Assembly (NCBI GenBank): GCA_963701665.1
Contig: OY969622.1
Coordinates: forward strand, 1,024,001 to 1,088,000
Length of the DNA stretch: 64,000 nt
Direction: 5' to 3'
DNA from: Candidatus Babeliales bacterium
Lineage (GTDB): Bacteria; Babelota; Babeliae; Babelales; JANWKD01
Both the position numbers and the translations under genes were made by a program. The notes beneath the pieces were generated by a model, which was given only the letters and a program-made list of their open reading frames with translations, had not been told where the DNA came from and made no database searches. Positions 1-64,000 of the stretch are shown here, one piece after another. Position 1 is the first letter of the stretch; each line of letters starts with the position of its first letter.

Positions 1-473
1 AATGAAGGATAGCCATAGCCCCTGCCACTTTTTTTAACGAGCTTTTGTGCCACCTCTTCTTGGATCATGATCACGCCTTCTTGCAGCAAATCGCGGTTAC
101 GTTGCAAAAGATGCAAAATAGGAAAGGTAATTAAATAAGGAAGATTTGCTAATAAAATCCACGGTTTATATGGTTCAAAGCGTGAAAAATCAACATCAAG
201 AATATTTTCCCGAAACATGCTCATGCGCTCGTCAGGATAGGTTTTTTGCACATATTCAGCCCATTGCGGATCAATTTCAAAAACCCACAAACGCGCGATA
301 TCTTGTTTTAAAATCGAGCGCGTTAAAAAACCATCGCCACAGCCGATTTCAAATACGGAACTGCGCTCGTTTAAATCAACGGCAGCAATCATCTCATCAA
401 TGATTGATTGCTGCCGTAAAAAATGTTGACCGAACTGTTTTTTAAGCGGAATGCCCGCGGTGTATACTGTCAT
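1..473 (-). CDS. rsmA: 16S rRNA adenine dimethyltransferase RsmA/KsgA, 5' part (runs off the window start)
   Basis: Manual minus-strand translation from ATG at 473: MTVYTAGIPLKKQFGQHFL...VFEIGCGDGFLT...FEIDP...LANLPYLIT...MIQEEVAQKL. These match the KsgA GQHFL, SAM-binding EIGxG and NLPY motifs. Not in the ORF track. Confidence 0.92.
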   Translation of the reverse strand, partial: MTVYTAGIPLKKQFGQHFLRQQSIIDEMIAAVDLNERSSVFEIGCGDGFLTRSILKQDIARLWVFEIDPQWAEYVQKTYPDERMSMFRENILDVDFSRFEPYKPWILLANLPYLITFPILHLLQRNRDLLQEGVIMIQEEVAQKLVKKSGRGYGYPS

Positions 474-488
474 AGAGAATGCGTGCGC

Positions 489-1538
489 CTATTTCATAAG
501 TGCTTCACGGAAGAAATCTAATTCATCAAGCACGCGTCCAACGCCTTTGACAACACATTGTAATGGATCTTCTGCCACGCGCACGGGTAATTTAGTTTCT
601 TTTGAAATGAGATCACCAAGACCGCGCAAGAGCGAACCGCCACCCGCCATGACAATACCTTTATCCACCAAATCAGAGGAAAGTTCCGGCGGCGTATTTT
701 CAAGTGCCACGCGCACGACATCAACAATGTTAGCGATCGTTTCAAGTAATGATTCGTTCACTTCAGTGCTTGTCAAACACACGGTTTTTGGAATACCGGT
801 TACTAGATCGCGTCCTTTGACATCCATTTTTTCAATTTTTGAATCACACATCACGGTGCCGATGCTAATTTTTATTTGTTCTGCCGTACGTTCACCAATG
901 AGCAAATTATATTTACGTTTTACATATTGCACGATTGCGCGATCCATTTCATCGCCACCGACGCGCACCGATCTGCAGAAAACCACATCTTTTAAACTAA
1001 TAACAGCAACTTCTGTGGTGCCACCGCCGATATCAACGATCATGCTGCCTGAAGGATCTTCAACACGCAACCCTGCACCGATGGCTGCCGCCATTGGCTC
1101 CATAATGGTATAGACTTCGCGCGCACCTGCTTGTTTAGCCGCGTCTTCAATAGCACGACGCTCGACTTGCGTAATACCCGAGGGCACGCCAACAATAATG
1201 CGAGGGCGAATCCACGTACGTCTATTATCATTGACCGCGCGGATGAAATACCGCAGCATACTTTCGGTCAAATCAAAATTTGCAATAACGCCATCACGCA
1301 TAGGGCGACATGCGACAATACTTTCTGGTGTTTTACCAAGCATTTTTTTTGCTTCTTTTCCTGCAGCAAGCACTTGGTTGGTATTTGCTTTTACGGCAAC
1401 TACTGATGGTTCATCAAGCACGATACCTCGATTGCGCACATATACTAACGTGTTTGCGGTTCCTAGATCAATAGCAATATCATTTGAAAGAAAGCTAAAA
1501 ATCTTTTTAGCGGGAAAAAATGAGAACGGTCTTTTCAT
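489..1538 (-). CDS. mreB: Rod shape-determining protein MreB
   Basis: IAIDLGTANTLV, EPMAAAIGAGL, VDIGGGTTEVAVIS and GGGSLL actin-like motifs. Confidence 0.97.
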   Translation of the reverse strand: MKRPFSFFPAKKIFSFLSNDIAIDLGTANTLVYVRNRGIVLDEPSVVAVKANTNQVLAAGKEAKKMLGKTPESIVACRPMRDGVIANFDLTESMLRYFIRAVNDNRRTWIRPRIIVGVPSGITQVERRAIEDAAKQAGAREVYTIMEPMAAAIGAGLRVEDPSGSMIVDIGGGTTEVAVISLKDVVFCRSVRVGGDEMDRAIVQYVKRKYNLLIGERTAEQIKISIGTVMCDSKIEKMDVKGRDLVTGIPKTVCLTSTEVNESLLETIANIVDVVRVALENTPPELSSDLVDKGIVMAGGGSLLRGLGDLISKETKLPVRVAEDPLQCVVKGVGRVLDELDFFREALMK

Positions 1539-1555
1539 ACACGGTACCTATTTTT

Positions 1556-2845
1556 TTAGTAGAGTAACTCTAATCCTAATGCAACACGGTTTGTTTTACT
1601 TGCGCGCTTAGCGATTAATAATTTCGTAGGTATATCCCATTTAAATGAAAAAATTGGAGGATAATCATAGGGATCGCGCACTTTTGAAAAATCATAATAC
1701 ACATTCACGGTAAAATATTCAGCATTCCAGCGTGAACGTTTTATCACCTGACTTAATGTCGCAGGAGGGAGACTCGGCGGTTTATTAACTTGTTTCCACA
1801 CATCATTTTCGTGGAAAATTAAGGTGTATTGTGCTTGTACACCAAGGCCATCACGGATACCACTTAAAATTGCGTACGGCGCAACGACGGAAGTAAATCC
1901 TGGATCAATACGGACAGATCCTTGTGTTGCCGCATAGAGTTGTTGTTCATTGGCAATCGGCAACCGTTCTTGCTTTGTTCTTTCAAAGCGTTGATTAAAC
2001 CGAACGTATAAACCAACAATCCAATCTTCTTTCAACTCAATTTCTACATCACCAGCAACATAGACACCCCAAAAACCATCGCCACCAAATGGGATAGATG
2101 CAGGATTAAGAATCTCGCGTGTTAATCCGGAAGGAATGAGTGCACCAATGCTGATACCGGCATCAATGCGTTTTAATTTATACAAATAATCCCAAATATT
2201 GCCCATGCGTAGATAGAGATCAATGTCAGAAAAGCCCGCACGGCTGAAGGTAGGCGCAAGCAACCCTACTTCTTGATTCATAAATCTACGCGCTTGATCT
2301 AAACGTATTTGCTCATCAGGCGTAATCATAAAATCTGTAATGGTTTTAGGCGACAAGAAGAAATCGTTCTTAGAAAATAAATGCATGAAGAAACAGCTGA
2401 ACCCGCCAGAAAAATAGCGCCAAATATGCTGATCATATTGCAACGCAAAACCTTCAGAAGCAATTTTACCATTCATACGGAATATAACATCTTGTCCCTG
2501 AAAGCGCATAAGTGCTGGTGTATTAAGTGGATCAGGTAAGCCTAAAAGATTTATTGCTGCTTCCATAGCCCCTAGATTATAATCACCAAAAACCTCAAAC
2601 AAGCCTATTTCTGGATTATCTTCACCTTTTGCGAATGCTTCATTGGCAGTCATGATAAAAAGATCACCAAATAACCCTGATGTTTGCTTTAAACAAGGGC
2701 CACACGGCGAGTTACGGAGCGAACACGTACGCGAAAAAGTACGACGCAACAAGGGCAAAAAGCGATTATCATACACCATGCCCAACACGTTTGTTGTGCA
2801 CATAAAAAAGAAGAGAGCAATAACGAGTGAGCGAAGTTTGATCAT
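1556..2845 (-). CDS. Exported hypothetical protein, possibly an outer-membrane beta-barrel
   Basis: Signal peptide (MIKLRSLVIALFFFMCTTNVLG), alternating aromatic/hydrophobic strands, C-terminal RVALGLELLY ending in an aromatic residue. The fold is inference. Confidence 0.55.
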   Translation of the reverse strand: MIKLRSLVIALFFFMCTTNVLGMVYDNRFLPLLRRTFSRTCSLRNSPCGPCLKQTSGLFGDLFIMTANEAFAKGEDNPEIGLFEVFGDYNLGAMEAAINLLGLPDPLNTPALMRFQGQDVIFRMNGKIASEGFALQYDQHIWRYFSGGFSCFFMHLFSKNDFFLSPKTITDFMITPDEQIRLDQARRFMNQEVGLLAPTFSRAGFSDIDLYLRMGNIWDYLYKLKRIDAGISIGALIPSGLTREILNPASIPFGGDGFWGVYVAGDVEIELKEDWIVGLYVRFNQRFERTKQERLPIANEQQLYAATQGSVRIDPGFTSVVAPYAILSGIRDGLGVQAQYTLIFHENDVWKQVNKPPSLPPATLSQVIKRSRWNAEYFTVNVYYDFSKVRDPYDYPPIFSFKWDIPTKLLIAKRASKTNRVALGLELLY

Positions 2846-3049
2846 ATACAAAAAGACCTTTTTAAATTCCTATTTATGCACGAGTCATATAACTGGCCGT
2901 GCCAGCCCAGTCTTCGCTTGCAATGGAATGCCTTCGAAGAGAAATTGAGCTTCGACGGGCAATCTACGCATCATTCTCCTTAAAGAAAACTGGCGAAGCC
3001 AATCGTAGCCAAATATCACATCAAAGCTTCTCCCCATGCAGGCGTAGAT

Positions 3050-3142
3050 TGGAGGAGAGAGAGGGATTCGAACCCCCGATTCCATTATACATGAAATAAC
3101 CGCTTTCGAGGCGGCCGCTTTAGACCGCTCAGCCATCTCTCC
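3050..3142 (-). tRNA. tRNA-Ser(CGA), long variable arm, encoded CCA
   Basis: Reverse complement GGAGAGATGGCTGAGCGGTCTAAAGCGGCCGC-CTCGAAA-GCGGT...GGGGGTTCGAATCCCTC-TCTCTCC-T-CCA. Acceptor stem GGAGAGA/TCTCTCC, anticodon CGA. Confidence 0.96.
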
Positions 3143-3209
3143 ATGTACAGTGTTCTATTCATCTAATAATAAAGGATTCTGCTTTTTTGAGAAGTTTTTC
3201 CCAACAAAA

Positions 3210-3239
3210 TTGACAACCTGCCGAAAGCTCGACTATGCT
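3210..3239 (+). promoter_or_regulatory. Putative sigma70 promoter for glmU-sbcD
   Basis: TTGACA (3210-3215), 18 bp spacer, TATGCT (3234-3239), followed by an AAGGGAGA SD-like site before ATG 3277. Confidence 0.5.
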
Positions 3240-3276
3240 ACGTCAGGCAAAAGAGACATTAAGTAAAGGAGATTCC

Positions 3277-4740
3277 ATGCTAGAAAAGAATCTGCAAGCA
3301 GTACTTTTAGCGGGAGGTCGTTCAACACGATTCAAAACGGGAAAAACAAAATTACTTGAAAGAATTTGCGGCCAAGAAATGGTTCTTTATGCAACCTCTC
3401 TCCTTGAGCATTTAGGTTTGCCTACGACGGTTCTTATCGGTTATGAAGGCAATGCCGTTAAAGAGTGCATCATCCAAAGACATGGCTCAGCACTCAATTT
3501 TGCCGTGCAAGAAGAACAAAAAGGAACCGGCCATGCACTCTTATGCACCCAAAAACAGTGGCAGCATGATCATATCCTGGTCATGAATGGTGATATGCCA
3601 CTCATCACCGAAAATACTCTAGAACAATTAGTGCAGAAACATTGTGAACATAAGGCAAGCATTACGTTTGTGACTGCGCACAATGCTGATCCGTCAGTGA
3701 CTGGCTACGGCAGAGTGGTACAGGAAGATCACAAAGTACGCATCATTGAACCAAAAGAATTTCATGGCGATACTCATGAACATTGCTGCGTCAATGCAGG
3801 CATTTATTTAATTAAAAGAGATTTTTTAGAAAATAGCATTCATACGTTACAAGCAAATAACAGCGCGCAAGAATTTTATTTAACGGATTTAATAAAAATC
3901 GCCAGCGATGCACAGCTCACCATCAAAACGGTGCCGGTGGCATTTGATGAAATTCGAGGCGTTAATGATTTTAAAGAACTGTGGACCGTTGAACAAATAA
4001 AACGCTCGGAACTCATTTCTAAATGGATGGCGTCAGGCGTACGCTTTCATGCAGCACAAAATGTACACATAGATGTGAATGTCACGATCGGCGCTGGATC
4101 CTATATAGGTAATGGCGTTCACATTATTAATAATTCACACGTGGGGCAACATTGCATCATCGAGTGTTTCTCTGTCATCAGTAACACACACATTGGCAAT
4201 CATACCACCATCCGCGCGCATTCTGTTGTGTATGATTCCACCATTGGCGATCAATGTTCAGTTGGTCCTTTTGCTCATATTGAAAAAGATTCTCGCCTTG
4301 AAGCGCACGCCGTAATTGGCAATTTTGTTCACGTCAAAAAAAGTACTCTCGGCTCACACTCAAAAGCAAAACATCTTGCGTATCTTGGTGATACTAACAT
4401 CGGTGAGCAGGTGAATATCGGCGCAGGCACTATCACATGCAATTATGACGGCGTTCACAAACATACCACGACCATTGAAGATAATTGTTTTATCGGCAGC
4501 AACAATACCCTCGTTGCACCCGTTGCCATTGGCAAAAATAGTTATACTGCAGCAGGATCGGTTATTACCAACAACGTTCCGCAGGGAGCGCTCGCAATCG
4601 GACGCGCGCGCCAAGTCAATAAAGAAGGATACGCGCGCACGTTACATGAAAAATTAACGCACGCGCAAAATGAAGCTGATATTCCTTTTATTGGTGCACT
4701 CAAAACAACTGACCCCTCAAGTTTTACTGAAGGAACATGA
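3277..4740 (+). CDS. glmU: Bifunctional UDP-GlcNAc pyrophosphorylase / glucosamine-1-phosphate acetyltransferase
   Basis: LLAGGRSTRF, EQKGTGHA, GDMPL, EFYLTD, hexapeptide repeats, KHLAYLGD, NIGAGTITCNYDG. Confidence 0.97.
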   Translation: MLEKNLQAVLLAGGRSTRFKTGKTKLLERICGQEMVLYATSLLEHLGLPTTVLIGYEGNAVKECIIQRHGSALNFAVQEEQKGTGHALLCTQKQWQHDHILVMNGDMPLITENTLEQLVQKHCEHKASITFVTAHNADPSVTGYGRVVQEDHKVRIIEPKEFHGDTHEHCCVNAGIYLIKRDFLENSIHTLQANNSAQEFYLTDLIKIASDAQLTIKTVPVAFDEIRGVNDFKELWTVEQIKRSELISKWMASGVRFHAAQNVHIDVNVTIGAGSYIGNGVHIINNSHVGQHCIIECFSVISNTHIGNHTTIRAHSVVYDSTIGDQCSVGPFAHIEKDSRLEAHAVIGNFVHVKKSTLGSHSKAKHLAYLGDTNIGEQVNIGAGTITCNYDGVHKHTTTIEDNCFIGSNNTLVAPVAIGKNSYTAAGSVITNNVPQGALAIGRARQVNKEGYARTLHEKLTHAQNEADIPFIGALKTTDPSSFTEGT

Positions 4741-5981
4741 TACAATTTATTCACACAGCAGACATCCATTTTGGGATGGAAAATTACGGCAAAATTGATC
4801 CCGCGACTGGCATTCACACGCGGTTGCTTGATTTTAAAAAAGCGTTAGATTTTTGTGTTGATTATGCATTAAAAAGCAACGTAGATTTCTTTCTGTTTTC
4901 TGGTGACGCCTATAAAACCATTAATCCAACACCCACCCAGCAACGATTATTGCTCAACTGTTTTTTACGGTTACAACAAGCTGGCATTCCACTCGTCATT
5001 GTAGTGGGCAATCACGATAATCCACTCAGTTTCGGTAAAGCAAATACGTTGGATATTTTTAGTGATCTGCCACTTGAAGGATTTCATGTCATTGCCAAAC
5101 CAGCTATTATTAACTTAACTACTAAAAACGGCCCCGTGCAGATTGTTGGCATTCCATGGCCAAGCCGAACCAACATTGCACTATCTTCAATGCATGCCTA
5201 TAAATCCGCCACAGCACTCACGGAACATATTGCCAGTTCAGTAAGTTCGTTAATTAGTCATTTTGCTCAGCAACTTGATCGCACCATTCCTGCTGTGCTT
5301 GCCGGGCATTTAACGGTAAGTTCCGGCATTTTTTCCGGATCGGAAAAGCGCGCAATTTATGGCAATGATCCGGTGTTGCTACCATCACAACTAGCAATCG
5401 AGCCATTTGATTATGTTGCACTCGGCCATTTGCATCGCTATCAAAATTTAAACCCCAATGGCTATCCTGCACTCGTTTATTCCGGTTCAATCGAGCGCAT
5501 CGATTTTGGCGAGCGCAAAGAAGAGAAAGGATTTTGTTCTGTTACGATTGAAAAAAAAGGTGTCACGACGCACGAATTTATCAAAACACCAGCGCGTCCT
5601 TTCATTCAGATTGAAGTGAAGCTCAAAGAACATCAGGATCAAACAGAGCAACTTCTTGATCAACTGCAACAACATGATATCAATGATGCAATCGTAAAAA
5701 TTTTGTATCATGTACCCGCGGGCAAAAAAGATACGGTGAACTTGTCACTCGTTTTACAAGCGTGCGCAAGCGCGATGCATGTTGTCAACATCACCCCCGT
5801 TCACGCGCCAGAAACGCGCGAGAAACGCTCGGTCATGAATATTTCGATGGATTTGAAAACACTCGTTTCCACGTATTTAGAAGGAAAAAATACCGCGCAA
5901 TCAGATAGCGCGCGTCTTTTGGAAAAAGCACTCGCTTTGCAACAAGAAGCGCTCAATGAAGAGTTTCAGGAAGAGAGTTGA
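4737..5981 (+). CDS. sbcD: SbcD/Mre11-family metallophosphoesterase nuclease subunit
   Basis: HTADIHFG, GD, VGNHD, LAGHL, DYVALGHLH, YSGS..RIDFGE motifs. ATGA overlap with glmU. Confidence 0.93.
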   Translation: MIQFIHTADIHFGMENYGKIDPATGIHTRLLDFKKALDFCVDYALKSNVDFFLFSGDAYKTINPTPTQQRLLLNCFLRLQQAGIPLVIVVGNHDNPLSFGKANTLDIFSDLPLEGFHVIAKPAIINLTTKNGPVQIVGIPWPSRTNIALSSMHAYKSATALTEHIASSVSSLISHFAQQLDRTIPAVLAGHLTVSSGIFSGSEKRAIYGNDPVLLPSQLAIEPFDYVALGHLHRYQNLNPNGYPALVYSGSIERIDFGERKEEKGFCSVTIEKKGVTTHEFIKTPARPFIQIEVKLKEHQDQTEQLLDQLQQHDINDAIVKILYHVPAGKKDTVNLSLVLQACASAMHVVNITPVHAPETREKRSVMNISMDLKTLVSTYLEGKNTAQSDSARLLEKALALQQEALNEEFQEES

Positions 5982-5989
5982 GAATTATT

Positions 5990-6194
5990 TCACGCAAATC
6001 CAATGCAAATTTTACAATGAACTCAAGAATGTCTTCCCGAGGCTTTAGCCGTGGGGATCCAGAACTTTAATACATTCCTTTAATGAACTAATTTTATAAG
6101 CTGGGTTGCCACGCCACATACATGGCTCGCAATGACAATTCTGTTTTCAATGTTATCTTTGCGTAGCCACATTTAATTTATCGAATTTGCGTTA
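5990..6194. mobile_element. Palindromic MITE/RPE-like repeat, copy 1 (core 6031-6136)
   Basis: GTCTTCCCGAG..CGTGGGGATCC-[AT-rich]-GGGTTGCCACG..CTCGCAATGAC. Outer imperfect inverted repeats at 5990-6004 and 6180-6194. Confidence 0.8.
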
Positions 6195-6303
6195 ATTACA
6201 ATAAGCACAAGATCAATTCTTAGTGATACAAATTTGTTTTTTTAGTATAATACAACTATATATCTCATAGTATTAAAATTCTACTCAATCAAGTATTGCT
6301 TCT

Positions 6304-8457
6304 ATGATAGTGAAATTAAAACTACATCCATTACATTTAATTATAGCATTTTTCATTCCAAGCATCTTTTACGGAATGTCTGAGCCAAAAATTGCTAAGC
6401 AGCACTCGATCAAAGATTACGGAGAGTTATATTCACAACAAGGTCTTAGAAGCCTACAAGCAATTTGTTTAGGCGTTATAGCAGATAATATTAAAGATAC
6501 TATTGATACAAAAGATCCATTAAATGATAAGCCTTTAATTGAAGAAATCTTAAAGCAAGTATCAGATTACGTCCCACACTTGTTAGAGTATTGGAAGGCA
6601 CATACGCAACCAACATGGAAATTCTTAACACGAGTACCCAATAATATAGATGTAAAGTGGTACAATTCAAAATTGGCTATCTGGTTTGATTCTAAATTCG
6701 ACAAAATTGGCATTTTGCATAGAGATATTGTTAGTTATAAAGATAACCCATTTACGGGAGATTTTGACTGCATTACTGGCAGTAAAGACAATACTTGCAT
6801 TGCAATAAGCAAAAAAAATAAAATAAGAATTTTTTCAGGTAACCATCCATATGAAACTATCCATCGTTTTGAATTGCCTGATACTGATGCTGTTACATCA
6901 CTCGTTTTTTCTCCCGATAAAAATGCTCTTGTCGTAGGCAGTTCAGATGGTAGCATTTATTATATTTTTTTGAATAAACTCAGTTCCTATCCTATGTTAA
7001 CAGAAAAGCATCCTACATCATCAAGCATAAAACATCTTACTTATGCCCCAAATGGCACATACTTTATTTCAATTGACGGGAAAGGCAATGCACTCAAATG
7101 GTATTTTTCATTACATTGTCCTTTATCATCGCATCCTGTATTCCTAGATGGTCCCGTCTTCTATAGCATTATTTCTTTGGATAGTAAGTTCATTTTTTTT
7201 GATAGCTCTTTAGCGCACAAGAAAAATATACAACCCCAAGGATTCATATTCGATGTTAATGATGAAAAAATAATACTTTTTGAAAATGTAGATATTCGTG
7301 GTGTAACTCAAGGGAATAATTTTTTTGGCATCCAATATGAACATAGAGAAAAAACTGTTGCTCGTGACATGGGCAGTTATCTGGCCGCAGCTATTGAAGT
7401 GGAGCTTATTCCTTGGCTTGTAGCAATTGATGTAAAAGGAAATTTTCAAAAATTCTCGTACAATAAGAAAGTGACGACGCTAATCAGTCCGACCAATCTT
7501 TTAGATAGCATGATGTGTTGTGTCTATCAAAATCAAAAATCTTATGACACTTTTTTTTGTTGTTCAGCAAAACCAACGTTAGATCAATTATTATTCAAAC
7601 TTGCCCTAGAAGCAGCACTGAAACATAATAAAACAGCTCATACAAAATCCTTACTCTCACATTCTATATTTTCAACATTTGAACCACACACTGAACAGCA
7701 CACATTACGAGAAAGAATTGATTTGACTCTCTCCAAAGTACATCCTCCATTAGTTGCCCTCCATTTTGTTTATACGCATATCGACCAATTACTACAAACT
7801 AACAAACCGTTCGATACCGTATTGAATCCTGATATGTTAGATGGTTATGACAATAATATTTTAGAGATGATTCATTATCTTACTCAGGAAACAGTTCGTT
7901 CGTGGTTCTCAAAAAAAATAAATCAACAGACTAAATTAATACACACATTAAATAACTTTGAACTTGAAGGAACGCAATATTTGTTATCAGTTAATAGGCA
8001 GTTTGTTTTTGACACTTTTAACACTATAGTAAATGCTGCTAAAAATAATTTTAATGCGCTCAAAACAATACAAAAATCAGGTATAGAAAGAAAATTACGC
8101 ACGTTTACAACTAACACAAAAAGTATCTTGTCAACGGCGGATCATCTTGATACCTTAATTAAACTTAAGAATGAGAGTTTATTACAAGAGGGACGCTATT
8201 ATGGGGGTGAAATTTCTGATTACTACAATCTCGACATAGCAAAACATATGAAGAATTGTATATATAAATTGGAACGATCAGTACCTCCATCTTATAGAAG
8301 CATGGATGAAATTTTACCTAATACTTTATTTGGTCAAGCAGTTAAAGCGTCAGAAGATAGTATTCAAAGCTATGCATCAAGCGTAACGTCTCCTGATAAA
8401 ATGAAGATTTTTCCACGTCTTTTATACAAACATGCACATCTGCAATGCACAAAGTAA
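6304..8457 (+). CDS. Secreted-type WD40/beta-propeller protein with a BC-box-like motif
   Basis: 717-aa ORF, signal peptide ending FYG|MSE, SLQAICLGVI motif, WD-like repeats (VTSLVFSPDKNALVVGSSDGSI, IKHLTYAPNGTYFISIDGKG). Confidence 0.75.
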   Translation: MIVKLKLHPLHLIIAFFIPSIFYGMSEPKIAKQHSIKDYGELYSQQGLRSLQAICLGVIADNIKDTIDTKDPLNDKPLIEEILKQVSDYVPHLLEYWKAHTQPTWKFLTRVPNNIDVKWYNSKLAIWFDSKFDKIGILHRDIVSYKDNPFTGDFDCITGSKDNTCIAISKKNKIRIFSGNHPYETIHRFELPDTDAVTSLVFSPDKNALVVGSSDGSIYYIFLNKLSSYPMLTEKHPTSSSIKHLTYAPNGTYFISIDGKGNALKWYFSLHCPLSSHPVFLDGPVFYSIISLDSKFIFFDSSLAHKKNIQPQGFIFDVNDEKIILFENVDIRGVTQGNNFFGIQYEHREKTVARDMGSYLAAAIEVELIPWLVAIDVKGNFQKFSYNKKVTTLISPTNLLDSMMCCVYQNQKSYDTFFCCSAKPTLDQLLFKLALEAALKHNKTAHTKSLLSHSIFSTFEPHTEQHTLRERIDLTLSKVHPPLVALHFVYTHIDQLLQTNKPFDTVLNPDMLDGYDNNILEMIHYLTQETVRSWFSKKINQQTKLIHTLNNFELEGTQYLLSVNRQFVFDTFNTIVNAAKNNFNALKTIQKSGIERKLRTFTTNTKSILSTADHLDTLIKLKNESLLQEGRYYGGEISDYYNLDIAKHMKNCIYKLERSVPPSYRSMDEILPNTLFGQAVKASEDSIQSYASSVTSPDKMKIFPRLLYKHAHLQCTK

Positions 8458-8510
8458 ATGTAATAAAAAGTTTCAGGAAGAGAGTTCAGATTACAACCTC
8501 CACTTTCTTT

Positions 8511-8753
8511 TTAATGTATGTCTTGTTTCGTTATCAACTGAGCCTGTAGGTCAAATAATTCTTGTTCCAATTCTGTCATTTTTAGGAACGCTTTGTCCTG
8601 TTCATCAAACATTTCTTCGGATATCTCATGATTCTTGTCATCACCATTGATGGGAACTACGCCATGTCGAAAAATTAGATTTTTAAATTCTTCGACGTGG
8701 GATTCCATCCTGATTAATATTTCATTCCGTTTTTGCTCATAGGATTTGTTCAT
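8511..8753 (-). CDS. Small hypothetical protein (helical, acidic)
   Basis: 80-aa ORF with an AGGGA SD-like site upstream, directly downstream of the PPIase genes. Confidence 0.5.
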   Translation of the reverse strand: MNKSYEQKRNEILIRMESHVEEFKNLIFRHGVVPINGDDKNHEISEEMFDEQDKAFLKMTELEQELFDLQAQLITKQDIH

Positions 8754-8782
8754 GTTAGGTTCCCTAAAAAGAGAAAAGTTAA

Positions 8783-9793
8783 TTATTCAACTGCTGAAAT
8801 AGAACTGAACGAACGCAATTCTTTTTTATATTCATCAATCATGTGTTGTAATTTTGGCATACGCAGCGTGTGCAAAATTTCACGATACCGTTTTTCTAGA
8901 GGGATAACGCGCGCTTCTTTTTTGTTAACTAAGCGCAGCACTTCAAAACCGCCATCGACAAGCTGTGCTGGCGCACATTCGCCACGCGCTAACTGTGTAA
9001 TATACTTTTTCTCATCGGCAATATCATTTTCTTTTAGCCAGAACGGCTCGCCCCAACGAATCGATTCAGGACTTGTTTTAACACGTTGTTCTAAATCCTG
9101 CTTTTGAGCTTCCAATGGTTGTGACGTATCAAAAGGAATGTAGGCAACTTGTAATTGATATTTTGCAGCCTTAATTTTCGGATGTGCCTCATAGTATTCT
9201 TTGATTTCATGTTCAGGCAGATAGATGCGGGACATAATTTTTTGTTCAATCATCGTATTACCCGCGCCCATTTTTTCAAATTCTTCAAGTGCACCTTGCG
9301 GGTCTAATCCTGCTTCTGCACAAATTTTATCAAAGACTTCATCAGTTAACTTATGCTGTCTTTTAATACCCTGAATATGTTTTTGTGCAAACTCAGTGAT
9401 GGGAATTTTATGTTTGAGCGCATCTTGATATATTAACTCTTTGTCAACTATCTCATCGGCAGAAGGAATTTTGCCATCAAAGCCGGGCGTCTCTAATTCG
9501 CTGCGGGTTATATAATAGCGCCGTTCAGGCCCGTCAACAATACATGAAACTTCGTTAATGAGAAAACGCTCTTCTTCTATCTGTATGTCAGCAGGCACTT
9601 CTTCTGGCACCTCTGCACTTGGTAATTGTTCTTGAATGTCTTGTTCTGCTACCTGCGCATTTGGCAGTTGTTCTTGAATTTCTTGCGCATCTTGGGGCAA
9701 TGGCTCCGTGTTTGATTGTTCATCACCCATAAGCGTTCCCATGAATAAACTAAAAACAATTGTCGTTATGAAAGAATAGCGTCTGTTTTTCAT
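8783..9793 (-). CDS. SurA/parvulin-like periplasmic chaperone
   Basis: Signal peptide, SurA-N-like 'INEVSCIVDG', 'EHEIKEYYEAH', degenerate rotamase region, 'PLEKRYREI' C-terminal helix. Confidence 0.7.
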   Translation of the reverse strand: MKNRRYSFITTIVFSLFMGTLMGDEQSNTEPLPQDAQEIQEQLPNAQVAEQDIQEQLPSAEVPEEVPADIQIEEERFLINEVSCIVDGPERRYYITRSELETPGFDGKIPSADEIVDKELIYQDALKHKIPITEFAQKHIQGIKRQHKLTDEVFDKICAEAGLDPQGALEEFEKMGAGNTMIEQKIMSRIYLPEHEIKEYYEAHPKIKAAKYQLQVAYIPFDTSQPLEAQKQDLEQRVKTSPESIRWGEPFWLKENDIADEKKYITQLARGECAPAQLVDGGFEVLRLVNKKEARVIPLEKRYREILHTLRMPKLQHMIDEYKKELRSFSSISAVE

Positions 9794-9813
9794 GAAATAT
9801 GCTTTCAATGCGC

Positions 9814-9843
9814 AAAGGGGAATTGCGGTACAATTCCCCTTTT
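9814..9843 (-). terminator. Hairpin / intrinsic terminator between the two PPIase-like genes
   Basis: AAAGGGGAATTG-cggta-CAATTCCCCTTT, a perfect 12-bp stem. Confidence 0.65.
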
Positions 9844-9864
9844 GTTATTGGTTATCAATGTTTT

Positions 9865-10902
9865 TTACATTGCTTTCATTGGAGCAGCAGCTCTAGTTGG
9901 CATCTCTTGTTGTGCAACCATTTCTGGTTCTGGTGCGGTTGTTTTCTTTTTGCGTTCAAAATAATCTTTGTTAACAGAAACTTTATAATCTTGCGCTAAT
10001 TTTTCTAACTCTTTATTTAATGCTTCAGCTATTTTTTGCTGTTTGAGCATATTTTCAATGCCAGCTTTTACATCTTCAAAAGGAACATACTGTGGTTCTT
10101 TTTTGCCTGTCGCTTTTACAACAGCAAATGATGTACTGTTAACTTCAATTAACTCTATTGATGGGAACTTCTTAAATTCAAGAAGTTTCTTTCTAATAGC
10201 GCCATCTACATTGAAGCTTTGATTGCCAACTTCGCCAAAATCTTTCACCGGAAGATTTGCATCTTTTGCTGCAGTTTCAAAACTTACAGCGCCATCTTTT
10301 ACTTTATCATAGAAGGCTTGCGCGGCATCTTTAGAATCGAACATCACGCCTTGCGCTGTAACGCCGCCTTGGGAAAGCATCAACTGAGGAATGCTGTTTT
10401 TGTTGTCATTATAATATTGTCTGACTTCAGCATCGGTGACTTTTACTGGATATGCTTCTTGGAAATATTTAACATTCAAACTACGACGAGCAAACTTGCG
10501 AATTTTTTCTTCATCTTTTAGGTATTCAGGTTTCTTATCAATGCCATTCTTTTCAACCCATTCAGCAAGTACGAGCTCATTTTTTAAACCATCAAAAATT
10601 TGCTCTTCTGCACCTGGCATCATTTCAAACACAGCTTTATATTGAGGTTGTGCTTCTAGAAACTCATTAATGTAATCTTCAAAATCTTTGACCGTTGCTT
10701 TAGGCGTTTTACCATCATACATAGTAATAAGTACTTCTTCATTCCCACCTTTTGGCGCACTCATCGGCATTGATGTGCTTTTATTCTCCATCTTCATGTC
10801 TGTTGCAGATTCTTTTGTCTCTTTTGATTCAAATAAACTGCATTGAGGGAGTATAGCAAGTGAGGCGAGTGCAATCATAAAGACATACTGTTGTTTTTTC
10901 AT
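9865..10902 (-). CDS. PrsA/PpiC-type peptidyl-prolyl isomerase, probable lipoprotein
   Basis: Lipobox-like LAILPQC, 'VTDAEVRQYYNDNK', 'SFETAAK', 'PFEDVKAGIE' parvulin-foldase features. Confidence 0.8.
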   Translation of the reverse strand: MKKQQYVFMIALASLAILPQCSLFESKETKESATDMKMENKSTSMPMSAPKGGNEEVLITMYDGKTPKATVKDFEDYINEFLEAQPQYKAVFEMMPGAEEQIFDGLKNELVLAEWVEKNGIDKKPEYLKDEEKIRKFARRSLNVKYFQEAYPVKVTDAEVRQYYNDNKNSIPQLMLSQGGVTAQGVMFDSKDAAQAFYDKVKDGAVSFETAAKDANLPVKDFGEVGNQSFNVDGAIRKKLLEFKKFPSIELIEVNSTSFAVVKATGKKEPQYVPFEDVKAGIENMLKQQKIAEALNKELEKLAQDYKVSVNKDYFERKKKTTAPEPEMVAQQEMPTRAAAPMKAM

Positions 10903-11142
10903 TTGTATTCCTTGTCGTGAAGGGGGGTTACTAATGTTTAATCCTTTTTTTGCTAGAGTAGCATATATCGATGTTTCTTGCAAAACTGCTGTTCGCTCAC
11001 ACAATTAGCATGCTCAAAATTTATGGTCCATTTCTTCAAATTTTAACTTCATGAAATAGTTTACTTTTTAGGCAAGTGATATTAGAATTGCTGCAATTTA
11101 TACATCAAATTTTTCTAACAATTCTAAACAATAGGATAGGCA

Positions 11143-12531
11143 ATGCAGCTTCAAACTCTTCTTAATTCCAAAAACACCGATACACCATTAGCTTTAACAT
11201 TTTTATTCCGCGCCACCTTAGTTTTCAGCTTGTGGTGTAGTGCAACATACTGCATGGAAGACCCGCTTAATGTAAAACAGAAATTACCAACAGGTTCTAA
11301 TAAAAATTCTGGTATCAAAAAAGAACTTATAGGTCTAATACAAAGTTTAAAACAGGAACAAAATGGCCTTATAGGCTCAGCTCAATTTGGTGTTGAAAGG
11401 GAAGAAGATCAAGAACCTTTAAGAAGTGAATTGGTTGAAGAACTCATTAATGAAAGCCCTCATCGAATAAAAAAACTTATTAGTGATATCAATAAAAGAC
11501 AAAATCCTGACGATTTATTTCAGAAAGCTCCTTATATGAGCAATATACATGTTTTAGTCGGTTCTCCAGGAACTGGTAAAAGCAGTCTAGCAAAGGCTAT
11601 TGCAAAAAAATGTTCTATACCTTACCTTTTTGTCGCGATTCAATTGTTATCAAATCAATATCAGCATTCTGGCTCAAGCAATCTTGCAAGTATTCTTGGC
11701 CCCTTATCAAGGAGTAAAAAGCCCGAGGTAATTATACTGGATGAGCTACAGACAATTGTCAAAAAAAGAGGTAAAGAAGATTACGATATGGAAGGCGCTC
11801 AATCATTGTGGAAATTCCTTGATACTTTTAAAAACAAAAAAAATTTATTAATCATCGCCACTGCAAATGATCTTGATATTTTACCTGATCAAGTCCGTAG
11901 TCGCATCAAAGTAGGAATACACGACATAAGTCTTCCCGATCAATCTAAAAGAGAAAAAATTATTTCTTATTATTTACATCTTTATTCGCCTTCCTTGCAA
12001 GCTGTTCCCTCACCATCTGAAATTCAGTTTTTAGGATATAAAACCAAAAAATTCACACCGCGTGACTTAGAAACCATGATACGAGCCGCATTATCCAATG
12101 CTCACGACCGTTCAGGCGATGAAATTTTAGTTCTTGATAAAAAAGACTTTGATGCCGCTATTGCACTGGTAACAAAAGATGATGAAAGATTTTCAATCTC
12201 TAAAAGAACTTACAAAATGATTAAGCCACATATAGGAACTACTATTCAAATTATGGGCCCACTAACCATACAAATAATAGTCAATAGTTTTATGCAATAT
12301 TGCGGCATGAATCAACAAGTCCTGTTTCATAACGAAAGCATAGGGTTGCAAAGAGAGGGATTAGACTTACAAAAGAAAAGCTTTGCACAACAAGAGAGAT
12401 TCCACAATGAAAACAAAAATCTCACCTTGGAACATTTCAGAACACAGCTCATATGTCAAATTGTAGGCAATATACCTGGAGCTATTTATCATTGGTATTA
12501 TGGTAGTTCCACTCAACCAAAACCCCAATAA
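11143..12531 (+). CDS. AAA+ ATPase with an N-terminal signal-like segment
   Basis: Walker A GSPGTGKS, Walker B IILDE, IIATAN, SR finger, FTPRDLE. Hydrophobic N-segment ending TYC|MED. Confidence 0.85.
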   Translation: MQLQTLLNSKNTDTPLALTFLFRATLVFSLWCSATYCMEDPLNVKQKLPTGSNKNSGIKKELIGLIQSLKQEQNGLIGSAQFGVEREEDQEPLRSELVEELINESPHRIKKLISDINKRQNPDDLFQKAPYMSNIHVLVGSPGTGKSSLAKAIAKKCSIPYLFVAIQLLSNQYQHSGSSNLASILGPLSRSKKPEVIILDELQTIVKKRGKEDYDMEGAQSLWKFLDTFKNKKNLLIIATANDLDILPDQVRSRIKVGIHDISLPDQSKREKIISYYLHLYSPSLQAVPSPSEIQFLGYKTKKFTPRDLETMIRAALSNAHDRSGDEILVLDKKDFDAAIALVTKDDERFSISKRTYKMIKPHIGTTIQIMGPLTIQIIVNSFMQYCGMNQQVLFHNESIGLQREGLDLQKKSFAQQERFHNENKNLTLEHFRTQLICQIVGNIPGAIYHWYYGSSTQPKPQ

Positions 12532-12558
12532 CCAAAATTACTCTTGAATACATATTTT

Positions 12559-15500
12559 ATGAAAACATTCAAACTATATTCTATCTTTGCCATTTTTGCG
12601 TATCTAACCTCAACTGCCATGGATAACAAAATAGTTATCCATGGACCTACTTACGATACTGATAATGAACAAAGAAAATTCATTACTCCTTTTCAACGAA
12701 ATACCGCAGCAAATTTTATTCCGCCTGAAAGAGATATTATTGCTATCCCAACATCATCCAAAATCAATACGGCACTTTCAGCAATACAGTGCATAGCATC
12801 ATTAGAACAGGCACATTTAGAACAACAATTTAATACGTGTGTTGATATATTAAGCCAAGCAAATCTTTCCGAGTCAATAAGTGCTATTTTATCTCTTGGT
12901 GATCTTCAATTTCAACGGTGCAACATACTTGATGAATCTTCTGTTGAATATCAGTATTATTTGAAAACAACAATTAATGACCTCAATTATATTCTATATG
13001 ATAAAACAGGCTCTCTTCAATTAACATCAATACCTTCTCAGCAATATGACTCTGCAAAAGTAATAACCGATGACTTTTTAAAACCATTACGGCCAGACGA
13101 TTATAAAGAAATTGTAGAAAAGCTTGCTTTGTTAAATCGACCAGGATTTGCAGAAGTTCATCAAGAACTGACACAAGGAGGTATACGGCCATACTTCCGC
13201 GCATTAGGTAGAGGAATTTCTGCATGTTTCTCTTATCAAGAATCATCTGATAGGTTGAGAAAACTCATCAATGGCAATGATGTTAGAAAAGATCTTATAA
13301 AAATTAAGGAATATGGAGAACAATTCAAATTTTTGCAAGCAAAGGCTATTGTTGAAAAATATGATAATGCTCAATCATCAAGTGATAAAAAAATAGCTGA
13401 TATTGCTCAACAACTTTATCTTGAATATATAGACAAGACATATGATCTTTTGATCGAGAGACTTCACTTAACACCATCACAAGAATTAAAACAAGAATTA
13501 CGTGACCTCATACCTTATATAGTTGAAAAACCCGCAAAAGCAGCCGAACTCTTTTATGAAAAATTAGAACAATACAAAAATAATGAAAAACAATATGGAC
13601 TTTTACAACAGCTCATCAATAAGGTTGGATTACCTAAATTTTATAGCTATGATCGTACATGTTTAAATGCTATCGAAATTCCCACTACTATTCGTGATAG
13701 CAATCACATCAAAGAACAACAAACATTATTTTCACTTGCGACATGTCCCACACATGACAAAGAAGCCCTTGCTTTAGGAATGAGATATGTTGTTAGATCA
13801 TGCCAAACCGAATCATCATTATACACTCATTATGCCAAAGCACTGCTTCATAGCGTTCAATCAAAAGATCCCGATACGAAACTTTTGAAATGTACCGATT
13901 TTACTCAAACATTTGACGTCAAAGCAAAACAGGATATGATCCGTCGAATGATTCCTGCCATCTGCAACATAACAAATGAGATTAACCAACTCAAACAGCA
14001 ACCAGGATCAGAAGAACGCATTAAGCAATTACAATCACTACGAACAACACTACATGATGCATTCCAAGCTTTGGATGATACAGCATCGAAACGAATATCA
14101 TTTAATAAGGTAATAAGTGAGGCAATACGCGAACTCAATGTACTTAATCGTTCGGAGATGATCCTCACAAAATCACAAGAAGATCTGCGTGCTTTACTGC
14201 AAAGCGTTGACCTTCTTTATACAGGAAAAACAGAAACACATAATCTTCAAGTATTGCAAAAATTACAACCTCAATCTAGCCATGCTCAACCTGATTTAAG
14301 CAAAACCTATGAGCAGTATTTGATGCGGGAGACACTTGATAATAAAGATTTATGGACTGAGGCGAATGACTCTCTGCGCAATGAGGTTATTAAGCACTAT
14401 ATAGCATCATCACAAGATGAGGCTCTCCAAGAAATAGAAACAATTATTTTAAATCGTGATACCAATTGCACCATAGCTAAAAATATTTTTACTGTTATTC
14501 AAGATAGCGCTACAATAATCGCAACTGATTTTCCTCTCAAAGAAATTGGTGATTATGCTCATGAAACGATTACTCATCCAACAGCATATTTATTAAATAT
14601 CGCAAAAGATTTTGCACAACTAGGTCATTTTCTGAAATCATTTGTTTCTGATTATGCAAAAAATAATATCGCTTCTTTAGGTGCAAGCAAAAAAGATGCT
14701 TATGAATTTAGCAAAAAATATAATGAGGCTGTTCATAAATTTGCTGAAGGCTGGAAAAACTTAAGCCTAGAGCATAAAAAGGAATTTGTAGCAAAGCTAA
14801 TCGTTGATCTTGCTGCAAATAAAGCATTAGGCATTGGCGCTAAACTTATCAGCAACATTATGGGAGACTGCATCATATCATTTGTTGATACACTTCCCCC
14901 TTCAATTTCAGGTGGCGGTGCAGTCGCTATTACACGAGATATCGCTTTAATGCCTGAACTTGTCGCAGAAGTAGCGGAAGTTATTCAAGCAGGTGGGGCA
15001 GCTGTTGGGTCAACGTCAGTGGCAGTTGGTTCAACAGGAATACAAGGTATAGTTACATTGTATGAGACAACCCCAGGTAAAAATAGCAAATCATCAAAAA
15101 TAATACCCCAAGGCTCATATGAATTGCCTATTGAAAAATTCAAAGCATATACAACGATTGTTGAAGATGGTAATCCCAAAATTATTGAAAGTACCTTTAG
15201 TACTGAAGAAGCATTAGAAATTTTGAATAATTCTTCGGAATTAAAAATGTTAAATTCTCGAATCGAAGAATTAAAGAAAGCAACACAGGATATCAGATTC
15301 GGAATTTCAGATGAGAGATTCAAAGATGTCCCAAAATTATATGAAAAAGCAATGCATCAAGCTGAACAATTATATGAAAGAGCAAGAAAAAATAATAACG
15401 ATATTCAAAAAATTGCCTACAATATTGGTATATCTGAAAAAGTAATAGAAAAAATTAAAAATCATATTTTTATTGAAGAACATATTCTCGGTCATGGCAA

Positions 15501-15708
15501 CGAACAATTTTTATCAAAATTTTTGACTGATATTGATATTGCCGAAAGTTGGGAACGACTTATAAATGGTAATTTTGTACAATCAGATTTGATTTTGTTA
15601 CAGCACGAATTAACCGAATCACTCCTGATGCAAGGAACAAAATTAAATTATGGTTCTGCTCATTATAAAATCGTAAATAAAATATTTAATTGGAATGCTA
15701 CCTTGTAA
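12559..15708 (+). CDS. Large secreted protein, candidate polymorphic toxin
   Basis: Signal peptide (STA|MDN), long helical body, Gly/Ala-rich hydrophobic linker, C-terminal domain KIAYN..IKNHIF..H..AESWERL..G..DLILLQHELTE..AH. Confidence 0.7.
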   Translation: MKTFKLYSIFAIFAYLTSTAMDNKIVIHGPTYDTDNEQRKFITPFQRNTAANFIPPERDIIAIPTSSKINTALSAIQCIASLEQAHLEQQFNTCVDILSQANLSESISAILSLGDLQFQRCNILDESSVEYQYYLKTTINDLNYILYDKTGSLQLTSIPSQQYDSAKVITDDFLKPLRPDDYKEIVEKLALLNRPGFAEVHQELTQGGIRPYFRALGRGISACFSYQESSDRLRKLINGNDVRKDLIKIKEYGEQFKFLQAKAIVEKYDNAQSSSDKKIADIAQQLYLEYIDKTYDLLIERLHLTPSQELKQELRDLIPYIVEKPAKAAELFYEKLEQYKNNEKQYGLLQQLINKVGLPKFYSYDRTCLNAIEIPTTIRDSNHIKEQQTLFSLATCPTHDKEALALGMRYVVRSCQTESSLYTHYAKALLHSVQSKDPDTKLLKCTDFTQTFDVKAKQDMIRRMIPAICNITNEINQLKQQPGSEERIKQLQSLRTTLHDAFQALDDTASKRISFNKVISEAIRELNVLNRSEMILTKSQEDLRALLQSVDLLYTGKTETHNLQVLQKLQPQSSHAQPDLSKTYEQYLMRETLDNKDLWTEANDSLRNEVIKHYIASSQDEALQEIETIILNRDTNCTIAKNIFTVIQDSATIIATDFPLKEIGDYAHETITHPTAYLLNIAKDFAQLGHFLKSFVSDYAKNNIASLGASKKDAYEFSKKYNEAVHKFAEGWKNLSLEHKKEFVAKLIVDLAANKALGIGAKLISNIMGDCIISFVDTLPPSISGGGAVAITRDIALMPELVAEVAEVIQAGGAAVGSTSVAVGSTGIQGIVTLYETTPGKNSKSSKIIPQGSYELPIEKFKAYTTIVEDGNPKIIESTFSTEEALEILNNSSELKMLNSRIEELKKATQDIRFGISDERFKDVPKLYEKAMHQAEQLYERARKNNNDIQKIAYNIGISEKVIEKIKNHIFIEEHILGHGNEQFLSKFLTDIDIAESWERLINGNFVQSDLILLQHELTESLLMQGTKLNYGSAHYKIVNKIFNWNATL

Positions 15709-15719
15709 TTGGAGTTAAT

Positions 15720-16031
15720 ATGGGAAAAGGAATAGATATCATAAAATATAAAAGCTCAAATAATATTCATTATTACTATATAGCATTTGGTGATTTAATT
15801 CCTGTGTTTTATATAGCCATTAATCCCATTAAAAATACTGTTTCATTTTTTAAAGATAATGATTTTGCTCAAGAACCAATAGGGATCATTGATTTTAACA
15901 ATCCAGATCCTTTTAAATCGATACCAAAAATTCCTGATGTACACAAAAATTATATTTTAATGACAATTACTAGGGCGCGTTTAGCGATAAACAAAGGAGA
16001 ATTTCATGATTATATCGGCTTTTCAAGTTAA
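15720..16031 (+). CDS. Small protein, candidate immunity protein
   Basis: 103-aa ORF 11 bp after the large ORF, GGAG SD, no signal peptide, C-terminal KGEFHDYIGFSS. Confidence 0.6.
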   Translation: MGKGIDIIKYKSSNNIHYYYIAFGDLIPVFYIAINPIKNTVSFFKDNDFAQEPIGIIDFNNPDPFKSIPKIPDVHKNYILMTITRARLAINKGEFHDYIGFSS

Positions 16032-16148
16032 GTGGACCTAATTCAATACTATTTTTTAAAGATAATTCATCCAATATATTCAAAATATTCTAATGAAGAA
16101 TACACATATCTTTTTGATATACCCATTATGATTACAAAAGAGTAAACA

Positions 16149-17090
16149 ATGAAAGCACCTAAAATAATTCAACCGACAGTTAGCATAGATTGTGACTGTT
16201 GGTGCACTTCGAAACTGGCCGTTGAAAACAATAAATTTTATTTCGGTACCTTCGGTGGTACACTCAATTTTGGAGATATTAAGACTAAAAATATTATTGA
16301 AACTCCTACTAAAGAACAAATCGAATCAGTCGCAGTATATAAAGATTATGTTTTCGCCGCTGGCGACACTTTTATAGGTATGTTTGACAAAGTAACAGGT
16401 AAACTATTATATGAATTTCCCCAAGGACATTTGGGATGTATTCATGGCTTGATTACGTACAAAAATACTTTAATATCTGGATCCGATGAAATTAAAATTT
16501 GGGATTTAGAAACTAAAAAATGCTTGGCAACCTTAGAATGCTCTAGAGAATTAGTACAATCTCTTATTATAAAAGATAACTTTCTGATTTCTGGTCATGA
16601 TAAAGGAGTCATTAGAATATGGAATCTTATTTCAAAAGAATTAGTTCAAATATTGCATGAACATAGTTGGAGTGTTAAATCTCTCGCCATAAATGGTAAT
16701 ACCATCATTTCAGCCACTGGCGATCAAACAATCAAAATATGGGACTTTCATTCTGGAAAATGCCTTAATACTTTAGTTGGCCATAATACACCGATTACAT
16801 CAATTGCTCTACATAAAAATTATCTCTTTTCAAGCTCAGAAGATGCATTACTAAAAATATGGGATTTAAAACAAGGACTGTGTTTAAATAGTTTGAAATT
16901 AGATGACCAAGTTCTTCAACTCGTTGCTGATCAATATTTTTTATATACTATTTCGGACTACTCCTTTTTCCATCAATGGAGGTTAGATGATTTGATTACT
17001 CATGAACCTCTCGAAGCATTAATTCCTAAGGATTATTATGTAGAAAAATCTAGATTAACACATATTTCCTATGTATATAAAGGTGATTAA
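16149..17090 (+). CDS. WD40-repeat protein (eukaryote-like)
   Basis: Canonical GH...SGS.D..IKIWD repeats (EIKIWDL, IRIWNL, DQTIKIWDF, LVGHNTPITS..DALLKIWDL). Confidence 0.9.
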   Translation: MKAPKIIQPTVSIDCDCWCTSKLAVENNKFYFGTFGGTLNFGDIKTKNIIETPTKEQIESVAVYKDYVFAAGDTFIGMFDKVTGKLLYEFPQGHLGCIHGLITYKNTLISGSDEIKIWDLETKKCLATLECSRELVQSLIIKDNFLISGHDKGVIRIWNLISKELVQILHEHSWSVKSLAINGNTIISATGDQTIKIWDFHSGKCLNTLVGHNTPITSIALHKNYLFSSSEDALLKIWDLKQGLCLNSLKLDDQVLQLVADQYFLYTISDYSFFHQWRLDDLITHEPLEALIPKDYYVEKSRLTHISYVYKGD

Positions 17091-17092
17091 TT

Positions 17093-17515
17093 ATGGAAAC
17101 CCAACATTATGTTACTGAAACAATTAAACCTCATACTTATCATTGGACCATAACAATCACCGCACTTATATTCTTGATAAGCTTGTTATATTTTATTTTT
17201 CAATTTTTTCCAACCTATTATCATTTACGCTTAGTTTTTAAAACAGCCGAATATAATTTTACTCTTGGCAATTATACAGAAGCAATAAAAGGATATACCC
17301 TCATTTTAAAAAATTTTAACAGCTTTAAAATGGCAAAAATAAAAAAGGTACAAGGATACTTTCCATTAGGCAAAAAACAAAAAGCGCTAAAATTACTATC
17401 TAATATGGAACTAACTCATAATGATTTAGAGTTATTAAAAAAATATATACCATTTGATTGTCAACATCATTTTCAACCAAAAACGAACATCATAGGATAT
17501 AAAGTCATATGCTAG
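17093..17515 (+). CDS. Membrane-anchored TPR-like protein
   Basis: N-terminal TM helix, TPR-like AEYNFTLGNYTEAIKGY. Confidence 0.6.
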   Translation: METQHYVTETIKPHTYHWTITITALIFLISLLYFIFQFFPTYYHLRLVFKTAEYNFTLGNYTEAIKGYTLILKNFNSFKMAKIKKVQGYFPLGKKQKALKLLSNMELTHNDLELLKKYIPFDCQHHFQPKTNIIGYKVIC

Positions 17516-18036
17516 CACTATTAACATTTCCAGGAATAATCATTCATGAAATTGGGCATAGATTTTTCTGTGATATTCTGAATATAAAAGTTTATGAAGT
17601 CATGTATTTTAATCTTGCACGGGATATTAGTGGTCATGTTATACATGAAATAACCCAAAATGTTCATAAACAATTTCTTATTGCTATGGGTCCTCTTCTT
17701 ATTAATACTTTTTTTTGCATGTTATTCACTTTCCCCTATAGCTTGCCTAACTATTGGTTTGGAGAACAATTAGAATACTCACAATTTATAAATGCATTAT
17801 TTTTAATCATGTATTGGGTAGGATTTAGTGCTGGTGTCCATGCTTTTCCAAGCAATATAGACTTAAACAGCTTAGAAAAAACATCTAAAGAATATTATTC
17901 TGACTCTGTATTAACAAATTCTATCTTAGGAAGCTTACTTAATTTTTTTCGTATAATTGAACCAATAAAATTTTTATTGCAATTGATGTATGCTTTCTCA
18001 ATTAGTCAATTTTTACCATCATTAATATTGCCATAA
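17509..18036 (+). CDS. Putative membrane zinc metalloprotease (HExxH)
   Basis: FPGIIIHEIGH, AMGPL, AFPSNID, several TM segments. Confidence 0.7.
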   Translation: MLALLTFPGIIIHEIGHRFFCDILNIKVYEVMYFNLARDISGHVIHEITQNVHKQFLIAMGPLLINTFFCMLFTFPYSLPNYWFGEQLEYSQFINALFLIMYWVGFSAGVHAFPSNIDLNSLEKTSKEYYSDSVLTNSILGSLLNFFRIIEPIKFLLQLMYAFSISQFLPSLILP

Positions 18037-18127
18037 AAACAAAGCAAAAATATCGTCTCATATTTACTTTTACTAAAAAAAAGATACGATCTTAGCGATT
18101 CACAAACCATAACACAAAAGGATTACC

Positions 18128-18469
18128 ATGAAAGTCTTATTCAGCTTAAAACACACATTTCTTGTTTTAACATTTGTCTTTTTAGTACCTGCAAGCTGTT
18201 CTGCTAGGGTTCAATCACCTATTACTGTTTCTGAAAGCATCGGGTGGACTATAGCAGGCGCAGCATTGATAGCATCAGGACTTTGCATCGTTAACGAAAT
18301 ACCATTAACTTCTCTTGATGAAATTTCTTTGTCATTTCGCAATCAATTAAGTAAAGAAAATCTGAGAAAATTACACCTCGGACGTGCAATACAGGGATAT
18401 ACATTAGCTGGCGTTGGATCAATTATAAGCTTTCTTGGTGTATGTGCATTGATCACCGCCAAAAAATAG
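18128..18469 (+). CDS. Hypothetical membrane protein
   Basis: Signal peptide plus two hydrophobic helices; AAGGA SD. Confidence 0.6.
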   Translation: MKVLFSLKHTFLVLTFVFLVPASCSARVQSPITVSESIGWTIAGAALIASGLCIVNEIPLTSLDEISLSFRNQLSKENLRKLHLGRAIQGYTLAGVGSIISFLGVCALITAKK

Positions 18470-18557
18470 ATAGTGCTATGTTCTACACAGAACAACTATT
18501 GATGCAGATTTCAACGCGAGTAGTGCCTCATCCAGCAGCTATGTTGACTATAAAAAA

Positions 18558-18613
18558 TTAAAGGTCATGAAGAACAATATAACATTTTATACGGTTCTAA
18601 TCATGACCCTTAA
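18558..18613. terminator. Inverted repeat between convergent genes
   Basis: TTAAAGGTCATGA-AGAAC ... GTTCT-AA-TCATGACCCTTAA. Confidence 0.45.
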
Positions 18614-18629
18614 TGTACAACAATTAAAA

Positions 18630-19655
18630 TTACTTTAATTCACACTCTTTTACTTCAGCTTCACTAAACCTTTTAATGATGTAGGCAATTTCCTGCACAA
18701 CTTCTTCAGGCAATAAACCATAATCTTCTGCAATTTTCTCAACACGGTAACTGAGGTCCCAAAATGGGATATCCGCCCATTGCCTCTTCCATTGTCCCAT
18801 ACAAACATTTGCTTTCATCGCATCTAATTGATCACAACGATGTTTTACCCTGGTTGATGCATCACTATGTTTGTTGTTAAAGCACACATATTCAATGAAT
18901 GAATTTTCTTTTGTATGCAATCGATCTATTTCTTTTGTGACCGCTTTTTTAAAAACACTTTCAGAGGAATTTTTTTGTAAGATAAGTATTCTCTTTTTCA
19001 TAGACTCTAGTTCTTGCTCTAACTCCGATCGAGAACATTTTAATTCGTCATTACATAATTTTTCAACCTCCTCCAGCACATGATCAAGTCTGTTCTCAGC
19101 TTTCCCACACATATCTTTCACTGCCGCCCTATAAAAATCTTCAGAATTTGCTTCGTGGCTTAAAATTCTCCGATGAACATCATCAGTATTATTTTCTACA
19201 TAAGGGTGCACAGCACAATATAAAAAAAAATTCAAACGGGAACAATGATCATCTTGCGATAGCTTAGATGGTGAACCTTCTTTTAAAAAATTTATTCTAG
19301 GCGTACATGCTTTTCCAACTTTTGAGTCTTCATCGTAGAGTGTATCAAAACTACATTCTTCAACATCGTGTTTTCTTAACATTTCTTTAGCCATATGTTC
19401 TTTAGCAATAAGTGATAAAGGACGTACCGGACGCACCTTTCTTAAAGATGATTGGTTTTCTGTTTGGCTAGATTTCTCGAAATTTTCTTGTGTTTCACGA
19501 TTAGCAGATTTTTCTTCTTGTACCTGTTGCACGCCTTCAGTTTTTTCATAAGCTCTCTGCGCTGCCTTGAGCCATTTATCTGCATCATCCTGCATGGCAT
19601 TCAGCGATGTAACAAAAATAATAGTCGGCAGTATAATTTTATACATGCGTTGCAT
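18630..19655 (-). CDS. Array gene 7: shared N-terminal module fused to an unrelated non-ankyrin helical domain
   Basis: MQRMYKII..LNA|MQDDADKWLKAAQRAYEKTEGVQQV, then a divergent sequence with PLSLIAKEHM. Start inferred from the conserved 17-bp overlap. Confidence 0.8.
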   Translation of the reverse strand: MQRMYKIILPTIIFVTSLNAMQDDADKWLKAAQRAYEKTEGVQQVQEEKSANRETQENFEKSSQTENQSSLRKVRPVRPLSLIAKEHMAKEMLRKHDVEECSFDTLYDEDSKVGKACTPRINFLKEGSPSKLSQDDHCSRLNFFLYCAVHPYVENNTDDVHRRILSHEANSEDFYRAAVKDMCGKAENRLDHVLEEVEKLCNDELKCSRSELEQELESMKKRILILQKNSSESVFKKAVTKEIDRLHTKENSFIEYVCFNNKHSDASTRVKHRCDQLDAMKANVCMGQWKRQWADIPFWDLSYRVEKIAEDYGLLPEEVVQEIAYIIKRFSEAEVKECELK

Positions 19656-20706
19656 GCTCATCCCCATTTTTTTGAAATTGTTTGAGTCGATTGTTGCGTT
19701 CTTCTTCAATTAGATAATAAATCGATTTACATGGGCCATCATGCATTTTACATTCTCGAAGATAATCCTGGGCAGTTTTGCCCTCTCTATTTTTAGTATC
19801 AAGATTTATTCCTGCTTTTAATAATGCTTGAGCCGTTCTTATCAAATTGTCACTCGAAGTAAAAAAGATAGGCGCTGGATTGGAAGCCTGCGTTGATAAA
19901 ACGTGAAGTGCTGTTTCATCACTATCATCTACAGAATTGATAGAGATATTTTGTTGTATATAGTACTCTACAAGATCAGATGAACATGAACCCCATGAGG
20001 GTCCGCCTATTGGACTCTTGATTGCGCGATGTAATAAAGTTTCATAACCATTGCATTTGCAATTAACTCTTGCACCGTGCTTAACTAACAGCTCGGCTAT
20101 TTCTCTATTTTCAGCCCAGCATAGTGAAAACATACCAGGAGTAGCTTTATTCGGGTTAGCTTTTTGTTCAAGCAAAAGTTTTAAGAGCGAAAAATCATTC
20201 GCTGCTATGGGTGCAACAAGTGCTCTCGCACGATATTCTTTTGATTTTGCGTTGGGATCGGCACCTGCACACACCCACCCACTTATTTTACAACGAGTCT
20301 TAGGATATTCTTCAAAATTACGATTATCTGTGTTATCACCTAATTGGTTATTTTTTTGTTCTTGAGATAACGAAACTGCTCTTCGAAAGTATCTTTTTCT
20401 TTTAAAATAATCACACGTTAATGGTTGACGTTGCTCAGGACATTCTGAAAACCATGTTTCATGATCATTTTCATCAAAATCGGCTTCATTATATTCTTCT
20501 TGTGTAGCATCTGTGCTTTCTCTTTGCTCAAATTTTTCAAAACTTGCTTGTGCATGGTTCTCTTCATTGACTTGCTGCACACCTTCAGTTTTTTCATACG
20601 CTCTTTGTGCTGCATTCAGCCATTCATCTGCATCATCTTGCATGGCATTTGATGATGATGCAACAAAAATCATCATCAGTATTATAATTTTATACGTGCA
20701 TTCCAT
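19639..20706 (-). CDS. Array gene 6: secreted ankyrin-repeat protein (type B)
   Basis: Signal peptide, conserved N-module, ankyrin motifs TLLHRAI, TALHVL, GKTAQD, and the GGPSWGSCS insert. Confidence 0.88.
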   Translation of the reverse strand: MECTYKIIILMMIFVASSSNAMQDDADEWLNAAQRAYEKTEGVQQVNEENHAQASFEKFEQRESTDATQEEYNEADFDENDHETWFSECPEQRQPLTCDYFKRKRYFRRAVSLSQEQKNNQLGDNTDNRNFEEYPKTRCKISGWVCAGADPNAKSKEYRARALVAPIAANDFSLLKLLLEQKANPNKATPGMFSLCWAENREIAELLVKHGARVNCKCNGYETLLHRAIKSPIGGPSWGSCSSDLVEYYIQQNISINSVDDSDETALHVLSTQASNPAPIFFTSSDNLIRTAQALLKAGINLDTKNREGKTAQDYLRECKMHDGPCKSIYYLIEEERNNRLKQFQKNGDEHATHV

Positions 20707-21772
20707 GATCACCACCATTTTTTTGAAATTGCTTGAGTCGATTATTACGTTCTTCTTCAATTAAATCGTAAAGTAATTTACAAGTTTCCTTGGATGATTC
20801 CTTAAAACTTTCATTCTTTTGACATTCTTGAAGCAGACCTTGGGCGCTCTTTTCCCTTATATCTTTGGCATCAATATCTATACCCGCTTTAAATAAGAGG
20901 CGTGCTTTTTTTATAAGCTCTTCATGAGAATGTGCATAACACCTCCCGGATAAAATATGGAGCGCTGTTTCACGAACAGTATTTATTGCATTAATAGGAA
21001 CCTTTTGCTGAATATAATACTCTAGAAGATCCGATCGATAATCTTGATCGGCTGATCTATGCAATAAAGTACCACCCAAACCGTCACAGCATATTTCCAA
21101 TTCTGCACCATGTTTAATTAACAATTCAGCTATCTCTTTCTTCTTTGTCCAATATAGGGGAGGCCTATTTCTACAAATTGTTTCATTTGGATTCAGTCTA
21201 TGCTCCAGTAAAATTTTTATAAGCCAATAATCATTTTGTTCGGCTGGCTCTAAAATTGTACTTAGAAAAGAATGTCTTTTGCCTTTCGTGTTGGGATCTG
21301 CACCCGCACATACCCACCCAGCAGTTTTACAGCGATTTGCAGAATATTCCCTTTCAAACGATACCTTTAACGCACAATCCTTATTTAAATCAGCAAGAAT
21401 ATCATTTTTTTGTCCTTGCGGTAACGAAACAGCTCTTTGGAAGTATCTTTTTCTTTTAAAATAATCACACGTTAATGGTTGACGTTGCTCAGGACATTCT
21501 GAAAACCACGTTGCAGGATCATTTTCATCAAAATCGGCTTCATCATATTCTTCTTGTGTAGCTTCAGGGCTTTCTGCTTGCTCGAGCTTCTCAAGCTTTT
21601 CTCGCGCTTCATGCTGAGCATCTTTTTCTTCATTTACTTGCTGCACACCTTCAGTTTTTTCATACGCTCTTTGCGCTGCCTTAAGCCATTCATCTGCATC
21701 ATCTTGCATGGCATTCAGTAATGATGCAAAAAAAATAAGCATTAGCATTATAGTTTTAGACATACATTCCAT
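20690..21772 (-). CDS. Array gene 5: secreted ankyrin-repeat protein (variable type)
   Basis: Same N-module; GGTLLHRS, ETALHIL, KAGIDIDAKD. Confidence 0.88.
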   Translation of the reverse strand: MECMSKTIMLMLIFFASLLNAMQDDADEWLKAAQRAYEKTEGVQQVNEEKDAQHEAREKLEKLEQAESPEATQEEYDEADFDENDPATWFSECPEQRQPLTCDYFKRKRYFQRAVSLPQGQKNDILADLNKDCALKVSFEREYSANRCKTAGWVCAGADPNTKGKRHSFLSTILEPAEQNDYWLIKILLEHRLNPNETICRNRPPLYWTKKKEIAELLIKHGAELEICCDGLGGTLLHRSADQDYRSDLLEYYIQQKVPINAINTVRETALHILSGRCYAHSHEELIKKARLLFKAGIDIDAKDIREKSAQGLLQECQKNESFKESSKETCKLLYDLIEEERNNRLKQFQKNGGDHGMHV

Positions 21773-22832
21773 GATCACCACCATTTTTTTGCAACTGTTT
21801 GAGGCGATTGTTGCGTTCTTCTTCAATTCGATCATAAAGAAGTTTGCAATTATCATTATATTTTTTACATTCTCGAAGATAATCCTGGGCAGTTTTGCCC
21901 TCTCTATTTTTAGTATCAAGATTTATTCCTGCTTTTAATAATGCTTGAGCCGTTCTTATCAAATTGTCACTCGAAGTAAAGAAGATAGACGCTGGATTGG
22001 AAGCCTGCGTTGATAAAACGTGAAGTGCCGTATCATTATTATCATCTACAGAATTGATAGAGATATTTTGTTGTATATAATACTCTACAAGATCAGGTGA
22101 ACATGAACCCCACGAGGGTCCTCCTATTGGACTCTTGATCGCTCTATGCAATAAAGTTTTTCTCCCATCGCATCTGCAATTAACATTTGCACCATACCCG
22201 ACTAATAATTCGACCATTTCTTTATTTTCAGCCCAGCATAGTGGAGACATACCGGGGGTAGCTTTGTTCGGGTTAGCTTTTTGCACAATCAAAAGCTCTA
22301 AGAGACGAAAATCATTCGCCCCAACGGGTGCAACAAGTGCTCTCGCACGGTATTCTTTTGATTTTGAATTGGGGTCGGCACCCGTACACACCCACCCACT
22401 TATTTTACAACGAGTCTTAGGATATTCTTCAAAATTACGATTATCTGTGTTATCACCTAATTGGTTATTTTTTTGTTCTTGAGGCAACGAAACAGCCCTT
22501 TGGAAGTACCTTTTTCTTTTAAAATAATCACATGTTAATGGTTGACCTTGCTCCGGGCATTCCGAAAACCATGTCGAAGGGTCATTCTCATCAAAAGTAG
22601 CTTCATCATAGTATTCTTGTACTGCAGGACTTTCTGTTTGCTCAAATTTTTCAAAACTTGCTTGTGCTTCATGCTGAGTATCTTTTTCTTCTTTTACTTG
22701 CTGCACACCTTCAGTTTTTTCATAAGCTCTTTGTGCTGCATTGAGCCATTCATCTGCATCATCTTGCATAGCATTTAGTGATGACACAACAAAAATCATC
22801 ATCGGCATTATAGTTTTATACATGCATTCCAT
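21756..22832 (-). CDS. Array gene 4: secreted ankyrin-repeat protein (type B)
   Basis: Same N-module; TLLHRAIKSPIGGPSWGSCS, DTALHVL. Confidence 0.88.
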   Translation of the reverse strand: MECMYKTIMPMMIFVVSSLNAMQDDADEWLNAAQRAYEKTEGVQQVKEEKDTQHEAQASFEKFEQTESPAVQEYYDEATFDENDPSTWFSECPEQGQPLTCDYFKRKRYFQRAVSLPQEQKNNQLGDNTDNRNFEEYPKTRCKISGWVCTGADPNSKSKEYRARALVAPVGANDFRLLELLIVQKANPNKATPGMSPLCWAENKEMVELLVGYGANVNCRCDGRKTLLHRAIKSPIGGPSWGSCSPDLVEYYIQQNISINSVDDNNDTALHVLSTQASNPASIFFTSSDNLIRTAQALLKAGINLDTKNREGKTAQDYLRECKKYNDNCKLLYDRIEEERNNRLKQLQKNGGDHGMYV

Positions 22833-23886
22833 GATCACCACCATTTTTTTGCAATTGTTTGATTCGATCGTTACGTTCTTCTTCAATTAAATCATAAACC
22901 AGGTTACAACGTTCAACCCATTTTTTACATTCTTGAAGCGAGTCTTGGGCAGTTTTGCCCTCTTTATCTTTAGCATCAATATCTATGCCTGCTTTAAGCA
23001 AATATTGAACTGTCTTCTTTAGATCAACATCTGAAATTAAATTTGAGGAATAATTAGCTGAAAGAGCTGAAACATGTAAGGCTGTTCTATTATTTCTATC
23101 TAGAGAATTAATAGGAATTCCCTGTTTAATATAAAAATTTATAAGACTGGGTTGGCGATCACTATTAATTGCTTCGTGTAATATAGTAGTCCCCCAAATA
23201 GTATCTTTAGATATTTTAGCGCCATATTTAATTAATAATTTTGCCATTCGTTTATTTTTAGCAAAATATGATGATGGAACAAATATTATTGTTTTATTAG
23301 GATTGGCCCCATGCTCAAGAACTATTTGAATTACTTCATAATCATCATGATCGATTGGCCTTAAAAGCACATTTCCCGCATCCACCAAATGAAACAAAGC
23401 TACACTAGTATTGGGATTACCTCCTGCACAAACCCAACCGGCAGTTTGGCATCGATTTATAGCATATTCATTATCGTCATCAGGGAATTTATAACGTTTT
23501 ATGAGATGGTGAAGTAAATCATTTTTCTTTCTTTTTGGTAATGAAACAGCCCTTTGCCAGTACCTTTTGCCTTTAAAATAATCGCAACTTAATTCCTTGC
23601 CTTGTGCAGGGCATTCTGAAAACCATGTTGAATAATCATTCTCATCAAAATTAGGTTCATCATATTCTTGTGTAGCTTCGGGGCTTTCTGTTTGCTCAAG
23701 CTTCTCAAAACTTTCTCGAGCTTCATGCCCAGCATCTTTTTCTTCTTTTACGTGCTGCACACCTTCAGTTTTTTCATATACCTTTTGTGCTGCCTTGAGC
23801 CATTCACCTGCATCATCATGCATAGCATTCAGCGATGATGCAACAAAAATAATAGTCGGCAGTATAATTTTATACATGCATTGCAT
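22816..23886 (-). CDS. Array gene 3: secreted ankyrin-repeat protein (variable type)
   Basis: Same N-module; WGTTILHEAI, RTALHVSA, GKTAQD. Confidence 0.88.
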   Translation of the reverse strand: MQCMYKIILPTIIFVASSLNAMHDDAGEWLKAAQKVYEKTEGVQHVKEEKDAGHEARESFEKLEQTESPEATQEYDEPNFDENDYSTWFSECPAQGKELSCDYFKGKRYWQRAVSLPKRKKNDLLHHLIKRYKFPDDDNEYAINRCQTAGWVCAGGNPNTSVALFHLVDAGNVLLRPIDHDDYEVIQIVLEHGANPNKTIIFVPSSYFAKNKRMAKLLIKYGAKISKDTIWGTTILHEAINSDRQPSLINFYIKQGIPINSLDRNNRTALHVSALSANYSSNLISDVDLKKTVQYLLKAGIDIDAKDKEGKTAQDSLQECKKWVERCNLVYDLIEEERNDRIKQLQKNGGDHGMHV

Positions 23887-24937
23887 GATCACCACCATTT
23901 TTTTGAAATTGTTTAAGCCGATTATTACGTGCTTCTTCAATCAAATCATAAATCGATTTACATGGGCCATCATGCATTTTACATTCTCGAAGATAATCCT
24001 GGGCAGTTTTGCCCTCTCTATTTTTAGTATCAAGATTTATTCCTGCTTTTAATAATGCCCGTGCCGTTCTTATATAATCTTCATTCGAAGCATATAGGCC
24101 AGATACGTGGTTAGACACTTGCGATGCCACAACGTGAAGTGCTGTTTCATCACTATCATCTACAGAATTGATAGAGATATTTTGTTGTATATAATACTCT
24201 ACAAGATCAGATGAACATGAACCCCATGAGGGTCCTCCTATTGGACTCTTGATCGCTCTATGCAATAAAGTTTTTCTCCCATCGCATCTGCAATTAACAG
24301 TTGCGCCGTGCTTAACTAATAATTCGGCTATTTCTCTATTTTCAGCCCAGCATAGTGAAAACATACCAGGAGTAGCTTTATTCGGGTTAGCTTTTTGTTC
24401 AAGCAAAAGTTTTAAGAGCGAAAAATCATTCGCTGCTATGGGTGCAATAAGCGCTCTCGTACCATATTCCTTCGATTTTGCATTGGGATTGGCACCTGCA
24501 CACACCCAACCGCTTATTTTACAACGAGCTTTAGGATATTCCTCCCGATGACGATTATGTATACTATTGCCTAACTGATGATTTTTTTGTTCTTGAGGTA
24601 ATGAAACAGCTCTTCGAAAGTATCTTTTTCTTTTAAAATAATCACACGTTAATGGCTGACCTTGTTCAGGACATTCTGAAAACCATGTTTCATGATCATT
24701 TTCATCAAAATCGGCTTCATTATATTCTTCTGCGGGCCTTTCTGTTTGCTCACGATTTTCAAACTTTTCTTGTGCTTCATGCTGAGTATCTTTTTCTTCT
24801 TTTACCTGCTGCATGCCTTCAGTCTTTTCATAAGCTCTTTGCGCTGCATTGAGCCATTCATCTGCATCATCTTGCATGGCATTCAGTGATACAACACAAA
24901 TCATCATCGGTATTATAATTTTATACATGCGTTCCAT
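23870..24937 (-). CDS. Array gene 2: secreted ankyrin-repeat protein (type B)
   Basis: Same N-module; TLLHRAIKSPIGGPSWGSCS, ETALHVVA. Confidence 0.88.
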   Translation of the reverse strand: MERMYKIIIPMMICVVSLNAMQDDADEWLNAAQRAYEKTEGMQQVKEEKDTQHEAQEKFENREQTERPAEEYNEADFDENDHETWFSECPEQGQPLTCDYFKRKRYFRRAVSLPQEQKNHQLGNSIHNRHREEYPKARCKISGWVCAGANPNAKSKEYGTRALIAPIAANDFSLLKLLLEQKANPNKATPGMFSLCWAENREIAELLVKHGATVNCRCDGRKTLLHRAIKSPIGGPSWGSCSSDLVEYYIQQNISINSVDDSDETALHVVASQVSNHVSGLYASNEDYIRTARALLKAGINLDTKNREGKTAQDYLRECKMHDGPCKSIYDLIEEARNNRLKQFQKNGGDHAMHV

Positions 24938-25934
24938 GTTCACCACCATTTTTTTGCAGTTGTTTAAGCCGATTGTTACGTTCTTCTTCAATTAAATCAT
25001 AAAGCGCCCTGCAATTATCATTATTCTTCCTGCATTCTTGAAGCATACCTTGAGCAGTTTTTCCATCTTTATTAGCATCAATATCTATATCTATGCCTGC
25101 TTTAAATAAGAGACGTGCTTTTTTTATAACGTCTCCACGAGACTGCACCGTGCACCAATAAGATAACTCATGAAGCGCTGTTTCATTATAATGATTCAGA
25201 GAGTTTATAAAGACCTTTTGTTCGATATAATACTCTAAAAGATCAGGTAATCTTCCTTGCATTATTGCTCGATGCAATAATGTGTTACCACTTTTTGCAC
25301 CTTTCCAATTAACTTTTGCACCATGCGCAACTAATAACTCAGCTATCTCTTTGTTTTTAGCATAGGATAACGCAGGCTCACCTAGGATAATGTTTTTATT
25401 TGGTTTAGCTTTGTGCTCAAGTAAAATTTTTACAAGCCAAAAATCATCATTTTGAAGGGGATCTAACAGTGGCCTCCAGGGTCTTTTGAAACTAATGTTA
25501 GGATTAGCTCCTGCACACACCCAACCGCCTATTTTGCATCGCTGTGTAGAATATTCTGCACAACTATCATCTAACTCATTATTTTTTTGTTCTTGAGTCA
25601 AAGAAACAGCCCTTTGAAAGTACTTTTTTCTTTTAAAATAATCACACGTTAATGGTTGACCCTGTGCAGGACATTCTGTAAACCATGTTGCATGATCATT
25701 CTCATCGAAAGTAGGTTCATCATAGTCTTCTTGTGTAACTTCAGGGCTTTGCTCAAGCGTCTCAAACTTTTCTTGAGCTTCATGCCCAGCATCTTTTTCT
25801 TCTTTTACTTGCTGCACACCTTCAGTTTTTGCAAAAGCTTCATCAGCTTTTCTTAGCCATTCATCTTCATCATGCATGGCATTCAGTGATACGCTCAGCA
25901 TCATTGATACAAAAAATATATATCCCAATTTCAT
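24921..25934 (-). CDS. Array gene 1: secreted ankyrin-repeat protein (variable type)
   Basis: Signal peptide LNA|MHD; SGNTLLHRAI, ETALHEL, GKTAQG. Confidence 0.88.
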   Translation of the reverse strand: MKLGYIFFVSMMLSVSLNAMHDEDEWLRKADEAFAKTEGVQQVKEEKDAGHEAQEKFETLEQSPEVTQEDYDEPTFDENDHATWFTECPAQGQPLTCDYFKRKKYFQRAVSLTQEQKNNELDDSCAEYSTQRCKIGGWVCAGANPNISFKRPWRPLLDPLQNDDFWLVKILLEHKAKPNKNIILGEPALSYAKNKEIAELLVAHGAKVNWKGAKSGNTLLHRAIMQGRLPDLLEYYIEQKVFINSLNHYNETALHELSYWCTVQSRGDVIKKARLLFKAGIDIDIDANKDGKTAQGMLQECRKNNDNCRALYDLIEEERNNRLKQLQKNGGEHGTHV

Positions 25935-25951
25935 AAGAATATCTTTCTTTT

Positions 25952-27646
25952 TTAAATGTGAGATACGTAGTTTTGTGCCTTATTATGTTGTTCAATTTTT
26001 TCATGCACAATGCGATCAAGCGTATGCTCACTCATAACTTTATTTTCAGTTGCAAATGCAGCATGCTGCGCATGAATTGCTAATTTTGATATATCACGTC
26101 CTGAAAAACCTGCTGTCTTGTGTGCCATTTCTTGCAATTTTTCTTCTGAAAGATTTTCAATCTTTGCCTCTCTATCCATAACATATTTATTAAAATAGAG
26201 ATTAAGTAACTCTTTACGCCCTAGTGCATCAGGTAATCCAATAAATTCTTTTTGATCAATACGACTTATCGCTGCTGCATCTAATGCTTCTGGTCTATTC
26301 GTAGCCAAAACAAGCATGAACTTTTTGGTCTCGGTTCCGGTGTGCGTTAAGAAAGCGGTTAATAATTTTCTGGTTGATTCACTTACTTTATTTCTTGATT
26401 CTAAAAGAGCATCAGCTTCATCGATAAACAGCAAAAGTCCTTTTGGAGAATTGTCTGCCCATTTAAATAGCTTATTGAGCTCTTTAATTTTCTGATCTTC
26501 AGAAAACTGATCAAAATTTGCGCCTGAAGTAATTGCATAATCTAACCCTGATGAGCGCGCTAATTCTCGTGCCAATAATGTTTTACCAGTACCTGGAGGA
26601 CCATATACTAAAAGGTGACGATGAAATCCATCATTTTTTTGAACATGCTTTAAACCCTGTGCAAGTTCAAGAAGACGATTTTTTGTTGCCTCAGGCAAAA
26701 TAAGCTCGCTAAACGGTGCAACAGCAACAGGTTGTGGCTTGCCATAATTTATTGCAGTTTTGAATGGCGCAAGAAAACGCTGTTGTAATGTTAGGCGCGA
26801 TGTTTCAGTCACAAGAGTCGGCTTTCGCAAAAGCATTGCAACGTGATCACCAACAACTTGCGATCCTTTACGGGAAGCAAAATAGGCAAGGCTGCATCCA
26901 GCAAGGCCGAGGGTGGCGTAGGTAACTTTTTCAGGATCACTTATGAAGGTGTTAAATCCTTGTCCCCATAATTGCAATTTTTCCATCGAGTGTTTATGAA
27001 GCATAGCGGTTTTTGTAAGATCATGCTTTAAGCGTTCTGGCAATGTTTGTTGATCTAATTCTGCTTGGATTTTAGCTTCTTCGACGCGTGTTTTACGCTG
27101 TTCTCTTTCACGTTCTCTCATGCGTTGTGTTTTATAAGATTCTCCCTCTTGCATGAGTTTCCGCGCTAATGCATCCTGGCGTAGAAGAAAATCGTTTAAT
27201 TCATTACCAAAATTAAGATCAACATTTCTCCGTGTACCTGCTTTTGCTTTTATAGTATCTTTTATATATTTTTTATTTCTTTTTTGTGCTAATTGATGTT
27301 CTTCTCTCAGCAATTGCTTTCGTAATTTATGCTCTTCGGCTTGGCGCTCTTTTGCCAATTCATGTTCTTTTTGTGCTTTTGCCATTTCACTTGCCATGCC
27401 CCAACGCCCACGTACATCTTCATGATCTTTCACAAGCTTTAATTGTTCTGCTTTAGCAGCCTCAATGTCCCGTTGGAGTTTTAATTTTTCAACAGTTTGA
27501 TAAAGATCAATCTTTGAATTTGAAGGTGATTCCATATAAACAGCCGCTCGGCTCAGTGCTGTACTCAACCTTTTATCAGAATGCTGCATAGCACCGAGTG
27601 GCAATGAAAGTAAAAGTAATGGTATAAGATAGAAAGTATTCTTCAT
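25952..27646 (-). CDS. ATAD3-like AAA+ ATPase with signal peptide, coiled coil and TM segment
   Basis: YGPPGTGKT..ARSSGLDYAI, KLFKWA..SPKGLLLFIDEADA, FMLVLATNRPE, GFSGRDISKL, plus upstream GFNTFISDPEKV and KPTLVTETSR. All resemble eukaryotic ATAD3 as recalled. Confidence 0.85.
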   Translation of the reverse strand: MKNTFYLIPLLLLSLPLGAMQHSDKRLSTALSRAAVYMESPSNSKIDLYQTVEKLKLQRDIEAAKAEQLKLVKDHEDVRGRWGMASEMAKAQKEHELAKERQAEEHKLRKQLLREEHQLAQKRNKKYIKDTIKAKAGTRRNVDLNFGNELNDFLLRQDALARKLMQEGESYKTQRMREREREQRKTRVEEAKIQAELDQQTLPERLKHDLTKTAMLHKHSMEKLQLWGQGFNTFISDPEKVTYATLGLAGCSLAYFASRKGSQVVGDHVAMLLRKPTLVTETSRLTLQQRFLAPFKTAINYGKPQPVAVAPFSELILPEATKNRLLELAQGLKHVQKNDGFHRHLLVYGPPGTGKTLLARELARSSGLDYAITSGANFDQFSEDQKIKELNKLFKWADNSPKGLLLFIDEADALLESRNKVSESTRKLLTAFLTHTGTETKKFMLVLATNRPEALDAAAISRIDQKEFIGLPDALGRKELLNLYFNKYVMDREAKIENLSEEKLQEMAHKTAGFSGRDISKLAIHAQHAAFATENKVMSEHTLDRIVHEKIEQHNKAQNYVSHI

Positions 27647-27664
27647 AAAAAAGTCCCTTTATAA

Positions 27665-28675
27665 TTAATTATTGTGTTCTTTGTGTTTGTTAATCTTTTT
27701 TGCTTCATGCAGACGCTCTTTAAAACGCTCTTTTCTCGTGTAACAGGATGGATGAGAATCAAAGAGTGAAGTTGTTGCTTTTTGCACTTCTTCACGAATC
27801 TCTTTTTTTTCTTTTTTGTTTGCTAAAAAAATGGATGGCGCCATTGCCTCTTCATATCTTTTTTGATCTCTTTTGAAATGATGAATGGCAGCTTGTAAAA
27901 TTTTAGGGTTATCGACAACAACGTTATCATCGGCACGTTGCTCAATATATCTTTGACATCCCATTAACAGCATCAGATTTCCGTACCCTTTTGCAACACC
28001 AAGCGGTAACGCAAGAAGATTTCTGATCCATCGTCTAGTTGGTTTAAAAGGTTTTTTGCAAAAATAATAAAGACCTTCGGTACATAGAGGGATAGCCAAC
28101 CCTAGCGCAAGTTTCTGCTTTGTATCGCAATAATAAACATGATTTGCTTCGTGTCTGTAGATAAATTTCTGTTCAGCTAACTCTTTGTTACGTTGTTTCT
28201 TGGTATAATAATTTTTTCTGGTCCTATTCTTTTCTAAGACTCCCTCCAATTTTGAGGTCACTTCTTTAGTATTTTGATCAAGGTAACTATGTACAAATAC
28301 TGTATTATCAGTGGAACTGGAACCACCTATTCCGGCATCACCTTTGGGCAAAAGAAATCGTTTAATTCTAACACCTTCAGGATTTGCAATATTCTGTATA
28401 GCAAGCTGCTCTCTAATAAACTGTTTGGCATCCTCAGTAGGTTCACCATACTTATCAATATCCCCGTGTAGTTCAGACCATAAGAGGGTTGACTTAGCTG
28501 CAGGAAATCCAGTTGGGGCAAATGCACAGCCATAATGAGCACAGGTTAACGCTGCAGTCCCGATAGTTGCTCCGACCGCTAAACTCCTTTTAAAGAGTGA
28601 TTTTTTCTCCATAGAAAAGGCGCAAGGCGTCATCAATACCATAGCTATAAATAAGCTCATTCCATAACTTTTCAT
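27665..28675 (-). CDS. Secreted-type M48-like zinc metallopeptidase
   Basis: RHEANH (HExxH), EQRADD, SHPS..R; signal peptide AFS|MEK. Confidence 0.75.
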   Translation of the reverse strand: MKSYGMSLFIAMVLMTPCAFSMEKKSLFKRSLAVGATIGTAALTCAHYGCAFAPTGFPAAKSTLLWSELHGDIDKYGEPTEDAKQFIREQLAIQNIANPEGVRIKRFLLPKGDAGIGGSSSTDNTVFVHSYLDQNTKEVTSKLEGVLEKNRTRKNYYTKKQRNKELAEQKFIYRHEANHVYYCDTKQKLALGLAIPLCTEGLYYFCKKPFKPTRRWIRNLLALPLGVAKGYGNLMLLMGCQRYIEQRADDNVVVDNPKILQAAIHHFKRDQKRYEEAMAPSIFLANKKEKKEIREEVQKATTSLFDSHPSCYTRKERFKERLHEAKKINKHKEHNN

Positions 28676-28924
28676 AAATCCCCTAATAGCCTATTGCTTT
28701 CTATTTGAAACAAAGGTATATTTTTAAAAATTGCTACAATAATACCTTATAGCAGGTTAATTTCTATAATACCATATAATTTCATTTTGACAAGTCCAGG
28801 GAGAATATAGAGACAATATATTTACTTTTGGCTATTTTTTTTATGGCAAAAGGCCTAAAAACACCTTGGAATAAGAAAAGAGCGATTATGGGGTAAAAAG
28901 GCTAAGATTGTCCAAGAACCTACT

Positions 28925-29322
28925 TAACGTGAATTCAATAAGAAAACTTGAAATTAAATGTGAATAATAGCCCAAAGACGTCTTCCCGAGGCCTGCGATC
29001 CAGATAATAAAATTAATTCATTAAGGAAAATTTTATTATTGGATTCCCACGCTAACGCTCGGAATGACGAATATGCGCCAGTATGTCATCCCGAGAAGCG
29101 AAGCGACGTGGGGATCCAAACTTTAATTAATTCCTTAAGGATTTATAAATTATCTGGGTTCTACTTTGCTAAAGCTTCGTAGAACAGGTTGCCAGCTCCT
29201 TCGAAGCTCGTAGAGCGAAGTAGGATCGCAATGACACCTTTACCGTCAATCAACTTTATTAAATTGCTATATTCTTCTTTTAAATAACAAAAATTATCGT
29301 TGCTTAAATCGAACTCACGTTA
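28925..29322. mobile_element. Composite palindromic repeat, copy 2 (two cores, 28980-29068 and 29085-29235)
   Basis: Two tandem GTC[T/A]TCCCGAG...ATGAC cores with nested hairpin inserts. Outer inverted repeats TAACGTGAATTCAAT / ATCGAACTCACGTTA. Confidence 0.8.
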
Positions 29323-29323
29323 T

Positions 29324-29989
29324 TTAAGTACGGCACAGAACAACTGCAGTTATTGAGGCAGGTTTCAACGCTAATAATGTCTTTGCAGCAGCTTTCAGTG
29401 TTGAACCTGTCGTCATAAGATCATCCACCAGTAAAAGATGCTTCCCTTCAAACTGATGCCCATCATGATCACGTAATGTAAAGGCGTTGGTAACGTTTTC
29501 TTTACGTTCAGCGGTAGAAAGAACCGATTGAAAAACCGTATATTTTTTGCGTCGTAATAGTTCAATCATCGGTTTTTTGCTTTTCTTTGCTAGTTCTTTG
29601 GCCATCATCGTTGCTTGATTATAACCTCGATACGCAAAGCGACGCCAATGCAATGGGATAGGAATAATATAATCACACGGCACGTGTGAAACGTTCGTCA
29701 GTTCCCAAATCAATTGTCCCATATAATGACTTGCTAATGAATCGAACCTGCTTTTTGCCAAGATAAGTGATTTCAGTGGCTCTTCATACGCACTCGCTGC
29801 GTAGGCTGTCATTGCCACAGAAGGCGTTATGGCAATTTTAGCTGACACAATTGGCCTTATTAAGGTCCGGCATTGCGGGCACAAAATGGTAGGTTCATCG
29901 AGCCATTTCTTACAATGAACACAAAACGAGGGCGTAAAAAAATACCGCAATCCATGAAACGCGGTTTTGAAAAAATTGTTAAAGGGCAC
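29324..29989 (-). CDS. comF: ComF-family phosphoribosyltransferase
   Basis: CxxC..CxxC zinc finger, IPLHWRR..RGYNQA, LLVDDLMTTGSTL. Confidence 0.92.
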   Translation of the reverse strand: MPFNNFFKTAFHGLRYFFTPSFCVHCKKWLDEPTILCPQCRTLIRPIVSAKIAITPSVAMTAYAASAYEEPLKSLILAKSRFDSLASHYMGQLIWELTNVSHVPCDYIIPIPLHWRRFAYRGYNQATMMAKELAKKSKKPMIELLRRKKYTVFQSVLSTAERKENVTNAFTLRDHDGHQFEGKHLLLVDDLMTTGSTLKAAAKTLLALKPASITAVVLCRT

Positions 29990-30449
29990 TGTAAACCTTT
30001 ACCCCATACAGCATAAGATGCATGCAGATGTTACTCAAAAATCCTGCAACAAGGTCATCTGCCATAATGCCAAAAGCACCGGGTAACTTTTCTGCATACC
30101 CAATGATGCTGAACTTAAAAATATCGAAAATTCTAAAAAGCACAAAAGCCAGCGCCCATGCCCACCATAAAGCTGGCAGCGCAAAACAAGCGAGTGCACA
30201 GCCAAAAACCTCATCAATAACAATTTCAGAAGGATCCTTTTGGCTAAATTGCGCGCGACATAAATAAATAAACGCGCAACTTATGCAAGTGCCAATGCCG
30301 ATAACGAGTGCGTACCATGAAAGTGGCAGCGCGCGCGCCAATAAAAAAGCGAACGGCAGCGTTACTAATGAAGCGCACGTTCCTGAAGCTGGCAAATAGC
30401 CAATAGGGCCGAGTGTCAGGAGAGGTTTGAGCATTGCACATTTATTCAT
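29979..30449 (-). CDS. pgpA: Phosphatidylglycerophosphatase A
   Basis: GYLPASGT, KDPSEIVIDEVFG, LFRIFDIFK, GIMADDLVAG. Confidence 0.93.
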   Translation of the reverse strand: MNKCAMLKPLLTLGPIGYLPASGTCASLVTLPFAFLLARALPLSWYALVIGIGTCISCAFIYLCRAQFSQKDPSEIVIDEVFGCALACFALPALWWAWALAFVLFRIFDIFKFSIIGYAEKLPGAFGIMADDLVAGFLSNICMHLMLYGVKVYSAL

Positions 30450-30903
30450 GGCGTAATCCCTCGAGCATAATAAAAAAAATACCTACCACGATTGCAACAT
30501 CGGCAACATTAAACACAGGAAAAGTCCACCCGCGCCAAGACACGATAATAAAATCAATAACGCCGGCATGCACAAAACGATCAATCACATTGGAAATAGC
30601 TCCGCCCAAAACGGCACATTCTGCAACTATTGCATGCCCTTCGCCATAACGTTGATACGTGTGATATAAAAAACCGCCAATAAAACAGGTAATAACAAAT
30701 GTAATAAAAAAGAAAAATGCGGTATGTTCTGAATGGAACATGCCCCATGAGATACCGCGATTCATATGTACTTGTAATGAAAGAAATGAGGTCAGTGTAT
30801 ACTGTGCATCAGTACTATAAAAATAAAGTTTAGTCAGTTGATCGAGCGCAATAATACATGAGACAAGAGATAGATACCATAAAGCATAACGATCACGACT
30901 CAT
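30442..30903 (-). CDS. lspA: Lipoprotein signal peptidase II
   Basis: DQLTK, NRGISWG, GAISNVIDR, VIDFI, FPVFNVAD. Confidence 0.95.
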   Translation of the reverse strand: MSRDRYALWYLSLVSCIIALDQLTKLYFYSTDAQYTLTSFLSLQVHMNRGISWGMFHSEHTAFFFFITFVITCFIGGFLYHTYQRYGEGHAIVAECAVLGGAISNVIDRFVHAGVIDFIIVSWRGWTFPVFNVADVAIVVGIFFIMLEGLRHE

Positions 30904-33224
30904 CGAATAGTTGCCCCAAGTTTTTTCACCATATTTGTGACCATCTCAGACACAGCATCCACTTCTTCACTCACGAGCGTTTTTTCCTGACTTGCCAGCG
31001 AGAAACGCATCGTTACTGAACGAACATCATGCCATTCCTTTTTTTGGAAGTAATCAATAAGTTCAACGGAAGTAATAAGTGGTGATACATCCTTGATGCG
31101 ACGTTCTAAATCACTCACGGTAATAGTAAGCGGAATTAACATGCTAATATCACGCCACGAATCTTGATATTTGTGGAGTGGTTTGAACAAAGCAACTTTT
31201 GAGGACAGTTCAAGCAACATATCGCCATCAAGTTCTAACACAAATGCCGATCCTTCAACGGCTTTATGTAAAAATGCTGGATATGCCATGCCAGCATACC
31301 CTAGAAGCTTACCATCGATTTCAAGACGCGCGGTCTGATAAGGATGAAACCACGGCGCGTGTTTATCGGATTTTTGCCACGCGACATCTAAAGCGAGTGC
31401 ACTAAATAGTTGCGCGCACAATTCTTTTTTTTCAAAAAAATTAATCTCTTTCTTTGCATCAAAAAAAATTGCTGCAAAAGATGTTTTTTCTTGTAGTTTA
31501 TGATCCGATTCTCGATGCCAAATTTTGTTAATCTCAAAAAAGTTAAAGGCGTCCTTATGCGTCGCATTTGTGTGTACATTTTTAATAAGATTGGGCACCA
31601 AACTGGTAACCAGCCGGAACATCGTATGAGAAACGGGATTTTTGATAGCAACGGTATCGCCTGGATCCCAAGAAAGGAGTTTCAAAAATTCTTCATCATA
31701 CACAGCATAATTTCTCGTTTCATGCGCACGCCCTGCATATGCCATATATTCTTTGATAGCATTTATGCGCTCAAAACGCAGTAAATTAGCCGGATTACTT
31801 GGTAAACGAGGCAATTGATGCGCAATAGCATCATAGCCAAAAAAGCGGCCAATCTCTTCGACAATATCCTGTTTATTAAGAACATCTTTTGTGCTTCTGA
31901 AACTCGGCACTTGAAGAACGTACGCCGTTTGACCGTCGCGCGTTTCTTTTTTTACGCCAAATGATAAACGCGTGAGCGTTGATGCCACAAACTGTTCATC
32001 CAGAGAAACACCGAGCAGTCGCTCAAGAAACGCATGTGATACTGATATAGTGTGAGGCTTGAGTGTTTCACCAACAACTAATAGGGTATGAGGTTTTGTG
32101 TATGCAATGTCCGACTGTTGTAAAATTTTCAAAAAACGCTCTAATGCGCTCCCGGTGTTTTCTGGATCTAAACTTTTTTCAAAACGTGTTGAAGCTTCGG
32201 TTCTTATTTTGTAATGCAATGATGTTGAGCGGATTGTTTTTGCTACATACGTTGCAGCTTCAACGAAGATATGATTGGTAGCAGAAGTAACGGCAGTTTC
32301 TTGACCGCCCATAACACCAGCAAGTGCAATTGGTTTTTTGCCATCGGTGATAACAAGATCACCTTTTTGCAAGGTAATATCATGGCCATCGAGCAGCATG
32401 AGGTTCTGGCCGGCACTCGATTCTTTTACCACCAATTGATTGGTTGCAACTTTCTGTGCATCAAAGGCATGTAACGGTTGTCCCCAATCGAACATACTAT
32501 AGTTTGTGGCATCAACAAGAGCAGAGATTGGTTTACTATCAACACGAATTAAACGGTGCGCGATTGAAAGAGATGATGCATGATTCGCGCATTGCTCGAC
32601 AGAGAGCGCAGCAAAACGTTTGCACGATGGCGCACGATCTATAGCAAGTTTAAAACGGTCTTGGGTAATTTCTTTTTCAGCTATTTTAACAGGAATTTTA
32701 ATAATCAGTTCATCTTCAGGCACAAGATCACATTTTAAAAGAGCACCAAACTCTCGTGCTATGCCTCGATGCCCCCATAAATCGGGGCGGTGAGAAAAAT
32801 TGATATTATCGATGGTAAGAATATAATCTTCCCGCTCAAAATGTTTCTTCCAGCCGCCTGCACGCTCTTTTTCAGCTACAAATAAAGGTGGAAGTATACT
32901 TTCTTTGCTTCCGCCAATATCAGATTCGCGTGCCAGGTGCCATGCGCCATCACGCTGTTTGAGCATAATAAGATCATGAAGCTTAAACTGCTCATGTGAG
33001 GCAAGAGAAAATTCTTTTTTGAGCTCATCACTCGATGCTTTAAGAGTATCCGCAGAAATAGAGGTAATGCGCGCTAAGGTAAAATGGTCTGGGTTAAGGG
33101 TAAGATGCGCAAACGAATCTATTTCTGCGGTAGTAACACTAAAGCGATGGAGCAACGCAGGAATATCATGCTTTTTCCATGATGTCGTGAGATGATCAAA
33201 AATCCATGCAAGCGAGAGTTTCAT
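30900..33224 (-). CDS. pheT: Phenylalanine-tRNA ligase beta subunit
   Basis: MKLSLAWI, HRPDLWGHRGIARE, DWGQPLHAFD, RTEASTRFEK, DIVEEIGRFFGY, RDISML anticodon-binding domain. Confidence 0.95.
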   Translation of the reverse strand: MKLSLAWIFDHLTTSWKKHDIPALLHRFSVTTAEIDSFAHLTLNPDHFTLARITSISADTLKASSDELKKEFSLASHEQFKLHDLIMLKQRDGAWHLARESDIGGSKESILPPLFVAEKERAGGWKKHFEREDYILTIDNINFSHRPDLWGHRGIAREFGALLKCDLVPEDELIIKIPVKIAEKEITQDRFKLAIDRAPSCKRFAALSVEQCANHASSLSIAHRLIRVDSKPISALVDATNYSMFDWGQPLHAFDAQKVATNQLVVKESSAGQNLMLLDGHDITLQKGDLVITDGKKPIALAGVMGGQETAVTSATNHIFVEAATYVAKTIRSTSLHYKIRTEASTRFEKSLDPENTGSALERFLKILQQSDIAYTKPHTLLVVGETLKPHTISVSHAFLERLLGVSLDEQFVASTLTRLSFGVKKETRDGQTAYVLQVPSFRSTKDVLNKQDIVEEIGRFFGYDAIAHQLPRLPSNPANLLRFERINAIKEYMAYAGRAHETRNYAVYDEEFLKLLSWDPGDTVAIKNPVSHTMFRLVTSLVPNLIKNVHTNATHKDAFNFFEINKIWHRESDHKLQEKTSFAAIFFDAKKEINFFEKKELCAQLFSALALDVAWQKSDKHAPWFHPYQTARLEIDGKLLGYAGMAYPAFLHKAVEGSAFVLELDGDMLLELSSKVALFKPLHKYQDSWRDISMLIPLTITVSDLERRIKDVSPLITSVELIDYFQKKEWHDVRSVTMRFSLASQEKTLVSEEVDAVSEMVTNMVKKLGATIR

Positions 33225-33372
33225 CGTTGCGCTAACCTTTCCCATAAAAATATTCAGCACTCGTATGTGATATAATACGAGAAAAAGTAAAAAGCTTCAA
33301 ATTACTCCATGTATATTTTTATTCTCGATATATTAAATTTTACTGAGCAAATTTAATATTGAAAACAAAATT

Positions 33373-33478
33373 GTCATTGCGAGCGAATGCGTGGCAATCC
33401 AATTATAAAATTAGTTCCTTTGAAGAATTAAGGATTTAATTAAAGTTTGGATCCCCACGGCTAAAGCCTCGGGATGAC
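33373..33478. repeat. Palindromic repeat, copy 3 (opposite orientation)
   Basis: GTCATTGCGAGCGAATGCGTGGCAATCC...GGATCCCCACGGCTAAAGCCTCGGGATGAC. Confidence 0.85.
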
Positions 33479-33589
33479 ATCCTTGCTGATCCTATCGAAT
33501 TTTCGTTCAGTATTCTCTTGTGCTTAGAAATTGAATATGGGTATGGTAACGCTGAAATTTATCCTTACCATCTTCAAAGGAGTTTTGGG

Positions 33590-34015
33590 ATGAAGAATCT
33601 TTTTTTAATACATGCGTTCGTTGGTATAGTTCTTATATACACCTTTGAAAACAAAGCCATGCAATCACCACAAAAAAAAGAAGCCGAAAAACTAGTAGCC
33701 CTCTGTTTAGCAACGATAGAAAAACATAAACAGCAGTTGAAATCCAAAGTAACGGAGCAACAAGCTGATCTTTTTGGTAAATTTTTATTGGGTCACTTCA
33801 ATAGCAAGGCAATTTCAGGCTACGGGTATATGTTACATGCAGAATTATGCCCTAATAACATTGTACTTAATCAAGATATTGTTAAAGACGCTAATAATGC
33901 ATTAAAAAAAACGGTACGAGAAAAAAAGCACTTTTTTGAGCAGCTTCCCGAATTATGCAATAAATCACTGTTAGATTTTTCTCAGCAAAGACTGCGTCTT
34001 TCTTTAACCGCCTGA
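33590..34015 (+). CDS. Small secreted-type hypothetical protein
   Basis: AGGAG SD, signal peptide NKA|MQS, KLVALCLATI motif. Confidence 0.6.
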   Translation: MKNLFLIHAFVGIVLIYTFENKAMQSPQKKEAEKLVALCLATIEKHKQQLKSKVTEQQADLFGKFLLGHFNSKAISGYGYMLHAELCPNNIVLNQDIVKDANNALKKTVREKKHFFEQLPELCNKSLLDFSQQRLRLSLTA

Positions 34016-34438
34016 AAATCGGTTATCCCTCATAAAAGCTTGTTGCACACTCTTAAGCATAGTAACCTGTTGGGCACTATCTTCAGTATATTTTTGTTGT
34101 AATGCTTCATGAGCACGTCGTAGTAATTCATTTTCCTGCTTTTGTTCATTAATTTGTGCTTGTTGTTGAGTATTTTGCACTCTTAAATCAGTGATCTCCT
34201 GTTTCTGTTCATCAATCTGCACTTGTTGTTTATCACGTCCTTCTTTGAATAATTTCATCGCAAGAAAAACAGCGTTAGCCGCTTTCAAAATGTTACCCTC
34301 ACGCATATCATTTTCTAATTCTTGCCATACTGAACCGAGAGGGTCCACTATGTTTTCCCGAGAGGTAGTCGATGATTCATCAGCATATGCCAAGCGACAC
34401 ATAAGAAGACAAACAATAAGAGAGCAACGGTTTTTCAT
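34004..34438 (-). CDS. Secreted coiled-coil hypothetical protein
   Basis: Signal peptide AYA|DES; internal repeat QIDEQKQE / QINEQKQE. Confidence 0.6.
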   Translation of the reverse strand: MKNRCSLIVCLLMCRLAYADESSTTSRENIVDPLGSVWQELENDMREGNILKAANAVFLAMKLFKEGRDKQQVQIDEQKQEITDLRVQNTQQQAQINEQKQENELLRRAHEALQQKYTEDSAQQVTMLKSVQQAFMRDNRFSGG

Positions 34439-34573
34439 AGATATATACCTTTGAAAAAAGAGGGTTAATTTCATACGGATCCAAGTATATAAAAAAGCAT
34501 ATAATTGGAAAGGATTTTAAAAAAATGATATACTGTTGCCACGTTTTTTTGTTGTTAATGCTTGGGTATATTC

Positions 34574-35506
34574 ATGGGAAAAATTCTTCTTTTTTATAAA
34601 TACGTTGATATCGTTTACCCTGAACAAATTCGAAAATGGCAACATCGTGTATGCTCTGCATTAGGACTCAAAGGCCGCGTTATCATTGCTCATGAAGGCA
34701 TTAATGGTACCGTTGGCGGTAATCCCGATGCACTCGAACTCTATAAAAAAGAAATGTTCACGCACTCGTTATTTACCGACATTGATTTTAAAGAAAGCGA
34801 GGGCGGCAAAGACTTTTTTCCTCGCATGCGCATTGTCGTAAAACAAGAAATTACTCATTTAGGGCTTGATCCACAAAAAATTCGAGCGGCTGATGGCGGC
34901 CAGCATTTAACGCCAGAGGAAACTCATCGCCTCCTTTCAAACCCTCCTGAGAACTTAGTCATTCTTGATGCGCGTAATGAATATGAATCACGCATCGGTG
35001 CATTCACTAATGCAATAAAACCACCTATCCAATATTTTCGCGAATTTCCCGCTTATGTTGATGAACACCTTAATGATTTTAAAGATAAAGAAGTGCTCAT
35101 GTATTGCACTGGTGGCATTCGCTGTGAACGCGCGTCTAGCTATTTAAAATCAAAAAATGCCGCTAAAAAAGTGTATCAGATACAAGGCGGCATTCATCGC
35201 TATGCAGAACAATTTCCCGATGGCTTTTTTCGCGGCAAAAATTATGTATTTGATGGCAGAATCGCGGTCAAAGTTAACGAAGATATTTTATCAACCTGCG
35301 AATTGTGCGCCATTTCTTATGACGAATTCACTAATTGCATAAATGCATCATGCAATAAACAGTTCATTGTATGCCCATCATGCATCATAAAAACCAGTGA
35401 GACGTGCAGCGCCATCTGCCAAAAGCTCGTTACTGAAAAAAAAGTTACCATTCGCACAAAATCTCGAAAAGTGACGAGTGTTCACGAAACGGCTTGTAAT
35501 GTATGA
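34574..35506 (+). CDS. trhO: Rhodanese-domain tRNA uridine(34) hydroxylase (UPF0176/YceA)
   Basis: LLFYKY, GRVIIAHEGINGT, DARNEYE..IG.F, MYCTGGIRCE, GKNYVFDGR. Confidence 0.92.
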   Translation: MGKILLFYKYVDIVYPEQIRKWQHRVCSALGLKGRVIIAHEGINGTVGGNPDALELYKKEMFTHSLFTDIDFKESEGGKDFFPRMRIVVKQEITHLGLDPQKIRAADGGQHLTPEETHRLLSNPPENLVILDARNEYESRIGAFTNAIKPPIQYFREFPAYVDEHLNDFKDKEVLMYCTGGIRCERASSYLKSKNAAKKVYQIQGGIHRYAEQFPDGFFRGKNYVFDGRIAVKVNEDILSTCELCAISYDEFTNCINASCNKQFIVCPSCIIKTSETCSAICQKLVTEKKVTIRTKSRKVTSVHETACNV

Positions 35507-36486
35507 AAATTTCAGCACTCGATCATACACCGCGCACGTTGCAGCCTTATATACAAGAACATGTTCCGCTCAACGATAAAAATTGGTTTCAAACGGGCGG
35601 TAATGCACGATACTTTGCAACGCCACAGACTCCTTTAGAATTCCAACAAACAATCACCTTTGCACACGAGCATCAGCTTCCATTATGTTTGCTTGGCCAA
35701 GGCGCTAATATACTTATCAGCGATGAAGGGTTTGATGGCATCATCGTGAAACCAGCTTTAAATGGCATCACACACATACCATGCGATACAACATCAGTGC
35801 TCGTTACAGCACAAACCAATGTAACTATGGATGCGCTTATTAATTATTGTTTAGATAATCAGATTTTGGGACTTGAAGAATTTAGTGGCATTCCCGGCAC
35901 TATCGGCGGATCGGTGTACATTAATTTACATTATTTCCAATTTTTGCTGAGCCAATTCCTTACTAGCGCTGTTGTTTTAGAAAAACAACATGGCACACTG
36001 CTCTCGGTTGATAATGCCTGGTTCAATTTTGGCTACAATTATTCAACGCTCCACAATGAAAATCACTATTTAATGGAAGCAACCTTTCTTTTGAAACGCG
36101 GTTCTGAACATGAAATTTCTTATGCCCGCGGCAGACGTGCTGAAATCATACGACACCGCGCAAGTCGCTATCCGAACAAAAATACGTGCGGCAGCTTCTT
36201 TAGAAATTTTTATGATAACGAAGTTGAGCTCGTTCAGCATGGCAAAAAAATTATTTTTGTTGCGTACTATTTAGATTCACTCGGCATAAAAGGAAAATTG
36301 CGCGTTGGTGATGCGATTATTTCTTATCAACATGCCAATATGATTGTTAATCTCGGCAATGCAACAAGCAGCGATATTATTGCGCTTGCAAGAAAGATGC
36401 AAACACTCGTTTTAGATGCCTACGGCATTCTCCCGCAACCGGAGTGTCGTCTTATTGGCTTTAAAGAATATCCATTATTACAATAA
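35503..36486 (+). CDS. murB: UDP-N-acetylenolpyruvoylglucosamine reductase
   Basis: TGGNA, LGQGANILISD, GLEEFSGIPGTIGG, CGSFFRN, HANMIVNLGNAT, PE. Confidence 0.95.
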   Translation: MKISALDHTPRTLQPYIQEHVPLNDKNWFQTGGNARYFATPQTPLEFQQTITFAHEHQLPLCLLGQGANILISDEGFDGIIVKPALNGITHIPCDTTSVLVTAQTNVTMDALINYCLDNQILGLEEFSGIPGTIGGSVYINLHYFQFLLSQFLTSAVVLEKQHGTLLSVDNAWFNFGYNYSTLHNENHYLMEATFLLKRGSEHEISYARGRRAEIIRHRASRYPNKNTCGSFFRNFYDNEVELVQHGKKIIFVAYYLDSLGIKGKLRVGDAIISYQHANMIVNLGNATSSDIIALARKMQTLVLDAYGILPQPECRLIGFKEYPLLQ

Positions 36487-36511
36487 CATTTTTTTAAAAG
36501 AGAGGAATTCT

Positions 36512-37213
36512 ATGTACATTATATTTTTTTCATTCTTCTTATTGTTTTTTCAGCAAAACCTAGCTATGGAAGAAAAGAATCCCTGCACCAAAGCTGATAA
36601 CGTAGATCAAGTTGCGCAAGAAATAGATACCCTATCTCTACGTTCAGAAAAGCCCACAAAAACAAAAAAAGTTTCTCTTCAAGAGTGGTGGTTTCTTCAA
36701 GAAAATAAATCACCGTTCACGGTGCTCAATATAGATCCTTATACATCAAAAGAAGAAATATGTAATGCGCTATCAAGAATCCCCGATAATGAAACGGACA
36801 GAGATAAAGTATGCGCACAACTTGCTTTGACACGACATGCTTTGTTGGAAACTAGGGCTGATATAGAAATCGAAAAGTTCCGCAGTCAACTTCGTACTAA
36901 TAAACAAGACGAATCGACAATAAAGGTCATACAAGATGCCTGCAAATTCATAGAGTTATACCGTGTTACCCCTTCATTTTGTATTGCTTTTTTTCAAGAG
37001 GCAAACGACATAATACTTAAAAAATTTCCTCTCAGTACAGTGCCAGAAAAAAAAGATCTAATGGAGATAGCACTTAGGCAAAGAGTTCTTTTGGATAAAT
37101 TTGAAGAGCATAATATATCTTCAGACGATCCAAGTTACACCATGGCTGCGTGGAAAAAAGATTTAGCCGCGGTATTTAAGCACCTGCTGAAAGCACAAAG
37201 CAAAGATTCATAA
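36512..37213 (+). CDS. Secreted-type hypothetical protein with a degenerate J-domain-like segment
   Basis: Signal peptide NLA|MEE; SPFTVLNIDPYTSKEEI resembles a J-domain helix I but lacks HPD. Confidence 0.6.
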   Translation: MYIIFFSFFLLFFQQNLAMEEKNPCTKADNVDQVAQEIDTLSLRSEKPTKTKKVSLQEWWFLQENKSPFTVLNIDPYTSKEEICNALSRIPDNETDRDKVCAQLALTRHALLETRADIEIEKFRSQLRTNKQDESTIKVIQDACKFIELYRVTPSFCIAFFQEANDIILKKFPLSTVPEKKDLMEIALRQRVLLDKFEEHNISSDDPSYTMAAWKKDLAAVFKHLLKAQSKDS

Positions 37214-37301
37214 TTAACAGGCTCCAAAATCCATTGATTACTTTGCCCATTAGGTAGTATTGTTCTCATAAATAACTCACTATTCTTGATTGAGGATTTT
37301 T

Positions 37302-38690
37302 ATGAACAATACATTAAAGATTCTATTGTTGCTTTTGTTTCTCATTTTTCGACCCTTTCCATCGGTAGGGATGGAAGAAGCAAAACCCAATTATTATGAA
37401 ATTTTAGGAGTCGAAAAAACAGCATCGTCTGCTGAAATCAAAAAAGCTTATTATAAATTGGCGCAAAAATGGCATCCTGATAAATGGACAACAGGGACAC
37501 CGGAAGAATATAATCGCGCACAAGAAAAATTTAAAGAAATCTCGGTAGCTTACGGCGTACTTGGTGATGAACAAAAAAGGGCAGCGTATGATAGTGGAGT
37601 TTCAGGCATTGATCTAAGTAATGTTATACCGGTAGAACAATTGATTGCAATGCTAAATAAAATAGATTTTTGGATTAAATTATACTCGGGAGAAAGTGCT
37701 TACGAAACGTTGCGGGTGGAAAAAAATGCAACTCAAGAAGAAATTGAATCAAGCTATCAAGCTATAAAAAAATCAACTACGGATAAAAACAACCTGAAAA
37801 AATTGGACTTAGCCAAAGAAATCCTAACCCCTCCAAGTAGATCATTATATAATTTAAAATTAGATTGGCTGCAGCATAAACAATTAAAAATTAATATTCA
37901 CCATTGGGTAAAATTATATCCTGAAGAAAATCCTTATACTATTTTACATGTTCAAGAACATGATTCGCCTGAAAAAGCAGAAGAAGAATATCAATTACTA
38001 TTAAAAAAAATAAATAGCGATGCCTCAATCTCTCAAAAAGATCGCAAACAACTTGTTGAAAAACTCAACTTAGCAAAGCAAATAGTTATTAACGATAAAG
38101 ATAAAATCTATGCTAAAGTTGCACTCACTATAAAACAAGGAAAATATCTCGAACACATAAACAAATTAATCAAAACAATAAAAGATCAAAAAGATCTTAG
38201 TAAAAAATTTGAATACATACAGAACTTATTAAAAGCCACCAAAAGATTCAACTTTAACGACGTTATCGATTTTTCTATTTTGCAAGAGAGAGTTACCCCC
38301 GAAACCATGGTTGTTGTTAGAAGGGTTCTAGCTAAGATGGATATTCTAGAAATGCTTCTTGACACTCTAGAAAGTCACATAAAAAATACCTCACCACAAG
38401 AAATCCCAATTTTAATAAAAATTAGTAAAAAAGGTCTAAAAAACTTTAAAAGATGGCAAGGTGAAGATCTTATTAAAAACTCGTATACTTTAAAAGATAA
38501 ATTAGAAAAAAAGAAAATGAGTTATCCAGATCTTCTTATGAAGTATCAAAGAGAATTAGAAAAAAGTAAACAAATGCATCCTCAAGCTCCAATAAAGCAC
38601 CCAACCCAAAAAACTTCTCAAATCCTACAAAATAATTTACATGAATTATACGGGACGTTGAGAACCTTAGAGAATATTTTGCTTGCATGA
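37302..38690 (+). CDS. Signal-peptide-bearing DnaJ-domain protein
   Basis: SVG|MEE, then [40 protein letters not shown]. Two further degenerate J-like repeats ([17 protein letters not shown]). Confidence 0.88.
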
Positions 38691-38764
38691 AAGCTAGCGC
38701 TTTTAAAAGCTATGTTTATACTGTAATAAGAAACATTTTTTTATTATTTTAGTTTTTTATTACC

Positions 38765-39439
38765 GTGAATGAATTCATTTTTTTACTACAAACAGTATTT
38801 ATCACTATGTGTGCCCTCGGCGCTACAGCCTGGGGCAGAGAAGCACTCGCCTGTTTTGTATGCCTGATGAGCATCTTTGCCAACATATTTATTGCCAAGC
38901 AAATCCCTTTATTTGGCTTGCACGTCACCGCAACGGATAGTTTAAGCATCGGCGTGAGCTTGGGTTTGAACTTACTGCAGGAATACTTTGGTAGAGCTTT
39001 GGCAAGAAAAGTGATTCTTCTGAGCTTTGTCGCAGGTATACTCGTTACCCTACTTTCCCAATTGCATCTATTGTATGTCCCAAGTCTTTTTGATGTCACC
39101 CAGCATCATTACCTGGCAATCTTTGGCATGATGCCACGCATCATGCTTGCCTCATTTACCACGTATCTTATAGTTCAGTACACGGAAACTCTTGTATATG
39201 CCTGGCTACAAAAACGATTACCTGCTGCATTGCTTATGCGCAATTTTTTTTCCATTGCCTGTTGTCAATTGCTTGATACGGTTCTTTTCAGTTTCTTGGG
39301 CCTTTATGGCACCGTTGAGCATATTTGGGATATTGTTTTAGTAAGTTACACCATAAAAATGATAGTTTTATCATTATCTACACCCTTTTTGTGGTTTTGC
39401 AAAAAACATATCTTGGCAGCGCAGGTTCAACAGCTATGA
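38765..39439 (+). CDS. yhhQ: Queuosine precursor transporter (VUT/YhhQ family)
   Basis: Multi-TM protein; ANIFIAKQI, LLQEYFG, PRIMLAS..YLIVQ, RN..S...QLLDTVLF; overlaps tgt. Confidence 0.88.
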   Translation: MNEFIFLLQTVFITMCALGATAWGREALACFVCLMSIFANIFIAKQIPLFGLHVTATDSLSIGVSLGLNLLQEYFGRALARKVILLSFVAGILVTLLSQLHLLYVPSLFDVTQHHYLAIFGMMPRIMLASFTTYLIVQYTETLVYAWLQKRLPAALLMRNFFSIACCQLLDTVLFSFLGLYGTVEHIWDIVLVSYTIKMIVLSLSTPFLWFCKKHILAAQVQQL

Positions 39440-40566
39440 CGCCGTTTCGTTTTGAACTCATCCACTCGTCAAAAAAATCACGCGCACGCGTTGGCAGAAT
39501 TCACACAGCTCATGGGATCATCGATACGCCAAACTTTGTTGCGGTCGGCACGAACGCAAGCCTAAAGGCACTCGACAGCAGCATGATCGAGCAACTTGGC
39601 CTGCAGCTTATGTTCTGCAACACCTATCACTTAATGGTGCAACCGGGTACTGATATCATTAAGAAAGCCGGCGGATTACATACCTTTATGCATCGCAAAG
39701 CACCCATTATTACCGATTCGGGTGGGTTTCAAGTTTTTAGCTTAGCGTACGGCACCGTACATGATGAACTGAAAAGTCGAGGGTCAAAAAAACAAGATGG
39801 TTCGGTACTTAAAATTTCTGAAGAAGGCGTATTATTCCGTTCATACCGCGATGGCAGCCCACTTTTGCTCACGCCAGAATCGTCCATTGAGGCACAAAAA
39901 GATCTTGGTGCTGATATTATTATCCCGTTAGATGAACTGCCCCCGTATCATATTGATCAGCACGCGCTCGAAAAATCCCTGGAGCGTACGCATCGCTGGG
40001 AAAAACGCTCGCTTGAACATCATCTAAAAGACGCGCGACATCAAGCGATGTATTCCGTGATTCATGGTGGCGTTGATCCGTTATTGCGCAAGAAAAGCTG
40101 TGCCTTTTTGGCAGCGCTTCCCTTTGATGGGCACGCAATTGGCGGCAGTTTGGGAAAAAATCGCGAAGAGATGATCGCTATGCTCACTGAGCTTATGCCA
40201 TTGCTCCCCACTGAAAAACCAAATCATTTACTGGGGATTGGCGACTTGGCCTCGCTTGATAGTGCCGTTCGTTTGGGGATTGATACGTTTGATAGTTCAC
40301 ACCCAACTCGATGCGCTCGCCATGGCCTCTTATTTACTTCACGCGGCAATATTAAAATTACACACGGCAGTAATAAATATGCACTCGGGCCCATTGATGA
40401 TGCATGCGCGTGCTTTGTATGTAAACATCACTCGCTTGCCTATCTTCATCATTTATATAAAGCGCACGAATTAACCGGATATTCTCTTGCCACAATTCAT
40501 AATCTTCATTTTATGATACGGCGTATGCAAGAGTATCGAGAGAAAATTTTATTAGATGAAATCTAA
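39436..40566 (+). CDS. tgt: tRNA-guanine transglycosylase
   Basis: RARVGRI.T.HG.IDTP, NTYHL, TDSGGFQVFSL, GIDTFD, CACFVC...HNL zinc site. Confidence 0.96.
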   Translation: MTPFRFELIHSSKKSRARVGRIHTAHGIIDTPNFVAVGTNASLKALDSSMIEQLGLQLMFCNTYHLMVQPGTDIIKKAGGLHTFMHRKAPIITDSGGFQVFSLAYGTVHDELKSRGSKKQDGSVLKISEEGVLFRSYRDGSPLLLTPESSIEAQKDLGADIIIPLDELPPYHIDQHALEKSLERTHRWEKRSLEHHLKDARHQAMYSVIHGGVDPLLRKKSCAFLAALPFDGHAIGGSLGKNREEMIAMLTELMPLLPTEKPNHLLGIGDLASLDSAVRLGIDTFDSSHPTRCARHGLLFTSRGNIKITHGSNKYALGPIDDACACFVCKHHSLAYLHHLYKAHELTGYSLATIHNLHFMIRRMQEYREKILLDEI

Positions 40567-40616
40567 AATAACGTAAAAAAATTGTTTTTTGGTATAGTGA
40601 CATATGCGAACGCAAT

Positions 40617-40716
40617 GTCATCCCGAGGAGCAAAGCGACGTGGGGATCCAAACTTTAATTAATCCTTAAAGGAACTAATTTTATAATTGGATTGCCACGC
40701 ATTCGCTCGCAATGAC
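40617..40716. repeat. Palindromic repeat, copy 4
   Basis: GTCATCCCGAGGAGCAAAGCGACGTGGGGATCC...GGATTGCCACGCATTCGCTCGCAATGAC. Confidence 0.85.
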
Positions 40717-40746
40717 AGAATTTGATAATTTTAAAGAAAAGGCTTT

Positions 40747-41070
40747 ATGAAAATAGTATCGTCATCATTATGGTTAAGCTTGCTGTGTATCATTTTTAAC
40801 AATGCTTATTCTATGGATCCAGGAACAATGGATCGAGAAGTAGAGGGCATGATTCATCAGAGAACAATATACTATAAGTTTGAACCTTCGGCAGACCCAA
40901 AGCAAATTCGACCATTCATTACGGGCATAAAAGAAGTCTTTGTCTATGAACTGGCTAATGTAGAAAATTCTTCTCCTAATATAGTAAATGAACATCAATC
41001 TGAAAAAAATTATCTCGCAGAAATATTTTTTGCCCTTTGCTGCTATAGCAGTCAAGAACATGAGTTATGA
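40747..41070 (+). CDS. Small secreted-type hypothetical protein
   Basis: Signal peptide AYS|MDP; ATGA overlap with the next gene. Confidence 0.55.
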   Translation: MKIVSSSLWLSLLCIIFNNAYSMDPGTMDREVEGMIHQRTIYYKFEPSADPKQIRPFITGIKEVFVYELANVENSSPNIVNEHQSEKNYLAEIFFALCCYSSQEHEL

Positions 41071-41813
41071 AAATAATCAGTTCGCTGCAAAATCCAGAGA
41101 TCAAATCTATTGCACAGCTCGCTCAAGCAAAATATCGCTATGAACAACGGCGCTTTATCGCCGAAGGTTTGCGTACGTGCGCAACACTTATCGATGCCGG
41201 TGCAAACTTGCAGATGCTCTATGTTGTTCCTAAGTTCGCTCACGAAGCACAAGAATTGTCTTCAGCTGAACACGTAACAGAAGTGTCTGAAGCGATCATA
41301 AAAAAAATAAGCACAACAAGTTCACCAAGTGGGATTGTAGGAGTTTTTTCATTGCCGCAGGAGTCTTCACCTGAACAACTTTCACCCGGTATTGTGCTTG
41401 TCGATATTCAAGATCCAGGAAACGCTGGAACGCTTATACGCACCTGTGCAGCGATGGGAAAAAAGACCGTTGTTTTTGTCGGCGGGGTTGATCCATGGCA
41501 TCCGAAAGTTATTCAAGCGTGCGCAGGAACTATTGCACTCGTTACTATTTTTCAACTTTCATGGCATGATTTGCTTGCACACAAACAACAATTATCATTG
41601 TGTGCACTCGTTGTACAAGGCGGCAACAAAGCTGAAGATTTAAAATTATCAGATACACTTTTAGTTGTTGGCAATGAAGCACATGGATTATCGGCAACAG
41701 TAATTGAACAATGTGAACAAAAACTCACGTTACCAATGCCCGGAAACACCGAAAGTCTTAATGCCGCTGTGGCAGGATCTGTTGCATTATATTTGGCATG
41801 GCACACTTCATAA
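41067..41813 (+). CDS. TrmH/SpoU-family RNA 2'-O-methyltransferase
   Basis: IQDPGNAGTLIRT, VGNEAHGL, LPMPGNTESLNAAVA SPOUT motifs. Confidence 0.93.
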   Translation: MKIISSLQNPEIKSIAQLAQAKYRYEQRRFIAEGLRTCATLIDAGANLQMLYVVPKFAHEAQELSSAEHVTEVSEAIIKKISTTSSPSGIVGVFSLPQESSPEQLSPGIVLVDIQDPGNAGTLIRTCAAMGKKTVVFVGGVDPWHPKVIQACAGTIALVTIFQLSWHDLLAHKQQLSLCALVVQGGNKAEDLKLSDTLLVVGNEAHGLSATVIEQCEQKLTLPMPGNTESLNAAVAGSVALYLAWHTS

Positions 41814-41827
41814 GGTAATATTGTATT

Positions 41828-42034
41828 TAACGCGAATTCGATATAAATTATACAATTAGCAAGAATGTCTTCCCGAGGAACGTAGTGACGTGGGGATCCA
41901 GAACTTCAATACATTCCTTATATGAAATAATTTTATTATCTGGGTTGCCACGCCCTTAACAGGGCTCGCAATGACATTTTTTTTCTATAATATGCGTTTC
42001 CTACGGCACAGTCATATACATCGAATTCTCATTA
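41828..42034. mobile_element. Palindromic MITE-like repeat, copy 5 (core 41867-41975)
   Basis: Core as in the other copies. Outer inverted repeats TAACGCGAATTCGAT / ATCGAATTCTCATTA. Confidence 0.82.
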
Positions 42035-42049
42035 TTTTGTAAGGTACTT

Positions 42050-43360
42050 ATGTCACACCATCATAAACTTTCTTTTTGGTCAGCATTGCTCGTCAATTTA
42101 AATGTCATGTTTGGTGCTGGCATTTTTGTTAATACGCTTTCACTCGCTCAATTAGCTGGTTCGCTCGGTTTTTTGAGTTATTGTATTGTTGGCGTCATTT
42201 TATTGCCACTCATTATTTCAATGGCACGCTTGATGCAGTATTTTCCTGATGGCGGTTTTTATGCGTACGCAACAAAAACAATGCACCCGTTTTATGGATT
42301 TTTGAGCGCGTGGGCATACTTTACTGGAAAACTCGCGTCTGCAGCATTGCTTATTCATATTTTCTCAACACTCTTTCTTTCACTTTTTCCAACACTTTCG
42401 TTGAACCCTTTTGCACTTGATGTCATTATCATCATCCTGTTTACGCTGTTGAATGCATGGCACATGAAAACAGGTAAAAACATTATGTATGCGTTTATTT
42501 TTTTTAAAATTACGCCAATCCTATTTACCATAGGATGTTGTTTATATCTTTATAAATTCTGGTCAATGCCTGCAGCGAGTTTGCAATGGAGCGGCATTCC
42601 AACAACACTTCCCCTAGTACTTTTTGCATTCTCGGGATTTGAAGCATGTTGTTCATTAAGTGGTTCTTTGGAAAATGCAAAAGTAAATGGACCGCGGGTG
42701 CTCTTTTTATCCTATAGCGTGGTCGTCGTTATAACAATCATCTATCAACTGCTCTTTTATCTAACGGCCGGTGATACGCTGCAACATCAAACTAACTTTC
42801 TTGGCATCTTCCCCGCGTTGCTTTCACATCTTTTGCCGTTAGGTTCAACCTACATGCCGCTGCTTATTTCATTGCTTTCTCTTGCCGTTGCATTCGCTGC
42901 ACTCGGCGGCAGTTATGGCATTTTGTTCAGCAATCATTGGAATCTTTATGCACTCGCCAAACATAAACACACGTTTTTTTCTGGTGCACTCGCTCGTTTG
43001 AATGCACACGCTATTCCCATGGCGTGCGTTATCATTGAAGCATTTTTTTGCTTGCTTTATTTGTTCATTTCTAAGGGAGCGGTAGTTGTGTTACAACAAA
43101 TTAGTGTTTTGGGCTGTTCAGTTGCGTATGTGCTCAGTATTATCGGGTTACTGGTTTATAACCGCGCAAATAACTATCAAATCATCCACCCGTGGATTTG
43201 CAACAGCGCCATCGCAAGCTGTTTGCTATTCATCGCACTCTGTGTACGAAACTTCTATTTAAATGGCTTTGGTGCTTTTGGCGTTTTTAGTGGTATTATT
43301 ATTTTCGGTTTGTTTATGTACTTTAGCACAAAAAATATACAGAGCACCCATAAAAACTAA
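42050..43360 (+). CDS. APC-family amino acid permease
   Basis: MFGAGIF, GGFYAY, FAFSGFE, about 12 TM segments. Confidence 0.9.
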   Translation: MSHHHKLSFWSALLVNLNVMFGAGIFVNTLSLAQLAGSLGFLSYCIVGVILLPLIISMARLMQYFPDGGFYAYATKTMHPFYGFLSAWAYFTGKLASAALLIHIFSTLFLSLFPTLSLNPFALDVIIIILFTLLNAWHMKTGKNIMYAFIFFKITPILFTIGCCLYLYKFWSMPAASLQWSGIPTTLPLVLFAFSGFEACCSLSGSLENAKVNGPRVLFLSYSVVVVITIIYQLLFYLTAGDTLQHQTNFLGIFPALLSHLLPLGSTYMPLLISLLSLAVAFAALGGSYGILFSNHWNLYALAKHKHTFFSGALARLNAHAIPMACVIIEAFFCLLYLFISKGAVVVLQQISVLGCSVAYVLSIIGLLVYNRANNYQIIHPWICNSAIASCLLFIALCVRNFYLNGFGAFGVFSGIIIFGLFMYFSTKNIQSTHKN

Positions 43361-43397
43361 TCATGCTCCGCCACCTTATGCAATGGCCAGAGCATGA
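43361..43397. terminator. Hairpin between convergent genes
   Basis: TCATGCTC...GAGCATGA inverted repeat. Confidence 0.4.
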
Positions 43398-43427
43398 AAT
43401 CAATCTATTTTCGGATGTACTCTGATT

Positions 43428-43958
43428 TTATTGAATATTAAATTCATCCTTTAATTCTGCTAATACAGCTTTGCGTTTTTCTTTCCATTGTGCTTCAGGA
43501 ATGATTATTGCTCTTGGCACATCCCCGAAAGAATCAAAGCTATAACCTTCTATATACCATAATGTATGTTGCATAGCATCTTTTTCTACTTTTTCTTCAG
43601 CCCAAGCACGTTGTTCTTGAAAGATTCGCTTAAGTTCTTCGCTCGACAAACGCCGTATTATTGTTTGAGAAAAAGGTTGTTCTTCGGTGTAACGTTTAAA
43701 ACACCCTCTTGTCCCAGAATCGTAACAACAAGCAGCATCTAGTTGTCCAACAATATAATAACGTGCGTATAAAACTGCGGCAGTATGTAAATCCTTTTCA
43801 TCAATTCTATAGGCATAAGGATCTGTTGAGCCCTTAAGAGCAATTTTCTTAATTTCATCTACCATTTGTTTTGGATCGGTTAATTGTTCTAAGTCCATTG
43901 AATAGGTGCTAGTACATAGCACCAGAGAAAAAACAGTAAATAAATTTTTCAGTTTCAT
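43428..43958 (-). CDS. Secreted-type hypothetical protein
   Basis: AAGGAG SD; signal peptide TYS|MDL. Confidence 0.7.
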   Translation of the reverse strand: MKLKNLFTVFSLVLCTSTYSMDLEQLTDPKQMVDEIKKIALKGSTDPYAYRIDEKDLHTAAVLYARYYIVGQLDAACCYDSGTRGCFKRYTEEQPFSQTIIRRLSSEELKRIFQEQRAWAEEKVEKDAMQHTLWYIEGYSFDSFGDVPRAIIIPEAQWKEKRKAVLAELKDEFNIQ

Positions 43959-44168
43959 ATCGACTCTCCTTTAGTAAATAGTGGTCTTGAAAATTCACCA
44001 AAATCATATCTTTAAAAAACGGAATGTCAAACCGATAAATCGTTACTTTTTGCCCCTTGTATTGCCCAATAGAAGCCATGCCCAAATAATATCTAATAGG
44101 ATTTTCAAATCATTTTTTTTATGCTATACTGCCCATAGAATATTCTTTAAAAATGGGGGTTTTTACCT

Positions 44169-44681
44169 ATGGACTTCAAGAATTGTTACGCATTGTCAAT
44201 TTTTATATGCTTGTTTTTAACAAGCATTCCTTTATATGCTGATCTGGTGCCAAAAAGAATATTGGAACCAGAAACCCTGACAACTCTCGTTCCGGAAAGA
44301 ATATTAGAACCAGAAGTAAAATCTACTAGAAGGACAGAGAAGAAAGCAGAGAAGGAAACGGCCCTTACCATGCTTGGTAAAAGCTTCGGTGGCTATGGCC
44401 TTGGCCTGGCTACTTCTGGCTTAATTCTCGCTGCATTCTGCAACGTCTCAAAAACCTCTCATGACTCAACGTCATATATAGCCCTCGGTCTTCTTTCAAG
44501 CTTTGCCGGCGGTAGCCTCGCCAATTTCTGTGTACACCGTTATCCTAAACAAACAGCCTGGACCGTCGGAGGATTGCTTTCAAGCACACTCATTGGAGCT
44601 CCAATCTGCTATAAAATCCTCGACCTTCTTCCCATTACTGACCAAGCAAGACTCTTTGCCAATTATTATCCACAACGATAA
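44169..44681 (+). CDS. Hypothetical membrane protein
   Basis: Signal peptide, LVP[K/E]RILEPE duplication, three Gly-rich hydrophobic helices. Confidence 0.65.
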   Translation: MDFKNCYALSIFICLFLTSIPLYADLVPKRILEPETLTTLVPERILEPEVKSTRRTEKKAEKETALTMLGKSFGGYGLGLATSGLILAAFCNVSKTSHDSTSYIALGLLSSFAGGSLANFCVHRYPKQTAWTVGGLLSSTLIGAPICYKILDLLPITDQARLFANYYPQR

Positions 44682-44740
44682 TATTGCACCCCACAAAAGC
44701 ACTGTGATAAGCTGACAGTATATTTATTAAAGGGGGAACT

Positions 44741-45205
44741 ATGAAAAAAATAATTGTATTGCTAGTAACATGTAGCTGGAGCTTTAATGCATTGAGTGCT
44801 ACGAGTGGGGTTGCACTGCGCTGGACTCAAGGAAAAATCACCAACAACACCAAAAAAAATATCGAAGTTAAGGTTAAATACACACTCAACTGTAACAACG
44901 TTACGCCAGCACCTGAAAAAACCAAATGCACGAGTTCAGGGAATGTTTTAATCCTAAGAGTGAGTGCTGGTCAAACAATAGCCATGTCAGATATTAATGC
45001 CGTTAAAAGCATATCTCCACAAACTGTATCAACAGAGCATGGCCTTAAAAACACGCTTCATGTAAAGTTCCCAGCTGAACAACAGGGTACCCTAACCTAT
45101 GCACCGCTTAGTTATGATGTACCGTATTCAGATCTTGATAAGACGCCAAAAAATTTTACTATCAGTTTAGCTCCTGGCAACGTCATGAAGATACAACCAC
45201 GATAA
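44741..45205 (+). CDS. Small exported beta-rich protein
   Basis: GGGGG SD, signal peptide, ITNNT motif, Cys pair. Confidence 0.7.
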   Translation: MKKIIVLLVTCSWSFNALSATSGVALRWTQGKITNNTKKNIEVKVKYTLNCNNVTPAPEKTKCTSSGNVLILRVSAGQTIAMSDINAVKSISPQTVSTEHGLKNTLHVKFPAEQQGTLTYAPLSYDVPYSDLDKTPKNFTISLAPGNVMKIQPR

Positions 45206-45218
45206 CAAGGGAAATACT

Positions 45219-45602
45219 ATGAAAAAAACAGTATTAAGCCTACTTGTGTTATTTAGTAGTGTTACTCTATATGCTAAAGAAGGCTATTCTAATCGCATTA
45301 CTAATAAAACTGGCTACCCATTAAAAGTTTCAGTCTTGTGCACCCATGTATGTGATAAAAATGATAAAACCTGTAAAGCTGCAGATGGGTATATGGTTAT
45401 CATACCGCCACACAAAACAATGTCAGTAAAAAAAGACAATATGGCGTATGAGATTGAAAACCCTAAACATGAAAATGCTCTTAAATTGGAAATACCTTCT
45501 GATCATGGCCAGATGAAAATTCCACCTAAACGAATAACTAATCCTACAAAAAAGAAATTTACCGTTACGATTGATAGCAGAAATATGCTTGCGGTCAAAT
45601 AA
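45219..45602 (+). CDS. Small exported beta-rich protein, likely distant paralog of the previous gene
   Basis: AAGGGA SD, signal peptide, ITNKTG motif, cysteines, KKFTVTI versus KNFTISL. Confidence 0.7.
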   Translation: MKKTVLSLLVLFSSVTLYAKEGYSNRITNKTGYPLKVSVLCTHVCDKNDKTCKAADGYMVIIPPHKTMSVKKDNMAYEIENPKHENALKLEIPSDHGQMKIPPKRITNPTKKKFTVTIDSRNMLAVK

Positions 45603-45621
45603 AAAATTGCTATGAAAAACT

Positions 45622-46683
45622 TTAACGCATTTTTAATGTCATTAATGCCAGTAAGCAAAGAATAAGAGAAATAATAGCAAATCGGACGGTAATTTTTGAT
45701 TCTTGCCAACCGAGTAATTCAAAATGATGATGAATGGGCGCCATTTTGAAAATACGCCTTTTTAGCAGTTTAAATGAGAATACTTGTATAATGACTGATA
45801 ATGCTTCAATAACAAATAAACCACCAGAAACTATTAAGAGTAATTCTTGCTTTGCCATCACTGCCATAAGCGCCAATCCTGCTCCAAGTCCTAATGAACC
45901 TACATCTCCCATGAAAATTTGCGCAGGATAGGTGTTATACCACAAAAAGCCTAGGCACGCGCCTACCAACGTCGTGCCAATAATCGTTATTTCTGACGTA
46001 CCCGCATACAGAATATGCAAATAGGTAGCCAACATGTAATGGCCTGCTACATAACACATGATGCTATAAAGAGCAAAGTTTGGAATCAGGGAACTAATGG
46101 CAAGCCCATCAAGCCCGTCAGTGAGGTTCACCGCATTGCTACATCCTATTAACACCAGCATAACCCATGGAATAAAGAGTACCCCTAAATACGGATTAAA
46201 GTTCTTAAAAAAAGGAAAACTGAGCCTCAAATCCGCGCCATGCAAAACCAATAAGAGAGCAATAATACCTGCTACAAGAAGCTGTAAATAAAGCTTATGT
46301 GATGCGCTTAACCCCTTTTTTTTATGAATTTTATACAGATCATCGCACAAACCAATACCCCCAAAACCAAGCAAGCATGCAAGCATAATAAACACTTCGT
46401 GATGTAGCAAATTGCACCAGAGCAAGGAATTAACCACGACAACGGTTAAAATAAAAATACCCCCCATGGTAGGCATATTATTCTTTAATTTGTGATGTTC
46501 AGGGGTATATTCACGAGCGGCTGAGCGAAAAAAAAGTTTAGATTTCTCTATGAAATAATTACCAAAAATAAATGAGGTTAATAATGAAGTGAGAAGTGCT
46601 GCCATAGCACGGAAACTCACATAGTGAATGACGTTTAACCAAGAAATATTCTGTTTGAAATAAAGCGCTAAATGATATAGCAT
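45622..46683 (-). CDS. mraY: Phospho-N-acetylmuramoyl-pentapeptide transferase
   Basis: PTMGG, NAVNLTDGLDGLA, FLWYNTYPAQIFMGDVGSL, MAPIHHHFE. Confidence 0.97.
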   Translation of the reverse strand: MLYHLALYFKQNISWLNVIHYVSFRAMAALLTSLLTSFIFGNYFIEKSKLFFRSAAREYTPEHHKLKNNMPTMGGIFILTVVVVNSLLWCNLLHHEVFIMLACLLGFGGIGLCDDLYKIHKKKGLSASHKLYLQLLVAGIIALLLVLHGADLRLSFPFFKNFNPYLGVLFIPWVMLVLIGCSNAVNLTDGLDGLAISSLIPNFALYSIMCYVAGHYMLATYLHILYAGTSEITIIGTTLVGACLGFLWYNTYPAQIFMGDVGSLGLGAGLALMAVMAKQELLLIVSGGLFVIEALSVIIQVFSFKLLKRRIFKMAPIHHHFELLGWQESKITVRFAIISLILCLLALMTLKMR

Positions 46684-46792
46684 GAAATACCTTCTTTGCA
46701 AGAAAATATCGTGAATGTGTGAAATAAATCGTCTAGTTTTTAGTCAAAAAAATCGTGAAAAACACCCGTTTTAACCTGAAAACTACCCCCTT

Positions 46793-46820
46793 TTGACAAT
46801 ATCAGTCAGCAGTTTAAACT
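46793..46820 (+). promoter_or_regulatory. Putative sigma70 promoter
   Basis: TTGACA, 16 bp spacer, TAAACT upstream of the 46883 ORF. Confidence 0.4.
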
Positions 46821-46882
46821 AAAGATAGAGAAAAAAATAGTATAAAATTTGAAATATCCAATCTCTTAGAAAGGAAATCATC

Positions 46883-47296
46883 GTGAAATCAATTAATACT
46901 AAACTATTCTATGCAACTCTGATAAGCACCCTCATGCTTCTGAGTACAACAACGTACGCTGTTGATTCAATAGCAAGCCAAAAGCCAGAAGAAGAAATCG
47001 TTGCAGAATTCGTTGCCTGCATCAAGGATTTTAACGATAAGCGTACCTATGTACAATTTATCGATTCGGTCCTTGCAAAAGTAAAACTCCATAAAGAGTA
47101 TCTTACTGAATATTTCAAGACGAACTATCCAAAACTCAGTTTTGAAGGCTTTGTAGCAGCATTAGAAGCTGCTCGTAAAGCAACCAATCCTGCTTCCGCT
47201 GGTACTGCCTTATATAACTACAATCAACTATTACCAAAAGAAGCAACACTCGGTGTACTCTTAACTGGTATCACTCGTCGGATGAGAGTCTCGTAA
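46883..47296 (+). CDS. Exported hypothetical protein
   Basis: AAGGA SD, GTG start, signal peptide TYA|VDS. Confidence 0.7.
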   Translation: MKSINTKLFYATLISTLMLLSTTTYAVDSIASQKPEEEIVAEFVACIKDFNDKRTYVQFIDSVLAKVKLHKEYLTEYFKTNYPKLSFEGFVAALEAARKATNPASAGTALYNYNQLLPKEATLGVLLTGITRRMRVS

Positions 47297-47419
47297 TAAT
47301 ATACGCTATCAATTTTAAAAACTTCCCAAACGATATAGGGGAAATGGAGAAATTTGCAAATAGTTACTGGGTAACTGTTTGCAAATATGTTGCTATATAG
47401 CTTAGCTTTGGCTACAATT

Positions 47420-47456
47420 GTCCCTAGGATCATTAGTTTTCCTAGGGACTTTTTTT
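47420..47456 (+). terminator. Intrinsic terminator-like hairpin immediately upstream of mnmG
   Basis: GTCCCTAGGA-10 nt-TCCTAGGGAC followed by T7. Confidence 0.65.
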
Positions 47457-47471
47457 ACACTTACCACATTT

Positions 47472-49286
47472 ATGAACAAAAACACTTCACATGATTTTGA
47501 CGTTATTGTTGTTGGTGGCGGCCACGCCGGCATTGAAGCAGCATATGCAGCCGCACGTTTAGGCTCAAGAACGTTATTACTTACGCTTAATTTAGATAAA
47601 ATTGGTTATATGGCCTGCAATCCCGCAATTGGCGGTGTTGGCAAAGGCCATATTGTTTTTGAGATTAGTGCTTTGGGTGGCCTCATGCCACAAATGTGCA
47701 CACAAACATATCTTCAAGCACGCATGCTTAATACAAAAAAAGGGCCTGCTGTGCAGGGGCTCCGCTTACAAATTGATAAGCATGCCTATAATAAATTAAG
47801 CAAAGAAATTCTAGAAAAAACAGAAAACCTCACGCTTTTGAGCAGCATGGTCGAGCGTTTGCTCCTTACCAAAGATGGAAACGTGTGCGGTGTTGTTACA
47901 CGCGAGGGAATGTCCTATTCTGCGCCGAGCGTTATTTTAACCACCGGCACTTTTTTGAATGGTCTCATTCATATTGGCAAACATAATTATTCAGCGGGCC
48001 GTCAAGGCGATGAAGCCGTGCCACATCTTTCAGAATTTCTCGCATCCTTAGGATTAACCGTAGGTCGTCTAAAAACTGGTACACCACCCCGCTTATTACG
48101 CTCAAGCATTGATTTTTCAAAATTAGAATTTCAACAACCTGATAACCTTACCCATCTTTTTGAATTTTATCCGCACGAAGTAAAAAATTCTCGTAATTGT
48201 TATATTGCTTACACCAATGAAACAACCCATGAAATAATTCGCTCGAATCTTCATCTTTCAGCAATGTATAGCGGTAACATTAAAGGAATCGGCCCTCGTT
48301 ATTGCCCTTCGGTGGAAGATAAGATCGCTCGTTTTCCTGAAAAAACCTCGCATCACGTATTTGTTGAACCAGAAAGCGCGTCGAGTGAAGAAATATACCC
48401 GAACGGTATTTCAACATCACTGCCACTCGATGTACAACTTAAAATGGTGCGCTCAATTGTTGGGTTTGAAGAAGCAATCATTGTGCGACCCGGGTATGCC
48501 GTTGAATATGATTTTGTGCTTCCCCATCAATTACTTCATACGCTTGAAACAAAGAAAGTTCCTGGATTATTTTTAGCAGGACAAATTAACGGAACGACAG
48601 GCTACGAAGAAGCTGCGGGTCAAGGCATCATGGCCGGTATCAATGCACATTTGAAAGCGCATAACAAAGAACCCTTTATTCTTGACCGCACACAAGGGTA
48701 TATTGGAGTTATGATTGATGATTTAGTCACACTCGGTGTTGATGAGCCCTACAGAATGTTTACCTCACGCGCTGAACGACGCCTTGTCTTGCGACAAGAT
48801 AATGTCTTTCTGCGACTTGCTGATATGAGTTATAACTTAGGCTTAATCAATCAAGAGCTTTATAATTCAATCAAACAAGAAAAGGATCTTGTTCATGACA
48901 CTATTTCTAATCTGCGCGCAGGTAAAAATAGTTGTAAGATTCTTGAATTGTTGGGGAATCAAGAAGAGAACAAGCAAAAGTTAGTGGAATACACGGGGGG
49001 TACCTTGTCTGAACGCACCTTACAAACAGTCTGGGCAGATATTCGCTACGAACCTTATTTAAAGCGCGAAGAAAAAGAAATTGAGAAAACCAAACAGTAT
49101 CAAACAATGATACTGCCTTCAGAAAATTTTTATGGTGATATGCCTGGACTTTCAACTGAACTAAAGCAAAAGTTGCAAAAACATAAGCCAGCGACAATTG
49201 CTCAAGCAATGTTAATACCCGGCATGACACCAGCAGCTATTTCGTTGTTAATTTTTAAAACTAAAGAAAGTTTAAAAAATAAATAA
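47472..49286 (+). CDS. mnmG: tRNA uridine-5-carboxymethylaminomethyl modification enzyme MnmG/GidA
   Basis: [67 protein letters not shown]. Confidence 0.97.
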
Positions 49287-49295
49287 TAAAAGCTC

Positions 49296-50159
49296 ATGAA
49301 AAATAGTTTTTTTATAAATAGTATTGTTGTAATTGGCACAACATTGATACTTTTGCCACTGAGTGGCATGCAAGAGAAAACTGGTCCATCTGAATACACA
49401 CGATTCAGCACTCTCAAAAGAAAATGTCTCAATATCGTTATAAAGCAAACGCTTACAAAAGATACTCCTTTATCTCCAGACATTATTGAAGGCCTTCAGG
49501 CATTTAAAAAATTACATTCACCGCAAGATAATTATTTAATCAAAGCAATTAAAAACTTATTCTCCTCTCCTATTGGCTCTTTAAGCAATGATATTAGATC
49601 CGCATTTCAATTGTATGCACCGCCTACTCTGAAAGAAAAAGTAGAACGTATTAATAAAAAAAAAATAAAAAGATTTGATGAGCTCACCGCGCAGGACACC
49701 AATGAACCAAATGAAGTTGTTCCAAAAGCGCTCAATATCTTTGATAGCCTCGCGTGGATTCTTAACAATCATTGCCATAATGATCTCGACACGGGACTTA
49801 TTCAGCTAAGTCGCTATAGAGAGTGTAGCAAGAGAAAAGTTCTTTGCGGTATGTTGCTTTCACTTGGAGCAAATGTAAATTACTATGGTACTGCTAATCC
49901 CAACATTCGTGAAACGACACCACTTGTTACAGCAGTCATTCACAAAAAGCATAAACTTATAGAAATGTTTTTAAAGAATGACGCTAATCCAAACCAACGA
50001 GAAAAATATGGCGATACTCCTTATACCCTCGTAAAGGGATGGGAATATCCTGATTTAAAACTTTTAATGTTACTTGAACACTATGGCGCGGTTGATACAC
50101 CGCCCTGTAAAAATAATCATGCACCTTCGGAGAAATGTTCTCTGTGTATTTTGCAATAG
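49296..50159 (+). CDS. Secreted-type ankyrin-repeat protein with a BC-box-like motif
   Basis: LSG|MQE, TLKRKCLNIV, LLSLGANVN..TPLVTAV, DANPN..YGDTP; ends CILQ. Confidence 0.8.
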   Translation: MKNSFFINSIVVIGTTLILLPLSGMQEKTGPSEYTRFSTLKRKCLNIVIKQTLTKDTPLSPDIIEGLQAFKKLHSPQDNYLIKAIKNLFSSPIGSLSNDIRSAFQLYAPPTLKEKVERINKKKIKRFDELTAQDTNEPNEVVPKALNIFDSLAWILNNHCHNDLDTGLIQLSRYRECSKRKVLCGMLLSLGANVNYYGTANPNIRETTPLVTAVIHKKHKLIEMFLKNDANPNQREKYGDTPYTLVKGWEYPDLKLLMLLEHYGAVDTPPCKNNHAPSEKCSLCILQ

Positions 50160-50225
50160 CATGACTTGGCGATACAAGATCATATTTTTTAATCTTTTAA
50201 AAAGTTTTATCACAAAAGGATTCAC

Positions 50226-50990
50226 ATGAAAAAAATAATAAGCCTATGCATATTCTTATGTGGCATAACAGCATTCGCAGTAGAAAATGAACTTCACACC
50301 TTATCTCAATCATTAGACGCTCTTGCTCAAAAGCTCTCAGGACAAGACATACCTAAGAAACGAGCTGAGGCAGTAAATTATGATACTTTTAAAGTCAATA
50401 CTATTACTATTCATTTGCTACAAGGTGATATTACAAAATTACAAAGTGAAAATGGCATTACCGTTGACGCAATCGTCAATGCTGCTAATAAGGAGTTGGG
50501 ACGCGGAAGTGGCGTCTGCGGTTCTATTTTTAAAGCTGCTGACATCAAGAGACAAGATTTTTTAACGCGTGAAATTGGAAACAGATATCCGCATGGTGTT
50601 GAACCTGGTGATGCAGTAATTACTGAAAGCTATGGCTTAAAATCTGAAGGCATCCAAAATATTATTCATGCTGTTGGGCCAATTTATAAAGATTATAAGA
50701 ATAAAAAGGAAGCCGCAACAGTATTAAGCAATGCCTATTCTACCAGTATGGATATTGCGGAAATAAATAATCTTACCTCAATTGCCTTTCCTTTTATTAG
50801 CAGCGCAATTTATGGCTATCCAAAACCTGAAGCAGCTAGAGTTGCCCTAGATACAATTATTGAGTACGCTCAAAATAATAAACGATCGCCAGTACACGAT
50901 GTATATTTTGTACTTTTCAGCACTGAAGATTTAAATATTTTTAAAACTGAGCTGAGCAAGATTATTAAAGCTAAGTTCCAGCTTAAATAA
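50226..50990 (+). CDS. Signal-peptide-bearing macrodomain protein
   Basis: QGDIT, DAIVNAAN..LGRGSGVCGSIF, IIHAVGP, SIAFPFISSAIYGYP. Confidence 0.9.
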   Translation: MKKIISLCIFLCGITAFAVENELHTLSQSLDALAQKLSGQDIPKKRAEAVNYDTFKVNTITIHLLQGDITKLQSENGITVDAIVNAANKELGRGSGVCGSIFKAADIKRQDFLTREIGNRYPHGVEPGDAVITESYGLKSEGIQNIIHAVGPIYKDYKNKKEAATVLSNAYSTSMDIAEINNLTSIAFPFISSAIYGYPKPEAARVALDTIIEYAQNNKRSPVHDVYFVLFSTEDLNIFKTELSKIIKAKFQLK

Positions 50991-51058
50991 ATAAATTCTT
51001 TTGATATCAGACCATTGTTTTTGGTAAGCTTCATAAAAACCTAATGTGTGAGGATTTT

Positions 51059-51727
51059 ATGAATATCAATAATAAAATTAAAATTTTTACTGTATTGCTA
51101 TTGTATTTGAGCGCTTTTTCACTACATTGCAAAAAAGCTAAAGAACTTATTGAAGTTGCAGAAAAAAAAGAAAAAAGTAATAACTCGCACGAAAACATCG
51201 TAGTAGTGCAATCAAATGCACAAGAAAAATCAACACCGGCAAAACCTTCCGCATGTATCAAAATCCCCGTTGTCGTTGCTCAGAATGATCCCGAGAAAAC
51301 ATCAGAGAAGTCTGATCCCTCCATTAAGGTAACGCATCTTGATGCAAAAAAAGAAGAAAAAAAATCTCCACGAACGATCGACGTTTGTAATGGCATTACC
51401 AAAAATATGATTACCTACCATTATCTTGGTGAACGAGTGCCGACTCAATTTTCAGTCAGTTTTAATAATCATCCGGTGATCAAACTGCAAGATGAAAAAA
51501 TTTGTACCCTCGATACATCGAGCATCGCCATGAATCAAGATGATACCTTACAAGTAACCTTCAGCTATCAGTTTGATGTTAAAGGGATTGTCTACCACAA
51601 GGGCACTAAAGAAATTACCTACAAAGTACCTACGAATCTTAAAGAGATTACTCCTACCTTTGATTGGAAGAAACCTGAAAAAGTGATAATTGCTCAGGCT
51701 GAATTAGTTACTTTTCGAGATATCTAA
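51059..51727 (+). CDS. Exported hypothetical protein (possible lipoprotein)
   Basis: Hydrophobic N-segment ending SLHC, charged linker, beta-rich C-terminal domain. Confidence 0.65.
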   Translation: MNINNKIKIFTVLLLYLSAFSLHCKKAKELIEVAEKKEKSNNSHENIVVVQSNAQEKSTPAKPSACIKIPVVVAQNDPEKTSEKSDPSIKVTHLDAKKEEKKSPRTIDVCNGITKNMITYHYLGERVPTQFSVSFNNHPVIKLQDEKICTLDTSSIAMNQDDTLQVTFSYQFDVKGIVYHKGTKEITYKVPTNLKEITPTFDWKKPEKVIIAQAELVTFRDI

Positions 51728-51832
51728 AGATTGTTCAATTGCTTCTTGAAAAAAATCTTATATTCTTAGAATGAGAATGTCAGTGAACCAAAATTTCTCC
51801 CAAAGGGGAAAATAAACATTGAAAACAGAATT

Positions 51833-52030
51833 GTCATTGCGAGCCCTTGTTAAAGGGCGTGGCAACCCAGCTTATAGAATTAACTCCTTAAAGGAATTAA
51901 TTAAAGTTCTGGATCCCCACGTTCCGCCTTCGCTTATCCATGTCTTCCGACTTGGCAAGCTACGTCGAACAGGCGCTTCGTTGCGGATCCTGCGAAGCCT
52001 TGGCGAAGAAGGACCGCTCCTCGGGAAGAC
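51833..52030. repeat. Palindromic repeat, copy 6, with a ~100-bp nested hairpin insert
   Basis: GTCATTGCGAG...GGATCCCCACG-[CCGCCTTCGCT...AAGCTACGTCGAACAGG...TCCTGCGAAGCCTTGGCGAAGAAGGA]-CTCGGGAAGAC. Confidence 0.85.
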
Positions 52031-52100
52031 ACGGGGTTTGGTGTAAGCCTATTAAGGTCGAGGTCATATATATGCCAATTTTCATTTTTGAGAAAAAATT

Positions 52101-52874
52101 ATGTATCCAAAAATAATGCATCTCTTTGGTCCTATCTATATTAATAGCTATGGCACTATGATTGCGTGTGCGATCGGTATTTTTACATGGTTTGTCACAC
52201 GAGATCCCCGTAGAGCAAAAATTATATCAACAGAGCAACTCCATTGGGTGCTAATTATTGGCATAATCAGCGCTATACTTGGTGGCCGCATACTCTATTT
52301 TTTAATTGATGGTACGTATAGCATCCAAGATTTTTTTTCCTTTTGGCATGGCGGTTTTGCGGTGCTCGGGTCATTGATCGGCGTCCTCTGTGTTGCGCCA
52401 TGGTATTTAAAAAGAAATGGTATCGCTTTACTACCTTTTTTAGATTTAATCGCAATCTATGCTCCATTATTACAAAGTATTTCACGCATAGGATGTTTCC
52501 TTGCCGGTTGTTGTTATGGAAAACCAACGAGCGTTGCATGGGCGGTTACCTATTATCATGAAGCATGTACCGCGCCATTACATATCCCATTACATCCAAC
52601 GCAGCTGTATAGTGCACTACTATTGTTCGGTATTTTTTGTCTTCTAAAATTTCTTCTTGCACCAATCTGCAAAAAGAACGGGCAACTGGTGAGCTTATAT
52701 ATTCTTTTCATGGCAACTGAACGATATATCACCGATCTCTTTCGAGGTGATCAATCATTCGGTATCGGTTTCTTTGGTTCCCCTTATCAACTACTTGCAT
52801 GTTTTCTTATGTTCAGTGCCGCAGTCTACTTTTATTTCATCACGTTCCGGCCTTCTTCAAGCGTACGCTCATGA
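52101..52874 (+). CDS. lgt: Prolipoprotein diacylglyceryl transferase
   Basis: SYG.MI, GGRILY, SRIGCFLAGCCYG, LHPTQLY, ERY..D.FRGD. Confidence 0.94.
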   Translation: MYPKIMHLFGPIYINSYGTMIACAIGIFTWFVTRDPRRAKIISTEQLHWVLIIGIISAILGGRILYFLIDGTYSIQDFFSFWHGGFAVLGSLIGVLCVAPWYLKRNGIALLPFLDLIAIYAPLLQSISRIGCFLAGCCYGKPTSVAWAVTYYHEACTAPLHIPLHPTQLYSALLLFGIFCLLKFLLAPICKKNGQLVSLYILFMATERYITDLFRGDQSFGIGFFGSPYQLLACFLMFSAAVYFYFITFRPSSSVRS

Positions 52875-54664
52875 GCCTCTTTAAATTTGTAAAAAGCAAT
52901 GTTGCCATCCTAGAAGTTGTCAGTGCTTATACAACGCTCAAACAAGCGGGCCATTATTGGAAAGGCTGCTGCCCACTGCACACAGAAAAAACGGCCTCGT
53001 TCACGGTAAGCCCGAATCGTAATATTTTTTACTGCTTTGGATGTCACATTGGTGGTGATGCTATCGCATTTATTGAAAAAGTGGAAAATTGCTCCGCGCT
53101 GCAAGCTTCAGAATATCTTATTGATCGGTTTTCTTTAACCGTACCTGAAGAATTGCGCTCAAAAGATCGCCAGCACAAAACGAGTGCACACACCGATGAA
53201 AAAAAACAGTACTGGGATTTGTGTGCGCACACGGCCGCGTGGTGCCACAATCAGCTCATGCGCTCGCCTCATATTCTGGAATATCTCGCTCACCGAGGGA
53301 TAGAAAAAAATATGATCGCTCATTTCATGCTCGGTTTCTTTCCGAGTGGCCAATATGCACTCAAGTCACTCGTTGATTATGCCAAAACGCAGAATTATTT
53401 ACTTGATGATCTTCTTACTGCTAACATTGTTGGCGTAACTAAAGGCACTATTTTTTCTTCATTAGAGGATCGTATCGTTTTTCCCATAAAAGATCATCTT
53501 AGTCGCCATTGTGGATTTGGGGGGAGAATTTTCAAACCGCAGGATACCCGCCCCAAATATTATAATTCCAAGGAAAATCCCTATTTTTCAAAAGGGTCCT
53601 TGCTCTTTGGCCTTGAACTTGCCAAAAAACATATTCAGCAAAGTAACAGCGCTTTCTTAGTAGAAGGCTATATCGATTGTATCGCCATGGTGCAACACGG
53701 CTTTCCCAACACGGTGGCAACCCTTGGTACTGCTTGTAATTTAGAACATTTGAAAGTCCTTTCACGCTATTGCCAAGTCCTCTATGTTCTGTTTGATGGT
53801 GATATAGCAGGCCAAAAAGCCATGCTCCGCCTTACTGATTTTGCCTGGCAGGTCAATATTGATCTTAAAATCGTTCGATTGCCTATAGGGGAAGATCCTG
53901 CCTCACTGTTGGCAAAAAAAGGCGACCTACACTCCCTTGTGAGCCAAGCTCAGGACATCTTTATGTTCTATATTCAGCACTTAGGACAGGACTTTTATCA
54001 AAAAACCTTACAAGACAAGATGCAGAGCACTAAAAATTTACTCTCGCTAGTGGCCCATCTAGAACCGCTCAAACAGGATTTTTTATTACAGACTGCATCG
54101 AAAGCGTTTGCTATACCCTGTACCACGCTCAAAACTGAGCTAGCACGCTTAAGCCACAAAGTTGAACCGGCGCCAACCCAGGATACGCCGGCGCAAACAG
54201 CTCCAAAAGCTGAGTCAATTTCCCTGAAAAGAATATCTGATTTGGAAAAAAAATTATTTTCTGTTATAGTAAATAACATAATGGAGTTACCGGCACCTAT
54301 AGATCACACCATTATTGAGTCTTTTAGTTCACCTTTACAGGAAATTCTTACGATCTTGCTTGAGAAAAAAGAAGAAGCTGCACCCTTTGATTTTGCTGAG
54401 TTTTTTGAACGTTTAACACCAGCCCAGGGGGAGCTTACCAATAAAATTTTATTCACGTATCAAACCTATGATGATACGCAAAGTTTTATGCAGCTTTTTG
54501 AGCATTTTGCCAAAAGCCAATGGAAAGCGAGGGTGAATATGCTTAAACTAAACCTCGCAAAAGCACATAAAGAAGGTAACGAGCAGAAAGTAAAAAAATT
54601 ATTAGAAGATTTCCAACATCTCAAACGTACGTTAACTAGGGGTACACATGAGCAAAAAAATTAA
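52871..54664 (+). CDS. dnaG: DNA primase
   Basis: CPLH.EKTASF..FYCFGC zinc finger, FGGR..PKYYNS, VEGYID, ATLGTA, FDGDIAG Toprim motifs. Confidence 0.97.
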
Positions 54665-56827
54665 ATCAAAAAAAGTAAAAGTAGCATCGAAAAAAGCTGT
54701 AGCAAGAAAAACAGTAGCAAAAAAAGCAGCGTCGAAAAAAGTAGCATCAAAAAAAACAAGCGCAGCCCGTTCAAAAGCGAGTATAAAGAGCCGCCCAAAA
54801 AAAGTCAGCCCAAAGAGCAGTGCAAAGAGTAGCGCAACAGCTAGTCCAAAAACCACGCTAAAAGGCAAAGCAAAAGATATTGATACTCGCAAAAAATTAG
54901 CACCGAAAAAAAAGATCGTAGCGCCGAAACCTACCGCGCAACAAGCGCATGAAGAGGAAGAAACACTCAACCCTGTCGTAGGGGAAGCGCTCGGTGTAAA
55001 ATCTGAATTTAAAAAGGGTCTTATAGAACCACTCATTGCCAAAGGTAAAAAGAGTGGATTTTTGACCTATGAAGAAGTCATGGAATTTAGTCATAAATTC
55101 CAATTGACTGATGTAGAAACAAATAATCTGATGCGCGTTTTTGATAAAGAGCATATTGAACTTCTCATGCAAGAAGAGCTTGAAGCAAACTCGCCTGATA
55201 TTGATGGTTTTGAAAAAGATGATGAGCCACTTAAAGGTAAAAATCTTAAAGAAAAACTTGAAAATTCTTTAGATATTGAAGCTGATGAAGAACTTGTCGA
55301 AGAAGAAGACGAAGCTGACAGCGATGAAGATAGAACGGCAGCAATTCGAGAAGCTGCAAGTTCTGCACAAATTGCCGACGGTGTTAAATGTTATTTGCGC
55401 GACATTGGTAAAATTCCTCTTTTAAATAAAAAAACAGAATCAATTATTGCCGAACAGATCGCATCAGGTAAACGCGAGTCAATTGAAGCTATTTCACAAT
55501 TTCCATTTATCCATAAAGAATTTGTGTCAATTGGCGAACGTATCCAAAAAGGCACCCTTCCTTTAAAGGATGTCATTCAGTTCTCTGAATTTGATCAGGA
55601 AAATTTGCCAAAAGTGCAAGAAGAAAAAGATGCTCTTCTAGCCACCATCCAAAAAATCAAAGACTTAATTGGCAATGAAGAAAAAATTTATCGCCACTAC
55701 CGCGGCAATCTCGATACTGATGCAAAAAAGAAAGAGATGCTTGATAAGGTCAAAGAGAACAAAAAGCTCATTGCCCAAACAATTCAATCAATCAAAGTTG
55801 CCAACAAATTGATCAAAAAGCTTGGCAATAGAATTGAAAAAGCTGTTTTAAAGATTCAAGAAAAACTGACCATCATCAAAGAGAACGAAGAAAAACTCGC
55901 CTATTTTAAACAAGCAAAAAACGTTGATCCGCTTGAAAAAGAAGAGTGCGAAAAAAATATTCGTGGCGCCTACAAAGCTATTAAAAAAATTGAAGGCGAA
56001 ATGGGCCTTCCTCAATCGCTCATCTTCAAATATTATGCACAACTTAGACATGGCCAAGATAAAGATAAACGTGCCAAAGATGATCTTGCCAAAGCAAACT
56101 TGCGTCTTGTGGTTAATATTGCCAAAAAATATATTAACCGCGGGTTACATTTCCTTGATTTAATTCAAGAAGGTAACTATTGGTCTTAATGAAAGCAGTT
56201 GAAAAGTTTGAATTTGAACGAGGGTATAAATTTTCGACCTATGCAACCTGGTGGATTCGTCAAGCCATAACTCGTGCAATTGCCGATCAATCACGTACAA
56301 TTCGCGTGCCAGTGCACATGGTTGAAACGCTTAATAAAATTAACAAAATTAAGCGTACGTTTATCCAAGAACATGGTCGCGAGCCAAGTCATGCTGAATT
56401 TGCAAAAGAGCTTAATATTGATGAGAAAAAGATCAAAAATATTATCAAAATCTCTAAAGAACCAATTTCTCTTGAAACACCCGTTGGTGATAGCGAAGAT
56501 GCATTCATTAAAGATTTCATTGAAAATGAAGATGAATTTTCACCCGCTGACACGGTAAGCAGCAATGATTTGAAAGAACGCGTGCGTGAAGTTCTTAAAA
56601 CATTGACGCCGCGTGAAGAAAAAGTGTTAAAAATGAGATTTGGGATTGATGTTGCTTCTGAGCATACCCTTGAAGAAGTTGGTAAGGATTTTTCTGTTAC
56701 TCGTGAACGTATTCGTCAAATTGAAGTGAAAGCATTACGTAAATTACGACATCCTTCCCGCAGTAAAAAATTAGAATCGTTTTTTGATAAAGAATTTGAT
56801 ACGATTGCTAATGACTCGATCGAATAA
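54648..56827 (+). CDS. rpoD: RNA polymerase sigma factor RpoD, interrupted by a frameshift at ~56178-56188
   Basis: First ORF: region 1.1, [27 protein letters not shown]. Second [43 protein letters not shown]. Follows dnaG. Confidence 0.95.
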
Positions 56828-56862
56828 TAGAGACTCGTTTAAAAAAGGATATTTAAGGAACA

Positions 56863-58170
56863 ATGGAACCAGATCAAGTTAGTTTGTTGTATGGAGAATT
56901 TGCGCTCTTTTTTCTCTCACTTCTTGGTTGTGCTCTTTTTTCATTTATTGAAACAAGTATTACCGCGCTCCGTCTTTTTAAATTAAAAGAAATTGCCACC
57001 GGAACGACACGATACGCAGCACTGCTTGATACCCTCGAAAATAATCCTCATCAAGTACTGGTCACCATTCTGATTGCTAACTGCCTAGCCAATGTAACGG
57101 CAGCTGCGTTGATTACCAACATCATGGAACGAGTGTTTGCCTCGCTGAAGTTATCGACAAGCTTAGGGTTCTCATTAGGCATCGGTATTGGTACGTTTCT
57201 TATTTTAGTAATCGGTGAAGTGGTGCCTAAAAATGTTGCAAAAGTACATGGTGAAAAGCTATTCAAATCAGTATTATGGGTCACTAATATTACCTATTTT
57301 GTCATGTATCCTTTTGTCAGTCTGCTCATCCACATTTCAAATTTCTTTGTCAGATTCATTGGCGGTTCAAGTGAGTCAACTGAAGCCGTTACTTCTGAGC
57401 GTGAGATACGATTCTTAATCGATTACATTAACAAAAAAGGTCTCATAGAAACAGAAAAGACTGAGATGCTCCAAAGTATTTTTAACTTTGGCAGCAAGGA
57501 AGTGCGGGAAATTATGGTACCCGCCGTTGATATCATTATGATTAATGCAACGGCAAGCATTCCTGATGCACTCGCCATGTTTTCAAAATATCAGTTTTCT
57601 CGTTTGCCTGTGTATGAAGAAAACCAAGAAAATATTATTGGTATGTTATATCAAAAGGATATTTTTGCCCTTCTTTCACATGATCATCATAAATCACTGC
57701 ATGATCTTGTGCGACCGATTCTTTTTGTGCCCGAAAGCATGAAAATCAATCAGTTGCTACGCAAATTCAGGCAACAACGCATGCATATGGCCATTGTTAT
57801 TAATGAATATGGTAGCATCACGGGCCTTGTAAGTCTTGAAGATGTTCTTGAAGAAATTGTTGGTGAAATTAGCGATGAATATGAAGAAGTAACTGAAAAA
57901 GTTATTCCTTTACAAGAAGGCGGTTGGCTTGTCGATGCTTCCGTTGATTTAAAAAGTTTATCAGAACTCCTTGATATTACTTTTAGCACCAACGCAGTAA
58001 CCTTGGGCGGATTTTTAACGGAACAGTTGCAACATTTACCCAACAAAGGCGAGCGCATTTTATATAAGCATTATTATTTTCAAGTGCATAAGGCGAGCCA
58101 CAAACGTATTTTACAAGTTTTGATCTTTCACGATTCTCTTCCTGAACCCACGTTAATTTCACAAGAATAA
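56863..58170 (+). CDS. CNNM/HlyC-CorC family protein (DUF21 + CBS pair + CorC domain)
   Basis: FSFIETSI, GEVVPK, VREIMVP, SRLPVY, HMAIVINEYG..GLVSLEDVLEEIVGEI.DE. Confidence 0.93.
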   Translation: MEPDQVSLLYGEFALFFLSLLGCALFSFIETSITALRLFKLKEIATGTTRYAALLDTLENNPHQVLVTILIANCLANVTAAALITNIMERVFASLKLSTSLGFSLGIGIGTFLILVIGEVVPKNVAKVHGEKLFKSVLWVTNITYFVMYPFVSLLIHISNFFVRFIGGSSESTEAVTSEREIRFLIDYINKKGLIETEKTEMLQSIFNFGSKEVREIMVPAVDIIMINATASIPDALAMFSKYQFSRLPVYEENQENIIGMLYQKDIFALLSHDHHKSLHDLVRPILFVPESMKINQLLRKFRQQRMHMAIVINEYGSITGLVSLEDVLEEIVGEISDEYEEVTEKVIPLQEGGWLVDASVDLKSLSELLDITFSTNAVTLGGFLTEQLQHLPNKGERILYKHYYFQVHKASHKRILQVLIFHDSLPEPTLISQE

Positions 58171-58223
58171 TCACAGCATCTTCCTTGACTTAGCAAATAT
58201 CAAGTTTCTAAGATTAATTTAAA

Positions 58224-58412
58224 TAACGCCAAACGCAATCTAGCTATTCCGCAGGAAATGCGTATTAAAAACAAAGTTGTCATTGCGAGCGCATGCGTGG
58301 CAATCCAATTATAAAATTAGTTCCTTTAAGGAATTAATTAAAGTTTGGATCCCCACGGCTAACGCCTCGGGATGACGTCCTTGTTTTATTACGTTTCATC
58401 GCATTAGCGTTA
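58224..58412. mobile_element. Palindromic MITE-like repeat, copy 7 (core 58279-58376)
   Basis: Core as in copy 3. Outer imperfect inverted repeats TAACGCCAAACGCAAT / ATCGCATTAGCGTTA. Confidence 0.8.
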
Positions 58413-58442
58413 AGTTGAAATAATTTATTAGGGAGAGAGTGT

Positions 58443-58808
58443 ATGAAAATTGTTTATATATATATTTTATTGCCATTACTTTTTGGCACAGATGTTATCC
58501 ATGCCGCCAAGAAACCAAAGCAAAACGAACAAAAACCATCAACACAACAAGAAGAGGAATTGAGTGATGAAGCACGCGACGCGATGCTCATCACTTCAGG
58601 CGTGGGCATTTTAACGGCAGTCGCAAGCATTTTAATTGATCGCTACAATATTTCCCATGTTAAATCACAACTCTTTCTTATGCTCGCCGGTATTCAACAA
58701 TTTGTTTCCTATATGGTGCGCTCGCCATTGACGGAAGAACAAAAAGAAAGAATTGTTGAGGAATTAATTGCCTATTTAGAAGAACAGTGGGAACTGAACA
58801 AAATTTAA
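58443..58808 (+). CDS. Hypothetical exported/membrane protein
   Basis: GGGAG SD, signal peptide IHA|AKK, hydrophobic helices. Confidence 0.65.
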   Translation: MKIVYIYILLPLLFGTDVIHAAKKPKQNEQKPSTQQEEELSDEARDAMLITSGVGILTAVASILIDRYNISHVKSQLFLMLAGIQQFVSYMVRSPLTEEQKERIVEELIAYLEEQWELNKI

Positions 58809-58829
58809 TGTTGCCTAAAAAATTTTTCT

Positions 58830-59153
58830 TTATTTATTTTTTCGTTGCTCATATTCTTTTTCTAGGAAGTCAAAATATTCATCAGATATAGGCTCATAGT
58901 GCCAAGGACGTTCTTTCCAACATTTGATATCACCAGCTTTACGTTCTTCGATATCAATTTTACATTTATGAGCCACCATAATTTTAAAGCCATCTACCGG
59001 AAACAAATCCGCACTATACCATATCTCTTTTTTATTTTCCCCTCTGCGAACCGTGCTTATATTTGCTACGTCTAATTTTTGTGGAGCATCCATTGTTTGA
59101 GTATCGGTTATACACACAATGGTAAAAGCAATCATATAATAACGTAACTTCAA
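58830..59153 (-). CDS. Small secreted-type hypothetical protein
   Basis: TTG start with AAAGG upstream; signal peptide TQT|MDA. Confidence 0.55.
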   Translation of the reverse strand: MKLRYYMIAFTIVCITDTQTMDAPQKLDVANISTVRRGENKKEIWYSADLFPVDGFKIMVAHKCKIDIEERKAGDIKCWKERPWHYEPISDEYFDFLEKEYEQRKNK

Positions 59154-59372
59154 AATCTGCCTTTCTTACTAAGATATCCGATTTCATAATGATATTGTTA
59201 TTCTACAACATCAAATTTTCGCAAACTACTTTGCCATAAAAGCACATTTTTGCAATTAAATATCAAAACTCCCCGTGGCGAAATAAAAATAAAAACAATT
59301 ATTCATATTTATTGCAATTAGAAAAGTTAATCTTGTATCATAAAGCTAGATTTACTTTTCTAAGGAAATAGT

Positions 59373-61466
59373 GTGTATAATAAAAAACTGTTGTTATTTT
59401 CAGTGTTTTCTTTTTCTGCTATAACTATGGCCCAAGAATGTCCCTTGAGCGAAAAAACATTATTATTTATTGATACGGGGTTTAATAATCCTTATTGTTA
59501 TGATTCGTTATTTACCCTCGCTCGTTCTGCGGGTTTTAACCCACTCTTTAAGCCATTTTATAACGTTAGCAAACAGGATCTTGTAGCATCCGACACGATT
59601 TTTTTTAACATTGATGGGTTATTCCTAAAAAATTATTTAGAAGCGCGATTACAAAAAAAAGAAGTCACGCATCCTGTTTTAGTGCGTATTCTCGCCCTTA
59701 TTGCAACCATTGCTCAAAGTTCCCATAAAACTATTACTTTATTGCTGCCGGAACTTAACATTAAACAAGAGGCATTTAACATCCTATTGCTTGAAGATTT
59801 AACACGGCTCTTTAACATTATCCCTCAAGAACAAGAAGCACGGATAAAACCTGCCATGAGCATTTTTTTTCATGAACTGTTACAACCAGATCATATAAAA
59901 AGTACCTCGTATAACACGGCACTATTACACACAAGAGAATCAAAAGAAATACAAAGCACGAACTTAGAGATAAAAGATCCAAATGATGATCAGATTATAG
60001 TAAAAACAGTGCCGCTATTTCAGTGCGATGGATTAAAAACATATCCTCTCGCCCTCTACACCAAAAATAATGCTATGGATAATCAGTTTTTTATAAGCAA
60101 AATAAGCTTATTAACATTCGCTGATATTAAAGAAAGTTTTGTTTATAATCCTATGGATTATCCACTAAGAACACTATTGCTTACCCAGTTACAGCAATTT
60201 TTATGTGTTGTATACCAATCGCATCTACACAAAAAATTACTCGATCCATGCCAACAAAATCTTGTATTGCCCTCGTTATTTAATCAACAGCGTGAAATGC
60301 AGCTCAAGGGAACGTTTGCAAACGAGCGTAATAAAAACACCGATCAAAAAAAATACGCGTGGGTTAATAAAGAAGAAATTTGGTGTGGCTGGGGCGGCCT
60401 TGAACAATATGAAAAAAAGGAACCTCAAGCCGTCGAGCATTTGGGTCAATCGGGCATTAATTTGTTATGGCTTGAATTAAATCCTGAATGGTATCTGGCT
60501 GAAAATGCGATGAGAAAAGATCAAAAAAATAAATTCCTCTCATCAATTGAAGCGTTCACTAAGGCATATGCTGCCTACAAGGAGAAAGAAGGCCTATCAT
60601 TGCCTCACTTTTTTGTAGGTACTGATATTACCAGTAATTTTCGAGTAACCCCCGTTAAACACCCCGTTCGTGATGTCTATGGAACGGTATATTCAAAAAT
60701 TCCCTGCCCCTTTGATGTTGAAAATTTTTGGCAACCCGAACTTTTTGATGTTTTAACCTCGTTCAAAAAAGAATGGCGAACTATTAATCATGGCGTTACT
60801 CTTGATGGCATCTTTCTAGATCTAGAAATGTATCATGCTCAGGATCAAAGCGGTCAATATACAACTGAGATGGATTTTTCAGATTATGCATGGAATTTAT
60901 ACGTTCAAGCAAAACAGAATCCCTCTTTAATGAAACTTACTTTTGAAAACCGTATCCGGTATTTACTTGATCAGCAGCAATTTGATGATTATTTTGCTTT
61001 CTTACATCATGAAGCTTTCAAAATAGGCAGGCTCATCAAAAATTATTGTCACCAAGAATTCCCACACGCCCTGTTAGGGGCATATAACATCCATCTGCCT
61101 CATGCATGGTTTTACCTAGGCTTGTTAGCAGGATTAAGCTCGCCACAAGATCCTCTCATTCTTGCTACCTTCAATAATGAATTCTATCGCCACTATAGCT
61201 GGTTACATCAGCAAAACATTTTTCTGTATCATATGCCCGTTTTATTGTTATCAAAGTTTAAAAAAATTGAGGATTTTGGGCTCATCAATGAGTTTGAAAA
61301 AACGCATGACGGTGCTTGGTTTAACCGAATATCGCGGCTTGAAGAATCACGCGACCCACAAACATGGCAATGGGATTACGGTGTTGAAACATCGCCTTTA
61401 TCAACGGAGATTGTAGTCAACCACATGAAACATGCTATTACCGAGTGTCAAAAAAATCTTAAATAA
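59373..61466 (+). CDS. Large exported protein, possible glycoside-hydrolase-like TIM barrel in the C-terminal half
   Basis: Signal peptide; GINLLWL, PCP..FW, LDGIFLDLEMY, DFSDYAW..Y pattern reminiscent of GH-like barrels (inference). Confidence 0.55.
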   Translation: MYNKKLLLFSVFSFSAITMAQECPLSEKTLLFIDTGFNNPYCYDSLFTLARSAGFNPLFKPFYNVSKQDLVASDTIFFNIDGLFLKNYLEARLQKKEVTHPVLVRILALIATIAQSSHKTITLLLPELNIKQEAFNILLLEDLTRLFNIIPQEQEARIKPAMSIFFHELLQPDHIKSTSYNTALLHTRESKEIQSTNLEIKDPNDDQIIVKTVPLFQCDGLKTYPLALYTKNNAMDNQFFISKISLLTFADIKESFVYNPMDYPLRTLLLTQLQQFLCVVYQSHLHKKLLDPCQQNLVLPSLFNQQREMQLKGTFANERNKNTDQKKYAWVNKEEIWCGWGGLEQYEKKEPQAVEHLGQSGINLLWLELNPEWYLAENAMRKDQKNKFLSSIEAFTKAYAAYKEKEGLSLPHFFVGTDITSNFRVTPVKHPVRDVYGTVYSKIPCPFDVENFWQPELFDVLTSFKKEWRTINHGVTLDGIFLDLEMYHAQDQSGQYTTEMDFSDYAWNLYVQAKQNPSLMKLTFENRIRYLLDQQQFDDYFAFLHHEAFKIGRLIKNYCHQEFPHALLGAYNIHLPHAWFYLGLLAGLSSPQDPLILATFNNEFYRHYSWLHQQNIFLYHMPVLLLSKFKKIEDFGLINEFEKTHDGAWFNRISRLEESRDPQTWQWDYGVETSPLSTEIVVNHMKHAITECQKNLK

Positions 61467-61540
61467 CCCTCACATCATTCCTCCATCAATGATATGCTAT
61501 GGTAAATTCATAGCAAAATATAATGAGGTGAGGCTTTGCC

Positions 61541-61864
61541 ATGAACAAAAAAAATCTTACGCTAATCCTGGTTCTTTCTTTCCCTACTTTCAGTTTTTGC
61601 ATGTACCATCGCTTTCTAATTATTCATAACGATCAAAAAGAGAGTATAAAAATTGAATTTTTTCGACCAGATGTAGGTTTTGGTGGTTCACATACCTGCA
61701 TAAAAGATGAAATTATACTACAGCCACAAGAATGGACGTTAGCCTCCATCGGAATAGCAAAACGCAAGCCATATTCATCAATGAGGTGCATTACTTCTAC
61801 TAAAAAATTTATTCTAAGAGTTCCTGAAGACGTCTCTCAAGTTAATATAAAAAACACACCCTAA
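61541..61864 (+). CDS. Small secreted-type hypothetical protein
   Basis: GAGG SD; signal peptide SFC|MYH. Confidence 0.55.
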   Translation: MNKKNLTLILVLSFPTFSFCMYHRFLIIHNDQKESIKIEFFRPDVGFGGSHTCIKDEIILQPQEWTLASIGIAKRKPYSSMRCITSTKKFILRVPEDVSQVNIKNTP

Positions 61865-61912
61865 TGCAGATACTTACGACAAAAATGCTTTATTAGGGTA
61901 TACTTATCTATT

Positions 61913-63784
61913 ATGATTACTATTAACAATCTTTCCCTTGAATTCGGTTCACGCAGCCTTTATAAAGGTATTTCATGCGCTATTAATGCCACTCAGCGCA
62001 TCGGTCTTGTTGGCCGTAATGGCGAGGGTAAATCAACCCTGCTTGAGCTTATTGCCCAAGCGAGTACAAAGCCCAGCTCAACGAGTGCAATCTCTGTCGC
62101 ACACGCCAAAAAAATAGTGTATTTACCACAAGAAGTCGTTTTAGCATCAGATAAAACTATCCTTGAAGAAACCTTTACGGCATTTGCCCGTGTATACGCG
62201 CTGCTTGAAGAGGCAAACAACCTTGAACTACTTCTTGAACAAGAACCAGAAAATAGTGTGTACGGGCAACAGTATAGTGATGTTCAGGCGGAACTCGCCC
62301 ATCACAATCCCGATAAAGCACGCTCAGAAGCAAAAGAAATGCTTATGGGACTCGGTTTTAGAGAAGAGCAGTTCAACCAACCCGTTGCGTCATTAAGCGT
62401 CGGTTGGAAAATGCGTATCGTACTGGCAAAATTATTGTTACAAAAAGCTGATTTTTATCTTTTAGATGAGCCGACGAACCATTTAGATATCGTTGCAAAA
62501 GATTGGTTTTTAAAGTTCCTCAAAAAGGCACCTTTCGGCTTCTTATTAGTGTGCCATGAACGGTATTTTTTGGATCAACTATGTTCCTCTATTCTTGAGC
62601 TTGAATTAGGAAACGCAAAAATGTATACCGGCAGCTTTAGCCAGTATCAAATACAAAAAGAACGTGATCGCGAACTGCTTGAAAAAGCATACCATGAACA
62701 GCAAAGAGAAATTAAAGCAAAACAAGAAACGATCGATCGATTCCGTGCAAAAGCATCAAAAGCGCGTATGGCGCAAAGTATGATCAAAGCACTCGACCGT
62801 ATTGAAAAAATTACCATGCCGCCCTCGCCTAGGAATATTCATATAACGTTCCCCCCTTTGCAAGCGTGCGCCAAAGTTGTTCTTGAAGCGCACGGATTGG
62901 CATTTGCTTTCAATGAAAAACGTATTTTTAATAATGTTTCTTTAACGATAGAACGAGGGAATAAAATTGCGCTCGTTGCAGCCAATGGTGTTGGAAAAAC
63001 TACGCTCTTTAACGTATTAACTGGCAAGTATAAACCACAGCAAGGCACTATTACCTTTGGCAACAATGTTAAGCCCGCCTTGTTTGAACAAGAGCAAACG
63101 GCCGCCCTTGAACTTGATAAAACCATTCTTGAAAACTTAGAAACTTCATGCCCTAATATTTCTTTGCAAACCATGCGAAGCTTTTTAGGAGCTTTTCTCT
63201 TTAGCGCTGAAGATAGTAAAAAAAAGGTCCGTGTATTAAGCGGTGGTGAAAAAAATAAAGTCGGTATGATAAAAGTCCTATTGCAAAACGCCAACTTTTT
63301 ACTCCTTGACGAGCCTACTAACCACCTTGATATCCCATCAAAAGAGATATTATTAAAAGCGCTTAAAGAGTATAAAGGCACTATCTTCTTCGTATCACAT
63401 GATCATAGTTTCATCAATGAACTTGCGACCCATATTATTGAACTTTCACGTGACGGTGCGCGAAAGTATGAAGGTAACTATGATTCATACCTTTATCACA
63501 AACAACTCATGCACTCCCAGACGGAGGAAACTATGGATAAACCTTCAAAAAATCTTCAAAAAAAGAGTCTTTCTACAAAAGAACAATTTGAGCGTATGAA
63601 AAAAATACGCGCCCTTGAAAAAAAAATTGAAGAACTAGAAGCAGCTATCGATTCACAAGGCTGTATTTTTGTAGAGCTTGTATTTGGGACACCAGAGTAT
63701 CAAGAAGCCGAAATTTCCCTAAAAAAGCTTAAACTTACCCTTGCAGCCTTGATGCTTGAATGGGAAGAGCTCAATGATAGGTAA
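61913..63784 (+). CDS. ABC-F family ATPase
   Basis: Two nucleotide-binding domains (GRNGEGKST/LSVGW/LLDEPTNHLD; AANGVGKTT/LSGGE/LLDEPTNHLD), no TM segments, C-terminal coiled coil. Confidence 0.95.
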   Translation: MITINNLSLEFGSRSLYKGISCAINATQRIGLVGRNGEGKSTLLELIAQASTKPSSTSAISVAHAKKIVYLPQEVVLASDKTILEETFTAFARVYALLEEANNLELLLEQEPENSVYGQQYSDVQAELAHHNPDKARSEAKEMLMGLGFREEQFNQPVASLSVGWKMRIVLAKLLLQKADFYLLDEPTNHLDIVAKDWFLKFLKKAPFGFLLVCHERYFLDQLCSSILELELGNAKMYTGSFSQYQIQKERDRELLEKAYHEQQREIKAKQETIDRFRAKASKARMAQSMIKALDRIEKITMPPSPRNIHITFPPLQACAKVVLEAHGLAFAFNEKRIFNNVSLTIERGNKIALVAANGVGKTTLFNVLTGKYKPQQGTITFGNNVKPALFEQEQTAALELDKTILENLETSCPNISLQTMRSFLGAFLFSAEDSKKKVRVLSGGEKNKVGMIKVLLQNANFLLLDEPTNHLDIPSKEILLKALKEYKGTIFFVSHDHSFINELATHIIELSRDGARKYEGNYDSYLYHKQLMHSQTEETMDKPSKNLQKKSLSTKEQFERMKKIRALEKKIEELEAAIDSQGCIFVELVFGTPEYQEAEISLKKLKLTLAALMLEWEELNDR

Positions 63785-63974
63785 AAAAAGGCAATTCTAT
63801 ACCTTATAATAACTACAATTAGCAAAAAACCCCTATAAAATAGCTATTTTATAAAAACCATTGATTTTCATATTGGATTTTTTGTACCATGGTAAGTGAG
63901 AGAATAGGTTCAATCCTATCTCTATACCTACTTTTGAGACCTAGACGCAAAAGAGTAAAAAAAAGGAGTTCATA

Positions 63975-64000
63975 ATGTCAAAGCATAATAATAATAAGCA
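63975..64000 (+). CDS. Start of a gene cut by the window end
   Basis: AAGGAG SD then ATG TCA AAG CAT...; candidate TTGATT-18-TACCAT promoter at 63861-63890. Confidence 0.45.

Follow-up and report, generated by a model that had tools for sequence, protein, structure and literature searches.

Methionine at the predicted signal peptidase junction of host-like exported proteins in a Babeliales genome

Introduction

Why should unrelated exported proteins of one bacterium carry a methionine exactly where signal peptidase appears to cut? The question is raised by a stretch of 64,000 nt from a Candidatus Babeliales bacterium (Babelota/Dependentiae; OY969622.1, positions 1,024,001-1,088,000, forward strand), referred to here as the window. 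Babelota are widespread parasites of protists, and the function of most of their signal-peptide proteins is not known; such proteins make up as much as 44% of the total (PMC6561590). We found no report of a Met-first rule in the literature, and the word 'methionine' has no matches in the main Babela and Chromulinavorax papers.

Results

Cleavage sites were predicted with a home-made parser that is blind to methionine, giving it zero weight and leaving position +1 unscored; all cut sites are predictions. All 21 junctions at which the initial annotation had seen a Met were found in the translations of the respective genes. The parser places the cut right before the Met in 18 of them, one (21756) scoring only 4.9, and cuts 2-3 residues off in the genes at 6304, 11143 and 58830. 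The five exported proteins cited as lacking the Met are likewise present in the translations and are all parsed as non-Met: a SurA/PPIC-type periplasmic chaperone (8783..9793, reverse strand, +1 Asp), a Macro-domain protein (50226..50990, forward, Val) and exported proteins at 34004..34438 (reverse, Asp), 45219..45602 (forward, Lys) and 46883..47296 (forward, Val).

The reverse strand of the window encodes a tandem array of seven ankyrin-family paralogues (18630..25934; Ank matches in two of the three members scanned with Pfam), all with a signal peptide followed by Met-Gln/His-Asp (+1 codons at 19595, 20643, 21709, 22769, 23823, 24877 and 25877). A eukaryote-type ATAD3 homologue (25952..27646, reverse) has a signal peptide in place of its N-terminus and Met-Gln at 27589; as a query it had no match in the genome-contig database. 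The product of 27665..28675 (reverse, Met-Glu at 28612), named as M48 in the initial annotation, has no Pfam match of its own but clusters by BLAST with M48-like paralogues. On the forward strand, an exported J-domain (DnaJ) protein (37302..38690) has Met-Glu at 37371, and what seems the clearest host-cytosol architecture in the window belongs to an ankyrin-CaaX protein (49296..50159) with a signal peptide, Met-Gln (49368), a BC-box-like motif, ankyrin repeats and a C-terminal CaaX. An AAA ATPase (11143..12531, forward) has a long n-region, a parser score of 1.9 and a junction assigned by eye (Met-Glu, Met codon 11254). A WD40 protein (6304..8457, forward; Met-Ser, Met codon 6376) and a small protein (58830..59153, reverse; Met-Asp, Met codon 59093) have signal peptides that the parser ends two and three residues later, respectively. 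Gene callers may begin such genes at the +1 Met, so that the signal peptide is lost, as happened for 6304.

Six Met-first proteins have no Pfam match: a 1049-aa protein (12559..15708, forward, Met-Asp at 12619), those at 33590..34015 (forward, Met-Gln at 33659), 36512..37213 (forward, Met-Glu at 36566) and 43428..43958 (reverse, Met-Asp at 43898), and small proteins at 40747..41070 (forward, Met-Asp at 40813) and 61541..61864 (forward, Met-Tyr at 61601, an atypical +2). Atlas searches gave weak or generic leads. The gene at 1556..2845 (reverse), earlier counted among the effector-like examples, instead encodes a conserved outer-membrane beta-barrel of FapF/COG4313/FadL-like fold (predicted structure pLDDT 94; FapF match E 1e-11) and is a housekeeping exception. 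Its 22-aa signal peptide precedes Met-Val (Met codon 2779), and the Met is present in 35 of 67 orthologues.

Genome-wide, 162 of the 464 proteins with a parser score of at least 8, about a third, have Met at +1. At the remaining offsets between -8 and +12, Met stands in 0-24 of the same 464, the zero at -1 being built into the parser model. Shuffling residues 13-45 reduces +1 Met to 11-18/464, which places the observed count above background, and low-scoring proteins (n=550) have it in 2.5%. The control genomes have none (E. coli K-12 0/19, Fusobacterium 0/10; together 0/29). After clustering, 100 of 345 singletons keep the +1 Met. Between paralogues, Met is retained in 24 of 39 pairs, against an identical +1 residue in 6 of 30 other pairs. 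Gln occupies +1 in only 26/464.

The proteins show the hallmarks of Sec and signal peptidase I (SPase I): a positive n-region, a hydrophobic h-region and small residues at -3/-1. A valid -3/-1 site precedes the Met in 188 of 405 cases among proteins with an h-region, against 19 of 168 among those without one. Met junctions are of SPase type (L/S/T/A at -3, A/G/S/C at -1), with no RxL upstream of the predicted cut. Met-class and non-Met proteins differ little in Cys parity (even Cys in 54/107 versus 115/202), net charge and C-terminal residue. The Met-first junction is confirmed as real and genome-wide in this Babeliales genome, the cleavage itself being predicted.

The second residue is constrained as well. 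Among 190 Met-class proteins, +2 is Glu, Asp, Gln or Asn in 151 (Glu, Asp or Gln in 139), against 109 of 435 true starts. Relative to local background, Glu is enriched 4.4x, Asp 2.4x, Gln 1.9x, His 1.7x and Asn 1.5x, and small residues (0-0.28x) as well as Phe, Leu, Ile, Val, Tyr and Arg (at most 0.26x) are depleted. Small residues of the type accepted by methionine aminopeptidase (MetAP) stand at +2 in 11/190 of the Met class, versus 133/435 cytosolic starts.

The initial annotation had suggested a split between effector-like and housekeeping proteins, and this was borne out: host-like classes (ankyrin, WD40, DnaJ, AAA) have the Met in 34 of 48 cases and envelope proteins in 2 of 54 (p 2e-13); exported transferases have it in 0 of 21. 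Arg/N-degron residues occupy +1 in 11/48 host-like and 52/75 envelope or transferase proteins, a difference that for the most part restates the Met count. Each of the seven CaaX ORFs of the genome has a signal peptide, and six have the +1 Met; strong NLS-like clusters occur in 28/190 of the Met class and 17/349 of the others. Neither enrichment was replicated in relatives (CaaX 3/177 Met versus 8/765; NLS 8/177 versus 24/765). BamA was considered as a conserved Met protein and rejected, as none of 13 other parsed homologues has the Met, with 16 of 30 loci yielding no parse.

Comparison of +1/+2 residues covered 12 Babelota genomes, with families f7 and f18 and other intracellular phyla (Holosporales, Rickettsiales, Chlamydiae) outside its scope. 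The +1 Met proved common in 6 of the 12, unevenly by genome; in Met-poor G058, most of the 74 exported ankyrin proteins lack it. The LepB tree is too poorly resolved for counting gains and losses, and an ankyrin query among plasmids gave no useful endosymbiont comparators. In a survey of 61 Babelota genomes, a type II secretion system (T2SS) secretin pair was present in all 61 and FHIPEP exceeded the cut-off in just one. T2SS, with two secretins and a GspC bearing a PDZ domain, is the sole protein-secretion system found; no TolC or VirB4 family members were found in this genome (93.6% complete). A type III system in the Met-poor families was rejected, the third secretin there looking PilQ-like and lying among ComM/PilB-type genes.

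Discussion

The reading we favour, to which we give about even chances, is that Met followed by an acidic or amide residue is the N-terminus that host N-degron ligases read least. Effectors would be exported by Sec, with SPase I cutting just before the Met, would cross the outer membrane, probably via T2SS, and would reach the host cytosol unacetylated because host NatA/B/C work on ribosomes. There, a basic, bulky, acidic or amide first residue would act as an Arg/N-degron, although the rules of the protist host may differ; a small +2 would let MetAP uncover a Gly/Ala/Ser/Thr/Cys degron; and unacetylated Met before a hydrophobic or basic residue could be recognised by UBR ligases. Met-[E/D/Q/N] would be the class remaining, and unrelated effectors would therefore converge on it, as a preference and not a gate. 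The host-facing purpose suggested by the initial annotation agrees with the split by protein class. There is reason to doubt the NatB acetylation it invoked, since NatB works on nascent chains at the ribosome (PMC11735805), and escape from N-degron ligases requires no acetylation.

Several observations bear on this evasion of N-degron ligases. In its favour, the ankyrin proteins of Met-poor G058 lean to an Ala or X-Pro-Ala/Met junction and those of G008 to Gly. Against it, stabilising +1 residues in G058 occur in 43/74 ankyrin proteins and 21/49 others, a weak difference at ambiguous sites; 12 of 32 ankyrin proteins of the present genome lack the Met, most of them starting with degron-type residues; and BamA, TolB and the outer-membrane beta-barrel bear it. 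Glu alone stands at +2 in 92/190, a preference of which the reading gives no specific account, and some NatB substrates left unacetylated are degraded via UBR1/UBR4 (review PMC11735805).

Alternatively, the mature Met-acidic N-terminus might be a sorting mark, read in a PEXEL-like manner by T2SS or at a vacuole-crossing step, that separates host-bound cargo from periplasmic residents. The sharp split by class would suit such a mark, as would the universal secretin pair with so few other exits, and in Plasmodium export is reported to need a mature x-E/D/Q N-terminus, however produced (PMC10653839, PMC12483598). We nevertheless regard it as unlikely. The same T2SS is present in G058 and G027, where Met-[EDQN] is nearly absent (2/140) and the ankyrin proteins are exported all the same; the Met is missing from 8 of 11 CaaX proteins of relatives, and it is present on BamA and TolB in this genome. 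In phytoplasmas, which lack an outer membrane, the SAP54 family shows the same start. An unknown outer-membrane route, as once envisaged for these proteins, is unneeded because T2SS secretins are universal in the survey and relatives have many exported ankyrin and CaaX proteins that lack the Met.

Another candidate is capping by the bacterium itself, in which a periplasm-facing single-pass GNAT acetyltransferase (G000:C1:162567-163151) would acetylate Met-E/D/Q/N after SPase I with host-derived acetyl-CoA. This GNAT occurs in 51 of 61 Babelota, in single copy in all but one, and in 5/5 sampled Met-rich relatives; families f4 and f12, the source of the 2/140 count, yielded no match for it. Its N-terminal hydrophobic segment is present in 133/147 homologues, the net charge being +2.6 ahead of this segment and +0.1 behind it, and the GNAT has weak RimI and Naa30 matches. 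Yet the gene is also present in four Met-poor genomes (4 Met of 126), its family-level pattern amounts to one or two events, and fold search returned a generic GNAT fold that did not favour NatB. Acetyl-CoA is unusual in the periplasm, no Acatn-family transporter for it was found, and envelope proteins mostly lack the motif, though a periplasmic cap should shield them too. We judge capping improbable, and distinctly improbable the full chain, a bacterial counterpart of PEXEL maturation, in which the cap would both select T2SS cargo and mimic a native NatB product. Two other exported GNATs were discarded as capping enzymes, their homologues being patchy or weak.

Very little probability attaches to a processing preference, by which Met-Glu would speed SPase I cleavage or release, perhaps via a dedicated second LepB. 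A tandem lepB pair does exist in this genome, and Ala at -1 falls from 65% in non-Met proteins to 50% in the Met class, which is richer in Gly, Ser and Cys; but the duplication is lineage-specific, which speaks against a dedicated signal peptidase, Met-rich G014 has one lepB match, the motifs of the LepB catalytic region do not set Met-rich genomes apart from Met-poor ones, and the class split is left unexplained.

That the Met is a relic of an old start behind an added signal peptide, an internal start for a cytosolic form or part of a shuffled signal-plus-Met cassette is largely refuted and hardly credible: the J-domain of the window does start 6 residues past the Met, ribosome-binding scores are slightly higher at +1 ATGs than at other internal ATGs (-1.54 versus -2.03) and best signal-peptide matches slightly higher inside the Met class (29 versus 25), but Shine-Dalgarno-like motifs precede 124/190 signal-peptide starts against 1/190 +1 ATGs, the upstream start outscores the +1 ATG in 185/189, GTG/TTG are not in excess, identity between signal peptides is 15.1% for unrelated Met proteins against 14.6-14.7% otherwise, and the old-start proposal of the initial annotation fails because the +2 residues do not resemble those of true starts in this genome and the Met of ATAD3 aligns within eukaryotic homologues.

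If the two-residue mark is what it seems, it would provide a quick effector predictor; it stands on 113 of the 283 exported proteins without a Pfam match here.

Among known systems, the Q-rule of Bacteroidetes is likewise a lineage-wide fixed residue at the SPase I P1' position, where it stabilises exported proteins (PMC5837995, PMC10653852). Here the residues are Met-acidic instead of Gln and affect ~35% of substrates instead of ~71%. The Q-rule covers all compartments, whereas the Met is tied to host-like proteins and is patchy by family. The Q-rule also has a dedicated membrane-bound periplasmic modifying enzyme; the anchored GNAT is a candidate for one here, although its distribution does not track the Met. 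In Plasmodium PEXEL (PMC12483598, PMC10653839), a cut also exposes a two-residue start with E/D/Q second on host-bound proteins; the Babeliales site is a predicted Sec/SPase I site with canonical -3/-1 residues, no RxL and a fixed first Met, and its role in export is putative. Of the residues enriched at +2, five in all, E, D, Q and N make up the NatB set, and MetAP-type and hydrophobic residues are likewise disfavoured at that position, but the Met is predicted to be exposed by a peptidase and is not an initiator Met, NatB being ribosome-bound (PMC11735805).

The SVM effectors of phytoplasmas (SAP54/PHYL1) are also Sec-exported proteins of an intracellular bacterium with a mature Met-Asp/Asn start, which follows the signal peptide as listed for 18 of 20 SAP54 homologues (PMC8026896). 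They form one family with a homologous signal peptide, against more than 100 unrelated families with unrelated signal peptides here, and PF12113 (SVM signal) is not among the Pfam matches listed for the scanned proteins of this genome. In Listeria, the N-end rule acts on the secreted proteins LLO and ActA in the host cytosol, to judge from two paper titles cited in PMC6160973; those titles concern single proteins, and here the rule would be secretome-wide. If the N-degron reading is true, host N-degron pathways would have shaped bacterial sequence across a whole secretome, for which phytoplasmas offer a parallel.

Methionine at the predicted signal-peptidase junction

The genome carrying the window is a single contig of 1.34 Mb, in which the window occupies bases 1,024,001-1,088,000. 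The MreB of this genome shares 72-86% identity, across most of the protein, with that of Babeliales, Dependentiae, TM6 and unclassified records, against 63-65% for the two deltaproteobacterial outsiders, and the organism therefore belongs to Babelota. Cultured Babelota are parasites of protists. Signal peptides are attributed to 44% of Chromulinavorax proteins (excerpts of PMC6561590) and to 79 ankyrin proteins of Babela, where T2SS is the sole secretion system detected (excerpts of PMC4378268). A dicodon/RBS model called 1,280 genes in our genome. Every cut site below is the prediction of a home-made parser with preset priors, in which Met carries no weight in either the h- or the c-region and is penalised at -1, while positions from +1 onward are unscored.

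The initial annotation placed a Met directly at the apparent signal-peptidase site of about 20 effector-like window proteins. All 21 Met and five non-Met junctions that it listed are present in the translations; the Met-blind parser cuts directly before the Met in 18 of the 21, and calls a non-Met residue in all five exported proteins said to lack it. The excess of Met at the first mature position (+1) extends genome-wide: at a parser score of at least 8 it is found in 162 of 464 proteins, against 11-18 after shuffling of the junctions, with 0-24 Met at other offsets. At a score of at least 6 the counts are 190/539 proteins, 100/345 singletons and 127/402 clusters, so paralogue families are not the driver. 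Small control sets gave none (0/19 in E. coli, 0/10 in Fusobacterium). The following residue in the 190 Met proteins is mostly Glu (92), then Asp (24), Gln (23), Asn and Lys (12 each) and His (6), small and most hydrophobic residues being depleted about four-fold or more. Met is kept in 24 of 39 paralogue pairs (median identity 38%), compared with 6 of 30 where +1 is a different residue, which indicates that selection maintains it. The Met-first rule is real in this genome; its mechanism we infer below.

Proteins carrying the Met

Of the 539 proteins predicted to be exported, 436 were scanned against Pfam, together with 30 window proteins; 26 proteins shorter than 110 aa were left out, as was the end of the genome, and long proteins were cut to 480-520 aa. 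Under hand-assigned classes, the junctions of the first 176 proteins being already known at assignment, +1 Met marks 20/32 ankyrin, 6/6 WD40 and 6/6 DnaJ proteins against 2/54 of the envelope and periplasm, a split between eukaryote-like and housekeeping proteins as the initial annotation envisaged. Counts for the remaining classes are AAA 2/4, M48 1/6, exported transferases 0/21, other enzymes 2/25, false positives 0/8 and no Pfam hit 113/283. The two envelope proteins are BamA and TolB; 13 other parsed BamA homologues have no +1 Met.

Independently of Pfam, all seven CaaX-ending ORFs of the genome have a signal peptide and six a +1 Met, the Met of the seventh sitting two residues upstream of the called cut. 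By pattern search, strong NLS-like clusters occur in 28/190 Met against 17/349 non-Met proteins, and BC-box-like (3) and F-box-like (2) motifs in Met proteins against none in the others; enrichment of CaaX/NLS-type motifs in the Met class was not replicated in relatives. In window gene 49296, Met-Gln occurs together with a BC-box-like motif, ankyrin repeats and CaaX. A small exported protein (G000:C1:187442-187801, on the contig of this genome) may start with Met-Gly-x-x-x-Ser and ends in CaaX, a sequence combination that suggests two host lipid anchors.

Exported proteins without +1 Met include NCA2-like (633684-635276 of the contig), MavL-like (338752-340248) and DOT1-like (722835-723494) proteins and an ATP-dependent DNA ligase (565495-567375). 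At 377344-382693 and 1121776-1149447 lie clusters of glycosyl-, methyl- and sulfotransferases whose signal peptides look cleavable and which all lack +1 Met; enzymes that depend on nucleotides are rarely met outside the cytoplasm.

Window gene 1556-2845 had been cited as an effector, a role not supported by its predicted fold, an outer-membrane barrel closest to FapF/COG4313. This core Babelota barrel (FapF/COG4313/FadL-like) adjoins mreB and has three paralogues and no Pfam family; Met is present in 35 of 67 orthologues, at a first position that varies and is followed by a conserved N-terminal motif. The barrel is a candidate lipid or peptide channel. The exported ATAD3 protein (window 25952-27646) is truly homologous to the eukaryotic family, a mitochondrial ATPase, and deserves attention since host mitochondria are remodelled by Chromulinavorax. 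RpoD is apparently split into two overlapping ORFs of 513 and 215 aa (window 54648-56827), possibly by a frameshift or assembly error.

Distribution across Babelota

In 78 Babelota MreB neighbourhoods +1 Met was found in 104 of 454 proteins, a few dozen of them of the barrel family. In 100-kb samples of other Babelota genomes, whose grouping as Met-rich or Met-poor was set after the counts were known, it ranges from 19/41 (G020), 8/31 (G014), 10/42 (G003) and 4/32 (G022) to 2/26 (G058), 1/24 (G005), 1/31 (G009) and 0/26 (G016); a lower parser threshold gave 9/36 in G062, 2/33 in G008 and 1/17 in G027. The sampled regions of G058 encode 74 exported ankyrin proteins, of which ten have Met (only one Met-Gln) and many show Ala or an X-Pro-Ala/Met junction. 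Given these uneven counts and the mostly Met-less ankyrins of G058, the rule is lineage-specific and ankyrin export does not require Met. An array of about 50 short ankyrin genes with signal peptides, many X-Pro-Ala/Met, occupies G058:C1:1385001-1445000 (L272-L274); a dipeptidyl peptidase might trim such a junction, or cleavage might follow the Pro. In G008 (10/33; L285-L288, L292-L294) and G027 (4/17; L289-L291) the most frequent +1 residue is Gly, a possible second lineage rule.

Possible origins of the rule

Sec export and signal peptidase I cleavage would bring an effector to the host while bypassing the host ribosome, and because of this bypass it would miss co-translational N-terminal acetylation. 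[quoted passage not shown] Met-[E/D/Q/N] would be the ends that these rules leave free, matching the +1/+2 profile here, and we regard it as evenly balanced whether host N-degron escape explains these ends on exported effectors. The N-end rule reportedly controls secreted proteins in Listeria, according to the titles of two papers cited by PMC6160973. Phytoplasmas have no outer membrane. Their SAP54 homologues, a single family, start with Met-Asp/Asn in 18 of 20 sequences gathered with Met-blind terms from part 1 of Table S3 of PMC8026896 and a sequence archive.

A PEXEL-like sorting mark, of which the Met would be part, is a distinctly less probable reading. At least two secretin matches occur in all 61 Babelota searched, nearly all as a neighbouring pair about 4.7 kb apart. 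The pair of this genome lies at contig positions 7514-15771, with GspC and a secretin at 6365-10429; several families add a third, PilQ-like secretin. Searches of this genome for TolC, VirB4 and FHIPEP found none. One of the 61 Babelota, G066, has a strong FlhA/SctV-family match (L066, G066:C11:179248-181099), which may reflect contamination or the acquisition of a flagellar/T3SS gene.

Somewhat more doubtful is capping of the Met ends by the bacterium. A search for a Q-rule-type modifier found a single-pass GNAT (contig 162567-163151; L089:9580-10161, minus strand), whose predicted topology is N-in/C-out, facing the periplasm, in the majority of 147 homologues, with weak RimI/Naa30 matches and a generic fold. 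It occurs, nearly always in single copy, in 51 of 61 Babelota genomes and was not found in five families; every sampled Met-rich genome has it, and two Met-poor families lack it, but four other Met-poor genomes carry it. As a modifier of Met ends it is a lead only. N-degron escape, PEXEL-like sorting and bacterial capping can coexist.

A preference of signal peptidase I for Met is improbable, the two lepB genes being a local duplication with ordinary motifs. They form a tandem pair of intact-looking genes (contig 911619-913409), and similar local duplications occur in several other Babelota. A shared signal-peptide cassette was rejected, the signal peptides of unrelated Met proteins being 15.1% identical against 14.6-14.7% otherwise; the best signal-peptide matches are slightly higher inside the Met class. 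Least credible is the alternative raised by the initial annotation, an old start codon left behind a newly added signal peptide: SD-like motifs precede 124/190 signal-peptide starts and 1/190 +1 ATGs, the upstream start outscores the internal one in 185/189, no GTG/TTG enrichment was seen at +1, E/D/Q/N follow Met in 151/190 cases against 109/435 true cytosolic starts and 142/349 non-Met mature ends, and the ATAD3 Met aligns within its homologues, the signal peptide having replaced their own start region.

Relation to known systems

The Met-first rule is unreported so far in the literature searched, where coverage of subscription journals was thin and no published report was found; the Q-rule and PEXEL are already known. 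PEXEL has the x-E/D/Q product in common with the rule described here (PMC10653839, PMC12483598), but its motif and protease are not shared. The Bacteroidetes Q-rule likewise fixes the P1' residue, which there stabilises exported proteins (PMC5837995, PMC10653852), whereas the residue in this genome is a different one and is tied to protein class, so that the Met-first rule is not a member of that system.
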